From contig JAZRXK010000086.1 in assembly GCA_045600185.1 (NCBI GenBank), positions 1-61,684 on the forward strand: 61,684 bases of DNA, written 5' to 3'. This document shows positions 1 through 61,684 of this stretch, piece by piece (the stretch's first letter is position 1; every line of letters begins with the position of its first letter). The translations under genes were made by a program, and so were the position numbers. This DNA comes from Desulfocucumaceae bacterium. Lineage in GTDB: Bacteria; Bacillota; Desulfotomaculia; Desulfotomaculales; Desulfocucumaceae. The notes below the pieces were generated by a model. It searched no databases. It had not been told where the DNA came from and saw only the letters and a list, made by a program, of their open reading frames with translations.

Positions 1-56
1 ATAACACTTTGTTCAGCTGCAGGATATATTCGATACTTAATTGCTTTGTTTGCCAT
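1..56 (-). CDS. tnpB: IS200/IS605-family TnpB (OrfB)-like protein, first 18 codons only (gene runs off the left window edge)
   Basis: Minus-strand ATG at 56-54 with AAGGTGAG RBS a few nt upstream. Translation MANKAIKYRIYPAAEQSV matches the conserved TnpB N-terminal K-x-Y/I-K-x-R-I-Y-P-x-x-E-Q signature. Too short for certainty. Confidence 0.45.
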   Translation of the reverse strand, partial: MANKAIKYRIYPAAEQSV

Positions 57-164
57 CTTTCTCACCTTGTGATTGTATGTTATGATGATTACGACCGATT
101 ATATTATGATTATAACACTATAAATAACAAAAGTCAAGAAAGCGCCTTGTTTATCGCAATTCAT

Positions 165-188
165 CCCGCCACCTATAGAGGTGGGGGA
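165..188. repeat. Imperfect hairpin (CCACCT / AGGTGG stem, 4-nt loop, extended by C:G pairs), candidate IS200/IS605 subterminal left-end hairpin
   Basis: cccgCCACCTatagAGGTGGggg lies about 110 nt upstream of the tnpB-like start. IS200/IS605 ends carry subterminal hairpins (established). Assigning this hairpin to the IS end is inference. Confidence 0.3.
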
Positions 189-208
189 TTTCTTGCTCAC
201 GGCGTGTT

Positions 209-241
209 AAAACCACCGGTTCAGCCGCAACCGGTGGTTTT
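209..241 (-). terminator. Rho-independent (bidirectional) terminator closing the phage-derived operon
   Basis: Perfect 12-bp stem AAAACCACCGGT / ACCGGTGGTTTT with a 9-nt loop, 6 nt past the stop of the last cluster gene (247). A/T runs sit on both sides. Confidence 0.6.
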
Positions 242-246
242 TGATC

Positions 247-498
247 CTAAATATTTAATTGAGCTAAAATATGCCGCACTTTCTCGGCAATGTGAGCAGT
301 TGATTCTTCCAGAGAACAATTATTGTAAAAAATTTTTCCCTGACCATAATCAACTATTTTTCTGCCCTGCCAGACCGGAAATCCATCCCGGCAGTCAATT
401 TGCGTGGGGATAATTTCTTTTTGGGCATAACGCCGGGCAGTATGCACTTCCTGAACACAGTGCAGGATTCCGCTTTGATCCCGATAAGCATAATTCAT
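247..498 (-). CDS. Hypothetical small protein (83 aa), last gene of the phage-derived cluster
   Basis: ATG at 498 with AGGAGG 8 nt upstream (ctttaagcAGGAGGctggttttATG). The longer 133-aa track ORF would overlap the upstream gene. No TM segment and no recognisable family. Confidence 0.45.
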   Translation of the reverse strand: MNYAYRDQSGILHCVQEVHTARRYAQKEIIPTQIDCRDGFPVWQGRKIVDYGQGKIFYNNCSLEESTAHIAEKVRHILAQLNI

Positions 499-514
499 AA
501 AACCAGCCTCCTGC

Positions 515-1543
515 TTAAAGCTCCCCATAATAAACCGAGCGGAATTTGCCCAAGGCAGCAGTTTGGGCCAGATCCAGAAAATTGATTCCGGCTCCGGCTC
601 CATCAGTACAGCCTCCACCCCGCCTTCCCCAAATTTCCGGGGCGGCATTATTGATTTGAATTATTTCATTGCCATACAAGCTGCTTGAAGAATGAGCTGG
701 ATAAAGCATTAAAGCCTTTAAATATTCCGGAACAGTTTCTGCTGCAGTCATATTTTTAAAAAGGCAGCTTCGGGAACTGTTGTCAGAAGAAGTAACAGCA
801 TCACTAATTTGCCAGATTCCATTCACATAATCCAATTTAAGACTTTCTGAATATCCGGGTTCCACAAATTCATTATCCGGATTTAAAGCCTGCCAATATA
901 ACGAATTGCTTGTCTGACTAACAGAATTCAGCACAGAATCAGCATTGGGAATAAATTGCAGCTCTCCACTGACTATTCTCAGCCCTCCCACCCATTCCGC
1001 AGCAATTCCAGCCAAATCAGTAATTCCTCCATCTGCCGCATGATTGTGGTTCCAGGTAACTGCTCCGCTTCCAGTCAGGGTTCGTCCGCTTGAACCTGCG
1101 GCTAAACCGAATTCAGCGGAATAATTATAGTCAGAGCCATTGTTACTGTTGCCGTGAGGAGCCGTAGAATGACTATAGGAATATAAAGCCAAAGCTCCCC
1201 ATAAGGCTGCCGGAGTCAAACCCCAAAGATTGCCTTTATTGCGGCAGGAATCAACTGCTGTTTCAAAACTGACCAAAGCAGGATCTTCCAGAGGTAAGCT
1301 GTAAGCCAAAGTGTCCTGAATAATATTGGGGTATTTGGAAATATAGATAGTATCTGTTTCAACACTATCCAGCAAAAAAGCCGGGTGAATATTATCAGAT
1401 AAATTTGAACAAAGATCCTGAATGGAACATTTTTCCCAGATTACCATAATTGAAGGTAAATCCCAATCGTCCAAAAGAACGGTTTCCGCTCCGCCGGTTA
1501 AAGCTTCCACTGCATTTTTTAAATCCTCAAAAGGCATAAGCAC
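515..1543 (-). CDS. Tail-fibre / receptor-binding protein with a C-type-lectin (FGE-sulfatase-like) type C-terminal domain
   Basis: 342 aa. Motifs ITDLAGIAAEWVGG and the C-terminal RRGGGCTDGAGAGINFLDLAQTAALGKFRSVY resemble CLec/FGE-fold phage receptor-binding domains. GAGGGG RBS before ATG 1543. Confidence 0.55.
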   Translation of the reverse strand: MLMPFEDLKNAVEALTGGAETVLLDDWDLPSIMVIWEKCSIQDLCSNLSDNIHPAFLLDSVETDTIYISKYPNIIQDTLAYSLPLEDPALVSFETAVDSCRNKGNLWGLTPAALWGALALYSYSHSTAPHGNSNNGSDYNYSAEFGLAAGSSGRTLTGSGAVTWNHNHAADGGITDLAGIAAEWVGGLRIVSGELQFIPNADSVLNSVSQTSNSLYWQALNPDNEFVEPGYSESLKLDYVNGIWQISDAVTSSDNSSRSCLFKNMTAAETVPEYLKALMLYPAHSSSSLYGNEIIQINNAAPEIWGRRGGGCTDGAGAGINFLDLAQTAALGKFRSVYYGEL

Positions 1544-1552
1544 CCCTCTTTT

Positions 1553-1720
1553 CTAAACCTTAAACCAGATTTTTTTCCTTTTTCCGCAGGCTTCTTTAGT
1601 TTTAGCCGCAATACATTCGACCAATTCCCGCTGTTCCGCCTGGCGATAGTCTGCCCGAAAATCAAAAGCGACTCGAAGTTCTGCTTCGAGTCGCTGAGCC
1701 GATTTTATTTTCAGATTCAT
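1553..1720 (-). CDS. Small phage protein (55 aa), not in the ORF track
   Basis: ATG 1720-1718 overlaps the upstream TGA (ATGA coupling). Translation is MNLKIKSAQRLEAELRVAFDFRADYRQAEQRELVECIAAKTKEACGKRKKIWFKV. It fills an otherwise empty gap in a compact operon. Confidence 0.4.
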   Translation of the reverse strand: MNLKIKSAQRLEAELRVAFDFRADYRQAEQRELVECIAAKTKEACGKRKKIWFKV

Positions 1721-1875
1721 AATTCCCACCACTGCCCTTCGGCATATTTATAACCAACCAGGCTGTCATCAAATTCAGCTAAAGGCACCAGGTTAGCCTC
1801 ATTCCGAGGCTCTGAAAAATCATTGATGGCCTTGCAGACCTGATTATCATCCAATTCAGCATAATAATACCGCAC
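1717..1875 (-). CDS. Small phage protein (52 aa), not in the ORF track
   Basis: GTG 1875-1873 lies 8 nt after AGGAGG. Translation is VRYYYAELDDNQVCKAINDFSEPRNEANLVPLAEFDDSLVGYKYAEGQWWEL. The stop overlaps the next start. Confidence 0.4.
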   Translation of the reverse strand: MRYYYAELDDNQVCKAINDFSEPRNEANLVPLAEFDDSLVGYKYAEGQWWEL

Positions 1876-1887
1876 AGGCTTCACCTC

Positions 1888-2280
1888 CTAATAAAACTCA
1901 ATAACCTGCCAGGAAAAAACATAGCTCATATGACCATAGCCACCTTCAATGTGCATGGAACTGGCTGTCAGGCTGTCCAGATAAGGCAAACGGCCATCAT
2001 AAGTGTCTTTGGGGATGGCACCTCCATTCAGAAAAACCAGGCATTTATCCGGATTAGTTAAAGCTGTGGAAAAATTAACAGTTGCTCCTCCGGTTCCATT
2101 CATGGTAGCTGTACCTCTTTGAATTCTTCTTACCAGGCTGATGCCGTTAGCCAAAAGATATTTTAGACCGGCAAACAAAGTAGCCGGACTGCCGGAAGCT
2201 GCGTCTGAGGAATTACCCAGTCCGGCGGCTATTTCGTCCAAAGTGGTTTTATCTGCAATATCAATACTTACTGTAGCCAA
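1888..2280 (-). CDS. Tail-fibre-region hypothetical protein (130 aa)
   Basis: TTG start 7 nt after AGGAGG. Position is distal to the baseplate genes. No recognisable family. Confidence 0.5.
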   Translation of the reverse strand: MATVSIDIADKTTLDEIAAGLGNSSDAASGSPATLFAGLKYLLANGISLVRRIQRGTATMNGTGGATVNFSTALTNPDKCLVFLNGGAIPKDTYDGRLPYLDSLTASSMHIEGGYGHMSYVFSWQVIEFY

Positions 2281-2292
2281 AAGTTTTCCTCC

Positions 2293-2637
2293 TTATTCGC
2301 CATTATCATAAGTGACTCGTAAAACTCCATTGACGATGGAAAAGCTTAAACCACTGTCAGCAACATTACCTTCAGCGGTCAGGCTGGCCAAATTCCCGGC
2401 TGTATATTGAGCGGGCTTGGAGGCTTTATCCTCACAAGCCTGTTTATAATAACGAAAATGCTGAATTTGAAACATGACCAGCTCTCGATTTTCATGAATT
2501 CCATCTTCCATATTATTTAAGTGGTCTTGATCAAGAGGAGTTCCCTCTTGAATTACAACATCCCCATCCATCAACAGGTCTTCCCAATATGTTGAATTAT
2601 ACAACAGAAATTCCCCTTTCTCTAAGCCTCCAGCCAA
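2293..2637 (-). CDS. Tail-fibre protein, N-terminal attachment-type motif (about 103-114 aa)
   Basis: Contains GTPLDQDHLNNMEDGI, similar to the G-T-P-L-x-A-x-x-L-N-x-M-E-x-G-I motif at the N-terminus of many Firmicute phage fibre proteins. A TTG at 2604 preceded by AAGGGG is an alternative start. Confidence 0.5.
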   Translation of the reverse strand: MAGGLEKGEFLLYNSTYWEDLLMDGDVVIQEGTPLDQDHLNNMEDGIHENRELVMFQIQHFRYYKQACEDKASKPAQYTAGNLASLTAEGNVADSGLSFSIVNGVLRVTYDNGE

Positions 2638-3254
2638 ATTCCCTGATATAAATAATTTTCGAGGGGCAGAAAAGCCAGGGTATAGGTTTTATTGGCTGCA
2701 AAAACCGGATCTTCCGAAGTCCAAATAACTGAATCCGGCACTGATACTTCCGGAGCTTCATCTCCGGTGGAAAACTGCAGCAAATATTCCGTACTTTGAT
2801 CCGCCGCAGCCGGAGCAAAACTCAAATTCACATAAACTATTTGGTTGGTAAATTTATACATAACATTAGGAGATAACTCAAAATCTATTTCCGTCGTTAC
2901 ACTATCTGTCAATAACAGATAACCTGATTCCGATCCCATGCTTAAAGCATGATCAACTTCCTGCAAATGGAATATCAGCCTTAGAGCCGCACTTTGACCA
3001 GCCGTTCGCACAATAGACAAATTTTGCTGTCCAGCCAGATCACCTTCGGAGTCATAAACCCGCACCCCGGTAATTACATTATCCGTTTCCAAAGCCGGAA
3101 GATTGATTAAAACAGTTAAAGCAGCCGCCTGCACAATTTTACTGTTAATCACTCCCCGATGCCAATTTCCGCCTGCCTGATACTGCACCTGAGCAATTTC
3201 CCGCTTCAAAGACTGCTGACGCTTGCTCAAAAAAACACCCTGCCAAAAACTCAT
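2622..3254 (-). CDS. Baseplate-distal / tail-fibre hypothetical protein (210 aa)
   Basis: The start shares 1 nt with the upstream stop (TGATG). Position is immediately after the gpI-like wedge gene. Confidence 0.5.
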   Translation of the reverse strand: MSFWQGVFLSKRQQSLKREIAQVQYQAGGNWHRGVINSKIVQAAALTVLINLPALETDNVITGVRVYDSEGDLAGQQNLSIVRTAGQSAALRLIFHLQEVDHALSMGSESGYLLLTDSVTTEIDFELSPNVMYKFTNQIVYVNLSFAPAAADQSTEYLLQFSTGDEAPEVSVPDSVIWTSEDPVFAANKTYTLAFLPLENYLYQGIWLEA

Positions 3255-3874
3255 CAGTTCACCCCCCGCTTGTTACCGCAAAATTTTTCTCCTGCCTCTA
3301 CTGTACCGCATAACAAAGGTTCCGATGTAAAGCAGCTTATTTCAGTTTGCAAATATTTAAGTTTGCTCAATCTGAAGTCATATCTGGTAGCTACTCCGGC
3401 CGGATGAATCAGGGGAATTTCGCCAAAATCAACCGGATCTCCCTCTTCATCCAGAGCATCAAAAGAAAAAGTCAAAGTTGCCGGAAAAGCCGGATCTTCT
3501 GAATAGTAAATTGTGATACCCGGACAAAGAGTCTGCAAACTGTTTACAAGCTGATAATAAGTGCAGGAGGAAGAATTCAGCAAAATCTTTCGCTGCAATA
3601 AAGTGCGGTACTTCTCGTCATTTAAAGCCGCACTGCCCGACCCAACTGAACGGAGCAGTTTGGCCGCTTCAATCCGGCTTAAAGCCACAATATCCCCAAT
3701 TCCATCCAGCTGCTGTCCGGTGGCCTGCTCCAAGTTGCGTTTATCCCGCAAATCCTGATAAGTCTGCCAGACCTCCTGAAGCTGTCGAGCCAAAGCTGCC
3801 AGCAAAGTTTCCAGGCGGGGCTTGGCTCGAAATTGACCGACAAGATCCTGATTCAGTTTCTCCTGATAATTCAT
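3254..3874 (-). CDS. Baseplate wedge protein, P2 gpI / Mu gp48 / XkdU-like
   Basis: 206 aa, directly downstream of the baseplate J gene with a 4-nt ATGA overlap. Size and position match the canonical J-I pair. Confidence 0.6.
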   Translation of the reverse strand: MNYQEKLNQDLVGQFRAKPRLETLLAALARQLQEVWQTYQDLRDKRNLEQATGQQLDGIGDIVALSRIEAAKLLRSVGSGSAALNDEKYRTLLQRKILLNSSSCTYYQLVNSLQTLCPGITIYYSEDPAFPATLTFSFDALDEEGDPVDFGEIPLIHPAGVATRYDFRLSKLKYLQTEISCFTSEPLLCGTVEAGEKFCGNKRGVN

Positions 3875-5346
3875 AAGCTCACCTGAATTCTGCCTGCGTC
3901 AGTCTGTGGTTTTTGTCGGGAAGTTAAATTGGCATAAGTTGCCGTAAAACTGGCATAATCAATCACGGCATTGGGATCGGAATTGATATACATGGTAATA
4001 GTTAAATTTTGCAGGCCGTTAATTTGCTGATACATTTCCGCCAGACATTTTTGTGGATTGACTCTGGAAGCCGGAGGCAGACTTCGAACATAGTTAATCA
4101 AAATATCCTTGACAGTCTGGACATAACCGGCACTTAAATCTTCATCAATAAACTGTTCCACCACAACCGAAAACCAGCAGTAAATATTTTGCGGGATCGT
4201 ATAATAAATAATAATTTCCTCCCCATATTTACCAGTCAAACTTATTGGATTTAAAGTTAATCCATCACTTTTTAAACCATAAGTATTGATTCCTCCAGCT
4301 TTGGTTTTCAAAATTTCCTGAGCAATTTCCAGAGCCGTTCCTCCCTCTACCACCGCTTCAATGCTGTGTGGCGGACGGCCTTCGGCATCAGCAAGACTGC
4401 TGCAATTTTCATAAACCCGAACACTTTTTACCCCCGAACAATTTTCCAGAATATTGCTTTCAATACTTTCTGTCATACAGGAAGACAAAGCGAAAATTTT
4501 ATCCAGATAAGATCGGCGTAATTCCGCATCACTTTCCTGCAATCGTCCGGCCAGATATTGCCCGGAATTACTGACCCGATTCAGCCCGCTGACCGCCGTA
4601 ACAATATTGCTGATGGTTCCGGCTGGCAAAATGATTTCTCCGTCTTCTTCACTGGCAAAGTTAATCATACTGGTTACTTCCACCGTAGTTAAATTTTCAG
4701 AAAGAGTTAAAGTATGACTGCTTTCCGGTTCTGCTGCCTGGATCAATAAGCAGGTATCATTTTCCACAGAAACCCTGAAATCTGCATTGGCTTCAATTAA
4801 AGCGGCCAGCCCAGCCAGAATTTCCCCAATGGAAGCGGAAGAGTCGCTGATATAGCTGTATAAAGTTTGATCCAAAGTTACATTATAAGCAGCCGAGTTT
4901 TGCAAAGCAGCAATACCCAGACTAACCTGATTAAAATTATTGCGGCTGATTAGAGAAGTTTGAGAAGCCAGAAAATAATTAACCGGATTGGTAGCTGAAG
5001 CCAATCGAGTACCGGCAGCTATTTCCGTTCCATCCAGACCGCTGCAATAAACCGGATAATAGGTTTTGGCTGCCGGCTGACGAACAACCCCGGCATATTG
5101 TGCCGCCCAATCCAGGTTTTGTCCTTCAGCCATGGAAGGATACATGGATTGATATACATTTTCCGCTACTTCCCATAATTCAGCAATTTTATCACCAAAG
5201 TTTGTCAGCAAAACATTCAGACAGCTTTGAGGATTTAGCCGGGTATTAAAGCCCAAACCTTCACTTAAATCCTGGTGCAGTTCCGTCAAAATTTCATCAA
5301 GTCTTTTTCGGACAAAGCCTCTGTCTGTTACTCCGTAATCAGCCAT
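3871..5346 (-). CDS. Baseplate J-like protein (P2 gpJ / Mu gp47 / XkdT family)
   Basis: About 491 aa. N-terminus MADYGVTDRGFVRKRLDEIL is typical of Baseplate_J proteins. ATG 5346 follows GGGGTGAAGGA. The track start at 5361 is a TTG overlapping the upstream gene. Confidence 0.75.
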   Translation of the reverse strand: MADYGVTDRGFVRKRLDEILTELHQDLSEGLGFNTRLNPQSCLNVLLTNFGDKIAELWEVAENVYQSMYPSMAEGQNLDWAAQYAGVVRQPAAKTYYPVYCSGLDGTEIAAGTRLASATNPVNYFLASQTSLISRNNFNQVSLGIAALQNSAAYNVTLDQTLYSYISDSSASIGEILAGLAALIEANADFRVSVENDTCLLIQAAEPESSHTLTLSENLTTVEVTSMINFASEEDGEIILPAGTISNIVTAVSGLNRVSNSGQYLAGRLQESDAELRRSYLDKIFALSSCMTESIESNILENCSGVKSVRVYENCSSLADAEGRPPHSIEAVVEGGTALEIAQEILKTKAGGINTYGLKSDGLTLNPISLTGKYGEEIIIYYTIPQNIYCWFSVVVEQFIDEDLSAGYVQTVKDILINYVRSLPPASRVNPQKCLAEMYQQINGLQNLTITMYINSDPNAVIDYASFTATYANLTSRQKPQTDAGRIQVSL

Positions 5347-5350
5347 TCCT

Positions 5351-5698
5351 TCACCCCGCAATCAGCAATTCTTCCTGCCAGATATGTTCTCCCACTTTAA
5401 TTTGCAATGCAATTTTCATTTGCCGATTTTTCCACTCCTTAACCTCCAAACTTACTTCTTCCACTTCTTCCATTTCCAGAACCGCCTGCCGCAAAACAGC
5501 TTTAATCCGGTTTGGATCGGGATTTTTCTTCAAAATTTCTCCATAATAATTCAAACCATAAGCGGGCATCAGCCGCCATTCAGCTTTAAACCAATTTAAA
5601 CGAATCCGAATTGCCTGACGAATACTGTCAATTATTTGCAGATCCCCTTGTTCCGTTAAAAATAAATCTCCAGTTTCCGTTAAAGCCAAATCCTGCAT
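5351..5698 (-). CDS. Baseplate wedge protein, gpW/gp25/XkdS-like
   Basis: 115 aa. The pattern DL...TGDL...QGDLQIIDSIRQAIRIRL..F..EW is typical of gp25-like baseplate proteins. It sits just upstream of baseplate J. Confidence 0.65.
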   Translation of the reverse strand: MQDLALTETGDLFLTEQGDLQIIDSIRQAIRIRLNWFKAEWRLMPAYGLNYYGEILKKNPDPNRIKAVLRQAVLEMEEVEEVSLEVKEWKNRQMKIALQIKVGEHIWQEELLIAG

Positions 5699-5725
5699 TT
5701 AGCCTTCCCCTCCCAACAAGCTGAT

Positions 5726-6262
5726 CTATTCCTGATTGTATTGGGCAATAATATCTTCAGTTGCTTTAATCTGGCCGTTAACTATCAAGTCTCCGGTAAT
5801 TTCCAGACCATTTGAAGAAATCTTAATGCGTTTGTTATGGGCTTCCAAAATCAAAGCCTGTTCCAAACAAGCTTCCGTCAATAATTCGGAAGGGTGCGAA
5901 AATAAGCCTGGAATGGCCAGAGCATTGGATAAATCAAAACGCAGTTCCAAGCCGGTTTCCTGCCCATAAAGCCAATAATCCAAAGCCTGTTCCGCCATAA
6001 TTAAAAGACAGCCATCTCCAGCTTGCACCGGAAACACCAGACTGATTTTCTGTCCCCAGCCTTGCGGAAAAAGAACCGGTACTCCATAAACAGGCGGATA
6101 GAGCAGGCGGTTGCCTCGTGAACCATTATTGGCCAAAGGCTGAACAGCAGCTAAGCCGGATTTGGGATCAAAATTCAGGATTTTACCCGGTAAGGCAGTA
6201 TGAATACCCTTGATGAAATCTTCCACCAGATTTTTGCATTGCTTCACAAATTCCTGTTCCAA
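5726..6262 (-). CDS. Baseplate central spike/hub protein (Mu gp45 / gpV / gp138-N-like)
   Basis: 178 aa from the TTG at 6262 (GGAGG RBS 6 nt upstream, 1 nt after the upstream TAA). The N-terminal 44 codons of the track ORF overlap the preceding gene and are rejected. Confidence 0.55.
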   Translation of the reverse strand: MEQEFVKQCKNLVEDFIKGIHTALPGKILNFDPKSGLAAVQPLANNGSRGNRLLYPPVYGVPVLFPQGWGQKISLVFPVQAGDGCLLIMAEQALDYWLYGQETGLELRFDLSNALAIPGLFSHPSELLTEACLEQALILEAHNKRIKISSNGLEITGDLIVNGQIKATEDIIAQYNQE

Positions 6263-6263
6263 C

Positions 6264-7109
6264 TTAAACCTCCAAAAGACAAGCTCGACAAAGCCAATCG
6301 GACTGATAATTATCTCCTTCAAACTGCAGGGAATAAATCCGAAAACAGCCCTGAATACTTTGACTTTCCAAACGAACATAATCGGACACATCAATGGCTC
6401 CGTTCAGAAAAAACTCCACTTCCCAACCCGGCAGATCATTTTCCCATTTATGCTGAGCTGCAAGCAAAATTTCTTTGGGTCTGCCCAGCAGACCAGTTTG
6501 ATTGTTCAAAATATAAGTTTTGTCCCACCGGGCTTCCGCAGGCTTTTTTATTTGCAGCACTCCGTTTAAGATTGACCAGGTAATTCCGCTGCAGGCACAA
6601 ATTTTATCCAAAGCTCTGCCCGCCAGACCAGTGTAACTGAAGCCCAAAGTTAAATCCTGATAAATTGCTCCGGGAGAAAAAAGCACGGCCAGATTCATTT
6701 GTCTGGCTATATCTTCAAGAATATGCCTGGTATTCACTGCCCCGCCATAAGCCAAAGAAAGCCAGGTATCCCGCAAAGCCCAACCACCGTCAATAACTTC
6801 CAGAGTGGTTCTGCGATCCGCTCCGTCCAGTTCCGTCCGAATAAAGCTGATATTGCCTTCAAAAATAACCGGCAGATGCAAACCATAGCCCGCCTGCAAA
6901 ATTACATAACAATCCCGTTGTTTCAAAATTCCCAGATGACTGGAATTCAGGTTCCACAAGCAGATTTTAGCCGTATTTTCGGTTTCCAGATCGGCCTTCT
7001 GAACGGAAAAACGAATATGCAAAGCATAAGGAGAATTCTGGCCGCAACTGAACTGCTTAACTCCGCTTTGATAAACCGTCAATAAATATTGCCGGTCAAA
7101 GTTTTGCAT
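6264..7109 (-). CDS. Baseplate hub protein (Mu gp44 / P2 gpD / XkdQ-like)
   Basis: 281 aa, with position and size as in Mu-like and PBSX-like baseplate modules. Confidence 0.55.
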   Translation of the reverse strand: MQNFDRQYLLTVYQSGVKQFSCGQNSPYALHIRFSVQKADLETENTAKICLWNLNSSHLGILKQRDCYVILQAGYGLHLPVIFEGNISFIRTELDGADRRTTLEVIDGGWALRDTWLSLAYGGAVNTRHILEDIARQMNLAVLFSPGAIYQDLTLGFSYTGLAGRALDKICACSGITWSILNGVLQIKKPAEARWDKTYILNNQTGLLGRPKEILLAAQHKWENDLPGWEVEFFLNGAIDVSDYVRLESQSIQGCFRIYSLQFEGDNYQSDWLCRACLLEV

Positions 7110-7110
7110 T

Positions 7111-7419
7111 TTAATCCTCCTCTGTTACATAGGCCAAAATCGCCTTTTCCTGCTGGAAGCTGTTCTGATTTATCCTGTCCTGATCTGTAAAGACTGCCAA
7201 AACTCCCTGCGGAAAATCAGGACAGAATAAATTCAGCGGAAAACGAGGCACCATCCGGATGCCGCTAACCAGAACCTTTTCTTCCCAGTCATAAATGCCC
7301 AAAGACCAATAATCATAAGTATCATTATAGGTAAAACGCAAAAAATAAGTTTGCCCGGATAAAATAATTCGGGTCAAACTGTCATTATAAGAAGGAACGC
7401 TGATTTCTAATCGCTTCAT
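7111..7419 (-). CDS. Tail/baseplate hypothetical protein (102 aa)
   Basis: Compactly placed between the gp43-like and hub genes. No recognisable family. Confidence 0.45.
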   Translation of the reverse strand: MKRLEISVPSYNDSLTRIILSGQTYFLRFTYNDTYDYWSLGIYDWEEKVLVSGIRMVPRFPLNLFCPDFPQGVLAVFTDQDRINQNSFQQEKAILAYVTEED

Positions 7420-7428
7420 CTTGCCCTC

Positions 7429-8007
7429 CTAAAACCAGAACAAACCGGAAGCTTTGCTCAGCAAATAAAGACTTGAACCGGGTTTGGCCATTTCATCAGT
7501 AATAATCATCCCGTTTAACCAAACCGAATTGCTTGAAGCTGTTCCCACCTTCAAGCGGCTGGCTCCGCTCTTGGGATAGTCTCCTGCAATGTCAGAAGTC
7601 CGAGTGAAAGTTTGCTGTACCTGCCGAAAGGTCAAAGGAATTTCCCGCATGCGAGATCGTTCTGAGCTTTTTTGCAAAGTCATTTGAACCAGAGCCAAAT
7701 CAGTATAAATTTTCTCTGAGGTTTCCACTGTACATAGCTGTCGGGAAAAATAAAGCTCCTCCAGTTGCTGCCAGATTTTTTCCAAACGACCTTCTTCATC
7801 AGCAAAATAATTAGCCCAGGTTACTGGAGTATTGGTTAAAAGCAGGGTCATTTCCAATTCCAAAGGACGCAAAATCAAGCTGTCCTGCACCGAAAAGCCT
7901 TCCTCCGTCGGATATTCTGGCACCAAAGCGGAATAAGCTGCTTTTTCCTGAAGCAAAGCATCAAATTCCAAATCGTTAAGGCGTACCGGTTGACCGATAT
8001 AAAGCAT
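7429..8007 (-). CDS. Tail protein following the tape measure (Mu gp43 DNA-circulation-N / XkdP-position)
   Basis: 192 aa, immediately downstream of the tape-measure candidate. No LysM motif seen. Confidence 0.45.
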   Translation of the reverse strand: MLYIGQPVRLNDLEFDALLQEKAAYSALVPEYPTEEGFSVQDSLILRPLELEMTLLLTNTPVTWANYFADEEGRLEKIWQQLEELYFSRQLCTVETSEKIYTDLALVQMTLQKSSERSRMREIPLTFRQVQQTFTRTSDIAGDYPKSGASRLKVGTASSNSVWLNGMIITDEMAKPGSSLYLLSKASGLFWF

Positions 8008-8011
8008 AATT

Positions 8012-8776
8012 CTACCTCCCGTAGGCCAAAGCTCTGGCCAATTCCCCGGCAGTCAATCCGGCAGCTTCCCGCATGGCTTGAGCAAGGCGACTTTGAGCAG
8101 CCTTTTCTCCGTTGAAAACATTGCTGAACTGAACATTTTGAACAATAGAAGAATTATGGCCGGAATCAGTTAAAAGTTTTACCGCAGTGTTCCAGGCACT
8201 CAATTCGGAGTTTTCCGCAGTTGGCCGCAGAAAATTTACCAGAGCCTGCATTTTTTCCGATTCTGCCTGATTTTGCAAAGCAAAATTTGAATATTGAGCA
8301 ACAATTTTATCGGCTTTTTCATCGGAAACCAGAAAGCTCAAAAGAGAACTTAAAACCTGTTGTTTTGCTTCCTGGTGTTTATCCTGCTTCGTCTGCTTAA
8401 ACAGCGTATAAGAAGATGCTTCCGCTTTGGGACTCTGAGCTTGCAATTCCGTTAAAGCCAGCAAACTTTCTTCCCAGTTTTGTGCCTGCCAGCTTTGTTT
8501 AATTCGGCCAAGCCACTTTTGCATTTTGTCCCCTGTTACCGCAGTTTGCCTGCCAATCTCCTTAACTTCACCTGCCTGTTTCGGAGTTTTGGAAACCTTT
8601 ATCTTCAGTTCCTTTTTTATCTCCTGCCAGATATTTTTCCAGGAAGCGGATAAAAGAGGTACTTCCTCCTGCATTTCTTCCCTGATTCGAGGAAGTACCT
8701 GCCAATAATCCAAATAAGAAGCTGATTGATTCAGCAGCTCTACAATTTGTTTTAACCAATTTATCCAATTATGCAA
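8012..8776 (-). CDS. Tape-measure protein candidate, unusually short (about 254 aa)
   Basis: It occupies the TMP slot between the frameshifted chaperone and the baseplate genes. It is Q/E/K/A-rich and predicted helical by composition. The TTG at 8776 lies 6 nt after GGAGGA. The track start at 8854 overlaps the chaperone extension. Confidence 0.5.
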   Translation of the reverse strand: MHNWINWLKQIVELLNQSASYLDYWQVLPRIREEMQEEVPLLSASWKNIWQEIKKELKIKVSKTPKQAGEVKEIGRQTAVTGDKMQKWLGRIKQSWQAQNWEESLLALTELQAQSPKAEASSYTLFKQTKQDKHQEAKQQVLSSLLSFLVSDEKADKIVAQYSNFALQNQAESEKMQALVNFLRPTAENSELSAWNTAVKLLTDSGHNSSIVQNVQFSNVFNGEKAAQSRLAQAMREAAGLTAGELARALAYGR

Positions 8777-8795
8777 GTCATTTCCTCCTTCCAAC

Positions 8796-9113
8796 TTATT
8801 TGGCAGCGTGTTCCTGGTTATATCTGATTTCCTGTTCCATTTGATATAAAGCATATAATTTTAAAGCTTCCTCCAAATTATAGACTGTCTCCAGTTCAAA
8901 TTTGGAAGCCAAACCTGCTTTAATCAAAATATACATTCTCAGCTCCAATTCGGAAAATTGGCTCAAGTCCAATTTTCCGAATTTTTGATAATCGGCAGAC
9001 TGAATCAGGCTGTTTCCCTGCCAAACAGGCTGCCGATTTTCCCAAAAAAACTCTGATAATTCAGCTTTAAAACTTCCCCGGCTAATTGCAAAAGACCAGC
9101 CAAATCGCCACAA
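8796..9113 (-). CDS. -1 frame extension of the tail assembly chaperone (gpGT / T-like part)
   Basis: The ORF overlaps the 3' end of 9005-9424 in the -1 frame. It is reachable through the T7 slippery run at 9044-9050 and has no independent RBS or start. Confidence 0.6.
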   Translation of the reverse strand: MWRFGWSFAISRGSFKAELSEFFWENRQPVWQGNSLIQSADYQKFGKLDLSQFSELELRMYILIKAGLASKFELETVYNLEEALKLYALYQMEQEIRYNQEHAAK

Positions 9114-9424
9114 AACATTTCATTTAACAGATCCCGGCTTAATCTCTGCGGTTCATTTTCCACTTCCACTGCCAAATTACCCGGCTGCAATAAAAGCTTA
9201 TCCAGCAAATTTTCAAGCTGTTCCCCGGACAAATGCCGAAAAGCTCCGCCAAGTTCCGAACTTTCTTCTTCTTTTTGCAGCCAAAGCACCAAAGAAGCAG
9301 CCAATGGACCAAAACAGGCAGCCAATTCCCCCAATAAATTGGCCGCCCGAAAAGCAGGCAGAGGACGCAAATAAAAAACCTGTCCGGCAATAGTTCTGGT
9401 TGTAGTTTCCATTTGCTTCAACAC
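9005..9424 (-). CDS. Tail assembly chaperone (gpG / XkdN-like)
   Basis: 139 aa, located between the tube and tape-measure genes. It ends ...NYQSFFGKIGSLFGRETA, with the slippery site 13 codons before the stop. Confidence 0.65.
   Translation of the reverse strand: MLKQMETTTRTIAGQVFYLRPLPAFRAANLLGELAACFGPLAASLVLWLQKEEESSELGGAFRHLSGEQLENLLDKLLLQPGNLAVEVENEPQRLSRDLLNEMFCGDLAGLLQLAGEVLKLNYQSFFGKIGSLFGRETA
9044..9050 (-). promoter_or_regulatory. -1 programmed ribosomal frameshift slippery heptamer (T TTT TTT on the coding strand)
   Basis: The coding strand reads CAG AGT TTT TTT GGG. A shift of -1 reads ...FFWENRQPVW..., continuing for about 85 more codons to 8796. Confidence 0.6.
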
Positions 9425-9439
9425 AAAATCACCTGCTTT

Positions 9440-9853
9440 CTATTCCAGTTCCCAACTGGCCGCTCCGGTTTCCAATTCCCATTCCATATTTTCGGCAGTT
9501 TTGCCAAAAGTTCTTTTAGCCGGTTTGACCACCCAGACCACTGCTGCGGAAAATTCCGCTTTGCCTCGCAAATCACTGATTAAAACAGAAAAAGTTCCTT
9601 TGCCGGAACTTAAATCCTGGTTATATTTATTTAATAAAAAGGCATTGGTCGGAGAAGAAGCCAAAAGCTTGAGTTTGATACTATAGGTTAAATCCGGGTT
9701 AATATTGCGTACAATTTCCCCATCGCAACCCACAATTTTGCTTATGCCTTCTCCATTTTTTTCAATGCTGACAAAGCTGTCTTCAGCATAACCACTGACC
9801 GAATGATTGCCCAAAGAAATAGTTACTTTGCGTGGATCATAGGTACTAATCAT
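9440..9853 (-). CDS. Tail tube protein
   Basis: 137 aa, immediately downstream of the sheath gene, with an AGGAGGG RBS. Size is typical of myovirus tube proteins. Confidence 0.65.
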   Translation of the reverse strand: MISTYDPRKVTISLGNHSVSGYAEDSFVSIEKNGEGISKIVGCDGEIVRNINPDLTYSIKLKLLASSPTNAFLLNKYNQDLSSGKGTFSVLISDLRGKAEFSAAVVWVVKPAKRTFGKTAENMEWELETGAASWELE

Positions 9854-9871
9854 TTGTTAAGCCCTCCTGTT

Positions 9872-11278
9872 TCAACTCAAAATCCCGGAGATCTCTACGG
9901 CCTGAATTGCTCCGGCCAATCGAGCCTGCCAGCGGCAGCCGCTTAATTGGCGAGCTGCTCGATCCGTACTGGACAAATCAGCCGCAAAAGGAACTGTAAC
10001 CTGATAACCGGGAATCAAATTATCCAGATCATCATATTCATTTGCAGCAATCCCACCTTTGGCCTGACCTTCCTGCAAAACAGCCAGGATTCGGTTTTTA
10101 ACCAGGCCAATTCCCTGATCGGTATAAGGAATTTTGGGGTTAGCCAAAAACAGATTATAAATTTCCATTTGCATGGCATTTTGCAGCCAATCCCGAAAAC
10201 GCAAAACATCAATCCATTCCCCAGCTCGCACCTTACCGCCCAGGGTAATTTTCTGGCCGCCAAATTCAGCATAGCAGCTTAAGCAGGCATTGTTTAAAGC
10301 ATCTATTTCCCCAGTGGAAAGATCGGAAGTCTGCACTCCAGCCAGGGCTTTAAAAGTCCAGCTTTCTGAACCTGGCTCATAACTCAGGCATTTGGCAGCA
10401 TAAGCCACCGGCAAATAAAGATTGGCTTCCGGTACTTCAGAATCAGCCTGAGCCAGAGAGGTTTTAACTAAAATTCCCAAACTGCGGTAATAACTGTCCG
10501 CTACTACTGCATTATTACTTAAAACCGGATAAGCGAATAATTTATATTGGGCTTCCGTCCAGGCTGCCAAATCAGGAAATTGACTTTCCGGAATTCCGGC
10601 TGGACAAAGCACATACCAGCCAGGAGTCTGCACAGCCCGATTCAAAGTAGCACTCAGGCTTTCGGTTGCCCCGTCTGTAATTTGCTGTACCGCAATATAA
10701 ATTCTGGCTGGTTTAGGATTCTGAGCAAAGGCCACAGAAGCCGCCCGCTCTATCGGTTCATTTTCCCAACCGGCAGCTTTAACCTCCTGTTGGGAAGCAT
10801 ACGCCGCCACTTTTGCCGGTGGAGCCTGATAAGCCCAAATTACTGTTCCGTCACTTACTGAAGCTCCTTCCGCTGTCGGAGCCGTTAAACCGGAAGTTCC
10901 AGCTTCCGTACACAAATAAACCCTGTTGTTGGCTCGCACATAAGTTCCCAGGACATAGCTGGTTGAAGCTGCCCAATCTGCCGTATAAGCTCCGACATAC
11001 TGCCATTTAACTGTTCCATCTGTAATGCTGTCTATAGCTTTGCTCTCTGCCGTTGGAGCAGTCGTACCGGAGGTTCCGGCAGTGGTACAGCGATATAATT
11101 TGGTTGTATTAACTACATAATCACCCAGAGCATAAGCAGTTGCTTCTGACCATGAATCTCCAATAATAAATTGATGGGGCATGGATCCCACAATTAAAAT
11201 GGAATCAAAGCTTGCTCCATCTGCCGCCGGAGCTGCTAAATCAATTTCAACCTTAACAATTTGATCCAAATAACTCAA
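9872..11278 (-). CDS. Contractile tail sheath protein with two N-terminal beta-repeat insertions
   Basis: 468 aa in the canonical sheath-tube gene pair. There is an internal tandem repeat of about 50 aa at residues 43-151. Confidence 0.7.
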   Translation of the reverse strand: MSYLDQIVKVEIDLAAPAADGASFDSILIVGSMPHQFIIGDSWSEATAYALGDYVVNTTKLYRCTTAGTSGTTAPTAESKAIDSITDGTVKWQYVGAYTADWAASTSYVLGTYVRANNRVYLCTEAGTSGLTAPTAEGASVSDGTVIWAYQAPPAKVAAYASQQEVKAAGWENEPIERAASVAFAQNPKPARIYIAVQQITDGATESLSATLNRAVQTPGWYVLCPAGIPESQFPDLAAWTEAQYKLFAYPVLSNNAVVADSYYRSLGILVKTSLAQADSEVPEANLYLPVAYAAKCLSYEPGSESWTFKALAGVQTSDLSTGEIDALNNACLSCYAEFGGQKITLGGKVRAGEWIDVLRFRDWLQNAMQMEIYNLFLANPKIPYTDQGIGLVKNRILAVLQEGQAKGGIAANEYDDLDNLIPGYQVTVPFAADLSSTDRAARQLSGCRWQARLAGAIQAVEISGILS

Positions 11279-11295
11279 TTTGGCATCCTTCCTTT

Positions 11296-11886
11296 CTAAG
11301 TTTCTTCAACTTCAGCCTGGGTAAAATAGCCATAATTATTCGGGGTTTCCCGACCACCGCCGCTGGCTGTTTTTTGCCAGCCAAAATTCCGGATCAGTCC
11401 ATATTGCCCAAGGGATTCCCGCATAAATTCCACCTCAAAAACTGCTCTGGCCTGATATTCCCATCGCAAATCATTAGCAACCTGAGAAACATCCTCCACT
11501 TTTCCATTCCATCCAAGGGTTAAATTATTTTCTTCACTCCAGTTAACCGCAAAAGGTGAATTTAAAAAGTCTCCAAAATCCAATAAATCATTTAACGCAC
11601 AATTACCCGCTGCAAACGCTTTTCCGGCAACACTTTCTTCCATTTCACCCAAGGTATGCAAAATAATTTCCCAAGTGGATTTAGCAGGATAATATGACCT
11701 GATTTCTCCATCTGTCCAATGGGTATTTGGAAATTGTCCTCCGGAAACCTCCAATACCCTTAAAGTAACCAAAGGCAAAGCGGGTTTAATTAAGTTGCCT
11801 CTCCCCCAGATAATCTGAGCTTCAGCAAAGTAAAACTGTACCAGATCCCAAACTTTTTGTTTAACCTGCTCAAGAATCAAATCCAT
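11296..11886 (-). CDS. Tail completion / neck protein (hypothetical, 196 aa)
   Basis: Position lies between the head-tail connector genes and the sheath. Confidence 0.45.
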   Translation of the reverse strand: MDLILEQVKQKVWDLVQFYFAEAQIIWGRGNLIKPALPLVTLRVLEVSGGQFPNTHWTDGEIRSYYPAKSTWEIILHTLGEMEESVAGKAFAAGNCALNDLLDFGDFLNSPFAVNWSEENNLTLGWNGKVEDVSQVANDLRWEYQARAVFEVEFMRESLGQYGLIRNFGWQKTASGGGRETPNNYGYFTQAEVEET

Positions 11887-11897
11887 TCACCTGCCTT

Positions 11898-12290
11898 TTA
11901 AGAAGAAACAGAAGGAGCGACCAGATTTCCGGTCGGCTCCGCTTCTCCCACTATAACCCACTCTGTCCGGTAATGTTTTAAAGGAGTATTATTCCAATAA
12001 ACTGCCGATTTACATTCATACCAGTTACCCCGATAGAAAAGCCAATCTCCGGCCAGTCCATTTTTTTGATCCGCCTGTCGCAATTCGGTTTGACCGTAAG
12101 CTTTCAGATAACGAATGGAGCGTTGACCGGAGATTTCGTTTTTTAACATCCCGGCTCTTTTTTCATAGTAATTAAAAGGCTGAACATCCAGTTTAGTTTG
12201 AAAATCCTGATAGTTGAAACATGGCAGACCATTAACCAGATCTTGTTCGGTAAATCGTCGGATAAAGTAATTTTTCCGAAAAAGCCGCAT
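11898..12290 (-). CDS. Head-tail joining protein (hypothetical, 130 aa)
   Basis: ATG 12290 lies 4 nt after AAGGAGG. The earlier track start is inside the RBS region. Confidence 0.45.
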   Translation of the reverse strand: MRLFRKNYFIRRFTEQDLVNGLPCFNYQDFQTKLDVQPFNYYEKRAGMLKNEISGQRSIRYLKAYGQTELRQADQKNGLAGDWLFYRGNWYECKSAVYWNNTPLKHYRTEWVIVGEAEPTGNLVAPSVSS

Positions 12291-12323
12291 ATTGCCTCCT
12301 TTTCCCAATTTCCAGGTAAGAAT

Positions 12324-12671
12324 TTAAATCTGTCCGGCGGAAACTATGGCAAGACGATGAGCTTTTTCCAGAGCGGCTAATTGCTGACCATAAGCCGTAC
12401 TGACCCAATCCCCAGTTGGCATCTGTGCAAAACCAAGGCTTAAATCTCCTTCCCGATAGGAAGTAATCATCTGGCTGCCCAATCCCACTGAATCAGAAAG
12501 ACTCAATTTCAGGCGGTGAGCCGTCAACAAAGCCCAGGCCTGCTCATAATCTGCCCCCAATCGCTCTCGGCTTAATAAAGAACGATTTAATTCCAGCCAA
12601 TTCAAAATTGTGGAATCAGCAAGTTCGGCAAATTCCGGAGCCACCAGACGAAAAATTTGCAGGGCTTTCAT
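12324..12671 (-). CDS. Head-tail connector protein (DUF4054-like)
   Basis: 115 aa. The pattern F..VAPEFAEL.....L.......LGADYEQAWALLTAHRL resembles DUF4054 phage connector proteins. Confidence 0.55.
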   Translation of the reverse strand: MKALQIFRLVAPEFAELADSTILNWLELNRSLLSRERLGADYEQAWALLTAHRLKLSLSDSVGLGSQMITSYREGDLSLGFAQMPTGDWVSTAYGQQLAALEKAHRLAIVSAGQI

Positions 12672-12982
12672 TAGACCACCCCATAGTAAACCGCCAGCTT
12701 TTGCCGCAAACTGTTAGCAGTTTCATTCTCTGATAAAGCAAGGCCAGCATCACAGGCTAATTTTTCCAGATCACTTTTTTTCATTTTTTTTAATCTGGTT
12801 TTATTGACAGGCTGCCCATCCGTTTTTTCCGCTTCTTCCAGCAGTTCAATCTTATTTTGCTCCCGCAAAGTTTGCAGCACTGCATTAGTCTGAAACTCCG
12901 GCGGCAAAATTTCCGTTTCTTCCGGAAAAATATTCAAAGTCCCCACCGCAATAATTTTGCCGGATTTATTTTTGATTAACAT
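12671..12982 (-). CDS. Head-associated protein with a C-terminal HeH/Rho-N-like motif
   Basis: 103 aa. KKSDLEKLACDAGLALSENETANSLRQKLAVYY resembles the Rho-N/HeH motif common in small phage head proteins downstream of the capsid gene. Confidence 0.5.
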   Translation of the reverse strand: MLIKNKSGKIIAVGTLNIFPEETEILPPEFQTNAVLQTLREQNKIELLEEAEKTDGQPVNKTRLKKMKKSDLEKLACDAGLALSENETANSLRQKLAVYYGVV

Positions 12983-12997
12983 AAAACGGCCTCCAAC

Positions 12998-14056
12998 CTA
13001 AATTCCCAAAGCAATCAGCAAAGACAGGGGATAATAAATAATAACTCCGGCTGTTCTGGCCTCACAAGGCACCACAATTTCCAGGCCGCGGGGCTGAATT
13101 GGATATTGATAAAAAGGCAGCGGATTTTCCAAAGTCAGCTTGCGAGGATCTTTTTTAAACAGCAAAGCTACCGCCTGTTCAGAGCCGGAGCTGACATTTG
13201 TTCCCCCGTAAGGATTGATTTCCGAATCAGAATTCAGTTCCGAAGCCGGCACAATTTCCTTTAAATAAGGAGCATTTTCCAACACAAAACGCTTAATGCT
13301 ATAACCGGTTCCTTGCAGTTGACGGGTAGAAATATCCATAAACACATCTGAAGGCAGAACCAAAGTATCCGGCCGTTCTACATTTTTGGTATTTCGAGCC
13401 ACCGCCGCCTGCATTCCGTTAATATCCGCCAAAATTTGAGCTGCTGTTTTATCCTGCCATTTAGTGCTGCTGTCCGAACCATTGTCCGGAATGGTATATA
13501 AAGGAATATCATTATTAGCCGATAAAATTCCCATTAAGCCATTTTCCGCATCTCCAGCCCAGGCAATTTTATTGTTCAAATAGTCTATTGCATAACGAGC
13601 AGCTTCCGCCTTGGCCAGATCCAGGGATTTACCAGCCATGCGGGAAGCCCGCATTTCCTGCACCGAATAACCGTAGCTGTTGCCAATGGATTTAATATTG
13701 GCGGTAAAGGGCTGCCCTTTAGCATCAGCTCGTGGTAAATCAGTAGCATAATTATCAATAATTTTGGCCATTCCGGTTTTATCATAGCTATAATAGGTAA
13801 CGCTTTCTGCTCCGGCATTAACCTCATTAGAAACCGGCAAAATCTGTAAAGCTGTAAATTCCGGATATTCCACATTATAGGATTCAGCTTTCACATAATC
13901 CAATTCTCTGGCAAAAAAGACCGAAGCATCTTCGGCACTATCAAAACGCAGGCTTTGACTTTCCTTCAAGGCCGCTGAAACCGTAGAACCCATTAAAGCC
14001 TGATAATCAGCCTGATTAAAATGAGCTGAAGGCATTTTAGCATTATAATTTCCCAT
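12998..14056 (-). CDS. Major capsid protein (DUF2184-like family)
   Basis: 352 aa, after the protease/scaffold and decoration genes. The N-terminal region ...FFARELDYVKAESYNVEYPEFTA... is typical of this capsid family. Strong GGAAGGGGGAA RBS. Confidence 0.75.
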   Translation of the reverse strand: MGNYNAKMPSAHFNQADYQALMGSTVSAALKESQSLRFDSAEDASVFFARELDYVKAESYNVEYPEFTALQILPVSNEVNAGAESVTYYSYDKTGMAKIIDNYATDLPRADAKGQPFTANIKSIGNSYGYSVQEMRASRMAGKSLDLAKAEAARYAIDYLNNKIAWAGDAENGLMGILSANNDIPLYTIPDNGSDSSTKWQDKTAAQILADINGMQAAVARNTKNVERPDTLVLPSDVFMDISTRQLQGTGYSIKRFVLENAPYLKEIVPASELNSDSEINPYGGTNVSSGSEQAVALLFKKDPRKLTLENPLPFYQYPIQPRGLEIVVPCEARTAGVIIYYPLSLLIALGI

Positions 14057-14082
14057 AAGAATTAAATTCCCCCTTCCTGAAA

Positions 14083-14955
14083 TCAGCCGTTATAAGTTAC
14101 TGTTTTTTGCAAAATGGTTTGAGCTGCTCCTTCTTTACAGGCATTAAGCGTCACCACATAATCTCCGGCAGCCGTTTCAAAGTGCAAAGCTTTTCTGTCT
14201 GCTACCGCAGTATTGCCCACAACTAACTGCAAATAAGCCGAATTATCTTCTGTTACCGGCAAAGTTTGAATACAGGTAGTTTCTCCGGATTTCTCAATCA
14301 TACAAAAACAACTGTCGCAGGTTTGTCGTTTAAAAGAAATTTGCAGCCAGGGAACTTCCGTCAAATTTTCCGTATAGGTTTCCAGAGGCAAAGCCTTAGC
14401 ATAATCAGCTGCCGCCAGAAAGTCTATTTTCAAATCAGTCAGCAAAGTCGAATTAGTCTGGACATTTTGATAATGTAATTCAATCGGAGCTATTAAACCG
14501 GAACTTTTACTGCCAAGGTAACGGGCATTAAGCCGGATTTTCCAGGCTTCCGCTGTGTCCGCAGCCAAAGTAAAAAGTCCGGCATTAGTGCCACTGGTAA
14601 TTAAATAAACATCCTTACCATAAGCAGGACTGATTCCGGACTTTATTCTGACCCAAACCCGGCCACTGCTGATTACTCCAACCGCAGCTTTGGCCGCCAA
14701 TTTTAATTCCCCATTCAAATCCAGAGGAGTAGTGCCATTTTTTGCAATTACCCCTTCAAAATCAACCAGACCGGAGGAACTATCCGGAAGCTTGACTCCC
14801 ACTCCCGGCACCGTTCCTTTGACCACTCCCATGCCCAATTTCAAAGCACTTTCTTCTTCATTGATTCGGCTTTCCCGCACATAAGGACTCAAATCCCACA
14901 AACCACCGGCTACTCCCTGCCCGGAGGCATAATTATAACTGCTTTGCACTGCCAT
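14083..14955 (-). CDS. Capsid decoration / cement-like protein with a C-terminal extension
   Basis: About 290 aa. ATG 14955 lies 6 nt after GAAAGGGTGA and overlaps the upstream TAA (TAATG). The N-terminal roughly 120 aa resemble DUF2190-type head proteins. Confidence 0.45.
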   Translation of the reverse strand: MAVQSSYNYASGQGVAGGLWDLSPYVRESRINEEESALKLGMGVVKGTVPGVGVKLPDSSSGLVDFEGVIAKNGTTPLDLNGELKLAAKAAVGVISSGRVWVRIKSGISPAYGKDVYLITSGTNAGLFTLAADTAEAWKIRLNARYLGSKSSGLIAPIELHYQNVQTNSTLLTDLKIDFLAAADYAKALPLETYTENLTEVPWLQISFKRQTCDSCFCMIEKSGETTCIQTLPVTEDNSAYLQLVVGNTAVADRKALHFETAAGDYVVTLNACKEGAAQTILQKTVTYNG

Positions 14956-16079
14956 TAGCAATCACCCTTTCTTCTGGCAATCATATTTTGTCGGGCTTTT
15001 TCAGCTCCGGTTAATCGACTTCTCCAATACCCATCACCATTGAAAACCTGTTTCCGCTGGCCATTAACTCCAGATAATTCTTCCATAACCAAACTAAACG
15101 CCGCTTCAATAAATTCCGGGCTGCGTCCGGCCAGATTCAGCTTGGGTCGAGCTTTGGCCAGAACTGCCTTTTGAGCTTCCAAAAGATCCATACTTTCCAA
15201 ACCCGGCAAATTTAACTTATGAGCTAATTTGGCCAGATCCGGCATTTCCTGACTATCCTGCTTTAAACCGCGACAGCTTTGTACTTCCCCATTCTGGGAA
15301 CTTTCACTTAATTTAAGAGCCAAACCCACAATAACCCGATCCAAATCCTGCAAAGCCCCTTCCAAAAGCCCAATAGTTTCTTCCGAACTTAAATTGCTTT
15401 GCTGCAAGCTTTCCAGTTTTTGCAGATAATCGGCATACAGATCTTCTGCAAGCCCCCAATCACCTTCCATCTTTTCTGAATTTTTTTCTTTTTCCGGCTC
15501 CGGCCTTGTGTCCCCGGCCGACTTGCTTTTGCTCAGCACTCCAATTCCCCCTTCAGATTTATGGTCTATATTTAAACGAGCCGCAGAACCAGCTCTGGCC
15601 CATTTCACCAAAGCCAAATGATTGATTTCGATATTGCGTTGTATGGCATCATAAGGATGCCCCTGCCAGATTCCCGGACATTCTTCCAGGCTCAGACTAT
15701 AGCCCAGGGACAACTCCCGCAGGCCTGAACTCTGCAGGGCATTGGTATCATGGATAATAATTTTTGCCCGCACTTTCTCTCCGTCCGGAATTCCCGGAGA
15801 TAACACTGTCCCGACAATTTCCTCCGGAATATTATTTTTATCCACTTCTCCAGCCGCATGAGACAAGACAATGGGCTTACCTTCATAAGAAGCCAGACTG
15901 GCCTGGGCAAAGACTTCCTCCGGCAAACGCAGTTCCCGGCGAATACTTCCGTCCGGGTTAGCATATTCAAAAATTCCGGTCATAGTAACCACCGGTTGAT
16001 CTACCAGATAGCCTTCTTCCGTAAAATAAGTTGAAAGCAGCGGCAAATGATCAGTACGGAATAATTTATCGGACTGCAA
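14955..16079 (-). CDS. Prohead protease/scaffold protein (XkdF / DUF2213-like)
   Basis: 374 aa. The N-terminal domain ...TGIFEYANPDGSIRRELRLPEEVF...LSLGYS... resembles DUF2213. The C-terminal half is charged and helical, which is scaffold-like. Confidence 0.65.
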   Translation of the reverse strand: MQSDKLFRTDHLPLLSTYFTEEGYLVDQPVVTMTGIFEYANPDGSIRRELRLPEEVFAQASLASYEGKPIVLSHAAGEVDKNNIPEEIVGTVLSPGIPDGEKVRAKIIIHDTNALQSSGLRELSLGYSLSLEECPGIWQGHPYDAIQRNIEINHLALVKWARAGSAARLNIDHKSEGGIGVLSKSKSAGDTRPEPEKEKNSEKMEGDWGLAEDLYADYLQKLESLQQSNLSSEETIGLLEGALQDLDRVIVGLALKLSESSQNGEVQSCRGLKQDSQEMPDLAKLAHKLNLPGLESMDLLEAQKAVLAKARPKLNLAGRSPEFIEAAFSLVMEELSGVNGQRKQVFNGDGYWRSRLTGAEKARQNMIARRKGDC

Positions 16080-16094
16080 AAAAACACCTCCATT

Positions 16095-16958
16095 CTAAAT
16101 TCTAACAACGGCCTGAACCTCCAGGTAGGGTTTAGCTTCATTTACAACCACCGTATCCCAGACACTATTGCCTTCAAATCCCTGCAACGGTAAAATACCT
16201 GCCCAATAGATTTCCGGTTGAGGCAAAACATAAAAAACTTCTTCTCCATAAACAAGTTCTCCCGTTGCACTATTATATGGAGTTGTTATGTCCTGCCCCC
16301 AATAATAGCTAATAAGCCCCACCCGCCGAATCAACTCGCCACTGATTGCCCGATATTCATCAGCAATAAATTCTCCATCTACTTCAACCGACCTTAACAG
16401 TAAAGAGCCATCTGGTTCCAAAACACCCCTCGACAAATAGCTGTTCAGAATAAAGCTGTCTGTATTAGCTCGAATTTGCAGAACCCTGTTCGCCACCAAA
16501 AACACATAACTTTCCGAAGTAGCTGCCGCCGGTTCTGCAACAGCCGAAAATCTATCAGCCGCCAAACAGGTTCCCTGGGGGGAACTGCTTAACTGAAAAG
16601 TTAAATTACTAACCGATTTATTCCGGTTAATTAACAAATTATATTCCAGAGTGCCGGTAAAATAAGGAAATTGCGAATCTTGTTCCCAACCTGGAGCTGA
16701 TAAATAAATTCGCTCCCCGGCAGTTGTTTCGGTCAAGGTAAAGCTGTAAAATTGATCCGACCCACAGCGAAAATAGCAGGTTCCTTCTTCCGTTCCATCG
16801 CAAATATAAACAAAATTATATTCTCTACTGGGCACTATTTGAGTTCTGCCAAGTACATTAAATTTAATTAAAGAAAGATCAACGGTGCCGGAAAGTTCCG
16901 GGCTAATCCCACTGCAAGATGCCGTCTTATATTTTTTCAAAAGCTTTGGCCACTGCAT
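16095..16958 (-). CDS. Hypothetical phage protein (287 aa) between portal and protease
   Basis: ATG 16958 with an AGAGGTG RBS 11 nt after the upstream stop. The longer track ORF start overlaps the preceding gene. No recognisable family. Confidence 0.45.
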   Translation of the reverse strand: MQWPKLLKKYKTASCSGISPELSGTVDLSLIKFNVLGRTQIVPSREYNFVYICDGTEEGTCYFRCGSDQFYSFTLTETTAGERIYLSAPGWEQDSQFPYFTGTLEYNLLINRNKSVSNLTFQLSSSPQGTCLAADRFSAVAEPAAATSESYVFLVANRVLQIRANTDSFILNSYLSRGVLEPDGSLLLRSVEVDGEFIADEYRAISGELIRRVGLISYYWGQDITTPYNSATGELVYGEEVFYVLPQPEIYWAGILPLQGFEGNSVWDTVVVNEAKPYLEVQAVVRI

Positions 16959-16969
16959 GACAACACCTC

Positions 16970-17542
16970 TTAAACAGCAGTCCAGACTGCATATAAAGTC
17001 AGACTGGCCATAAGAGCCAAATTTGCCGACAAAGCATAAGCAGTCCCGCTTCCGTCCTCTGCGGTATTCCAACCACTCAAAGTATAACCTTCATAAGTCA
17101 AGCCTTCTCCGTTTGCCAAAGTAACCCAATCACCATACAAATAAACTCTGGCATCTTCCACCGTACCACTGCCTCCGTTAGCCGCATAAGTAATCGTAAA
17201 GGCATTGGCTAAAGGCAGTGCCACTATAATTCCATCCTTAATATTTATTTCCCAGGCCTCTCCATTACCAAAAACCGGCATGGTATCGCCATAGTATTGC
17301 GACTGGGGAAAACTAACCGCAATATCTCCGGAACTTGCGGTAGTAAATTGCAAATAAGCTTGAAAAGGCAATTCCGGATAAGCAGTAATATTCAAGCTGG
17401 ACAAGTTTCTGCCTCGATATTCACTTCGATCAGCCAGAGTCAAATCTTCTCCGGAAATAATTTTAACTCTTTTCACCTTTTTTTCTCCGAGAGCATAAGA
17501 AAGAAGTCTGCTGTGCAAAACCCTCACCTCAATTCTTTCCAA
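16970..17542 (-). CDS. Phage protein with a C-terminal Listeria-Bacteroides (Flg_new / InlB B-repeat) type domain
   Basis: 190 aa. FTITYAANGGSGTVEDARVYLYGDWVTLANGEGLTYEGYTLSGWNTAEDGSGTAYALSANLALMASLTLYAVW matches the Flg_new repeat pattern. An alternative TTG start lies at 17518. Confidence 0.55.
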   Translation of the reverse strand: MERIEVRVLHSRLLSYALGEKKVKRVKIISGEDLTLADRSEYRGRNLSSLNITAYPELPFQAYLQFTTASSGDIAVSFPQSQYYGDTMPVFGNGEAWEINIKDGIIVALPLANAFTITYAANGGSGTVEDARVYLYGDWVTLANGEGLTYEGYTLSGWNTAEDGSGTAYALSANLALMASLTLYAVWTAV

Positions 17543-17733
17543 TACGCCAACTGATTTTCAGCATCCCAGGCCAAACGCCAGATGGAAACATCTGACAAAA
17601 CCAGAATTTCCGAGCCTAAAGCGTCGGTAGTCGGAACCAAAGATACTTCACTGCGGTCATCTACCTGATATTCGCTCAAAAACTTCCTTTGAGCATTAGG
17701 TTGATTGCTTACCCAGATTTTAACAACAGCCAT
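17524..17733 (-). CDS. Hypothetical small phage protein (69 aa)
   Basis: Compact ORF directly after the portal gene. No recognisable family. Confidence 0.4.
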   Translation of the reverse strand: MAVVKIWVSNQPNAQRKFLSEYQVDDRSEVSLVPTTDALGSEILVLSDVSIWRLAWDAENQLAYWKELR

Positions 17734-17751
17734 TCCATTCTCTCCTTAAAA

Positions 17752-18990
17752 TTAGTCCAATAAACTTTCCGCTGTCAAAACTTCCTTATTTTGCAAACCC
17801 CGGCGAATTTCTGCTGGGGTTAAAGCCTGCAATTCCGCATAAAGCCGCACGGTTTCGGCTCTGGATAAAGCCGCCGCTGCCCTTTCTTTTTCCAGTTGAG
17901 CAGTTTCCAATTCGCTCAGGCTCCACAAAGGATTAAATTTAAACTTTATCTGCGGTTCCTGAACTATGATCCCAATTAGATCCAGCAAACGGCGTAAATT
18001 TCCTTTCAGCATGGTTTTTTGAATTTGTTCCACATAATTATAATAATTTTCCAAATCACTTTCCCCGGTTGCATTTTGACCGGCTGGAGAACGCCCAAAT
18101 AAAACAGTTTGGGGAATATGACAAACGGCTGCCAGTAAATTGCAACTACTGTTAATAATCTCTGCTACCCCGGCAAAAGAGAAGGATTTAAAATCATAAT
18201 CTTCTCCTTCACTGTCAATGGCCACGCTGTTTAAAATCCCTCTTGCTGCATCAATAACCTGCAAGCGTTTCAAAACATTTTCTTCTCCGGATTCGGAAGC
18301 CAGAACCCTGGCCAAATCTTTCATTTTATAAACCGGCTGCACTGAGCGTTCCAAAAGCCGAACTCCCAGACTGTGAGCAATGGAAACATCTTTTAATTCA
18401 TTTTTTATGCGATCATATTCAGGAATCCCCCAATAACGAAACTGACTGTTCAAGCTTAACTCCGGCAAAACTCCATTGCGAAAAATCAGGCAGCGGCTTT
18501 GATGTACTCGAAAGCTGCTGCCATTTCGCTGAATGGTTAAAAATTCTGAATTATCCGGCCATTCCAAATTCACCTGGACGGCCGAGCGTTCAAAAACCAG
18601 CAATTCTTCCAGATTTTGCAAAGAATTTTCCTGCAAGGCGTCTTCAAGAGTGCCGCCATCTTCGGCCAAAATTAACATTAAAGAGCCACCGAAAAGTCTG
18701 GCCCATTTTAAAGCCTGACTGAATTTATTTTCCCAATCCAAATGCTCCAGAACAGCTTCAATCTTTGCTTTCTGACTATTAACAATAATTTCAAATCCAT
18801 GCCGCACTGCTTCTTCTGCGGGCAAATCAATAATTTTGGCCAATAATCCCCCGGTTTCATAATGTTGGGTCAGCTGCAAATCTGAAGTAAAAAGTTCCCC
18901 CCAATAATTATAAGCCGTGGAATTATCCTGAATTGTCCCAAAGCGATTTAAAACATTAACATAACCATCTTCCCGAAACAAGCACATCAC
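17752..18990 (-). CDS. Portal protein (DUF1073 / HI1409-like family)
   Basis: 412 aa, immediately downstream of the large terminase. The N-terminal region ...VLNRFGT..DNSTAYNY.....LTQHYETGGLLAKIIDLPAEEAVRHGFEI resembles this portal family. Confidence 0.75.
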   Translation of the reverse strand: MMCLFREDGYVNVLNRFGTIQDNSTAYNYWGELFTSDLQLTQHYETGGLLAKIIDLPAEEAVRHGFEIIVNSQKAKIEAVLEHLDWENKFSQALKWARLFGGSLMLILAEDGGTLEDALQENSLQNLEELLVFERSAVQVNLEWPDNSEFLTIQRNGSSFRVHQSRCLIFRNGVLPELSLNSQFRYWGIPEYDRIKNELKDVSIAHSLGVRLLERSVQPVYKMKDLARVLASESGEENVLKRLQVIDAARGILNSVAIDSEGEDYDFKSFSFAGVAEIINSSCNLLAAVCHIPQTVLFGRSPAGQNATGESDLENYYNYVEQIQKTMLKGNLRRLLDLIGIIVQEPQIKFKFNPLWSLSELETAQLEKERAAAALSRAETVRLYAELQALTPAEIRRGLQNKEVLTAESLLD

Positions 18991-18998
18991 TTCCCCAA

Positions 18999-20426
18999 TT
19001 AAGAAATCAGATTGGCAAAATCAAATTTCAGCCATTCGTTATAATAAATGTTCGCCTGAGTTAAGGCATCCACCTGATCATCATGGTTTCCATGCGGAAA
19101 AACCGCCAATTCTTCCACCAAATCTCCGACCCAGGCAAAGCGGGAAAAATCCGGCAAATAAACATTTCCGGCCTCCACCGCCGCCGAAACCGCCTGAGCC
19201 CTGGCTGTTTTTCCTCCGGCTGGCTGAACTGGAACAATACCGCTGATTTCATTTTTTAAAACATCAATAACTGCACTGCCATTGGCTTTATCTTCCACCA
19301 GCTTTCTGGCTGTCTGCGGCCAACGAGAACTTAACAAACGCATGGCACTCAGGGTTTCCGAAAAGCTCATTTTACCCCGCACCTGATCCAGCAGATAACG
19401 ATTAGCACCTTTTCTTGCCCAAACCTGACCTACCACAAAATCTGCGTTGGCAGTATTTTTAAAAGCACAATCCCAGGACTGGATATAATCCAGCAAATTT
19501 CCCGGCAAAGTCTGCCAATATTTCCACCAGTTCCGCTTAAACAAACCACCGGCCAAAGGCTGCGGCTTTTGCTGATATAAAGCCGACCAATCATAATAGC
19601 CAATGGTTTGCCGAATAGAAGCCAACCGCTGACAGTTAAATTTGCTTGGCCATAAAGCTTCACCCGGTTGGCGTAAATCATAAGCTTCCGGCCATTCTTC
19701 GCAAATAGCCGGCAAAGAAATCACTGTCCATTTTTCCTGATTTTCAGAACGCATCTGTTCCAAAAGCCGACCGGCCAGATCATCTTCATGCCAACGAGTC
19801 AGGGTTAGTAAAATAGCCCCCTCCCCCTCCAGCCGAGTGTAAAGGGTAGAAGTGAACCATTCCCAAAGCCTGTCCCGAAAGGCCACAGAATTGGCCTCAT
19901 CCCGGTTCTTCACCGGATCATCAATAATAATAAAATCGGCTCCCATGCCGGTAATTCCGCCTCCAACTCCGGCACAGCGATAAAAGCCCTTATGTTTGAC
20001 AATTTCAAAGAAATTGTCTTTTTTGACAAAAACTCCTTCTCCCCGACCGGAAGCCAGGCGACATGCTGGAAATAACTGTTTAAAGCTTTCTCCTTCCAGA
20101 ATCCGCCGCACATCTCTGGCCAAATAACCGGCCAATTCAGCATTATAGGAGCAGGCAATAATTCCGCTGTTTGGAAATCGTCCCAAAAGATAAGCTGGAA
20201 GTTTACGGCTGACCAGTTCAGATTTGCCATGCCGTGGAGCCGTAAAAATCATCAGCCGCCGCAAATCTCTTTCCAGCCAACGCTCCAGGTAATCACAAAT
20301 CAAACTGTGATGCCAATTCATTTGATAACTTTTGTCCACATACAAAACAAATTGCCGAAAACAACGCCGAGCCAGTTCCTGCTGCAAATAAGGCTGCAAA
20401 AATTTTTGAAGCTGTTCCTTATTCAT
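18999..20426 (-). CDS. terL: Terminase large subunit
   Basis: 475 aa. Walker A-like FTAPRHGKSE, Walker B-like IIIDDP, and a C-terminal nuclease region with HDDQVDA. The start overlaps the small-subunit stop (GGATGAATAA). Confidence 0.85.
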   Translation of the reverse strand: MNKEQLQKFLQPYLQQELARRCFRQFVLYVDKSYQMNWHHSLICDYLERWLERDLRRLMIFTAPRHGKSELVSRKLPAYLLGRFPNSGIIACSYNAELAGYLARDVRRILEGESFKQLFPACRLASGRGEGVFVKKDNFFEIVKHKGFYRCAGVGGGITGMGADFIIIDDPVKNRDEANSVAFRDRLWEWFTSTLYTRLEGEGAILLTLTRWHEDDLAGRLLEQMRSENQEKWTVISLPAICEEWPEAYDLRQPGEALWPSKFNCQRLASIRQTIGYYDWSALYQQKPQPLAGGLFKRNWWKYWQTLPGNLLDYIQSWDCAFKNTANADFVVGQVWARKGANRYLLDQVRGKMSFSETLSAMRLLSSRWPQTARKLVEDKANGSAVIDVLKNEISGIVPVQPAGGKTARAQAVSAAVEAGNVYLPDFSRFAWVGDLVEELAVFPHGNHDDQVDALTQANIYYNEWLKFDFANLIS

Positions 20427-20733
20427 CCTGAGCCAAAAGCAAGTCTTTCAATTCCTTTTGAGTCATTTTAGCCAAAGTTGCTTCAATTAAATCTTTAGCC
20501 ATATTTTCATTAGTATTCCATTTTTCCGGAGCATGGGTTTCCAGCCAAAATTTTAAGGCTGTAAAATTAGGCCCAACTTCCTTGCAGACTCGCTTTTCCT
20601 CCACTCCATCTTTCCAGACAATTTCTTCTTTTTGATAGCCAAGAGCCAATTTAAGCACAGCCCTTTCTACCAATTCTTTGGAACTTGAATCTTTGTTTGA
20701 TACATTCGCTTTTTCCGACCGGTGTTCCACCAA
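20419..20733 (-). CDS. Terminase small subunit candidate
   Basis: 104 aa, first gene of the cluster, translationally coupled to terL. The exact start is uncertain because the AGGAGG at about 20750 is 20 nt from the TTG. Confidence 0.45.
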   Translation of the reverse strand: MVEHRSEKANVSNKDSSSKELVERAVLKLALGYQKEEIVWKDGVEEKRVCKEVGPNFTALKFWLETHAPEKWNTNENMAKDLIEATLAKMTQKELKDLLLAQDE

Positions 20734-20793
20734 ATTAACTAATACTTTAATTTCCTCCTTTATCCTGATGTATTGGCAGCAATAAAATAAAAG

Positions 20794-20822
20794 AACCGCT
20801 TTCTTCTGAAAGCGGTTTTTTC
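20794..20822 (-). terminator. Rho-independent terminator of the aminotransferase gene (bidirectional shape)
   Basis: AACCGCTTTC ttct GAAAGCGGTT 10-bp stem flanked by A- and T-runs. Only about 35 nt separate it from the RBS of the first phage-derived gene. Confidence 0.65.
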
Positions 20823-20926
20823 CACTATAGTAAGCATAACAAAAAAAAATTAAATTGTAAACAGCAGTAAAATTTCAGCAAAATTTTATTTTTTCGCTGA
20901 ATAAACAATTCATTTAAAACTAAACT

Positions 20927-22102
20927 TTATTTTAGAACTCCACTTTGATCTACAACTTCAATTACTTCTTCAATAACTTCTACCGGCAGAACCAAAGCAA
21001 AGCGAACATAACCTTCTCCCAAAGCTCCAAAAGCTTTGCCGGGAGTACAGATAACCCCAGTTTGCTCCATAAGTTCTTCACAAAATTCCTGGGAAGTTTT
21101 AAACTTAGGAGGAATCTTAGCCCAAACAAACATGGTTCCTTTGGCATCAGGTACATTCCAGCCAATCTTTCTGAATCCACCGCACAGAGCATCCCGGCGA
21201 GCCTGATAATTCAGCCGCTGAACTTCCACGCCTTCCTGCGAACCTTGTAAGGCCGCAATAGCTGCATATTGAATCGGATAGAACATACCATAATCAATTT
21301 GACTTCGCAGCAGGCTCAAAGCATTCAAAACCTGTTTATTCCCCACCACAAAAGAAATTCTGGCTCCGGTCAAATTAAAGGTTTTGGACAGAGAGAAAAA
21401 CTCCACTCCCACTTCTTTGGCTCCCGGCAAAGATAAAAAAGAAATTCCTTTATGTTCATCATAAATAATTTCCGAATAAGCATTATCATGAATAATAATG
21501 AAATTATATTTTCGGGCATATTCAATCAGTTCTTTATACATGGACACCGGAGCCACCGCTCCAGTCGGATTGGAAGGATAGGAAACAATAATATATCTGG
21601 TTCTTTTTAAAACATCCTCGTCCATTTGATCCAGATGAGGCAAGAAGTTATTTTCCTCCAACAGAGGATAATAAACAATTTCGGCCTGCCCCAAATAGGA
21701 ACCAACTTCAAAAATAGGATAGCCTGGATCAGGCAGAAGGACTATATCTCCCGGATTGCACAAACATAAACCAATATGAGCCATACCTTCCTGAGAACCA
21801 TAAATAGACATAACTTCATCCGGCTCAATGCTTGCTTTAAAATGTTTTTGATAATAATCTGCCACTGCCTGTTTTAATTCCGGCAGATCCCGCAAAGAGT
21901 ACTTATAATTATCCGGATTTTTCGCTGCTTCAGATAAAGCCTGCATAACATGTTCTGCCGGCTTAAAATCAGGCGTACCCACCGACAAATTATAAACTTT
22001 CCGACCAGCTTTGAGCAAAGCTTCTTTTTTTATATCCAGGGAAGCAAAAATGCCCGTTTCATAACGATTCAAGCGTTCGGCTGCTTTAATATCCATACTC
22101 AA
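20927..22102 (-). CDS. Class I/II PLP-dependent aminotransferase (AspC/AlaT/DapL-like)
   Basis: 391 aa. Contains NLSVGTPDF and the PLP-lysine context FSLSKTFNLTGARISF. Confidence 0.85.
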   Translation of the reverse strand: MSMDIKAAERLNRYETGIFASLDIKKEALLKAGRKVYNLSVGTPDFKPAEHVMQALSEAAKNPDNYKYSLRDLPELKQAVADYYQKHFKASIEPDEVMSIYGSQEGMAHIGLCLCNPGDIVLLPDPGYPIFEVGSYLGQAEIVYYPLLEENNFLPHLDQMDEDVLKRTRYIIVSYPSNPTGAVAPVSMYKELIEYARKYNFIIIHDNAYSEIIYDEHKGISFLSLPGAKEVGVEFFSLSKTFNLTGARISFVVGNKQVLNALSLLRSQIDYGMFYPIQYAAIAALQGSQEGVEVQRLNYQARRDALCGGFRKIGWNVPDAKGTMFVWAKIPPKFKTSQEFCEELMEQTGVICTPGKAFGALGEGYVRFALVLPVEVIEEVIEVVDQSGVLK

Positions 22103-22232
22103 ATCCGCTCACTTTCTTAAAAATAATGGCTTTATGATATTCGTCATAAAAATGTGAAGTCCTCTTTAAGCAAATCTGTCTTTACTTTTCAGGCTGACTG
22201 CCAAAACTGATTTCCTAATTTTACAGTTAGGA

Positions 22233-22520
22233 TCAGTCCTTTGCAATTCGGCCAGAGCTGTCCACTTTAAGCATTGCCAAATTTCCCTGAGAACCAATTT
22301 GCAGGCAGGTTTGTCCATCGGAAAAAAATTCCACTTCCGCTATTTTTACCTGATTAAGATTAAAAATAAATATTTTTCCTGATTGTTCGCTTACTACCTG
22401 ACTATTACCTTGTCCGCCATATTTATTAAAACTAATTAGAAAACCAAAAGTAAAGCCAAAAGCCAGAACAACCAGCAAAACAAAAATTAAAAAAAATTTT
22501 TTTCCAGCCAAATTATTCAT
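22233..22520 (-). CDS. Small membrane-anchored hypothetical protein (95 aa)
   Basis: Single N-terminal TM segment (FFLIFVLLVVLAFGFTFGFLISF). Confidence 0.45.
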   Translation of the reverse strand: MNNLAGKKFFLIFVLLVVLAFGFTFGFLISFNKYGGQGNSQVVSEQSGKIFIFNLNQVKIAEVEFFSDGQTCLQIGSQGNLAMLKVDSSGRIAKD

Positions 22521-22628
22521 CTCTTATCCTCCGTTTCCTGGATTCTCAGCTTATATTTTTTAATCGGCAGGAAATCCATTTGCTTATGTTTAAGTTATAA
22601 AGTTATTAAAAATATTGGAGGTTATAAT

Positions 22629-23888
22629 TTGCTTCAAAAACATTATTTAGACAATGGAATAACTTTATTAAGCGAAGATATTTCTCAAATTCGTTCGGTT
22701 TCTTTGGGCATCTGGATCAAGGCCGGTTCCATAGACGAAGATTATTCAATTAACGGAATTTCTCATTTTATTGAACATCTGACTTTTAAAGGTACTGCCC
22801 AACGCACCGCCCGCCAAATAGCCGAAATCTTTGACAATACAGGAGGCGTTGTCAACGCTTTTACCTCCAAAGAATATACCTGTTATTATGCCAAAGTTTT
22901 AGATGAACATTTTCCCCTGGCTCTGGAGCTTCTGACGGATATGATTTTTTTCTCTCTTATGGACAGCCAGGAAATTGACCGGGAACGCAATGTAATTCTG
23001 GAAGAAATCAAAATGTACGAAGACACTCCCGAAGAAGTAGCTGAAGACCTGTTTTGTTCGGCCTTATGGCCTGATCACCCTTTAGGAATGCCGGTTATCG
23101 GTCGGGAAGAAGTCATTACCCAAATTAAGCGGGAAGAAATTTTGGCTTATCGGCAAAAGCACTACCAAAACTCACAAATCATAGTTTCCGTTTGCGGCCA
23201 TATTGATCACCAAAAGGTGAAAGAACTGGTGGAAAAAATTTTTACTTTGCCAGCAGGTTCTCCCATATCCCGAACTTGTCCGCCTTTCAATTTCAATCCC
23301 CAGATTGTCTGCCGAGAAAAAGATATTGAGCAGATTCATCTTTATCTGGGCAAACAGGGATTTTCCTTGCAGGACGAAAAGAAGCTGCATGCCGTTAATC
23401 TTCTCAATATTATTTTAGGCGGAGGAATCAGTTCCCGTCTTTTCCAGGAAGTCCGGGAACAAAAAGGTCTGGTTTATTCCATTTATTCCTCACATCAAAC
23501 CATGAAGGACACTGGAATGTTTTATATTTATCTGGCTTTATCCCCGGCAAATTTATTGCAGGCAATGCAAATCACCCTAAACATTTTGGATCAAATCCGC
23601 CAAAAGGGAGTTACCGCCGAAGAATTACAAAGAGCTAAAGAAAAAGACAAAGGTTCTCTTTTGTTGAGCCTGGAAAACATTACTGCCCGCATGAGTCGGG
23701 CAAGCAAACAGGAAATATATCTAGGCAGACAAATTTCCATAGAAGAATCTGTGGCTGAAATAGAAAAAATCACCCTGGAAGAAATAGCCGAAACAGCTTC
23801 TCAATTATTGGACTACCATAATTTTACTGCGGTTACGGTGGGCAAATGGAATAACCCGGATCCTTTAAACCAATTACTCCGCAATTAA
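22629..23888 (+). CDS. M16-family zinc peptidase (insulinase-like, YmxG/MlpA type)
   Basis: 419 aa. HxxEH zinc motif in GISHFIEHLTFKGT. TTG start 7 nt after TTGGAGG. Confidence 0.85.
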   Translation: MLQKHYLDNGITLLSEDISQIRSVSLGIWIKAGSIDEDYSINGISHFIEHLTFKGTAQRTARQIAEIFDNTGGVVNAFTSKEYTCYYAKVLDEHFPLALELLTDMIFFSLMDSQEIDRERNVILEEIKMYEDTPEEVAEDLFCSALWPDHPLGMPVIGREEVITQIKREEILAYRQKHYQNSQIIVSVCGHIDHQKVKELVEKIFTLPAGSPISRTCPPFNFNPQIVCREKDIEQIHLYLGKQGFSLQDEKKLHAVNLLNIILGGGISSRLFQEVREQKGLVYSIYSSHQTMKDTGMFYIYLALSPANLLQAMQITLNILDQIRQKGVTAEELQRAKEKDKGSLLLSLENITARMSRASKQEIYLGRQISIEESVAEIEKITLEEIAETASQLLDYHNFTAVTVGKWNNPDPLNQLLRN

Positions 23889-23937
23889 AAGCATAAATCA
23901 GCCTTCGATTGATTAAGATTAACAAGGAGGCGATTAA

Positions 23938-24276
23938 ATGCTGCCGGAATTTTTGGGTACCATCATTTTGCTTGGAGTCTATTTGGCTTTTCTCAAAAGA
24001 AGTTTGGAAAGAAATTTCCGTCAAATGCAGCAAAATCCGGAAATAAAATCCAGTCGATTTTCCCTGTTTTTAAGTGATCTTCTGGCCAGTGCCGGAGGAA
24101 TTTATTTAACTCTGGTTATGCTTTGTTCCTTTCTAAGCATAGAAATCCCGGAAACCATGTTTTGGCAGCAATTAAAGTTTAATCCTTTGGCTGCTTTTTC
24201 CGTTCTTATGGCTTTACTACAACCTTTGATTATCAATTTATATCTTAAAATATTCTTAAACAAAAAAGGTTATTAG
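23938..24276 (+). CDS. Small integral membrane protein (112 aa)
   Basis: Three hydrophobic segments. GGAGG RBS upstream of the ATG. Confidence 0.45.
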   Translation: MLPEFLGTIILLGVYLAFLKRSLERNFRQMQQNPEIKSSRFSLFLSDLLASAGGIYLTLVMLCSFLSIEIPETMFWQQLKFNPLAAFSVLMALLQPLIINLYLKIFLNKKGY

Positions 24277-24308
24277 GCTTGGGATAAATCCTCAGCATAA
24301 TAACCTTT
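24265..24308. terminator. Bidirectional terminator hairpin between convergent genes
   Basis: 11-bp stem AAAGGTTATTA / TAATAACCTTT with T-runs on both strands. It lies between the 23938-24276 (+) gene and atpC (-). Confidence 0.4.
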
Positions 24309-24311
24309 CTT

Positions 24312-24713
24312 TTATTGTAAAGCTTTTAGTCTGTTTAAAGCCCTTTTCAGTGCTTCTTCAGCACGAGCCAGATCTAAATCAGAGGTTTTGCTGGCCAATC
24401 TTTTTTCCGCTCTTTCTTTAGCTTTTTCAGCCCGCTGCCGATCAATATCTTCGGCTCTTTCGGCAGAATCAGCCAGGACAGTTACCTTGTTGTTGCGAAT
24501 TTCTACAAATCCTCCGGTAATTGCTACCTTATAAGTTTTACCGTCCTGCTCAAACCGCACAATACCGATTTTTAAAGCACTCATCAAGGGAGTGTGTTCA
24601 GGCAAAATACCCAACTCACCCATTACGCCAGGCACAACTACGAAGCGGATATCTTCACTAAAAAGCTTCTTGGCAGGCGTAACGATTTCCAGACGCTGTA
24701 ATTTATCTGCCAT
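24312..24713 (-). CDS. atpC: F1 ATP synthase epsilon subunit
   Basis: MADKLQRLEIVTPAK... is typical of epsilon, and this is the last gene of the atp operon. ATG 24713 lies 9 nt after GGAAGTGG. Confidence 0.9.
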   Translation of the reverse strand: MADKLQRLEIVTPAKKLFSEDIRFVVVPGVMGELGILPEHTPLMSALKIGIVRFEQDGKTYKVAITGGFVEIRNNKVTVLADSAERAEDIDRQRAEKAKERAEKRLASKTSDLDLARAEEALKRALNRLKALQ

Positions 24714-24742
24714 GACAATCATCCACTTCCCTGCTGTATTTT

Positions 24743-26215
<1,473 letters not shown>

Positions 26216-27070
26216 TTATTCTAAAGCAGCAGCCCCGCCCACAATTTCAGTAATTTCTCTGGTAATAGCATCCTGACGGATACGGTTCATAGTTAAAGTA
26301 AATTTATCAATCATTTCCGCCGCGTTCTTCGTAGCATTATCCATAGCCGTCATTCTGGCACTATGTTCCCCGGCTTTGGATTCCAGCAAGCCTTGAAATA
26401 CGGTATTGATTACATATTTAGGCAGCAAAGCTCCCATAACCTCTTCCGCTGAAGGTTCATAAATATATTCAACGGTAATAGTATTTTCTTCTTTGGCTTC
26501 CGGAGGTTCAGCCGGCAAAAGCTTGATAGTAACCGGACTTTGACTCAAAACATTGATAAATTCGCTGTATACCACATAAACAGCATCAAATTCACCTTCG
26601 GAATACTGCCGGATAATATATTCTCCGATTTCTTTGGCTTGAGCCGGATGGACTTCTTCTCCCAGTCCAACATAGTTCTGCACTACATTGTATCCCCGGC
26701 GGCGGAAATAATCCAGACTTTTCCGGCCAATGCAAATCAACAGAGGATCTTTAAATCCTTCCAGTTCATGCGTAGCCCGACGCAAAACATTGGAATTAAA
26801 AGCTCCGCACAGACCCCGGTCGGCCGTAATTACCACAAAAGCTACTTTTTTCGGTTCCCGTACTTCCAGCAAAGAATGCTTGACTCCCTTGGAAGCCATA
26901 CCAACTCGTCCCAAAACATCAATCAGGCGTTTGGCATAAGGCCGAGCCGCGACAACATCATCCTGAGCCCGCCGCATTTTGGCCGCAGAAACCGCTTTCA
27001 TAGCTTTGGTAATTTGCTGGGTATTTTTAATACTTTTAATCCGGCGACGCAAATCTCGGATACTCGCCAT
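26216..27070 (-). CDS. atpG: F1 ATP synthase gamma subunit
   Basis: 284 aa. The N-terminus [35 protein letters not shown] is diagnostic. Confidence 0.95.
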
Positions 27071-27116
27071 TTATTTTTTCACCACCTTGCCTTTCATTCA
27101 TTTAAAAACGGAAATC

Positions 27117-28676
<1,560 letters not shown>

Positions 28677-28697
28677 TTAGAAGCTGAAGCAAAACAA

Positions 28698-29237
28698 CTA
28701 ATTTTGTCTTAAGTATTCTCTCATCGCTGCAAATCTGGTTTTAAGACTTCCGTCAATAACCCGGTCGCCGATTTTGACAACAATGCCGCCCAGTAAAGCG
28801 GGATCGACTGCAAACTGAGTCACCATATCTCTGCCGGTCACTTTAGTCAAAACCTTTTTCAAGTCAGCTTTTTCCGCATCGGAAAGCTGTACAGCAGATG
28901 AAATTTCCGCCGCCAAAATATTGCGGTCTTCATTGGCTTTAAAAACGAAAGCATCTACAATATCCCCAAGATATTGTTCTCTTTGTTTATCCACCAATAA
29001 TTGCAGGAAGGAAAAAGTTACATTTGTAATATTTTCCTTAAAAAGAGTTGTCAGCAATTCTTTTTTTTCTTCGGCAGTAATGCGGGGATGATAAAGGATT
29101 TTCTGCAAATCCCGATCCTGTTCCACAATTTCCTTGATTACCACCAGTTCCTGTTCCATTTCTTCAGCTTTGCCCAGGCTTTTGGCCAAATCGTATAAAG
29201 CCTCAGCATAACGTTCTCCAATTGCGCCTTTTAGCAT
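28698..29237 (-). CDS. atpH: F1 ATP synthase delta (OSCP) subunit
   Basis: 179 aa. The N-terminus ...IGERYAEALYDLA... is typical of OSCP/delta. Position is between atpF and atpA. Confidence 0.9.
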   Translation of the reverse strand: MLKGAIGERYAEALYDLAKSLGKAEEMEQELVVIKEIVEQDRDLQKILYHPRITAEEKKELLTTLFKENITNVTFSFLQLLVDKQREQYLGDIVDAFVFKANEDRNILAAEISSAVQLSDAEKADLKKVLTKVTGRDMVTQFAVDPALLGGIVVKIGDRVIDGSLKTRFAAMREYLRQN

Positions 29238-29737
29238 GGCAGTTCCCCTGCCTCTTTAATAAATTCCTGCACCATATCATGCTGCAGATCATCAGTCATT
29301 TGACGACCGACAACTTTATTAGCCACCAGCATGGAAAGAGAAACAACCTGATCCCGAAGTTCGGCCACAGCTTTTTCTTTTTCCCGTTCAATATCGGCCA
29401 GGCTGGATTCTTTAATCCGGCTGGCTTCTTCCTGAGCGGCAGCTAAAATTTGCTGAGCTTGAACTTCAGCACTTTTGGTAGCCTGTTGGATAATGGCCTG
29501 AGCTTCTTCTTTGGTTTTCTGCATTTCTGCCAGATAGCCCTGACGCAAATCCTCTGCTTCTTTTCTTCCCTTTTCAGCCGCTTCAATATCCTCGTTAATA
29601 GCTTCCTGCCGTTTGTTCAAAATATTGACAACCGGTTTGTAAACTACCAGACGAATAAAAATCAGCATAACAATAAAGTTGAAAATCTGCACTGCAATGG
29701 TAGCATTTAAGTGTAAACCATCTAAAATAGCTTCCAT
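29231..29737 (-). CDS. atpF: Fo ATP synthase subunit b
   Basis: 168 aa with a single N-terminal TM segment, then a long charged helix (AQQILAAAQEEASRIKE...). Confidence 0.9.
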   Translation of the reverse strand: MEAILDGLHLNATIAVQIFNFIVMLIFIRLVVYKPVVNILNKRQEAINEDIEAAEKGRKEAEDLRQGYLAEMQKTKEEAQAIIQQATKSAEVQAQQILAAAQEEASRIKESSLADIEREKEKAVAELRDQVVSLSMLVANKVVGRQMTDDLQHDMVQEFIKEAGELPC

Positions 29738-29859
29738 GAGGTTTCTTTACCCCTCCCTTCCTGTTTTAAGCAGAAAGTCAGCCAAGATACTGTTTCAGAA
29801 GTTTATCTGCTTCTGAATTTAACTTTGTGCTTTCTTCTGGAAAAGTTAGTGCCTGTTCC

Positions 29860-29896
29860 AAAAACTATGATAGTGGGAGTTTTCAGACCCACTATC
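29860..29896 (-). terminator. Terminator-like hairpin inside the atp operon (after atpE and its remnant, before atpF)
   Basis: 9-bp stem GATAGTGGG / CCCACTATC with a 10-nt loop, followed on the minus strand by ATAGTTTTTGG. Confidence 0.4.
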
Positions 29897-29949
29897 ACAT
29901 TTTTGGTGATAAATTCAATAAATTGACAATTTTTATTGAACCGATCCAT

Positions 29950-30020
29950 CAAAATGATAATCGGCACGGCCTTAACCAAATTCACCGAAATAAACATATC
30001 AGCCATCAACCGGCTTTGGA
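29950..30020 (-). pseudogene. Decayed partial tandem duplicate of atpE (C-terminal helix of subunit c)
   Basis: Nucleotides 29956-30017 align with atpE 30062-30123 (offset 106 nt; GATAATCGGCA and GAAATAAACATAT-AGCCATCAAC blocks are identical). The frame translation ...QSRLMADMFISVNLVKAVPIIIL compares with atp[24 protein letters not shown]. There is no N-terminal helix and it lies out of frame just after the atpE stop. Confidence 0.65.
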
Positions 30021-30022
30021 TA

Positions 30023-30274
<252 letters not shown>

Positions 30275-30284
30275 TTAAAAAATC

Positions 30285-30421
30285 AGCCTAAACTGTGAAA
30301 TACCCACGCCCGAAAGCGGAGGCTTCTCGCTCAAGCATCATGGCGGATGCAGTAACCACGAGCTAGCCCCGTGTTTCCCACGGTTTTGATTAGTATTGAG
30401 TGAATAAATATCATTTAGGCT
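30285..30421 (-). promoter_or_regulatory. GC-enriched structured element in the unusually long atpB-atpE spacer (unclassified leader RNA or repeat element, copy A)
   Basis: The atpB-atpE spacer is 275 nt. On the minus strand AGCCTAAA (30421-30414) and TTTAGGCT (30292-30285) are perfect inverted repeats. They enclose hairpins CCGTGggaaaCACGG and GCTTgagcgagAAGC. Sequence blocks are shared with 61163-61322. Confidence 0.35.
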
Positions 30422-30431
30422 ATATTGTCAA
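30403..30431 (-). promoter_or_regulatory. Candidate internal sigma-A promoter for atpE
   Basis: Minus strand TTGACA - 17 nt - TTTATT (4/6 match to TATAAT). Confidence 0.3.
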
Positions 30432-30519
30432 TATGAAATTCATTTCATCACCACGAAGGCGATTTTCAGCCGAAAACGCTGCTTCACAATCAGTTAACCA
30501 TTCGTTTAAGGGGAATATC

Positions 30520-31278
30520 TTAATGTTCTTCAGTTGGGATCTGCTGAGCTGTATAAGCAATGGTCAGCATACTGAAAATAAATGCCTGGATACCGCCTAC
30601 AAAGATACTGAAAAGCAGCCAGATTACGCAAACGATAAATCCGCCGCATAAGGTTGCCATGCTGCCAAAAAGGAACAGCAAAACAGAAATCAGAACTTCT
30701 CCGGCATAGATATTCCCGTAGATACGAAAAGCCATTGTAATTGGTTTGGAAACCTCTTCAATAATAGTCAGAGGCAGGAAAACCGGATAAGGTTCAACAT
30801 AATGCTTGAGATAATGTCCTTTTTTATACTTAACCCCTACAACCTGGAACACGAAGAACATGGTTAAGGCCATGCCCAAAGTCGTATTTAAGTTAGCAGT
30901 TGGAGACATCATACTGGGAACCAGACCCCACAGATTGCTTACCAGCAAGAAGGAAAACAAAGTGAAGATCATGCAAACCAGGCCGGCACCTTTCTTGGGA
31001 TCAATACTGTCATAAACCAGGCCTCGCACAAAAGTAAAAAGACTTTCCATTAAGACTTGTCCCTTACCCGGATTTCTGACTTTCATTTTACGGGTTAAAA
31101 GGAAGGTTATCAAAGCCAAAATAATCATAACTGCCCAGGTCATTACTACCACTTTAATGTGGATATTACCAATGGGAGTAGATAAAAGTTCGCCTGTTTC
31201 CCCGGCGTTACCGGCTTCCAGCAATCCCCAGACATCAAGACTATGCTCAACAGCTTCCATACTGTTCGGATCTGCCAT
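30520..31278 (-). CDS. atpB: Fo ATP synthase subunit a
   Basis: About 252 aa, polytopic. ATG 31278 follows GGGGTGAgaaaaaat. The conserved region ...RLFGNIYAGE is represented here by FRIYGNIYAGEVL. Confidence 0.9.
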   Translation of the reverse strand: MADPNSMEAVEHSLDVWGLLEAGNAGETGELLSTPIGNIHIKVVVMTWAVMIILALITFLLTRKMKVRNPGKGQVLMESLFTFVRGLVYDSIDPKKGAGLVCMIFTLFSFLLVSNLWGLVPSMMSPTANLNTTLGMALTMFFVFQVVGVKYKKGHYLKHYVEPYPVFLPLTIIEEVSKPITMAFRIYGNIYAGEVLISVLLFLFGSMATLCGGFIVCVIWLLFSIFVGGIQAFIFSMLTIAYTAQQIPTEEH

Positions 31279-31500
31279 ATTTTTTCTCACCCCTTTCTGT
31301 TCAGGAATAAAAAACTATATTCTTTTGCCGAAAGACAAAAGACCTTGGGCTGTTTGAACATGATTTAATCAATCAGGCAAGAAATGGCAGCTCCGAAGCC
31401 GCCCCAGCTTCAGATAGGCCAATCAGAAAAAATCTGTTTTTGAAATTATCAGACTTAGAAGAAAATCTGAAATTTTCAAGCCCTCACAAAATGAATATTC

Positions 31501-31788
31501 TTAAAGATATTGTTTCAAGGTTTTAATAATTCCCCAAACTCCTGCCGCCATACCCAACAGCACTCCTGCCACTGTCAGCCAGGGCAGGGTATTGAATTTT
31601 TCGTCCAGTTTATGTCCAAAATAAGCCCCGGCTACCGTACAAACGGCCAGTTCAATTCCCAGGGTACTGGTCAGGCTGAAAGCCTGCCAGGCTCCCCAAT
31701 CTTTGGGGGGATTTGGTTTTTGTTCTGCAGGCTGTTCAGACTCCTCAGCAGGCTGAACAGCTTCATCAGGCTTTTTATCCATATCCAT
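31501..31788 (-). CDS. atpZ: AtpZ/AtpI-family small membrane protein preceding the atp operon
   Basis: 95 aa with two TM segments (LGIELAVCTVAGAYFGHKLD ... WLTVAGVLLGMAAGVWGII), typical of the ATPase_gene1 family. Confidence 0.6.
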   Translation of the reverse strand: MDMDKKPDEAVQPAEESEQPAEQKPNPPKDWGAWQAFSLTSTLGIELAVCTVAGAYFGHKLDEKFNTLPWLTVAGVLLGMAAGVWGIIKTLKQYL

Positions 31789-31889
31789 TCAAGCAGACAA
31801 GCAGAAAATGCAAAACCCATTTTTAAAGCTTAGATTCTACATCACTCTACCTGATTCCTCCACATTTTCAGATTCTTTAAGCGAAATTT

Positions 31890-33023
31890 TTAAGACGGCT
31901 TAAATTCCTCTGGAAAACTCTTTTGATAATCATAATAATTCAAAAGGTATTGCACAATTCGCCGGGCTGCCTGTCCATCTCCATAAGGATTAACCGCTTC
32001 GCTCATTTGAGCATAATATTCCGGATCGTCCAGCAATCTGGAAACCTCACTAAGAATCCGGTTATAATCAGTACCTGTCAGACGCACTGTTCCAGCCATC
32101 ACTGCTTCCGGTCTTTCCGTAGTATTCCGCAGAACCAGAACCGGCTTGCCCAAAGAAGGAGCTTCTTCCTGCATTCCCCCGGAATCGGTTAAAACCAGAT
32201 AACTTTTTTGCATTAAATGAACAAAAGGATGATAATCCAAAGGCTCAATCAAAGTAACCTGTTCCAGACTGCCCAATTCTTCTTCCACCACCTGCCGCAC
32301 CAGGGGATTGCGATGCACTGGAAAAACAATTTGAACATTTTGATAAGAGCGAATTACTTCTGCCAGGGCTCGATAAATTTGCCGCATGGGCTCGCCCAGA
32401 TTTTCCCGGCGGTGAGTAGTCACCAGCAAAACCCGCTCCCTGGTCAGCTCAAAAGGCAGGGTACAATCTTTGGCCACCGTATCCAGCAAGGCATCAATTA
32501 CCGTATTACCGGTAACAAAAATCTGTTCAGGATCAATGCCTTCCCGCAGGAGATTTTCTCTGGCCTGAGCAGTAGGAGCAAAATGCAGATCAGCCAGAAC
32601 CCCGGTTAAATGGCGATTTATTTCTTCCGGGAAAGGCGAATATTTGTCAAAGGTTCGCAGACCGGCTTCCACATGAGCCACTGGAATTTGCAGATAATAA
32701 GCGGCCAAAGCCGCGGTAAAGGTAGTGCTGGTATCTCCATGCACCAAAACCAGATCCGGTTTTTCCAGCGACAGAATTTCTCCCAGACCCTGCAAAACCC
32801 GACTGGTAATATCAAACAGGCTTTGCCCCGGCTTCATAATATTCAAATCATAGTCCGGTTTAATCTGAAACAAATTTAAAACCTGATCCAGCATTTCCCG
32901 ATGCTGAGCCGTTACCAGAACCAGACATTGAAACTGCTCCGGATATTTTTGCAGTTCCTTGACCACCGGAGCCATTTTAATGGCTTCCGGTCTGGTACCA
33001 AATATTGTTATTATTTTTTTCAT
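31890..33023 (-). CDS. wecB: UDP-N-acetylglucosamine 2-epimerase (non-hydrolysing)
   Basis: [20 protein letters not shown]..., HGDTSTT, and [27 protein letters not shown] are diagnostic. Confidence 0.9.
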
Positions 33024-33188
33024 GACTTCAGACCTCAAATCCAAAAATCAAAATAAACCCACTTAGATCAGTATAACTTAAAATAACCCTGCAAAGCAAC
33101 CAAAAATATTCCGAATTATCTTTTTTGAAGGAGGATTTTCAACAAAGTTTTAGAATATTCCCCAGATAACCAACTCCAGGAGGCATTT

Positions 33189-35081
33189 ATGATGGGTAAA
33201 AAGATCTTTGTTTCTCCCGTTCTGACCTGTTTAATTATTTTGTTAATCCTGGCTGTACTTATTATTCTGACTATCAATCTGATTTCAGCTTCCAGCCATA
33301 AAGAATTCATTTCCAGCAATCAAGGACTCATTGTCAAAACCGAAACCAGATCCGGCTTTCTGGCTTCCATGCCAACCCGAAGCCGCCAATATACCTTTAG
33401 TAATGGCAATAATTTCAGGCAGGAACAGGTTAAATTTAAAAACAGCTCCAAAGATCCCGTCAAGCTTGCGACTTATACTTTGCCGGGACAAAAGGGAACT
33501 ATTGTTTATTATAACAAAAATGAACAAAAATGGGTTGAAGATACTTTACAGCCCGGAACTCTTCCGGAGCAAACTCTATATCTGATTGCCAATGACAATG
33601 GGCAAAAAAGTTATTTACTATTGAGCCAGCCTTTGGCCTATCGAGCCGAAAATGATTATCTTTTGCAATACATATCGTCCAATAATGGTTATATCGAGGC
33701 AGAATATTCTCAGGGCAAATTTTATCTGCATCAAATGGTTTTACCTTCTGCCAACACGCAAATTGAATATTGGAGTCTCAGTTCTTCAGTTCCTTTAATT
33801 GACTGGAGTTCTGATACCAATCAGGCCATCTGGGCAGGTTATTTATTAAATGATGAAAACCGCTTCAATTATGATGGTTATTATTATGACAGCAATGAAT
33901 ATGCTCCACCCACGCCCAACAGCTTTAAATTGACTCCTTCCGCTTATGTAACCAATGGAATGATTCAAACCGGAGGTTCTTTGGCTTCTGAGCAAATAGG
34001 CATAGCCATGTTGGATATTCTGCAAAAGCAGCAAAATTCCGCCGGTTATTTTCCCAGTCAGGCCGAAAGCATCTGGTTAAAAGAAAGTTATAATCTGGGT
34101 GGAAACTATTATGATACTCGTTTTTGCACTGACCTGGCTCACACCTATTTAATTGCCTATCAAAAATTCGGCATCCGCTCTTTTTATCAGACTGCCAATC
34201 AATATGGCCAGTTTTTTTTAAATTACGCTCAAAATCATCATTTTTCTTTGAGTTCCAAGGATAGTGATTGGTTAATTGAAGATTATTGGCAGCCAAAAAG
34301 TTCCATGACTTTCCATGCCTCCTTAAACCACCAGCTTAAAGAAATTTTGTTTCTTTATGATTTGGCTTCCACCTCCCAAAACAATGCTTATACCAGGCTG
34401 GCCAATAAAATGCTGAATGGTCTGAAGCATACCACTGATCTTTGGATTTTGCCTGATCATAATTTAAACTATGCTTTTAAAGCAGATGGCAGCAGCATTG
34501 GCAGTGATTATCCTTACTTAACCTATAACGATTTACTTAACCTGCAAAATATGCTGTTCAAACGCAATGGCAAAAAAGATGCGGATCTGCAAAAACTGCT
34601 TGATGCCAAAAAGCAATGGATGAAAGACAACCAGGTTACTGGCTATGTCTCTGAACAAAGCTCTTTCCAAACCACTCCCAGCCAGGTGGAAATTTCCATT
34701 GATGGGCAAAAGCAAATCTATACTGTTTATAATATTCGTGGCCACAATTATTTTAGGCTGCGGGATCTGGCCTGTGCTTTAAATTCCACGGCCAAGCCTT
34801 GTGATCTCAAATGGGAACAGGGAACCATTAAAATTATTCCCGGCCAAAACTACAGCGGAACAGCTGACCTGGCTGATATTCCTCTGGAACCAACTGTCGG
34901 TTATATTAAACCCACTAAAATTTTTCTGGGGAATACACAAAAATACCTGACCACCTATAATATTAACAATTATACTTATTTCAAATTGCGGAATATAGCC
35001 AAAATGCTGGATATAGGTTTAACCTGGCAGGACAACCAAATCTTTTTAGACAGCAATTCCAGTTACGATTCGGAATTTTAG
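33189..35081 (+). CDS. Membrane-anchored extracytoplasmic protein with two C-terminal copper-amine-oxidase-N-terminal-like (stalk) repeats
   Basis: 630 aa with an N-terminal TM segment. The C-terminal repeats are ...YTVYNIRGHNYFRLRDLACALNST... and ...TTYNINNYTYFKLRNIAKMLDIGLTW... The central domain is unassigned. Confidence 0.6.
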   Translation: MMGKKIFVSPVLTCLIILLILAVLIILTINLISASSHKEFISSNQGLIVKTETRSGFLASMPTRSRQYTFSNGNNFRQEQVKFKNSSKDPVKLATYTLPGQKGTIVYYNKNEQKWVEDTLQPGTLPEQTLYLIANDNGQKSYLLLSQPLAYRAENDYLLQYISSNNGYIEAEYSQGKFYLHQMVLPSANTQIEYWSLSSSVPLIDWSSDTNQAIWAGYLLNDENRFNYDGYYYDSNEYAPPTPNSFKLTPSAYVTNGMIQTGGSLASEQIGIAMLDILQKQQNSAGYFPSQAESIWLKESYNLGGNYYDTRFCTDLAHTYLIAYQKFGIRSFYQTANQYGQFFLNYAQNHHFSLSSKDSDWLIEDYWQPKSSMTFHASLNHQLKEILFLYDLASTSQNNAYTRLANKMLNGLKHTTDLWILPDHNLNYAFKADGSSIGSDYPYLTYNDLLNLQNMLFKRNGKKDADLQKLLDAKKQWMKDNQVTGYVSEQSSFQTTPSQVEISIDGQKQIYTVYNIRGHNYFRLRDLACALNSTAKPCDLKWEQGTIKIIPGQNYSGTADLADIPLEPTVGYIKPTKIFLGNTQKYLTTYNINNYTYFKLRNIAKMLDIGLTWQDNQIFLDSNSSYDSEF

Positions 35082-35110
35082 TCTTTAAGCTCGGTTTCCA
35101 ACTAAAAAAA

Positions 35111-35139
35111 CAGCTTTTAAGATTTATCTCAAAAGCTGC
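35111..35139. terminator. Bidirectional terminator hairpin
   Basis: CAGCTTTT aagatttatctc AAAAGCTG with a preceding A-run. It lies between the convergent genes 33189-35081 (+) and 35150-35257 (-). Confidence 0.5.
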
Positions 35140-35149
35140 CTTCAATTTA

Positions 35150-35257
35150 TTATTTATCACTTACTCCACAACAACTGCAACCGCAGGAACCGGAGAAAAT
35201 CAGAAGAATTAAAATTAAGAATAACAGAAAACCTCCATCACAGCCACATCCGCACAT
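35150..35257 (-). CDS. YjcZ-like tiny transmembrane sporulation-type protein, Cys-rich (35 aa); not in the ORF track
   Basis: GGGAGGA RBS 6 nt before the ATG. Translation is MCGCGCDGGFLLFLILILLIFSGSCGCSCCGVSDK. The GGF-hydrophobic core matches the tiny-TM YjcZ family pattern. Confidence 0.6.
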   Translation of the reverse strand: MCGCGCDGGFLLFLILILLIFSGSCGCSCCGVSDK

Positions 35258-35280
35258 GATTTGTCCTCCCTTTTAGTTAA

Positions 35281-35427
35281 TTAGTCACTGATGGCACAGG
35301 TTCCACAGCTGCCCCAGCCACAGGAGAACATTAAGAGAATCAGAATCAGGAATAACATAAAGCTGCCTTCTCCACAGCCGCAGCCACTATTGCAACCGCC
35401 GCCACAACCACCACAACCATAAGCCAT
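35281..35427 (-). CDS. YjcZ-like tiny transmembrane sporulation-type protein, Cys-rich (48 aa); not in the ORF track
   Basis: AGGAGG RBS 9 nt before the ATG. Translation is MAYGCGGCGGGCNSGCGCGEGSFMLFLILILLMFSCGWGSCGTCAISD. Confidence 0.6.
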   Translation of the reverse strand: MAYGCGGCGGGCNSGCGCGEGSFMLFLILILLMFSCGWGSCGTCAISD

Positions 35428-35504
35428 AAAAAAATACCTCCTTTGTTTTAAGCTTTTAACTTTCAGCTTATGTTGTAGTTTATGCAGTTACCGGATAAGA
35501 GGTG

Positions 35505-36449
35505 CTAAAAACCGCTGGAATTAAGTTGCTGATAATTGGCCAGACTAACTCCAGTATAATAATGCTGCAAAATGGCCTGATAATCATACCCCTGTTCCGC
35601 ATATCCTTTGGCTCCATACTGGCACATTCCCACCCCATGTCCATGTCCAATGGTTTGCACTTCCCAGCCGCTCTCCCTGTTTTCAATGCTGAAATTCATG
35701 GAACGCAAATTCAATCGCTGGCGTAATTCCGTTGCTGAATATTCCTGACCATCCACCAGATAAACCTCCGGATTGCCAGTGGCAGCATAAGCAATCACTC
35801 CCACCGGAGGAGAAGATTTCTGCGAATCCAACTGCAAGGCGGAAATAATTTCTTTTCCTTCTAATAAAACACTTTGAAAGGGCTGAGGATCGGCATCATA
35901 AGGGCAATCCACCGCCCGCAAATAGGCCAGACTGCTTGACCAGACTTCTTCAGAATTGCGAGTACCTTCTCCCCCGCAGGAAGCATGATAAACCGGATCA
36001 ATAAGCTGATCTTCCCAAATTAAGACTTGTCCCTGAGTAGCTGCTACCGCCTGTTTTATTTTTTGTTCATAATCCGCATAATCCCAGCTCCAATTTTCTT
36101 TTCTCTGGGCTGGTGAGATCCAAGCTTGAAAATGTTGAGGATCGTCACAAGCTACGGCCTGAGCATGTTGGACATTCTCCCCCTGCTGCACCCTTTTCAA
36201 AACATAAGTTCGAGCCGCTACTGCCTGAGCTTTCAAAGCCTCCATTGGAAAAGCAGCCGGCATTTCCGCCGCCACCACTCCCACAACATATTCTTCCAGA
36301 GGAATTTCCAAGACTTCGCCTGTTTCATGCACATATAAGGAAATTGTTTCCCCTGATTCCAAAGTAATTTCAGGAACTTCTTCCAGATTCCAGCTCCAGA
36401 TTAAAACCAGCACCAAAGCCACCAATAAAACTGCTTTGAAAATTTTCAT
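35505..36449 (-). CDS. spoIID: Stage II sporulation protein D (lytic transglycosylase)
   Basis: Signal/TM start MKIFKAVLLVALVLVLIW. Diagnostic motifs YHASCGG and GHGHGVGMCQYGA. Confidence 0.9.
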   Translation of the reverse strand: MKIFKAVLLVALVLVLIWSWNLEEVPEITLESGETISLYVHETGEVLEIPLEEYVVGVVAAEMPAAFPMEALKAQAVAARTYVLKRVQQGENVQHAQAVACDDPQHFQAWISPAQRKENWSWDYADYEQKIKQAVAATQGQVLIWEDQLIDPVYHASCGGEGTRNSEEVWSSSLAYLRAVDCPYDADPQPFQSVLLEGKEIISALQLDSQKSSPPVGVIAYAATGNPEVYLVDGQEYSATELRQRLNLRSMNFSIENRESGWEVQTIGHGHGVGMCQYGAKGYAEQGYDYQAILQHYYTGVSLANYQQLNSSGF

Positions 36450-36648
36450 TTTTTCCACCCCATTTTCCAACCTCTAAAATATTTATTCGCCGGCTGCGGA
36501 GCTTATAACCACAGCTTCCGTTTTTGAGCATTTTTCCTGTTCTCGTCGAAAAAAGTCAACAGCCAGCAAAACGGGCTTTATCTGTAGAACATAAAAGCTT
36601 TGGCGAAGGCTAATTCTATCTTACAGTCAAAAAAAAGGAGGTGTTAAT

Positions 36649-37665
36649 ATGCCAAAAATTTCCCGCCTGACTTTGATTCTGGTTTTGCTGTTCAGCCTGA
36701 GCGGCAGTTATGCCTGGGCTGCTCCGCAAATTATTCCCGGCGGGCAGGCTGTTGGTCTGGTCATTAACCAGGAAGGTCTTCTGGTGGTCAAAACTTTGCC
36801 CATTACCAATGATCAGGGGCAAAAAATTAACCCGGCTCAAGAAGCCGGCATTCAACCCGGAGACTTAATTTTAAGCCTGGACGGAGTTTCCGTCCAAAAA
36901 CAAAACCAAATCAGCGAAATTCTCCGCAAAGGTCAGGGGAAAACAATCGAAATCCGGATTAAACGCCAGAAGCAGGAAAAAACCTTGACGGTGCAGCCGG
37001 TTTATTCTGCTCAAAGCCAGCAGTATAAAATTGGCATCACCGTTTTGGAGGGCGTTTCCGGCATTGGTACTCTTAGTTTTTACTGCCCGAGCCATAATTA
37101 TTACGGAGCTTTGGGACATATCGTTAATGATTCCCACACTGGAAACAGGCTGGAAATTAAACAGGGGAAAATTTGCGGAGCCTTAATCAAGGGCATTCAT
37201 CAGGCTCAAAAAGGCAAACCGGGTGAAAAAATCGGCTGTCTGGAAGAAAATTCTGCTTTACAAGGTCAGATAGAAAAAAACACCTCTTTTGGTGTCTTTG
37301 GCCATCTTGCCCAACTGCCCGAAAATTTTTATTCCGCTTCTCCCATGGAAGTTGCTGAAATATCCCAAATTGAAACTGGTCAGGCTGAAATGCTGACCGT
37401 GCTGAACGGGAATAAGGTGGAAAAATTTACGGTGGAAATTGAACAGATTCAACTGAATTCAAAAGGAAGGGATCTGATTATTAAAGTTACCGACCCTCGT
37501 TTGCTGGAGCAATGCGGCGGAATTATTCAAGGTATGAGCGGCAGTCCCATTATTCAAAATAATCTTTTTGTGGGAGCAGTTACCCATGTTTTGATAAATG
37601 ATCCCCTGCGAGGCTATGCCGTAACTGGGAAAAGGATGCTGGAAGCTGCTGCAATTACCGCTTAA
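36649..37665 (+). CDS. spoIVB: SpoIVB peptidase (S55) with PDZ domain
   Basis: 338 aa with a signal peptide. PDZ segment GIQPGDLILSLDGVSV, catalytic-serine context QGMSGSPI, and a GALGH segment. Confidence 0.9.
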   Translation: MPKISRLTLILVLLFSLSGSYAWAAPQIIPGGQAVGLVINQEGLLVVKTLPITNDQGQKINPAQEAGIQPGDLILSLDGVSVQKQNQISEILRKGQGKTIEIRIKRQKQEKTLTVQPVYSAQSQQYKIGITVLEGVSGIGTLSFYCPSHNYYGALGHIVNDSHTGNRLEIKQGKICGALIKGIHQAQKGKPGEKIGCLEENSALQGQIEKNTSFGVFGHLAQLPENFYSASPMEVAEISQIETGQAEMLTVLNGNKVEKFTVEIEQIQLNSKGRDLIIKVTDPRLLEQCGGIIQGMSGSPIIQNNLFVGAVTHVLINDPLRGYAVTGKRMLEAAAITA

Positions 37666-37756
37666 TCAGAGTTTATGAACCCTCTCCCATTGAGGGCTCA
37701 TAAGCCTTAAATCACATTTTTTCTGAAAAAAATTTAAGCTGGAGCTTTTTTAATAG

Positions 37757-37785
37757 TTGCTTTTTTATTTTGCTCATGCTAAAAT
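37757..37785 (+). promoter_or_regulatory. Sigma-A-type promoter (first copy of the duplicated rpsT upstream unit)
   Basis: TTGCTT - 17 nt - TAAAAT. Confidence 0.5.
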
Positions 37786-37881
37786 TAAACAAATGGGGAG
37801 GTGAGAAAATATGTGTATGTGGTGGTATTAGTTATTTATTTTGCTCATGCTAAAATTAAACAAATGGGGAGGTGAAAAAGT
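37765..37881 (+). repeat. Direct duplication (46 nt, 44/46 identical, period 71 nt) of the rpsT -10/5'UTR/RBS region
   Basis: 37765-37810 and 37836-37881 both read TTATTTTGCTCATGCTAAAATTAAACAAATGGGGAGGTGA.AAA.T. The first copy is followed by the mini-ORF ATG TGT ATG TGG TGG TAT TAG (37811-37831), the second by the rpsT GTG. Confidence 0.85.
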
Positions 37882-38143
37882 GCCTAATATTAAATCTGCA
37901 ATCAGAAGAGTCAACATCACCAAAAAAAGAACTCTGAGAAATGTTAGACTGAGATCTGCTTTGCGGACAGTCCTGCGTCATTTTGACGAAGCAGTGGTCA
38001 GTGATAACAAAGAAGATGCTTACGCCAAATTAAAAACCGCTAACCGGGCTTTGGATAAAGCAGTTACCAAAGGAATCCTGCATAAAAAGACTGCATCCCG
38101 CAAAAAATCCCGTTTAACTCGTCGTTACAATAAATCTTTCTAA
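37880..38143 (+). CDS. rpsT: 30S ribosomal protein S20
   Basis: GTG start 6 nt after GGAGGTGA. Translation (V)PNIKSAIRRVNITKKRTLRN..., 87 aa, is the classic S20 N-terminus. The longer track ORF start is rejected. Confidence 0.9.
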   Translation: MPNIKSAIRRVNITKKRTLRNVRLRSALRTVLRHFDEAVVSDNKEDAYAKLKTANRALDKAVTKGILHKKTASRKKSRLTRRYNKSF

Positions 38144-38150
38144 TAAACGC

Positions 38151-38172
38151 CACCACTGAGGTGGTGTTTTTG
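38151..38172 (+). terminator. rpsT rho-independent terminator
   Basis: CACCAC tgag GTGGTG followed by TTTTTGTTTT. Confidence 0.7.
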
Positions 38173-38180
38173 TTTTCTTA

Positions 38181-38204
38181 TGACCCATAATTTGACCCAT
38201 AATT
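38181..38204. repeat. Perfect tandem 12-mer (TGACCCATAATT x2), candidate operator
   Basis: Located 24 nt upstream of the -35 box of the glycosyltransferase promoter. Confidence 0.6.
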
Positions 38205-38227
38205 TTAAAAATTAAGCAAGGTAAAAA

Positions 38228-38255
38228 TTGAAAGTGGCTGGAAACAGTGTATAAT
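38228..38255 (+). promoter_or_regulatory. Sigma-A-type promoter of the GT4 gene
   Basis: TTGAAA - 16 nt - TATAAT, about 95 nt upstream of the start codon. Confidence 0.5.
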
Positions 38256-38348
38256 ATAAACATGAAGCAATCCACGGTTCTTGTTAAGGTCGAGAAAGGA
38301 GAAGGCCACTCCTCTTAATCATTTACAAGCAGTTTAAAACAGGAGGTT

Positions 38349-39509
38349 TTGGTGGTCGAATACTTTATGAAAGTAGGTATTTTTACTGACAGCTATTTAC
38401 CTTATGTCAGTGGAGTAGTTAAATCCATTGAATTTTTTCGCCAGGAATATCAAAAACAAGGCCATGAAGTGTATATTTTTGCTCCACACTATGCTAAATG
38501 TACCAAAGAACCCCGAATTTTTCGCTATGCCTCTGTTCCTTCGCTGGCCAATCCGGGCTATAATTTAGCAATTCCCTTTTCTGTGCGGGTGCATCCTTTG
38601 CTGAAAAATCTGCATCTGGATATTATTCATGTTCATTCCCCCTTTTTGCTGGGTCGGGTGGGAGCCAGGTATGCCCGCAAACATCGGATTCCTTTGGTGG
38701 TAACTTTCCATACTCTTTATGAAAAATATGTGCATTATTTTCCCTGGAAACAGAAAACTACCAGGGAATTAACTCGAAGAATCTGCCGCAATTTTTGCAA
38801 TAGCTGCGATCTGGTCATTTCCCCTACGCAAATTGTAGCCGACTATCTGATAGATTTGGGAGTAAATTCTCCCATCGAAACTATTCCCACCGGAATTGAA
38901 CTGGCTCCATTTCGGGAACCCAATCTGCATTGGCTGCGTAATACCTACCGCTTGTCCCCGGAAAAGAAAATCTTGATTTTTGTTGGCCGTCTGGGACAGG
39001 AAAAAAATATTCCTTTTCTTTTTAAAATTTTGCAAAAGCTTTTGCCTGTTTATCCAGAGCTTTGTTTGGTTTTGGTGGGAGACGGACCGGAAAAAGAAAA
39101 CTTTGTTCAGCAAATTCATCAAATGGGTTTGGAAAAACAAATTATTCTGACCGGCAAACTTCCCTGGGAAAAGGTTGTCAACTGTTATCAGGACAGCGAT
39201 ATTTTTGTTTGTTCCTCCCTGACTGAAACTCAGGGACTGGTGGTTGTTGAAGCCAAGGCCGCAGGTAAACCGGCAGTAGCCGTCCGTTCTTATGGAGTGG
39301 GCGAAATGATTGCTGATCAGGAAGACGGTTTTTTGACTGAACTGGATGAAAATGACTTTGTCCAGAAAATCAAGCTGCTTCTGGACAATCCTCAATTATA
39401 TCAGCAAATGAGCCTGAAGGCCCTGCAAAACTCGCTTAAATTTTCAGCCGAAGCAAGTACCAAAAAAATGCTGGGCTGTTATCAAAAACTAATTAAAAAA
39501 TCTTTTTAA
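38349..39509 (+). CDS. GT4-family glycosyltransferase (diacylglycerol glycosyltransferase-like)
   Basis: 386 aa. N-terminus KVGIFTDSYLPYVSGV and the C-terminal E-x7-E-type region TETQGLVVVEAKAAGKPAVAV. GTG 38349 lies 5 nt after AGGAGG (alternative ATG at 38367). Confidence 0.8.
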   Translation: MVVEYFMKVGIFTDSYLPYVSGVVKSIEFFRQEYQKQGHEVYIFAPHYAKCTKEPRIFRYASVPSLANPGYNLAIPFSVRVHPLLKNLHLDIIHVHSPFLLGRVGARYARKHRIPLVVTFHTLYEKYVHYFPWKQKTTRELTRRICRNFCNSCDLVISPTQIVADYLIDLGVNSPIETIPTGIELAPFREPNLHWLRNTYRLSPEKKILIFVGRLGQEKNIPFLFKILQKLLPVYPELCLVLVGDGPEKENFVQQIHQMGLEKQIILTGKLPWEKVVNCYQDSDIFVCSSLTETQGLVVVEAKAAGKPAVAVRSYGVGEMIADQEDGFLTELDENDFVQKIKLLLDNPQLYQQMSLKALQNSLKFSAEASTKKMLGCYQKLIKKSF

Positions 39510-39523
39510 CGGAGGATTGAAGG

Positions 39524-41359
39524 ATGAGTACAGAAAAAATGGAGTTTCAAACAGAAGTCAAACAGTTGTTGGACATTGTGATCAATTCTTTGTACACTGA
39601 CAAAGAAATCTTCCTGCGGGAACTTATTTCCAATGCCGCTGACGCTCTGGAAAAAATGCGTTATTTAAGCGTTACCGAGCAAAATATTTATCAGCCGGAA
39701 TTGGAACTGCAAATTCAAATCAAGGTTGATCCAGACCAGAAAACCATTGTCATTGAAGATACCGGCGTGGGCATGACTAAAACCGAATTGATTGAAAACC
39801 TGGGTACCATTGCTCATTCCGGTTCCAAAGCCTTTTTGCAGAGCTTACAGCAGGAAAAACCGGATTTTAGTTTAATTGGCCAATTTGGGGTAGGCTTTTA
39901 TGCTGCTTTCATGGTTGCTCAGGAAGTAGTAGTTTCCACTCGTTCCTATCTTCCGGAAGAAAGCGGCTGGCAATGGACTTCAGAAGGCACCGGTTCCTTT
40001 GAAATTGAACCTTTGGCTGAAGCCAATCGGGGAACTTCCATCCTGCTTAAATTAAAAGAAAGCGAATTTGCCTCCAAGGATCGCCTGCAGGAAATTGGCC
40101 GCAAATATTCCAGTTTTGTTCCTTTCCCAGTTTTGCTGGAAGGTGAAAAGCTTAATACTTTACAGGCTGTTTGGGCTTTGAATAAAAACGAAGTTTCTGA
40201 AGAACAGTATAAGGAATTTTATCAATATATTGCCAGTGCCTTTGATGAACCTTGTTACCGCCTGCATTTTACCGCTGATGCTCCTTTATCCATCAAAGCT
40301 TTGATCTATGTTCCCGGCGAAAATATGGAAAAATTCGGCTTTGGCAAATTGGAGCCGGGCATCAATTTATATTGCCGCAAGGTTTTAATTCAGCAGCATT
40401 GTGAATTTTTACTGCCGGATTGGCTCCGATTTTTAAAAGGTGTGGTGGACAGCGAGGAAATTCCCTTGAATATTTCCAGGGAAACCATGCAGGACAGCAC
40501 TTTAATGGCCAAATTAAAAAAGGTTGTTACCAATCGTTTTCTTAAATTCCTGAACGAACAGGCCAAAAAAGATCCGGAAAGTTACAGTACTTTTTGGAAT
40601 AAATTCGGCAGCTTTCTTAAAGCCGGAGCCGCCACTGATCATAATTATCAAAAAGAGCTGGCTCCCCTTTTACGCTTTGAATCCTCCGGTTCGGAAAGCG
40701 GCAAGTATGTTTCTTTAAGTGAATATGTCTCCAGAATGCCGGAAAACCAGAAAAATATTTACTTCATTAACGGAGCCAACCGGGAAACCATTGAAGCCGG
40801 CCCCTACCTGGAAGCTTTCAAACAACGCAATATAGAGGTCATTTATACTTTGGAGCCTCTGGATGATTTTGTTTTAAGCAACCTGGCTGAATTTGAAGAG
40901 AAAAAACTGGTTTCAGCCGATAGTGCCGATTTGGATTTACCGGAACTGGAAAAAGAAGCGGTTGCGGACAAATTGGAAGAACTGCCTTTGAACAGTCTGT
41001 TGGAATGGCTGAAAGGGATTTTGGAAAACAAGGTCAGTGAAGTCAAAGCTTCCGACCGTCTGGTAGATAGTCCGGCCATTTTAATCAATATGGACAATTA
41101 TTTGACTTCTTCCATGCAAAAATATTTGCAGGAAGTGCAGGATACCCCCATGGGCATTTTCCGCAAAACCCTGGAAATTAACCCGGCTCATGATTTAATT
41201 AAAGGATTGGCGGTTTTACGAGCCAAAGATGAAGACTTTGCCAAATTGATTGCCGAACAGCTTTATGATAATGCTTTAATTGCTTCCGGGCTTCCGGCTG
41301 ATCCCAAAACAATGGTAGCCAGAACTTACCAAATTTTAACCAGAGCCGTTCGGGAATAA
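39524..41359 (+). CDS. htpG: Molecular chaperone HtpG (Hsp90)
   Basis: 611 aa. EFQTEVKQLLDIVINSLYTDKEIFLRELISNAADALEK, and IGQFGVGFYAAFMVA. Confidence 0.95.
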   Translation: MSTEKMEFQTEVKQLLDIVINSLYTDKEIFLRELISNAADALEKMRYLSVTEQNIYQPELELQIQIKVDPDQKTIVIEDTGVGMTKTELIENLGTIAHSGSKAFLQSLQQEKPDFSLIGQFGVGFYAAFMVAQEVVVSTRSYLPEESGWQWTSEGTGSFEIEPLAEANRGTSILLKLKESEFASKDRLQEIGRKYSSFVPFPVLLEGEKLNTLQAVWALNKNEVSEEQYKEFYQYIASAFDEPCYRLHFTADAPLSIKALIYVPGENMEKFGFGKLEPGINLYCRKVLIQQHCEFLLPDWLRFLKGVVDSEEIPLNISRETMQDSTLMAKLKKVVTNRFLKFLNEQAKKDPESYSTFWNKFGSFLKAGAATDHNYQKELAPLLRFESSGSESGKYVSLSEYVSRMPENQKNIYFINGANRETIEAGPYLEAFKQRNIEVIYTLEPLDDFVLSNLAEFEEKKLVSADSADLDLPELEKEAVADKLEELPLNSLLEWLKGILENKVSEVKASDRLVDSPAILINMDNYLTSSMQKYLQEVQDTPMGIFRKTLEINPAHDLIKGLAVLRAKDEDFAKLIAEQLYDNALIASGLPADPKTMVARTYQILTRAVRE

Positions 41360-41373
41360 GTCTTGCTTTCAAA

Positions 41374-41398
41374 CTGGAGCAAACTGGTTTTGCTCCAG
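41374..41398 (+). terminator. htpG terminator hairpin
   Basis: CTGGAGCAAA ctggt TTTGCTCCAG followed by TCTTTCT. Confidence 0.55.
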
Positions 41399-41405
41399 TC
41401 TTTCT

Positions 41406-41445
41406 GTCAGGGGGGATTCCCATTCAAGTGGGAATCCCCCCTGAC
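41406..41445. terminator. Very stable 17-bp perfect hairpin between convergent htpG and miaA
   Basis: GTCAGGGGGGATTCCCA ttcaag TGGGAATCCCCCCTGAC, ending 1 nt before the miaA stop codon. The U-tracts are weak. Confidence 0.45.
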
Positions 41446-41446
41446 T

Positions 41447-42361
41447 TTAAGTCTGGCTCCAATCCAACTGCTGCAAAATTTGAGCTGCTGTTTTTTCTGC
41501 CGCTCCTGCTTCAATCCATTTAATTCGCTGATCCCGACGAAACCAGGTCATTTGTCTTTTAGCCAAACGCCGACTTTCCCGTTTAATCAATTCCACCGCA
41601 TCTGCCCAACTCAAACTTCCGTCCAAATAAGCGGCCAATTCTTTATAACCAATAGCCTGCCATGCAGTGGAATTAACCCGGCCATACAGCTTTTTAACTT
41701 CATCCAGCAAGCCCTGTTCCAGCATCAGATCCACCCTTTGATTGATTCGCTCGTACAGCTTTTCCCGCTCCAGATATAAACCGAAAATTTGCATTTGATA
41801 CAAAGTTTCCGGCTGATTGCTGACCAGAGCCGACATGGGCTGACCGGTTTCTTCCCACACTTCCAAAGCTCGAATAATGCGTTTTTGATCATTGGGATGC
41901 AGGCGTTGAGCCGTTTTTGGATCCACCTTTTGCAGACAAGCATAAACATATTCCCGCCCCTTTTGAGCATACATTTGCTCCCATTTTCGCCGCAAAGCAG
42001 GATTGGGTTTACTTTGAGCAAAATTATTTTTTTCAGTTACAGCCTTTAAGTATAAGCCGGTTCCTCCCACCAAAAGAGGCAGACGACCCTGTTCCTGAAT
42101 TTCCCGGATGGCCTGACGAGCCAGGGTTTCATATTGAGAAACCGAAAAGTCCTGATCCGGTTCCACAACATCCAGCAGATAATGCGGAATTCCCTGCCGT
42201 TCCTCCCAGGAGGGCTTGGCTGTGCCAATATCCAGCCCTTTATAAATGGCCATGGAATCCAGAGAAATAATGGAACCATTCAGCTTTTGAGCCAGCAAAA
42301 CTGCCGCAGCCGTCTTGCCGGTGGCGGTCGGGCCTACTATGGCTAATAATCTGTTTTGCAT
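41447..42361 (-). CDS. miaA: tRNA dimethylallyltransferase
   Basis: Start MQNRLLAIVGPTATGKTA (P-loop) at 42361, after a GAAGGGGG RBS. The upstream 21 codons of the track ORF are rejected. Confidence 0.9.
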   Translation of the reverse strand: MQNRLLAIVGPTATGKTAAAVLLAQKLNGSIISLDSMAIYKGLDIGTAKPSWEERQGIPHYLLDVVEPDQDFSVSQYETLARQAIREIQEQGRLPLLVGGTGLYLKAVTEKNNFAQSKPNPALRRKWEQMYAQKGREYVYACLQKVDPKTAQRLHPNDQKRIIRALEVWEETGQPMSALVSNQPETLYQMQIFGLYLEREKLYERINQRVDLMLEQGLLDEVKKLYGRVNSTAWQAIGYKELAAYLDGSLSWADAVELIKRESRRLAKRQMTWFRRDQRIKWIEAGAAEKTAAQILQQLDWSQT

Positions 42362-42381
42362 AAGTATGCCCCCTTCTTTGG

Positions 42382-43176
42382 TTATGGACAGAATTGTGCC
42401 TGACTTGTCCGCTCTTTTTCCCACAAACCAAAGGCCACCGTTGCATTAGCCCTGCCCAGAACTTGAGGAGGATTCAGGCGTTTTAATTCCCGACTGCCAT
42501 TTCTTTCTTTGACTACAACTCTTTTGCGGCAGACTCTCCAGGCTTCGGCCAACATATTTATTTCCAAAGCTGCTGGATTGGTAAAAGGCCGCAAAGCATC
42601 CATGGAGGGAGAGTTTTTGATTTTTGAACGAAACATGGGATCAAAATAAACTATATCATAGGAATTATTTGCTGCCTGGGGCAGAAAATCCCGGTAATCA
42701 GCTTGAATAACCTGAATCCGGCTGGCTGGAGCGGCCAGATTATCTTTTAAACCCTTTAAACCGTCTTCCACCAGAGCAGCAATAATCGGAGAAGACTCCA
42801 GACCAGTTACTCTGCCCTTCTCCCCTGCTGCCCAGGCCGCTGTTAAAGCATCTGCCGCCAAACCCAAAGTACAGTCCAAAATTTGATCTCCCGGTTGAAT
42901 ATTCAGATAACGAACCAGATTATTTCCCTGACCTCTTTCCAGTTCCAGAATACGAAGCTGAGCCAGACTGGGATGAAAAAAAAATTCTGTCCCCTGATAA
43001 AAACAGCTTATTTTTTGAGCCGCCACCACCAGCACCGCTTCCGCCTGTTCTTCTTCTAAAAGCTGAGGCAAATTCAGATCCCGGCGAGCCGCAAAAGGAC
43101 AGGATAGTTTTGCTGCCCATTGCCGAGCCACTTCACTTAAACGACCTGATTGGGCAGTTGTAACAATAAGTTTCAA
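42382..43176 (-). CDS. Class I SAM-dependent methyltransferase (RsmJ / PF04445-like)
   Basis: 264 aa. ILDCTLGLAADAL (SAM-binding) and IVYFDPMF resemble RsmJ-type 16S rRNA m2G methyltransferases. Confidence 0.6.
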   Translation of the reverse strand: MKLIVTTAQSGRLSEVARQWAAKLSCPFAARRDLNLPQLLEEEQAEAVLVVAAQKISCFYQGTEFFFHPSLAQLRILELERGQGNNLVRYLNIQPGDQILDCTLGLAADALTAAWAAGEKGRVTGLESSPIIAALVEDGLKGLKDNLAAPASRIQVIQADYRDFLPQAANNSYDIVYFDPMFRSKIKNSPSMDALRPFTNPAALEINMLAEAWRVCRKRVVVKERNGSRELKRLNPPQVLGRANATVAFGLWEKERTSQAQFCP

Positions 43177-43194
43177 TTTAGTTAATCCTCCTAA

Positions 43195-45027
43195 CTAAAT
43201 TCTTTTAAAGCGAGCTGCCAGTTCTTTGGGAGTCAGGCAAATAATAGTGGGTCTACCATGCGGACAAGTATAAGGATTTTCTGTCTGTTCCAACTGATGC
43301 AGCAAGGTCAACGCTTCCTTTTCTCCACAAAAGCACCCGGCTTTAATGGCTGCTCCACAGGCGGCCATGCTGGCTATTGCCCAATACCAATCTTCTTCCT
43401 GCCAGTTTCCTGCCCGAATCACCAGTCTGTCCAGCAAGTCCCGAACTAATTCGGCTTCTTTGCCTCCCGGCAAGCCGGCTGGAACTCCCCGAATTAAATA
43501 ATCCGGCTCCCGAAATTTTTCAATTTCAAAGCCCAGCTTTTGCCAGACAGCCTGATTTTCCTGCCAGGCGGCTGCTTCTGCCGGACTTAAACGCAGGGCA
43601 ACAGGCAGAAGCAGGCTTTGTACTTCCGTCTTTTGACCGATCAACAAACTCAGAAATTTTTCATATAAAATCTTTTCATGGGCAGCATGCTGATCCATAA
43701 TATATAAGCCTTCCACGCCCTGCCAAAGCAAATAAACCGGAGGCAGAAAACCTTTATATAACAGCTCTGGAATTTTGGTCTTCTGGGGAAACAAAACCGA
43801 CGCTTCCGCTTTTTCCGGCGAAGGAGAAGGCCGTTCAGAAACTGTTTTTGGGGTTCGGGGTATTCTGGTTTCCGGCAATCGGACTGCCTGCTCTGCTTCC
43901 GGCTGGATTGGAATTATGAAACCTTGCGATTCCAATTTCTCTTTCAAAGGACTTACAACTGTTGCCTGATCGGAAGCCTGTTTTAAAACAGTTGGTTTCG
44001 TCATGTTCTGCTCTGGTTGTCCCGGAATAATTTCCGGATTAAATAAAGCTTTCCGAATGGCGGAACGAATTAAATCAAAAATAGTTCCTTCCGGCAAAAT
44101 CTTAACTTCAGTTTTGGCCGGATGAATGTTAATATCCACCGAATTGGGCGGCAAAGTAATTTTTATGACGGCTATGGGGAAGCGTCCATTCGGCAAAACG
44201 GTTTTATAAGCATCGCAAACTGCTGCCGTCAAAACCGAGCTTTTAATATAACGGTTATTGATAAAAATATCAATATTACGGCGGGTTCCCCGGCTTAAAC
44301 TGGGCTTGCTGCAATAACCTTCAACTTTAGTTTGCTCCATTTCAATGGCCAAAGGCAGCATTTGAGCGGCAGTTTTAACTCCGTAAACGGCAGCAAAGCT
44401 GTGCAGAAGTCCCGGTTCGCCCGCAGTAAAAATCAGCTTGCCCTGATTGAAAAGACGAATCTTGATTTCAGGACAGGCCAAAGCCAATTTGCCAACAATT
44501 TCGTTAATTTGAGCAGATTCGCCGGCAGTGGTCTTCATATATTTCAGCCGAGCCGGAGTATTAAAAAATAAATCTTCGACTAAAATCGAAGTGCCTTCCG
44601 GACAGCCGGCCGGTTCCACCCTTAAAACCCTGCCTCCTTCAATTTCAACCAGCGTTCCCCCCAGCATTTCAGAAGTTCTGGTTCGCATACTGACCCGGCT
44701 GACGGCTCCAATGCTGGCCAAAGCTTCACCCCGAAAACCCATGCTTAAAATGGCTTCCAGATCTTCTGCTGTTTTAATTTTGCTGGTGGCATGACGCACG
44801 AAAGCCAGACGAGCGTCCTTGGCATCCATACCGCAGCCATTGTCCGAAACCTGAATTTTTTTCAAACCACCTGCTTCAATTTCCACTTCAATCGCTGTTG
44901 CCCCAGCATCAATGGAGTTTTCCAACAGCTCTTTAATGACAGAAGCCGGGCGTTCCACGACCTCCCCGGCTGCAATTCGATTAGCGGTTTTGGCATCCAA
45001 AACCGCTATCCTGGATTTTTTAAACAT
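43195..45027 (-). CDS. mutL: DNA mismatch repair protein MutL
   Basis: Start MFKKSRIAVLDAKTANRIAAGEVVERPASVIKELLENSIDAG at 45027. The ATG is embedded in the upstream stop context GATGTTTAA. The 80 upstream codons of the track ORF are rejected. Confidence 0.95.
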   Translation of the reverse strand: MFKKSRIAVLDAKTANRIAAGEVVERPASVIKELLENSIDAGATAIEVEIEAGGLKKIQVSDNGCGMDAKDARLAFVRHATSKIKTAEDLEAILSMGFRGEALASIGAVSRVSMRTRTSEMLGGTLVEIEGGRVLRVEPAGCPEGTSILVEDLFFNTPARLKYMKTTAGESAQINEIVGKLALACPEIKIRLFNQGKLIFTAGEPGLLHSFAAVYGVKTAAQMLPLAIEMEQTKVEGYCSKPSLSRGTRRNIDIFINNRYIKSSVLTAAVCDAYKTVLPNGRFPIAVIKITLPPNSVDINIHPAKTEVKILPEGTIFDLIRSAIRKALFNPEIIPGQPEQNMTKPTVLKQASDQATVVSPLKEKLESQGFIIPIQPEAEQAVRLPETRIPRTPKTVSERPSPSPEKAEASVLFPQKTKIPELLYKGFLPPVYLLWQGVEGLYIMDQHAAHEKILYEKFLSLLIGQKTEVQSLLLPVALRLSPAEAAAWQENQAVWQKLGFEIEKFREPDYLIRGVPAGLPGGKEAELVRDLLDRLVIRAGNWQEEDWYWAIASMAACGAAIKAGCFCGEKEALTLLHQLEQTENPYTCPHGRPTIICLTPKELAARFKRI

Positions 45028-46417
45028 CAGAATCTCCTGCCTTGGGGCCTTCCGAAATCCATTCCTGACTGCTGAGCCGATCAAAAGCTTTGCAGGTATC
45101 CATAGATTTATCCTGTAAATATAAATAATCATATTGACAGGAATATTTTTTAGCGTATTCATAGGCATCGTAGCCTTCGGCCTGACAATTAGCACAGGCT
45201 CCAAAAGGAATGGAAACGGCCATAATTTGAATATCTTCTCCGTAATTATGCAAAGAACGGGATTCAATGGTCAAATAGCCAGAACACTCACTGCACCGCC
45301 GCAGGCTTTCGGTTTGTTCTTCCTCCACATAATCCGTATCATAAAAAATACTTTTATCTCGCCGGAAAAACTTATCCCGCCCAAAAAACATATCCGGATT
45401 AAAGCGATCCCGATCCTGCCACACCTGAGTTATTTCCTTAACTGTTTTGGCCACCCGCAGAGCATTTTCCGGTTTTTCCCGGTGTTTTTCCGGATGATAA
45501 TCCGGTTCCCGCACATTGCGGTAATCTTCTCCGGCCAAAGCCATCAAAATGGCCAGATTTAAATAAGGCAAAGCAGTTTCAATGGCATAACCGCCTTCCA
45601 GAACGGCCAGATCAGGCTGTAATTTTCGGGTGAATTCCGCATAACCCTGAGAAGAAAAATTCAGACTGCCCAATGGATCACTGTAATGACAATCCTGCCC
45701 GGCGGAGTTGATCACAAATTCCGGCTGAAATTCTTTCAAAATGGGCAGTACCAGATTGTCCAAAACATAGTGCATAGTTTCGTCCGTACTGCCCGGCGGC
45801 AAAGGTACATTTAAAGTTTTGGCATAAGCAGAAGGACCTCCCAGTTCATTGGTAAAGCCGGTTCCCGGATAAATGGTTCGTCCATCCTGATGAAAGGAAA
45901 TAAACAGCAGATCCGGATCATGATAAAAAATATCCTGCGTTCCATCTCCATGATGCACATCACTATCTACAATGGCAATTTTCTTCAGGCCATAATTGCG
46001 GCGTAAATATTCCACCAGAATGGCTTCATTGTTGATATTGCAGAAGCCCCGATTGCCATGCACCACCCGCATGGCATGATGACCGGGAGGGCGAACAATG
46101 GCAAAACCGTTTTTCAGCTCCCGCAGACGAATTTTATCGGCCAGAACCAGCGGCGACCCGGAGGCAATTAAGTGAGCTTCCATAATCTGGCTTTGCACCC
46201 TGGGAACGCAAAAATGTACTCTGGCTATATCGTGAATAGTGGCAAGCCGGGGAGTTAATTCTTCCACCTGGGGCAAATCCAGAACTCCTTCTTCAAAAAT
46301 CTGATCCCTGGTATATAACAGCCGTTCTTCCCGCTCCGGGTGAGTAGGAGAAATAGCCCAGTCAAAAGCCGGAAAAAAAATTACACCGGTTTTATTGTAT
46401 CTGGTCACTTTTTTCAT
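45020..46417 (-). CDS. HDAC-superfamily deacetylase (acetylpolyamine amidohydrolase/AcuC-like) with a C-terminal CxxC...CxxC module
   Basis: 465 aa. Catalytic motifs AIVRPPGHHA, DSDVHHGDGTQDIFY and LEGGY. C-terminal RRCSECSGY...GACANCQAEGY. An alternative GTG start at 46408 lies 9 nt after AGGAG. Confidence 0.8.
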   Translation of the reverse strand: MKKVTRYNKTGVIFFPAFDWAISPTHPEREERLLYTRDQIFEEGVLDLPQVEELTPRLATIHDIARVHFCVPRVQSQIMEAHLIASGSPLVLADKIRLRELKNGFAIVRPPGHHAMRVVHGNRGFCNINNEAILVEYLRRNYGLKKIAIVDSDVHHGDGTQDIFYHDPDLLFISFHQDGRTIYPGTGFTNELGGPSAYAKTLNVPLPPGSTDETMHYVLDNLVLPILKEFQPEFVINSAGQDCHYSDPLGSLNFSSQGYAEFTRKLQPDLAVLEGGYAIETALPYLNLAILMALAGEDYRNVREPDYHPEKHREKPENALRVAKTVKEITQVWQDRDRFNPDMFFGRDKFFRRDKSIFYDTDYVEEEQTESLRRCSECSGYLTIESRSLHNYGEDIQIMAVSIPFGACANCQAEGYDAYEYAKKYSCQYDYLYLQDKSMDTCKAFDRLSSQEWISEGPKAGDSDV

Positions 46418-48095
46418 CTCCTGTTCCTACATAATGCAAAATTCCCCTTTGAGTCTGCATAATAATATCATATAAACGCCCCACCGTGGACCAATCCCGT
46501 ACAATATTAAAAATTTCCTTATGAATAATTTCCGGTTCGCCCAATTCATCGGTCATTTCCAAACCTGAAAGACGGCAACGCCTGTCCAACCATTCCCTGG
46601 TTAATTTTAGAGCGGATACTTCATCAAAATGACCTTCTTGCAGCTTATCCTGATAACCTTCTTCCAGAATGCTGTAAATTCGCTGCTGCGTATCTGCCCG
46701 CATGGTTACCTGCAAGGTAGGCCGAGCCAGAGCAGCTCCAATGGCATTGGCAATGCGGGCATAAGGAGGAATTACCGGGAAAGAACCAAGTCTGGCAGCA
46801 ATGGAAGTAATAAAGCCAGCCGCTCCGCCGCCTACCCCGACAATAAAGGGCGGTCTGATCCTGCGTTTTTGTAAAACCTCCCAAACCCGATAAACCGGAT
46901 GCTGTTCCCACTGCTTATACATTAAATCAATTTCTCTGGCAATCAATGCCGTTACCTGATTCACAATCCTAAAGGCAACTTCCACCGTACTTAAATTTAA
47001 GGGTTGTCCCAGCTCCTGCAAAGCTTTCCAGGCTAAATCATAATCGCCAATCCTGCTTAAACCCAAAATTCGCAGGGCATCAGTGGGAGTGGGAGCTGAA
47101 CCGCCCAAACAGCAGGGAGAACCCTGTCGGTAGGAATAAATAATAATCTCCTGTCCGGCTCTGCCCACCAGAGAATCGCCTCCGACTGGAACCGACTTAA
47201 CTGCCAAAGCCCGCACTTGAGTCGGCCAATTATTAACTTTGGCTCCTTTAACATCCAATAAGGGCTTACCGGAAATAATCAAGGCCAAATCAGAGGTAGT
47301 TCCGCCTATATCCACGGCCACTGCCGTTTCACCGGGAGGCAGTAAAGCCTGCACTCCAAGGGTGCTGGCGGCTGGACCGCTGAAAATGGTTTCAACAGGT
47401 CTGGACTTGGATTGGTGCAGCAGCAAAGTTCCAGCATCTGCTTTCAAAATATAGACCGGACAGTTAATTTGCCGCTGCCTTAAAGCTTCTTCCACCGATT
47501 TAAGGAAAAACTGATATTTTTCCCGTGTGGCACAGGTTAACAATGTGGAGGCAATTCGGCGAGGATAATTAAGCTGACCGGCTGCCTTGTGTCCCAGTTC
47601 AATCTGCCAATCCGGATAACGGGAATGAATAATTTCGGCTACTTGCAGTTCCTGACAATTATTGCGGCAGGAAAATTTACCAATTACGGCTGCCTTCTGA
47701 TAACCACAGGCAGCCAAAGCGGAAATAGCGTTGTTGATTTCGGCCGGATCCAGAGGAACTATTTCCCGCCCTCGATAGTCAATAACCCCATTGATAATCT
47801 GAGTATTGGGAGAATAATGACGATAATAATCCAATTTCAGGCCGGGACCGGGAATTAAAATCAGGCCAACCGGATCATATTTTTTTTCAGCAATTAAGTT
47901 GGTAATCATGGTGGTACTTAAAGTTACCCTGGTAATCATATCCGGCGGAGTCCATTTTAAAACGCCGTCCAGGGCTTCCAGCAAAGTGGTTAATAAATCT
48001 GTTTTGGTCGGAACCTTAATCCAGTTTTTGACCAGACCCTTTTCCATCAGTACAGAATCGGTACAGGTTCCCCCGACATCGATTCCTATATACAC
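46392..48095 (-). CDS. Hydantoinase/oxoprolinase-family (ASKHA-fold ATPase) protein
   Basis: 567 aa. Phosphate-binding motifs MYIGIDVGGTCTDSV and AVDIGGTTSDLALI, plus GVGGGAAGF. Confidence 0.75.
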   Translation of the reverse strand: MYIGIDVGGTCTDSVLMEKGLVKNWIKVPTKTDLLTTLLEALDGVLKWTPPDMITRVTLSTTMITNLIAEKKYDPVGLILIPGPGLKLDYYRHYSPNTQIINGVIDYRGREIVPLDPAEINNAISALAACGYQKAAVIGKFSCRNNCQELQVAEIIHSRYPDWQIELGHKAAGQLNYPRRIASTLLTCATREKYQFFLKSVEEALRQRQINCPVYILKADAGTLLLHQSKSRPVETIFSGPAASTLGVQALLPPGETAVAVDIGGTTSDLALIISGKPLLDVKGAKVNNWPTQVRALAVKSVPVGGDSLVGRAGQEIIIYSYRQGSPCCLGGSAPTPTDALRILGLSRIGDYDLAWKALQELGQPLNLSTVEVAFRIVNQVTALIAREIDLMYKQWEQHPVYRVWEVLQKRRIRPPFIVGVGGGAAGFITSIAARLGSFPVIPPYARIANAIGAALARPTLQVTMRADTQQRIYSILEEGYQDKLQEGHFDEVSALKLTREWLDRRCRLSGLEMTDELGEPEIIHKEIFNIVRDWSTVGRLYDIIMQTQRGILHYVGTGDEKSDQIQ

Positions 48096-48133
48096 AGCTC
48101 TTCACCTGCCTTTCTGCTTTATATCAACTGCCG

Positions 48134-50734
48134 CTAAAGTTCTTTATTCAGAAGTTCCTGCCATTGCACAATTCTTTGAAAAGCCTCCAAAGGAGTAAGC
48201 TCCAAAAGATCCACCTGCTTTAGTTCAGCCAGAACTCTGGCCTGCTCCGGATTAACCTGCTCTGCCTTTTGTTCAGGAAGCTCCAATAAGATGGTTTTAT
48301 CCTGATTTTGCTCCAAAACCTGCATTTGAGCTTGAGCCTGCAAAATTACGCTTTCCGGCAATCCGGCCAAAGCTGCCACCTGAATACCATAACTTGAACT
48401 GGCTTTGCCGGGAACCACCTTATGTAAAAAATAAATTTTATTTTCCTGTTCTTCTACCAGCATGGTAGCCAACTGAATTCCCTTCAGCTCGCCTAAGTCA
48501 GTTAATTCATGATAGTGAGTGGAAAAAATGGTTTTGACTTTCAGACGGTTTAAAAGGTAATCCACCAAAGCCCTGGCCAGACTGATTCCATCATAAGTAC
48601 TGGTACCCCGTCCCACTTCATCCATAATAACCAGACTGTTGGCTGTTGCATTGGCCAAAATAACCTGACATTCTTTCATTTCCACCATAAAGGTACTTTG
48701 CCCCCCGGCCAGATCATCAGCGGCTCCAATGCGGGTAAAAATTCGATCTACTACGCCAATTTCGGCTTCTTCCGATGGAATAAAGCTTCCAGCCTGAGCC
48801 ATAATGGTTAATAAGGCCGCCTGCCGCATATAGGTGCTTTTACCGGCCATATTGGGTCCGGTCAGCAGTAACAACTGGTTGTCCTCTGACAATTCCAGAT
48901 CGTTGGCCACAAAATTACCCGGTCCCAAAACCTTTTCCACCACAGGATGCCGTCCACCCCGAATTAAAATTTTTTCTTTGTCATTTATTCTAGGCCGACG
49001 GTAATTTTCCTTTAAAGCTGTTTGAGCAAATGAAACAATTACATCCAGAACTGCCAGAAAACCGGCTGTTCGCAACAGGCGATCGGACATTTCTCCTACC
49101 TTATTTCTCAGATCGCAAAAAATCTCATATTCCATTTGCAGGCTTTTTTCTTCAGCTCCCAAAATTTGTTCTTCCATAGCTTTTAAGGCCGGATTTAAAT
49201 ATCTTTCAGCATTAACCAGAGTTTGTTTCCGAATATAATCATCCGGTACTGCTCCGCTTTGGGCTTTGCTGACCTCCAGATAATAACCGAAAACTTTATT
49301 AAAACCTACTTTTAAAGTTTTAATTCCGGTGCGTTGTTTTTCCTGAGCTTCAAAATCCAACAGCCAATCCTGACCTTCCCTGGCTGCCGTCTTTAAACGA
49401 TCCACATCTTCCCGATAACCTTCCCGAATTAAGCCGCCTTCTTTTAAAGAAACTGGAGCCTCTTCGTTTAAGGCGGAATTTAATTCCTGAGCCAAATCCT
49501 GCAAATCATCAATTTGCTGATAAATTTCCTGTAAAAGATCGGCTTGACAATGGCTTAAAATTTCTACAATATCCGGAATTTTTAACAAAGAATCCTTTAA
49601 GGCCAGCAAATCACGAGCGTTAGCCGAACCAAAATTAGCCCGACTGGTCAATCTTTCCAGATCATATACCCCGTTCAATAATTCGTCAAGCTGTTCCCGG
49701 CTGAAAATATCTTCTACCAACCAGGCAACTGCATCCAGGCGTTGATTGATTACATCGGGCTGCACTAAGGGGCGTTCCAGCCAATTTCTCAACAGTCTGG
49801 CTCCCATGGAAGTTCGAGTATGATCCAAAACCCAGATTAAAGTTCCCCATCGTTCATTGTTTCGCAAAGAAGCCGTCAGTTCAAGATTTCTCCGGGTATT
49901 GGCATCCAGAACCATAAAATTGCTGCCGCCCAAAAGCTGGGCTTCCGAAAAGAGCCGAACTTCTTTCTTTTGGGTTTGTTCCAAATAGAGCAGCAAAACT
50001 CCCGCCGCCAAAAGTCCCAGCGGCAGATTTTGCAGTTCTTTCCAGTTGCGTTGCCTGCTCCACAGATCCCTGACTTTTTTCAGAGCCTTATTTTTCTGAA
50101 AAAAGTCATTTCCCAGGCGAGTAAGAACTGGATTGATGCGATTTTGCACTTCAGATAAAAAATCCTGACTAAGCTGATATTGTTCCATGCCAGCATAAGA
50201 CATATCCGGCAGTAATAATTCGGTCGGCTGCAAACGAAATAATTCATCAGCCAGAGCAGATGAAAAATAAAATTGAGCAATTTGCAGCAAGCCGGTGCTA
50301 ATATCGGCTATGGCCAGCCCATAACCCTTCAAGTCCGGCCAGATTGCACTTAAAAAATTATGTTCTTTTTCCTCCAGATTATTCAGAACCGTACCCGGAG
50401 TAATAATGCGGACTACCTCTCTTTTAACAATACCTTTGCTGGCCGAGGCATCTTCAACCTGCTCACAAATGGACACTTTATACCCCTGAGCAATCAGTTT
50501 GGCAATATAGCTTTCCGCAGAATGATATGGCACGCCACACATGGGGATTTTTTCTTTTTCTCCCCCGTCCCGGCTGGTCAAGGTTATCTCCAGAATTTTG
50601 GAAGCCAGCAGGGCATCATCCAAAAACATTTCATAAAAATCGCCTAAACGAAAAAATAAAATAGTATCCGGATGTTGAGCTTTGATTTCCAGATACTGCT
50701 TTATCATGGGAGTTCTAGCCATCTTTTCAGCCAT
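48134..50734 (-). CDS. mutS: DNA mismatch repair protein MutS
   Basis: 866 aa. TPMIKQYLEIKAQHPDTILFFRLGDFYEMF and Walker A GPNMAGKST. Confidence 0.95.
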   Translation of the reverse strand: MAEKMARTPMIKQYLEIKAQHPDTILFFRLGDFYEMFLDDALLASKILEITLTSRDGGEKEKIPMCGVPYHSAESYIAKLIAQGYKVSICEQVEDASASKGIVKREVVRIITPGTVLNNLEEKEHNFLSAIWPDLKGYGLAIADISTGLLQIAQFYFSSALADELFRLQPTELLLPDMSYAGMEQYQLSQDFLSEVQNRINPVLTRLGNDFFQKNKALKKVRDLWSRQRNWKELQNLPLGLLAAGVLLLYLEQTQKKEVRLFSEAQLLGGSNFMVLDANTRRNLELTASLRNNERWGTLIWVLDHTRTSMGARLLRNWLERPLVQPDVINQRLDAVAWLVEDIFSREQLDELLNGVYDLERLTSRANFGSANARDLLALKDSLLKIPDIVEILSHCQADLLQEIYQQIDDLQDLAQELNSALNEEAPVSLKEGGLIREGYREDVDRLKTAAREGQDWLLDFEAQEKQRTGIKTLKVGFNKVFGYYLEVSKAQSGAVPDDYIRKQTLVNAERYLNPALKAMEEQILGAEEKSLQMEYEIFCDLRNKVGEMSDRLLRTAGFLAVLDVIVSFAQTALKENYRRPRINDKEKILIRGGRHPVVEKVLGPGNFVANDLELSEDNQLLLLTGPNMAGKSTYMRQAALLTIMAQAGSFIPSEEAEIGVVDRIFTRIGAADDLAGGQSTFMVEMKECQVILANATANSLVIMDEVGRGTSTYDGISLARALVDYLLNRLKVKTIFSTHYHELTDLGELKGIQLATMLVEEQENKIYFLHKVVPGKASSSYGIQVAALAGLPESVILQAQAQMQVLEQNQDKTILLELPEQKAEQVNPEQARVLAELKQVDLLELTPLEAFQRIVQWQELLNKEL

Positions 50735-50757
50735 CCTTTTCTTTCCTGTTTCCGGTT

Positions 50758-51654
50758 TTAAACCTCAAGTCCGGTAAAGTCAAAATCCGGAATATATTCC
50801 AAACCCGAAGCTGTTTCTTCCTGTACAAAGGCTTGAGTAATACCCAAATCCAAAGCATAATCCAATAATTCCTGATACTCCCTTATGGTAACCGTTCTTT
50901 GTAATTCCGGAAAATTTTCCAGATTGCCCAGAGAGGTGTACTGATTCATCAAGCTTAACCAAATAGAGTTGCCGTAAGTCTTCCACAAATATTCCACCAG
51001 TTTCTTGCTGTCTTCCACCTGACCCGGCAAAAGCAAATGCCGCACCAAAACCCCTTTTTTCAGAATACCCTGAGATGAAAAGCAGATCTTGCCGGTTTGC
51101 CTGAACATTTCGGCCAAAGCTCGACTGGCTACAGCAAAATAATCAGATGCTTTGGAGTATCTTTGGCTTAATTGGGAGGAAAAATATTTCAGATCGGGTA
51201 AATAAATATCAATTAGACCCTTGAGTTTAGCCAGACTTTCTGTTTTCTCGTAGGCTGATGTATTATAGATCACCGGAATGGTCAAGCCCTGCTCTCTGGC
51301 CAACTGCAAAGCCTGAATTATTTGGGGCAGAAAATGACCGGCAGTCACCAGATTCAAATTATGGGCTTTCTGTTCCTGCAAGTTTAAAAAAATTTGAGCC
51401 AACTGTTCCGGAGTGAGAATCCGGCCAATTTGGCCGGAAGAAACAGGGTAATTCTGGCAATAAACACAATGCAGGGAACAACCGCTGAAAAAAACATTGC
51501 CTGAACCCCGGCTGCCGGAAATACAGGGTTCTTCTCCATAATATAAAGCTGCTCTGGCGGCTCGAATCTGGCTGGTTTCGCCGCAATAGCCTTTTTCCCC
51601 CTGATCCCGAACTGCTCCGCAATTACGAGGACATAAATTACATTTCATTTTCAT
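50758..51654 (-). CDS. Radical SAM protein, PflX-like (pyruvate formate-lyase activase-related)
   Basis: 298 aa. N-terminal CNLCPRNC cluster and a CxxxCxxC radical-SAM motif in GCSLHCVYCQN. Confidence 0.75.
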   Translation of the reverse strand: MKMKCNLCPRNCGAVRDQGEKGYCGETSQIRAARAALYYGEEPCISGSRGSGNVFFSGCSLHCVYCQNYPVSSGQIGRILTPEQLAQIFLNLQEQKAHNLNLVTAGHFLPQIIQALQLAREQGLTIPVIYNTSAYEKTESLAKLKGLIDIYLPDLKYFSSQLSQRYSKASDYFAVASRALAEMFRQTGKICFSSQGILKKGVLVRHLLLPGQVEDSKKLVEYLWKTYGNSIWLSLMNQYTSLGNLENFPELQRTVTIREYQELLDYALDLGITQAFVQEETASGLEYIPDFDFTGLEV

Positions 51655-52225
51655 CTAAATAACTGGCCTGCATATCAGCTATATGTAGCTGCAAAGCCAA
51701 AGGAAACAGATTGAAAGCCCGCCCCACCAGAAAACTGTTGCCCTTAACAGTATCATCAAATCCGCCCATATGCCAGCGAATGGCCATGGCTTCTTCTCTG
51801 GACAGATGTATAAAGGAACTGATAATATAAACCGATTTTTCCCCATGCCCATAAGGCACCAAATCCTCTGTGGTATAAAAAGGAACCTGATACCATTGAC
51901 CATATTCATCTTTTTTATTACGCATTTCAACCTTGTAATAATTTACCTTGCAAACATCATGCAAAAGACCACAAATGGCCAGTGTTTCGGCCAAAGCAGG
52001 TTCCAGCTCCTCTGTTTGGTCAAGGTTATTTTCAAACATAATCAGCTTTTTCAGCCGAAAATAAACATTCAGGCTATGCTCACAAAGACCACCTTCCCGG
52101 CTCAAATGAAAACGACTGCTGGCCGGAGCCGTAAAAAAATCGGAACGCTCCAGCCAGGCCAGCAGTTTATCTCCGCCGGGGCGGGTAATATTTTTTTGAT
52201 AAATTTCGAGAAATTGTTTTTTCAT
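51638..52225 (-). CDS. HD-domain phosphohydrolase-like protein
   Basis: 195 aa. H...HD signature (EHSLNV ... GLLHDVCK) and GHGEKS. Its stop overlaps the radical SAM start by 17 nt. Confidence 0.65.
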   Translation of the reverse strand: MKKQFLEIYQKNITRPGGDKLLAWLERSDFFTAPASSRFHLSREGGLCEHSLNVYFRLKKLIMFENNLDQTEELEPALAETLAICGLLHDVCKVNYYKVEMRNKKDEYGQWYQVPFYTTEDLVPYGHGEKSVYIISSFIHLSREEAMAIRWHMGGFDDTVKGNSFLVGRAFNLFPLALQLHIADMQASYLDENEM

Positions 52226-52537
52226 ATTTTTCCCTTACTTTCTTCAAGCTTAATAACCGACAAACAAGGGTCGTTTTGATTTTATATAATATTATACTAT
52301 TATAACAACTAATTGAAAATCAAACAAGCTTTATTTGAATTGAAAGTTATTTCCAAATGATTTTCTTCAACATCAACTTATCTTTGGGGAGGTTGGAACA
52401 GCCTGCTTGCTTTTTGAAAACAAATTTCAGGACTTTTGCAGGAAAAAAAGGCAGAAAAAAGGAAATAATAAAGCCAGATTAGCTGGATTTGACAATCGTA
52501 ATTCTTCCGGGACTAAACAGGACTCCACCAAAACGAG

Positions 52538-54835
52538 GTGAATAAAATTAAAAAATTAACTCTTATCCTGATTATTTTGCTTTTCATCTCCAGTCCAGCT
52601 CAGGCTCAAAGCAATTTAAACAACCTGCTGCCTCCGATTGACTCCAAAGATTTTCAGGCTTTGGAGGGACGGAACGGTAAAAAGGTTGTTTGGGTTTTAA
52701 TAGATAAAATGTCTTTGGAGCTTTTGCAGCAAGAACAGCTTCCCAATTTTCAAAAGCTTTGGCAGCAAGGGGCAGTGGCTCTTGTCAACTGTCGAACCAG
52801 CGGCAGCATTAACACCAAAAATACTTATTTAACCATGGGCTCCGGCATCAAACTGAAAGCCTCGGATCAATCGCTTTCAGCTTATTCCTACGAGGATATT
52901 TGTCAGAAGCTGCCGGGCAATCAAACTTTGGCCAGAGACGAATATCTCTGGCTAAACGGAACAAGCCCGTCACCCGGTTCCATTTTTACTTTAAAAGTCA
53001 ATCATCTTTATAATTTAAATTCCAATTCCAATCACGACTTAATTTTAGGCAGTTTGGGAGAAACCCTGCATAAGCACCAGCTTCAAACGGCAGTTTTGGG
53101 CAATTCTGATTACAGCAAAACCAATCTGCAAAAGCCGGGAGTACTGGCTGCCATGGATAGTCAGGGTCTTGTGGATCGGGGTTATATTGGAGCAGAAACC
53201 TTGATTGATGATGATAATTTTATCAATGGTTTTCATACTGACTATGACCGATTATTGCAGTATTATCAGGAAGTAGCTGAACAAAGCTCCTTAATCGTTA
53301 TTGATCTGGGAGATTTCAGCCGAATATATTATAATTGGGATTATTTATCCCTGCCAAGAATCAACGACATGAACCAGGCTACTTTATTGCGTATGGATCA
53401 ATTTTTGGGTTCTTTGCTGGAAATAATTGATCCCCAGGAAGATTTGCTGGCTGTTACCGTTCCTTCTCCGGGCTGTCAGGTCAGCGAAGATGGTAAAAAC
53501 GATAAAGTAACCTGGACGGTTTTTTATAATCGCAATTTGCCGACCGGGCTTTTATTTTCGCCTACCACCCGCCGCCCCGGTTTAATCGACAATACTGATT
53601 TGGTACCGGCTTTTTTAAGTTGGCTGAACTGTGAAATTCCGGCAGAAATTGATGGAAGGATGCCTGGTATTATTCAATTTGACCAAAATTCCCTGCTGAC
53701 TTTACAGGCTATGGCTAAACAATTATCTGTAAATAATGACACCCGCCCCATTGTTACCAAAATTTATATTTATCTGCAAATAACCCTGTTAATTTTAGCC
53801 TGGATTTTGCTTTGGCGGCAATTCAGATTTGGTCAATATCTCAAGCCCTGCTTATTTATAGTTCCCCTGATGCCGCTGGTTTTGCTTCTTCTGCCTCTTT
53901 TGCCCGGCTCAAATCTTTGGCTGATTCTTGGGGAATTTGTCTTGCTGACTGCTTTTTTAACTTTTATCTTTGTTCGCCTGCATCATAAAACCGGTCATGG
54001 CTGGCTGGTTTTGGGAATTTTGCTGGCCGGGTTAATTTTGGCCGATACTTTGAGCGGCTCTGTTTTGCAAAAATCTTCTCTGTTCAGCTATGATCCCATT
54101 ATCGGAGCCAGATTTTACGGCATTGGCAACGAATATATGGGAGCCTGTCTGGGTGCTTTAATTTGGGGCATCACCAGTCTTTATTTACCTTTACAAAAAC
54201 ATCGGAAAATCTTCTGGGCAGGAGCCGGATTTCTTTGCTTCGCAGCCGTTTTAATTATGGCTTTACCCTCTTTGGGAACCAATGTAGGCGGCAGTATTGC
54301 TTCCATAGCCGCTTATTTGTTTTTGCTGTTGCTTTTAAGGGAAAAGAAGATAAATGGCAAAATTATTCTGGTTATCATTGGAACAGTTGTTCTTGGCCTG
54401 ACTGGCTTTATTGCTTATGACCTGCTTCGTCCGGCTGAGCTGCAAAGTCATATGGGACAAACCGCCTCTTTAATTTTTTCCGAAGCTTCCAATGGCTGGG
54501 CAGAAATTCAGGAAATTATTGGGCGGAAGCTGGGAACCAATATGCGTTTATTATATACTTCAATTTGGGGCAAAGCTTTACTTCTGCAATTATTGCTTCT
54601 AATCTTCCTATATAATCAGGAGCATAATAAGCTCCTGAAAAATGCTTTAAAAAACTGGCGAATACACAACCCAATTTTCCGAAAAGGTATGCTGGCCATT
54701 GGGGTGGGAGCTTTGATCGCCTTTGCTTTTAATGATTCAGGAATTTTGTCAGCTGTAATTTGCAGCAGTTATGCTCTTTTCCCACTTTTAGACGGGCTGT
54801 GGAATACTTTATACCCCACCAGGCTTAACCATTAA
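52538..54835 (+). CDS. Large polytopic membrane protein with an N-terminal extracytoplasmic domain (function unknown)
   Basis: 765 aa: signal peptide (..SSPAQAQS), a soluble domain of about 370 aa, then about 10 hydrophobic segments. Confidence 0.6.
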   Translation: MNKIKKLTLILIILLFISSPAQAQSNLNNLLPPIDSKDFQALEGRNGKKVVWVLIDKMSLELLQQEQLPNFQKLWQQGAVALVNCRTSGSINTKNTYLTMGSGIKLKASDQSLSAYSYEDICQKLPGNQTLARDEYLWLNGTSPSPGSIFTLKVNHLYNLNSNSNHDLILGSLGETLHKHQLQTAVLGNSDYSKTNLQKPGVLAAMDSQGLVDRGYIGAETLIDDDNFINGFHTDYDRLLQYYQEVAEQSSLIVIDLGDFSRIYYNWDYLSLPRINDMNQATLLRMDQFLGSLLEIIDPQEDLLAVTVPSPGCQVSEDGKNDKVTWTVFYNRNLPTGLLFSPTTRRPGLIDNTDLVPAFLSWLNCEIPAEIDGRMPGIIQFDQNSLLTLQAMAKQLSVNNDTRPIVTKIYIYLQITLLILAWILLWRQFRFGQYLKPCLFIVPLMPLVLLLLPLLPGSNLWLILGEFVLLTAFLTFIFVRLHHKTGHGWLVLGILLAGLILADTLSGSVLQKSSLFSYDPIIGARFYGIGNEYMGACLGALIWGITSLYLPLQKHRKIFWAGAGFLCFAAVLIMALPSLGTNVGGSIASIAAYLFLLLLLREKKINGKIILVIIGTVVLGLTGFIAYDLLRPAELQSHMGQTASLIFSEASNGWAEIQEIIGRKLGTNMRLLYTSIWGKALLLQLLLLIFLYNQEHNKLLKNALKNWRIHNPIFRKGMLAIGVGALIAFAFNDSGILSAVICSSYALFPLLDGLWNTLYPTRLNH

Positions 54836-54849
54836 GGAGGTTATATCTT

Positions 54850-55584
54850 ATGTTATTGGGACGCTTTGCTTTACAGGATCAAATTTTCACTGGCAAGATC
54901 GTTGACCAGCAGGTTTTTCCCCTGGAAAACTTGCCAGACAATCCGATTTTCAATTTGAATGATTTAAAAATACTGCCTCCCTGTCAGCCTTCCAAAATTA
55001 TCGGCGTAGGCTTAAATTATCAGGAGCATATTCGGGAACTGGATTTTTCCCGGCCTGAACAGCCAGTTTTGTTCTTTAAGCCACCGACTGCTTTAATTGG
55101 CAGTGGTGAAAAAATTTTGCTGCCAGCCAGCAGTTCGCAGGTAGAATATGAAGGAGAACTGGCCATAGTTATGGGTGCTGTGGCGAATAAAGTTGCAATA
55201 CAGGAGGCTGAAAATTATATTTCAGGTTATACTATTGCCAATGATGTAACTGCCAGAGATTTGCAAAAGAAAGATGGGCAATGGACCCGCTCCAAATCTT
55301 TCAACACTTTTTTGCCCCTGGGACCCTTTATTCAAACTGATTTAAACCCGGAAACGGCTTCTGTTAAAACCTGGGTCAATGGGGAACTGAAGCAGGATGG
55401 CAATACCCGCAATCTGATCTTTTCCGTTTCTGAGCTGATCAGTTTTATTTCCCAGATTATGACTCTGCTGCCCGGTGATGTCATTATTACCGGAACTCCG
55501 GCTGGAGTGGGGGCTTTGCATAGTCAGGATATAGTCGAAATTGCAATAGCTGGAATCGGAAGCTTAAAAAATCAGGTTGAATAA
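54850..55584 (+). CDS. Fumarylacetoacetate hydrolase (FAH) family protein
   Basis: 244 aa. Typical FAH C-terminal-domain pattern: KIIGVGLNY..H, EGELAIV, and GDVIITGTPAGVG. Confidence 0.85.
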   Translation: MLLGRFALQDQIFTGKIVDQQVFPLENLPDNPIFNLNDLKILPPCQPSKIIGVGLNYQEHIRELDFSRPEQPVLFFKPPTALIGSGEKILLPASSSQVEYEGELAIVMGAVANKVAIQEAENYISGYTIANDVTARDLQKKDGQWTRSKSFNTFLPLGPFIQTDLNPETASVKTWVNGELKQDGNTRNLIFSVSELISFISQIMTLLPGDVIITGTPAGVGALHSQDIVEIAIAGIGSLKNQVE

Positions 55585-55586
55585 AA

Positions 55587-55633
55587 AAACTGTTCGCCAA
55601 TCAGCTTTTGCAAGCTTGTCCTGCGAACAGTTT
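55587..55633. terminator. Bidirectional terminator between convergent genes
   Basis: AAACTGTTCGC ... GCGAACAGTTT 11-bp outer stem with an inner AGCTT/AAGCT hairpin, flanked by A- and T-runs. Confidence 0.6.
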
Positions 55634-55639
55634 CGGTTC

Positions 55640-55849
55640 TTAAATAACCTCTTTATCTTCGTCGTGAGAGGCTGTTATGTGAAAATGGTTATAGCCCATT
55701 CGCAAAGAATGGATGGCTCCGCAGTGAGGGCAAGTTTTGGATTCTCCTTCTTTAAACCGCATTTCTCCAATATGCTTGCCGCAGCATTTAATTTCTACGC
55801 TTAAAATTTTATCATCATCCCGATAGTTGAAACGATAATCTGTTTTCAT
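55640..55849 (-). CDS. Small zinc-ribbon-like protein (69 aa)
   Basis: The cysteine pairs CC...CPHC (EIKCCGKH ... KTCPHCGAIH) suggest a zinc ribbon. Confidence 0.45.
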   Translation of the reverse strand: MKTDYRFNYRDDDKILSVEIKCCGKHIGEMRFKEGESKTCPHCGAIHSLRMGYNHFHITASHDEDKEVI

Positions 55850-55964
55850 GTTTCAACTCCTCCTTTCAAGGTTCTATATATATTATATAACTGATAAGGC
55901 AAATTAACAAAACTTTAATTTACTTTTCAGATAAAAATTTTTGAAATTAAGCAAGAGGTCTGTC

Positions 55965-56645
55965 ATGGAAAATCCCAAAAAGAAGTTTAAACGCCATTTG
56001 CAACCATTACCGGATAACCAGCCTTTGAAACTGGATCCTTTTCAACAGAAAGCCATTGAAGCTTTATTTGCGGGGCTGGATGTTCTGGTAGCAGCTCCCA
56101 CGGGAACCGGCAAAACCCTGATTGCCGAAAGGCTTTTGCACTGGCTTATTGAATCAGGACAGGGGGCAGTTTATACTTCCCCCATAAAAGCCCTGTCCAA
56201 CCAAAAATATCGAAATTTTACGGAAGAATATGGCAAAGAAAAAGTGGGACTCATTACCGGAGATCTTTCTCTGAACGAAACCGCTCCGCTTTTGGTAATG
56301 ACAACCGAAATTTTTCGCAACTGGTGCTTTTCCAATCCGGAAATGCTGGACAAGACCAGCCATGTTATTTTTGATGAAATTCATTATCTGGACGATGCAG
56401 AAAGAGGAACTGCCTGGGAGGAAAGCATTATTTTTGCTCCTCCCCATCTTAAAATACTGGGACTTTCAGCTACTGTACCCAATATTCAGGAAATTGCTCA
56501 ATGGATTGAACATATTCGGGAACGCCCGGTACAGGTAATTATTGAAAAAAAACGAGCTGTTCCCTTACGCTTGAAATGGATTACCAACAAAGGCCGGATT
56601 TTAAACCAGGAAGAAGCCTGGAAATACATTTATTCTGACGAATAA
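55965..56645 (+). CDS. Ski2/HelY-like DEAH-box helicase, N-terminal half (RecA1 domain) as a separate ORF
   Basis: ATG 55965 lies 6 nt after AAGAGG. Motif I AAPTGTGKT, motif II FDEIHYL, motif III LSATV. It ends after RecA1. Confidence 0.75.
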   Translation: MENPKKKFKRHLQPLPDNQPLKLDPFQQKAIEALFAGLDVLVAAPTGTGKTLIAERLLHWLIESGQGAVYTSPIKALSNQKYRNFTEEYGKEKVGLITGDLSLNETAPLLVMTTEIFRNWCFSNPEMLDKTSHVIFDEIHYLDDAERGTAWEESIIFAPPHLKILGLSATVPNIQEIAQWIEHIRERPVQVIIEKKRAVPLRLKWITNKGRILNQEEAWKYIYSDE

Positions 56646-56675
56646 GATCAATAAACATAAAGTGAGGAAAACAAA

Positions 56676-58235
56676 ATGGCCAAAAGAATCGGGAAAAACT
56701 TTATATTTACAGATGAAATTGTTGCTTCAATTCAAGAGCATTTACCGGCTCTGTATTTTACTTTTGGCCGAAGCAAGACTGAACTTTTGGCTGAAGAATT
56801 AAGCCACAAATGGGATTTTCTGACACATGAGGAAAAAGAGCTGGTGGAAATGGAAATTCAAAAACTTCAGCCTCAGCTTTTCAGCCAACGCCGTCCAAAA
56901 CTGGCTCAGATGCTCAAACAGGGCATTGCCTATCACCACGCCGGTCTGCCCCCGGCCTTAAAGGTTCTGATTGAAAAATTATACGAAAAAAGACTGATTT
57001 ATGTCTTATTTTGTACGGAAACCTTTGCCGTCGGAGTAAACTTTCCGGCAGCCAGTACAGCTTTTGACGCCTGCCGCAAATGGGACGGACGGGAATTCCG
57101 CTCTTTGTACAACCGGGAATTTTTCCAAATGGCCGGTCGGGCAGGTCGCCGGGGCTTTGACGAAGCAGGTCATGTTTATATCCGAATTGATGATCGCTTT
57201 CCTGAACAAACCGGATTTTACCAGGAATCGGAGGTAGAACCGGTCAGAGGCCGTCTGATTATTTCTCCCAATACGGTCTTAAGCCTTTTACAGTGGAAAA
57301 ACGATGCGGAAATTACCCGCTATTTAGAACAAAATCTGGCAGCTTTTCAAAACAACAAAGAAAGTATTCTTTTACAGGATCAAATTAAACATTTGAACGA
57401 ACAAAAAAAGGCTCTGCCCGCTTGTTTTTGCGAGGATATTTTTCAACCCTGTTGTCAATTATTGCGTTCCAATCTCAAAAAGGAACTTTATAAGCTGAAA
57501 AAAATCCGCCGTCATTCGGCCAGATATTCAAATGCTGCCCGCCGTCGGGAGGAAATCTGCCAAATTTTACGAACCGAACCTAAACAATGTGCCTGGCAAC
57601 TCTGCCAGCAGACTCAGAAAAAACAGGAAATCATAGATAGTAAAAGAAGCCGCTTAAGCCGGAGAGTTAAAGAACTGGAACGACATTCCAGGGACTATGA
57701 AGTTGAATTCAATAATATGTGGGATCTGCTGGAAAAACTGGATTTTGTAGAAGGACGCACCCTTTTGCCCAGAGGCAAATTCGCACTGCGTCTGTATATT
57801 CAGGAAATTTTAGTCACAGAACTGCTCTTTCAGGGCTATCTGCGGGATCGACCTCCGCAGGAAGTGGTTGCAGTGCTGGCCGGAGTTGATTATATTCCCG
57901 GCCGGGAAGAATATGCCCCGGAAAGCCCCATTGAACTGGAGCATATTAAAAAACTGATTAAATTTCTGGCTCGCAATAAAGTTCCGGAAAACCTCTGCAT
58001 TTGGTCTCCATTGCCTGCTTCTCTGGCCGTGGCCTGGTATGAAGGAGCATCCTTCGACAGTTTACTGAACAGCTGCAGCCTGCAGGAAGGGGATTTATTT
58101 TCTCTGCTGCGGCGAACCATTGACCTGCTGCGGCAGATTGAACGGGCTGCCGGGGAAGATACAGTTCTTTTAAAACAAATGGAACAAATCAGATACCGTC
58201 TGGATCGGGATGAAGTAAGTATTCTGGGTCTTTAG
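56676..58235 (+). CDS. Ski2/HelY-like helicase, C-terminal half (RecA2 plus C-terminal domains) as a separate ORF
   Basis: It has its own RBS (AGTGAGGAAAACAAA ATG). Motifs IAYHHAGLPP, TETFAVGVNFPA and QMAGRAGRRG. It is in the same reading frame as the N-terminal half, separated from it by three TAA codons. Confidence 0.75.
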   Translation: MAKRIGKNFIFTDEIVASIQEHLPALYFTFGRSKTELLAEELSHKWDFLTHEEKELVEMEIQKLQPQLFSQRRPKLAQMLKQGIAYHHAGLPPALKVLIEKLYEKRLIYVLFCTETFAVGVNFPAASTAFDACRKWDGREFRSLYNREFFQMAGRAGRRGFDEAGHVYIRIDDRFPEQTGFYQESEVEPVRGRLIISPNTVLSLLQWKNDAEITRYLEQNLAAFQNNKESILLQDQIKHLNEQKKALPACFCEDIFQPCCQLLRSNLKKELYKLKKIRRHSARYSNAARRREEICQILRTEPKQCAWQLCQQTQKKQEIIDSKRSRLSRRVKELERHSRDYEVEFNNMWDLLEKLDFVEGRTLLPRGKFALRLYIQEILVTELLFQGYLRDRPPQEVVAVLAGVDYIPGREEYAPESPIELEHIKKLIKFLARNKVPENLCIWSPLPASLAVAWYEGASFDSLLNSCSLQEGDLFSLLRRTIDLLRQIERAAGEDTVLLKQMEQIRYRLDRDEVSILGL

Positions 58236-58276
58236 GACTAATTTCCCCAATAATTTCCGTGCAGCAAAAATAAGGT

Positions 58277-58305
58277 TTGCATTAAATAAATCAATATGAT
58301 AAAAT
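58277..58305 (+). promoter_or_regulatory. Sigma-A-type promoter of the lipoprotein gene
   Basis: TTGCAT - 17 nt - TAAAAT. Confidence 0.55.
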
Positions 58306-58352
58306 GCAGGTAATACTTGGCTTTGCAGAAATTTAAAATCGTAAAATAGGAG

Positions 58353-58805
58353 ATGAAATTCTTGAAAAAGAAAATCATTGTTTTAATTTCCGTTCTGACC
58401 TTGATTCTGGTTCTGGCTGCCTGCGGAAGCAGTTCGGAATCTTTTGTCGGAGAGTGGAAAGCAGCTTCCATGCAGGATGGAAAAACAACCGTATATGCTT
58501 CTGATATGGACAAGCTGGGAATGGATATAACTTTAACCATTCAGGAAGATGGAAAAGCTGCCATGTCCATAAACAAAGCAAAAGCTGAAAAAATGACCTG
58601 GACTGCCAGTGGTGATAAAGTAACCTTAACTTCTGATGGAGAATCAGTAGATTTTATTTACAAAGATAATCTGTTAACCGGCACAATGGACGATGCCAGC
58701 CTGAGCTTCGCCAAAAGCGATTCCAGGGAATATAAAGATGCTCTGGCCAAGCCCAGTGTTCTTGATGATTTAGGCAACCCCAGGAAAGACAAAAAAGCTG
58801 AATAA
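58353..58805 (+). CDS. Lipoprotein (about 147-150 aa)
   Basis: Lipobox LVLAACGSS. A TTG at 58362, 9 nt after AGGAG, is a better-spaced alternative start. Confidence 0.7.
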   Translation: MKFLKKKIIVLISVLTLILVLAACGSSSESFVGEWKAASMQDGKTTVYASDMDKLGMDITLTIQEDGKAAMSINKAKAEKMTWTASGDKVTLTSDGESVDFIYKDNLLTGTMDDASLSFAKSDSREYKDALAKPSVLDDLGNPRKDKKAE

Positions 58806-58830
58806 TTGGGGCATAACCCATTACCCGTTT

Positions 58831-58870
58831 CTTAATGTTAACCATCTCTTAGATGGACATTAAGGTTTTT
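58831..58870 (+). terminator. Rho-independent terminator of the lipoprotein gene
   Basis: CTTAATGT..CCATCT ctt AGATGG..ACATTAAG followed by GTTTTT. Confidence 0.65.
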
Positions 58871-58888
58871 ACAAAATATAATCAAAAC

Positions 58889-58977
58889 AATTAACTTGTT
58901 CTGTACTTAAATCTGCAAATACCATTTGGTGAACCAATGCAACTAATAGAAAAGACTGGAATAATTCCAGTCTTTTT
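58889..58977 (+). ncRNA. Candidate small RNA (about 90 nt) defined by an orphan promoter and terminator
   Basis: TGGACA - 17 nt - TATAAT at 58854-58882. The terminator is AAAGACTGGAA taa TTCCAGTCTTT plus a T-run at 58951-58977. There is no ORF longer than 4 codons, and an internal hairpin CCATTTGG tgaa CCAATG. Confidence 0.3.
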
Positions 58978-59106
58978 CTATCGAGTGAACTCGTCGGCAA
59001 TTGAATTTTCGAGGAATCCTGCTCTATAATCCTAAAAAATCAAAAATCAGGAACAAACAATATTAACCTGTAAAACTGGAATAATTCATTTGCTCCAGCT
59101 TTTTTG

Positions 59107-59135
59107 TTGACGAGATTCTTCATTTATGCTAAGTT
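59107..59135 (+). promoter_or_regulatory. Candidate sigma-A promoter
   Basis: TTGACG - 17 nt - TAAGTT, 29 nt upstream of ATG 59164. Confidence 0.4.
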
Positions 59136-59163
59136 AGAATTAACTTGACCCAAAGGAGGAAAA

Positions 59164-60087
59164 ATGTTTAAGAAATTATTTTTAATAACTTTGTTGGCTA
59201 TGGGACTTTTGAGCGGCTGCCAAAGTCAAATGACCGGAGAATTTATTCATGAAAATCAAAATTCACGCCTGATTCTTAAAGACGGCCAACACATAGAAGC
59301 AGATAATGAACACATTAAAACCCAGGGTGTTTTTCATAATATTCTGGAGCAGCAGCCAAACTCTTCAGCTTATGCAGTTAATGATTATCATGCTCAGTTC
59401 AGGCTGGTTCAAAATCAACAGGGAATTTATCCAGATCCGTTCATCAACACGGATTTCCTGATTATTTTACCTGAAAACCTGATCTACCGTTTGACCTCGT
59501 TGGAATCTGATGAACAATACACCATTGCTGCCACTGAATCCAAGACTTTGATTAGCTGGACAATGTATCTTGCCCCTGAAAATACTTCTCAATCTGAAAA
59601 TACTTCTCAAAAAGATAAAGACTCCAAAAAGAAACAAAACAAACTGGGAAAACAGCTTTATTATAATGCTGTTGCTGCTTCTCAGCCCAAGCCAAATTTA
59701 TCTGTAAGTCCAATAAAAGCTGAGCAATATTTGCTTACCTTAACTTTGCCGGGAACTTATCGAAAGGAAGGCAGTTTTTATACCAGTGACAATGGAGACT
59801 TTTACACCTTTGTGCAGTGGGGAAGCTCTGACAATGGCGGCTTTAAAGGCATCTATTACCGGCAGGGTGAGAAAAGTATTTTGCAGTTAACTTCAATCAC
59901 CGAATCTGATTATAGTGGAAAATTACCTGCTGTTTTGTACAATGAAGCAACTACAGATTATTTTGAAGTGGATACAAGTCAAAAAACTTTGGATCTTCCG
60001 GTCATCTTAACTCGCAATAAAGATTATTTAAGTGTCAAGGGTTATTCTGTTGGGGAAAACTACCGTATGAACTACAGCAAAAGCTAA
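59164..60087 (+). CDS. Lipoprotein (307 aa), function unknown
   Basis: Lipobox LLSGCQS. AAAGGAGG RBS. Contains an 18-nt tandem repeat encoding ENTSQS x2. Confidence 0.7.
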   Translation: MFKKLFLITLLAMGLLSGCQSQMTGEFIHENQNSRLILKDGQHIEADNEHIKTQGVFHNILEQQPNSSAYAVNDYHAQFRLVQNQQGIYPDPFINTDFLIILPENLIYRLTSLESDEQYTIAATESKTLISWTMYLAPENTSQSENTSQKDKDSKKKQNKLGKQLYYNAVAASQPKPNLSVSPIKAEQYLLTLTLPGTYRKEGSFYTSDNGDFYTFVQWGSSDNGGFKGIYYRQGEKSILQLTSITESDYSGKLPAVLYNEATTDYFEVDTSQKTLDLPVILTRNKDYLSVKGYSVGENYRMNYSKS

Positions 60088-60097
60088 TTAAAAAAAC

Positions 60098-60131
60098 GAC
60101 CATATCAGAGATCTATTGCTCCGATATGGTC
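60098..60131. terminator. Bidirectional terminator hairpin between convergent genes
   Basis: GACCATATC ... GATATGGTC 9-bp stem with a 16-nt loop, preceded by an A-run and followed by ATTTATT. Confidence 0.45.
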
Positions 60132-60168
60132 ATTTATTCTCCGGAATAAGCTGTAAGCTTTCATAATT

Positions 60169-61101
60169 TTAATATAAAATTCTACAGTCTGATAAAGCAG
60201 CCTGCAAAGCATCTATTTGCCCCTGACTCAAACCGGAATTGCCGTCCAAAGACAATTCGGTTAAGTTGCTTAATCCGCTCAGGCTGTCCAAATTCGTCAG
60301 TTTATTGCTGCCCAAATCCAGCACTTTCAGGTTCACCAGACCTGTTAAAGGAGTTAAATCACTAATTTGATTGTCGTATAAGTATAAATCAGTTAAATTG
60401 GTTAAATCAGCTAGGAAATCCACCGCAGTCAAATTATTTTCAAATAAGTACAGTTCGGTTAAATTGGGTAAGTCTGCTAAAAAATCATAGTTTGTCGGTT
60501 GAGTATCACCCAAAACAAGACAGGTTAAATTCGGCAAACTGCTCAAAACGGAAAAATCAGCAATTTTGTTTTGCCCCAGATTCAAATAGGTTAAAGCTGT
60601 TAAATTTTTCAGAGCCTTAATATCCTGAACATAATTATTTTTAAGATTCAGGCTGGTTAGATTCTTTAAATCAGCCAGAAAGCCTGGATCTTCCAGACCA
60701 GTATTCTCCAGGTTTAATTCGCTTAAACTGGTCATTTTGGCCAAAACAGCCCAGCTTTCTTCGTCCATATATTGACAGTTACTTAAATTCAGTTTGGTAA
60801 GATTCTTCATTTTCAACAAAGGAGTTAAATCGCTGACCTGATTATTGCTTAAATCCAGGTATTGCAAATAAGTACATTGTTCGATTCCTGAAAGATCCTT
60901 GACCTTTTTCCCGGATAAATGGGCTTCAGTTGCATTAAAAGCGATGCTCTGATGACCTATGATAATTTCTTTGTCTTGTCCCAGATCAAAGTTACAGCTT
61001 TTCAAGGCCACTAGAACAAGCAGAAACAAAACAGCCAGAATTATCCAGAATAAAAAGCCATGATAAAAAGGTTCTTTAGATTCTTTGGGTTCTTCAGTCA
61101 T
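60169..61101 (-). CDS. Membrane-anchored leucine-rich-repeat (internalin-like LRR) protein
   Basis: 310 aa with an N-terminal TM segment (FLFWIILAVLFLLVLVAL), followed by about 10 repeats of 22 aa: LxxLxxLxLxxNxIxDIxxLxx. Confidence 0.85.
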   Translation of the reverse strand: MTEEPKESKEPFYHGFLFWIILAVLFLLVLVALKSCNFDLGQDKEIIIGHQSIAFNATEAHLSGKKVKDLSGIEQCTYLQYLDLSNNQVSDLTPLLKMKNLTKLNLSNCQYMDEESWAVLAKMTSLSELNLENTGLEDPGFLADLKNLTSLNLKNNYVQDIKALKNLTALTYLNLGQNKIADFSVLSSLPNLTCLVLGDTQPTNYDFLADLPNLTELYLFENNLTAVDFLADLTNLTDLYLYDNQISDLTPLTGLVNLKVLDLGSNKLTNLDSLSGLSNLTELSLDGNSGLSQGQIDALQAALSDCRILY

Positions 61102-61162
61102 TTCCTCACCTCATGTCAGATTGTATTTTGCTTTGCTGCTGTTAGTTTTATTCTCCTTTTCA

Positions 61163-61322
61163 CCCGTGAACTACTCCGACTTACAGAAGTCGGAGCTTCC
61201 TGCTTCAAGCACTACTGCCTGGCTAACATAATCGTTAGCTCAAGTCTTACACTCTTACACAATGTCCACAGGCGTATGAGTTTGGGCTATTCCATCCCTA
61301 CTGTATATTTAGTTTTAGGCTA
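61163..61322 (-). promoter_or_regulatory. Structured element in the long 5' leader of the LRR gene (copy B, related to 30285-30421)
   Basis: On the minus strand it begins TAGCCTAAAA. It contains GCTAAC gattat GTTAGC, GCTT gaagcagg AAGC and CTCCGACTT ctgt AAGTCGGAG hairpins, and ends GTAGTTCACGG. Blocks TAGCCTAAA, TGCTTGA..GAAGC.TCCG and GTA.TTCAC.G are shared with the atpE leader. Confidence 0.35.
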
Positions 61323-61378
61323 CTTCAGTATGATTATAACACTTCCACCTGGACGCAATAAATTTTCAGGTCAGCTTA

Positions 61379-61407
61379 ATTTTAGCTTAATCCAGTGAAA
61401 ATGTCAA
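61379..61407 (-). promoter_or_regulatory. Sigma-A-type promoter of the LRR gene
   Basis: Minus strand TTGACA - 17 nt - TAAAAT, giving a leader of about 270 nt. A second TGTTATAAT extended -10 box lies at 61333-61341. Confidence 0.55.
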
Positions 61408-61544
61408 TTAAACCGCTGAAGAAAGATATTTTTTATGTTGGTTTGCCGATGATGCGTTATGAACTTATTGGGAAGAGAGCTTGTCAAGGGTGAAAAAAAA
61501 TTGAAAAAAAATTTGATTTTGCAGGAAAAGTGTGCTATGCTTGG

Positions 61545-61556
61545 TATATATATATA
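61545..61556. repeat. (TA)6 microsatellite
   Basis: tatatatatata seen directly, flanked by A8 tracts at 61493-61519. Confidence 0.8.
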
Positions 61557-61684
61557 TTAGCGGGGATGGTTCTGCTTTTTTCGTCTGCAAGAGGCTGAAA
61601 AATGGAAGGTTCCTGAGGATATGCAATAAATTAGCTGATATGGGTGATAATGGATGATAAAGCAAATAGTATATAGATCAATCA

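Follow-up and report, generated by a model that had tools for sequence, protein, structure and literature searches.

A conserved phage-derived head and contractile-tail operon in Desulfocucumaceae as a candidate domesticated particle locus

The window analysed here, one whole contig of 61,684 nucleotides from a Desulfocucumaceae bacterium, holds 31 contiguous, intact phage morphogenesis genes (247-20733, all on the minus strand). This raises the question of whether the locus is a domesticated particle maker or a recently truncated prophage, the two readings that an earlier note on this DNA had left standing. The genes run in the order TerS, TerL, portal, protease, major capsid, sheath, tube, tape measure, baseplate and fibres, and PHROG annotation also identified a cement/decoration protein, head-tail adaptors, a tail terminator, a tail chaperone and gp25-like, gpJ-like and gpI-like proteins. 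The cluster is flanked by core genes (aminotransferase, atp operon) on one side and by an IS605-family tnpB on the other, where the window and the contig end together. The right flank is housekeeping in character (aminotransferase, M16 peptidase, atp operon, SpoIID, SpoIVB, HtpG, MiaA, MutL and MutS). The genes are as follows.

20419..20733, minus strand: small terminase (TerS) of 104 aa, without N-terminal HTH; phrog_309, profile positions 197-255 only
18999..20426, minus strand: large terminase (TerL); phrog_38, E = 1.9e-121; ATPase and nuclease motifs intact (Walker A GKS67-69, DD169-170, D319 and D449/450/453 invariant relative to FP_Brigit TerL)
17752..18990, minus strand: portal; phrog_15528 and phrog_146
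16095..17733, minus strand: three lineage-specific head-module ORFs of 69 aa (17524-17733), 190 aa (16970-17542; Listeria-Bacteroides repeat, Flg_new domain) and ~288 aa (16095-16961), without PHROG match; orthologs in L001/L007, dN/dS 0.11-0.29
14955..16079, minus strand: head maturation protease with scaffold-like C-terminal part; phrog_530; PF09979 in the ortholog
14083..14961, minus strand: capsid cement/minor capsid protein; phrog_563; Phage_cement and XM1_gp53 in the ortholog
12998..14056, minus strand: major capsid protein; phrog_264; PF09950 in the ortholog; PDB matches include 8hdt, from the 8hd* series that also contains the chain named Pam3 sheath
11296..12982, minus strand: four head-completion, adaptor and tail-terminator genes (103, 115, 136 and 196 aa); phrog_302, phrog_939 and phrog_7975; E217_gp27 in the ortholog
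9872..11278, minus strand: tail sheath with extra N-terminal insertion; phrog_205; E217_gp31_N in the ortholog; PDB 8hdr, the Pam3 sheath
9440..9853, minus strand: tail tube; phrog_280; dN/dS 0.078
8796..9424, minus strand: tail assembly chaperone pair with programmed -1 frameshift; phrog_1613 and phrog_31474
8012..8854, minus strand: shortened tape measure of 280 aa or fewer, from position and C-terminal homology
5351..8007, minus strand: baseplate core, comprising Dit-like (7429-8007), Pam3_gp18-like (7111-7419), hub (6264-7109), spike/needle N-domain protein (5726-6394 at most) and gp25-like sheath initiator (5351-5698); phrog_817, 349, 196 and 120; PF18352; Pfam matches in the ortholog; dN/dS 0.09-0.13
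3254..5361, minus strand: baseplate wedge, gpJ-like (3871-5361) and gpI-like (3254-3874); phrog_6 and phrog_587; Phage_Wedge1 in the ortholog
1553..3254, minus strand: five small fibre-region ORFs (210, 114, 130, 52 and 55 aa); phrog_7177 and phrog_9010; kept in L002 and partly in L167
515..1543, minus strand: receptor-binding fibre protein; phrog_2889; homologous to DGR target proteins
247..498, minus strand: lineage-specific 83-aa soluble protein with which the conserved block ends; its ortholog in L002 is 72% identical

The gap-free, co-directional run of ORFs from 20733 to 247 described earlier was borne out, and the apparent gap at 1543-1888 is filled by ORFs of 55 aa (1553-1720) and 52 aa (1717-1875) that a relative has kept. 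The absence of frameshifts and premature stops was likewise confirmed: all genes are full length relative to their orthologs in L001, L007 or L002, a comparison in which no pseudogenising mutation was found. The sole frame change in the cluster is a canonical programmed -1 frameshift in the tail chaperone, whose slippery heptamer (site GTTTTTTTGGGAAA, 9038-9051) is conserved in three genomes (window, L007 and L008).

In full-phage relatives, the region upstream of TerS encodes either a replisome organiser, DnaC-like loader, SSB and ParB-like nuclease or a recombinase with repressors, and the fibre gene is followed by bAvd, TR and RT, then by holin and endolysin. Homologs of these replication, recombinase/repressor, Avd/TR/RT and holin/endolysin genes were found in none of the window, L001, L002 and L007, in agreement with the earlier claim that early, replication, integrase and lysis modules are missing; no att-like repeats were found flanking the cluster. 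Many homologs of the fibre protein carry PF03781. Its gene is followed by bAvd, TR and RT in L004-L006 and L167, with an adenine-specific VR/TR pair in L004. The C-terminus of the fibre protein is conserved between species, and what was once its variable region is now fixed.

How old is this arrangement? The cluster is known in three genomes only, two of them closely related MAGs. A Desulfocucumaceae MAG carries the same cluster beside the same aminotransferase at ~80% nucleotide identity and shares both boundaries, the proximal one being the leader upstream of TerS and the distal one the stop codon of the 83-aa ORF; a third MAG carries parts of the cluster. Between L001 and the window, the aminotransferase and other host genes are 77-84% identical and the cluster 78-80%, and dS is 0.86 for the cluster versus 0.77-1.17 for neighbouring host genes. 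The same holds at shorter distance, where in the pair L007/L008 the adjacent S8 protease gene has a dS of 0.186, as does the cluster. The dN/dS of the cluster is ~0.13-0.14 in the deep comparison and 0.13 in this shallow one, with deep values of 0.05 for the major capsid (0.006 in the shallow pair), 0.075 for the portal and 0.065 for TerL. Moreover, codon usage in the cluster correlates with that of the host (r = 0.925; comparing two halves of the host gene set with each other gives 0.962), and GC3 is 0.40 versus 0.41. No close relative was found with these genes inside a full prophage, only distant relatives (major capsid ≤77%, TerL ≤59% identity). Nothing points to a reduced head, which counts against domestication: the capsid protein shares 77% identity with its counterpart in phages of 50 kb.

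Since the cluster's dS equals that of the host genes, dN/dS is ~0.13, codon usage is host-like and boundaries and aminotransferase are common to a second species at dS ~0.9 with no disrupted gene, we reject recent truncation of a prophage; of the two earlier readings, the domesticated particle locus is the one that is supported. It should be noted that purifying selection on defective prophages with vertical inheritance is widespread, and that not all of these prophages produce particles (Bobay et al. 2014, in the summary of PMC10538166).

Two proteins are truncated relative to their phage counterparts. TerS (104 aa) aligns with phage TerS of 164/165 aa, and HTH_23 (residues 20-47) is present in the phage homologs only; most of 64 representative TerS homologs are 140-200 aa long, with the match beginning near residue 60-75. 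Loss of the HTH has been proposed as a hallmark of GTA-type small terminases (PMC6854486). The start codon of TerS is ambiguous, as ~20 nt separate a conserved GGAGG from the first canonical start. In each of the three genomes the tape measure has 240-280 aa (orthologs of 241 and 240 aa, C-terminus conserved) versus 630 and 1335 aa in phage relatives, and its C-terminal 100 aa are homologous to the end of the 630-aa protein of L010. It is also the fastest-evolving gene of the cluster (39-45% identity, dN/dS 0.21-0.29), and its shortness could be a defect instead of an adaptation.

The leader upstream of TerS is nearly invariant across genomes that are otherwise ~80% identical, and holds three elements.

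20874..20901, minus strand: hairpin 1, a terminator-like site marking the proximal limit of the block that the genomes share
20833..20861, minus strand: promoter-like element, TTTACA, 17 nt, extended -10 (TGtTATGCT)
20794..20817, minus strand: promoter-proximal intrinsic terminator of the leader, with A-tract, 10-bp stem and T-run, directly upstream of the TerS RBS

Homology between the window and L001/L166 begins at hairpin 1 (window 20898) despite a different upstream gene, and this hairpin probably terminates that gene. The promoter-like hexamers and the spacer length are kept in three genomes while the spacer sequence diverges; the motif occurs only once in the window and is followed by the invariant ACTATAGTGG, which contains a -10-like TATAGT. 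In the terminator at 20794-20817, the stem is invariant and the loop variable across the three genomes. The earlier note had rightly seen this hairpin but had assigned it to the aminotransferase; it is better read as the cluster's own leader terminator, because it accompanies the cluster in genomes that have an S8 protease gene upstream instead, and because the conserved promoter-like element precedes it.

The distal boundary is formed as follows.

209..241, unstranded: palindromic terminator hairpin closing the operon, from the sequence
1..212, minus strand: IS605-family left end, promoter and first 18 tnpB codons, outside the cluster, marking the distal boundary and the contig end

This end is as previously described, with an 83-aa ORF (247-498), then the hairpin, then the start of tnpB. 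The 83-aa protein has no homolog in any phage locus retrieved and no Pfam, PHROG or NCBIfam match; relative to its L002 ortholog, dN is 0.18 and dS 1.29. Homology with L002 stops exactly at its stop codon, and the hairpin is not part of that conservation. The first 18 tnpB codons run 56->3 (MANKAIKYRIYPAAEQSV), a strong promoter is predicted at 137-109, and an 84-nt element (129-212) is 97.6% identical to L002 12200-12283. Beyond the distal IS fragment, where lysis or integrase genes had been considered, a relative has host DNA instead (SSF transporter, DUF815, PepF, Asp23 and PBP). IS605-family elements have also entered the operon in relatives: in JAZRVI at the gpJ/gpI junction, the fibre part lying on another contig beside feoB, and in JAKSSS after the Dit-like gene. 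These insertions would be polar, so that the relatives' copies may recently have been inactivated, which is a caveat for domestication.

The best reading, to which we give a probability of roughly 0.55 from comparative sequence data, is that of a GTA/PBSX-like particle locus that was domesticated independently and depends on control and lysis in trans. The operon would be an anciently fixed, vertically inherited derivative of a phage with a Pam3/E217-type myovirus head, packaging motor and contractile tail, which the host lineage would have kept functional after losing the lysogeny, replication, diversity-generating and lysis modules. The conserved sigma-A-type promoter would fire into the terminator a few nucleotides downstream, so that the operon would remain unexpressed until an antiterminator or similar factor, encoded at another locus, permitted readthrough, a form of control for which the Caulobacter GTA cluster is a precedent (PMC11150451). 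Procapsids would be filled by TerL and a TerS now devoid of the HTH that reads the sequence, and we propose that packaging could therefore begin on any cellular DNA. The heads would join short contractile tails, their length set by a tape measure cut to ~40% of its ancestral size and their fibre a frozen former DGR target; release would rely on lysis functions elsewhere in the genome, and gene transfer may be the selected benefit. Against domestication counts that no regulator or lysis gene was located on the contigs inspected.

It is also conceivable, if unlikely, that the locus is domesticated for killing competitors, as a PBSX-type 'phibacin' or a Gram-positive tailocin with head genes retained, any packaged DNA being incidental. 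The contractile tail, with its full baseplate and receptor-binding fibre under purifying selection, would suit such a role, and PBSX is to our knowledge the only well-studied domesticated head-plus-contractile-tail particle in Bacillota. Clostridial R-type tailocin prophages, too, often retain all structural genes (PMC10538166). However, the head and packaging genes are the most constrained of the cluster, which would be unexpected if the tail alone mattered, and a bacteriocin caught in an arms race should retain or diversify the region that binds the receptor, whereas here the DGR is gone and the once variable region is conserved across species.

We regard as quite improbable that the cluster is still part of a selfish virus, either the structural half of an element, split or of helper type, whose genes for regulation, replication and lysis survive at another site in the genome (e.g., after IS-mediated rearrangement) or a capsid and tail supplier for a satellite. 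A trans-acting late regulator is implied by the leader terminator, IS605-family elements active around and inside the cluster make rearrangement possible, and our inspection covered only the contigs that carry the cluster. To package a phage genome specifically, however, the particle needs the DNA-recognition domain that TerS lacks; flanks and boundaries common to species at dS ~0.9 would make any split ancient, and codon usage is fully host-like. Finally, an inert remnant, truncated, silent and merely undecayed so far, has a very slim chance: the absent regulator and lysis gene, the terminator directly after the sole promoter and the IS insertions tolerated by relatives would fit it, but neutral decay would have left very many disruptions, whereas neither of two lineages has acquired a stop codon or frameshift across some 20 kb at dS ~0.9, the deep and the recent comparison both give a dN/dS of 0.13, and the programmed frameshift site and leader are conserved, so that the selection data already contradict it.

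The preferred reading, domestication for particle production, makes the cluster a good candidate for a host-owned particle maker, e.g., a gene transfer agent, in a group of spore-forming Clostridia.

Among known systems, the closest TerL in deposited phage genomes is that of Faecalibacterium phage FP_Brigit (51.5% identity), whose TerS is of the same family; unlike our cluster, FP_Brigit is a complete temperate phage whose terminase is preceded by a serine recombinase, repressors and a replication module, and the remainder of its structural module is unrelated. The minimal myophages Pam3, E217 and XM1 and the uncultivated prophages IMGVR_UViG_2887281495_000001 and 3300045988_055348 match the cluster in their protein families and in the order of genes between portal and fibre, with identities to the two prophages of up to 77% (major capsid) and 49% (sheath), and the nearest solved structures include 8hdr (chain named Pam3 sheath protein) and the capsid entry 8hdt. 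In contrast to the cluster, these are complete viruses of ~35-60 kb with replication genes, endolysin, a TerS with HTH, a tape measure of at least 630 aa and an active DGR.

PBSX and the PBSX-like defective Bacillus phages are, like our cluster, chromosome-fixed Bacillota loci with terminase, head and contractile tail but no viral replication. PBSX, however, has its own repressor (xre), late sigma-like factor (xpf) and lysis cassette (xhlA, xhlB, xlyA) in the cluster, none of which occurs here, and a long tape measure and tail. Xkd-type families were not detected in the cluster or its orthologs, unlike the distant prophage L004, which carries YQBQ and DUF2577; 'PBSX-like' is an analogy, not a homology.

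RcGTA and CcGTA differ in host phylum (here Bacillota), in their reduced head, of which there is no sign here, in their GafA/GafYZ or CtrA-type regulators, none of which was found here, and in the position of the terminator, which in our locus precedes the first gene, within the leader. RcGTA is moreover HK97/siphovirus-like with a non-contractile tail, whereas the present Pam3/E217/XM1-type cluster has sheath and baseplate and no sequence-family relationship to it. Nevertheless, both GTAs resemble our locus in being structural-only head, packaging and tail clusters that are chromosome-fixed, vertically inherited and under purifying selection, with a TerS that has no DNA-binding domain at its N-terminus (PMC6854486), no regulators or lysis genes in the cluster and a short tape measure and tail, and CcGTA further resembles it in its control through transcription terminators that must be bypassed (PMC11150451).

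Annotation of the 31 cluster genes and of the 40 kb flank by PHROG and Pfam searches bears out the earlier description of a head and contractile-tail cluster composed of structural genes only. All ORFs from 20733 to 247 are on the minus strand, and the sole apparent gap (1543–1888) is occupied by two small ORFs, both conserved. Neither a regulator nor a holin or endolysin was found within 209–20930 or in the whole contig.

Genes of the cluster (assigned by PHROG unless stated otherwise)
20419–20733, minus strand: small terminase (TerS)
18999–20426, minus strand: large terminase (TerL)
17752–18990, minus strand: portal
between portal and prohead protease, minus strand: three ORFs with no identification
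14955–16079, minus strand: prohead protease/scaffold
14083–14961, minus strand: cement-like protein
12998–14056, minus strand: major capsid protein
between major capsid protein and sheath, minus strand: four adaptor and terminator genes
9872–11278, minus strand: sheath
9440–9853, minus strand: tube
8796–9424, minus strand: tail chaperone pair
8012–8854, minus strand: 280-aa protein in the tape-measure position (by position)
3254–8007, minus strand: baseplate (Dit-like, gp18-like, hub, spike, gp25-like, gpJ-like, gpI-like)
between gpI-like and fibre gene, minus strand: five small fibre-region ORFs (PHROG and ORF calls)
515–1543, minus strand: 342-aa fibre protein
247–498, minus strand: 83-aa ORF (ORF call)

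The only change of frame is the canonical -1 slippery site of the chaperone pair, GTTTTTTTGGGAAA (9038–9051), kept in three genomes. Precomputed Pfam assignments of orthologs (Major_capside PF09950, Phage_cement/XM1_gp53, E217_gp27, E217_gp31_N, Phage_TAC_15, Dit_like, Pam3_gp18 and Sheath_initiator) and PDB matches including 8hdr (Pam3 sheath chain) and 8hdt (capsid, from the same 8hd* series) place the structural module with simple myophages of the Pam3/E217/XM1 type. No sign of a reduced head was seen in the major capsid protein or elsewhere in the sequence. The small lineage-specific ORFs had no match in NCBIfam, Pfam or PHROGs, and an exact-protein look-up returned no record of the window's fibre protein or TerL. 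A 190-aa head-module protein (16970–17542) has a Listeria-Bacteroides repeat (Flg_new), and the sheath is ~100 aa longer than those of phage relatives owing to an insertion at its N-terminal end in which two CBM_5_12-like repeats occur; both may be surface-binding decorations.

When the genome collection was searched with TerL, a single match (92% aa identity) was obtained, in a Desulfocucumaceae MAG (JAZRVI; Bacillota, Clostridia). This MAG matches the window across host genes (24464–22285, 77% nt identity), the aminotransferase (22164–20940, 84%) and the cluster (20898–3873, 78–80%). Another contig of this MAG (L002) aligns with 3876–248 at 76%, and the homology runs precisely up to the 83-aa ORF's stop codon. 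Past this point lies a fragment of tnpB, followed by host genes (SSF transporter, DUF815, oligoendopeptidase F, Asp23, PBP), with no integrase or lysis genes in the MAG's DNA past this distal boundary. Beyond the IS, where the earlier note thought that lysis and integrase genes might turn up, this relative carries host genes. A third genome, the JAKSSS MAG, is ~94% identical to JAZRVI within the cluster and is represented by two pieces, S8 protease-leader-TerS (L166) and cement-to-Dit-like (L008); the cluster is known from these three genomes only.

The junction with the aminotransferase, whose synteny the earlier note proposed to compare, is the same locus in the second species. Between the aminotransferase and the leader, the two MAGs carry a DUF4357 gene and/or a 1347-aa S8 subtilase (L001 4490–9555; L166 1–3995), both absent from the window, so the conserved block begins at 20898 and not at the aminotransferase. 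The subtilase has GLUG and InlB-B-repeat (Flg_new_2) domains and the same orientation as the cluster. A megablast search of deposited phages with the entire cluster gave no match, and metagenome scans with TerL peptides and with the invariant leader motif gave nothing. The viral-contig scan returned nothing with TerL alone and gave matches only with a three-sequence alignment. A homolog (P0021) in a 2.4-Mb contig was set aside as a solitary host gene and uninformative.

Between the window and the MAG, the 15 proximal cluster genes pooled have a dS of 0.86 and a dN/dS of 0.14, with individual dN/dS values of 0.05 (major capsid protein), 0.065 (TerL) and 0.075 (portal), and 0.09–0.22 for the mid and distal genes. 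Four adjacent host genes give a dS of 0.77–1.17 and a dN/dS of 0.06–0.27. Between the two MAGs, eleven cluster genes have a dS of 0.186, identical to that of the neighbouring S8 protease gene, and a dN/dS of 0.13; the ratio is thus 0.13–0.14 in deep and shallow comparisons alike. Moreover, the RSCU of the cluster correlates with that of the window's host genes (r = 0.925, vs 0.962 between halves of the host set), and GC3 is 0.40 in the cluster vs 0.41 in the host. At ~0.9 synonymous changes per site, neither lineage has a stop or frameshift in ~20 kb, which extends to the MAGs what the earlier note had seen in the window and excludes neutral decay. Across the three genomes, these values argue for vertical inheritance with the host and for purifying selection on the structural genes.

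The truncation is older than the split of the window and MAG lineages. The alternative of a recently truncated prophage, put forward in the earlier note, is rejected on this ground, with a cluster dS inside the host range and the low dN/dS in both comparisons. Independent integrations at one att site were likewise discarded, given no integrase, no att repeat, identical boundaries, and host-like dS and codon usage.

IMG/VR holds many relatives with the same portal-to-fibre gene order and a major capsid protein of 57–77% identity. One uncultivated phage, 3300045988_055348 (TerL 51%, major capsid protein 63%), carries a replisome organiser, a DnaC-like loader, an SSB and a ParB-like nuclease before TerS; Faecalibacterium phage FP_Brigit, the nearest deposited phage by TerL, also has a serine recombinase and repressors upstream of the terminase. 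On the other side, in the closest relative (UViG_2887281495_000001), the counterpart of the 342-aa protein is an ortholog behind which come bAvd, a reverse transcriptase and an Amidase_2/SPOR endolysin. In the prophages L004–L006, the fibre gene is followed by bAvd, a template repeat (TR) and a reverse transcriptase (RT); a holin and an endolysin of the CHAP/lysozyme kind come next, before the host genes begin. The C-terminal 115 nt of the L004 fibre gene (10912–11026) have a downstream copy at 11608–11722 that differs from them at template adenines only, and bAvd and an RVT_1 reverse transcriptase flank the two repeats. Because of these adenine-only differences, we read L004, a distant relative, as carrying a textbook active diversity-generating retroelement (DGR).

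No homologs of the early, DGR or lysis genes of these relatives were found in the window or the MAG loci, in line with the earlier claim that early, replication, integrase and lysis modules are missing. Of the DGR, the target-gene homolog alone remains in the window: a second copy of the variable-region-equivalent sequence, Avd and RT are absent from the window and the MAG loci, and the window and the MAG species do not differ in the former variable region (…EIWGRRGGGCTDGAGAGINFLD…). The position of the DGR and lysis genes is occupied here by the 83-aa ORF only. This ORF is conserved, at 72% identity and a dN/dS of ~0.14, and none of the phage loci retrieved contains a homolog of it. The full-phage relatives offer a clean before-and-after contrast, with an active DGR and a lysis cassette exactly where the 83-aa gene sits in this cluster.

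TerS has 104 aa in the window, and 115 and 114 aa in the MAGs. It aligns with the 164–165-aa TerS of FP_Brigit and of a phage locus (L108) only from their residue ~50 on, and HTH_23 (residues 20–47), detected in the phage homologs only, falls in the segment that is missing here. Most of 64 TerS homologs from a scan of 1.84 billion representative proteins have 140–200 aa, with the match starting at about residue 60–75. By alignment, HTH_23 placement and homolog lengths, TerS has no sequence-specific N-terminal DNA-binding domain. RcGTA gp1 also starts at the oligomerisation domain, and loss of the N-terminal DNA-binding domain has been proposed as a defining trait of the small terminases of gene transfer agents (GTAs) (Sherlock et al., PMC6854486). 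An AlphaFold2 model of TerS made without an alignment (mean pLDDT 57) was too poor for fold comparison. The start codon is ambiguous (20730–20790): the first TTG/GTG is 20 nt away from a conserved GGAGG, and the in-frame codons upstream are conserved with synonymous changes. In the window, a mini-ORF of 11 codons, read in another frame, has a TAA stop that overlaps the TerS start region.

The tape-measure protein is 280, 241 and 240 aa long in the three genomes, and these are the sole family members found among 5.8 billion proteins; among relatives, the length is 630 aa in L010 and 1335 aa in L004. It can be aligned with the proteins of relatives over the C-terminal ~100 aa only, of which the last ~60 are strongly conserved. 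Tail length follows the tape measure at ~0.15 nm per residue, and applying this rule to 240–280 aa predicts a tail of ~35–45 nm, compared with ~95 nm where the tape measure has 630 aa.

The leader upstream of TerS is nearly invariant in the three genomes. It consists, in order, of a -35 box (TTTACA), a 17-nt spacer of fixed length and varying sequence, an extended -10 (TGtTATGCT), the stretch ACTATAGTGG containing a -10-like TATAGT, an A-tract, a 10-bp hairpin with invariant stem and variable loop, a T-run and GGAGG. The hairpin (20794–20817) had been assigned to the aminotransferase as its terminator; this does not hold, as hairpin and preceding promoter are conserved behind a different gene in the two other genomes. 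Late operons controlled by antitermination are laid out in this way, with a promoter firing straight into an intrinsic terminator. Since no antitermination factor is encoded in the cluster, we infer that its control must come from elsewhere. Anti-terminator control of a GTA cluster has been documented in Caulobacter (PMC11150451). Rfam found nothing in the window at the gathering threshold, with chance-level matches only for the leader and the IS end, so the leader does not correspond to any known riboswitch or sRNA. Internal terminators, considered as a sign of processive antitermination, were unconvincing (32 vs 24 ± 4.4 in shuffles).

The right flank contains core genes only (aminotransferase, M16 peptidase, atp operon, UDP-GlcNAc 2-epimerase, SpoIID, SpoIVB, HtpG, MiaA, MutL, MutS). 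No tRNA genes were found in the window, nor att-like repeats of at least 10 nt joining the two cluster borders. To the left, a hairpin (209–241) precedes an IS605-family end with the first 18 tnpB codons; the window is an entire contig, which stops there. An 84-nt element beside the tnpB promoter (129–212) is 97.6% identical to L002 12200–12283, in surroundings that are only ~76% identical; in that MAG it stands solitary behind the SSF transporter gene, and it is probably an IS605-family left end or a solo remnant of one. A 60-nt dispersed repeat (61193–61252) is 95–97% identical to L002 531–590 and 16415–16474. The motif atgattataacac at 103–120 recurs at the window's right end, so IS-type repeats may be present at both ends of the contig. 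Elsewhere in the flank, a DEAD-box/DSHCT (Ski2-like) helicase (55941–58235) is divided into two adjacent ORFs (234 and 519 aa, ~30 nt apart) and may be a frameshifted or a genuinely split gene; host ORFs 33189–35081 (630 aa) and 52538–54835 (765 aa) have no Pfam match.

In JAZRVI, an IS605-family insertion (L007 14874–15111) sits exactly at the TTAT of the gpJ-stop/gpI-start overlap, where contig 31 stops. The part from gpI to the 83-aa ORF is on contig 16, behind feoB and a ~430-bp IS-derived MITE-like remnant (L002 6158–6590), and this split is due either to a genuine rearrangement or to a mis-join induced by repeats. JAKSSS carries a complete IS605-family element with tnpB and Y1 tnpA behind the Dit-like gene (L008 7992–9765). 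Since the two genomes, 94% identical, have their insertions at different sites, the insertions are recent; they may inactivate the cluster copies of both MAGs. The window's own copy has no internal IS insertion.

Of the two readings in the earlier note, the domesticated particle locus is the one favoured by shared boundaries, co-divergence, purifying selection and lost phage modules. We put the probability that the cluster is a selected, functional particle locus at roughly 0.55–0.6. That it is specifically a GTA is a more tentative proposition. Its gene content is that of a GTA, a chromosomal head, packaging and tail cluster without replication, integration/excision or lysogeny-control genes; regulator and lysis genes are absent from it and the promoter-then-terminator leader is conserved in the single contigs examined. 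The GTA label is nevertheless a hypothesis, because defective prophages that are inherited vertically and under selection are common (Bobay et al. 2014, as cited in PMC10538166) and Gram-positive tailocin loci can keep head genes (PMC10538166). A tail-only R-type tailocin does not fit, since the strongest constraint in the cluster falls on TerS, TerL, portal, protease and major capsid protein, all of them intact. An intact temperate prophage is dismissed, as integrase, repressor, replication and lysis modules and att repeats are absent and the relative's distal flank is host DNA.

Under the reading as a GTA, packaging by the HTH-less small terminase would be independent of sequence, the shortened tape measure would give a shortened tail, lysis and regulation would have moved out of the cluster with the operon gated by a terminator, and the fibre-retargeting DGR of the viral ancestors would have been discarded in this spore-forming Clostridia lineage (Desulfocucumaceae). 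Particle DNA is then predicted to cover the host chromosome evenly, tails to measure ~35–45 nm, and the leader transcript to be ~35–45 nt long and longer on induction.

To our knowledge, experimentally known GTAs and GTA-like particles represent a handful of independent domestications, and PBSX is the only well-studied case in Bacillota. We read the cluster as a new chromosome-fixed phage-particle locus of the GTA/PBSX class, one that arose independently and is homologous to neither archetype. It might represent an undescribed, independent domestication of a Pam3/E217-type myovirus into a contractile-tailed GTA, convergent with the alphaproteobacterial GTAs and with its DGR discarded, a possibility to which we give somewhat less than even odds. 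Such a second contractile-tailed candidate, unrelated to PBSX, would test whether HTH loss, a short ruler and terminator gating are general rules of domestication. The in-cluster xre/xpf regulators and the xhlA-xhlB-xlyA lysis cassette of PBSX have no counterpart in 209–20930 or on the contig, and the window proteins and their orthologs contain no Xkd/Yqb Pfam families, whereas the distant prophage L004 has YQBQ and DUF2577. The cluster also lacks homology to the RcGTA family: RcGTA combines an HK97-type portal, protease and capsid with a siphovirus tail, whereas the cluster matches PF09950, E217_gp27, E217_gp31_N, Pam3_gp18, Dit_like, Sheath_initiator and sheath/baseplate PHROGs, a different virus type. 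It shows convergent GTA-like traits, among them the lost lysis, lysogeny and DGR modules, and parallels RcGTA or CcGTA in its TerS, which has no DNA-reading domain, its shortened tape measure and its operon gated by a terminator.
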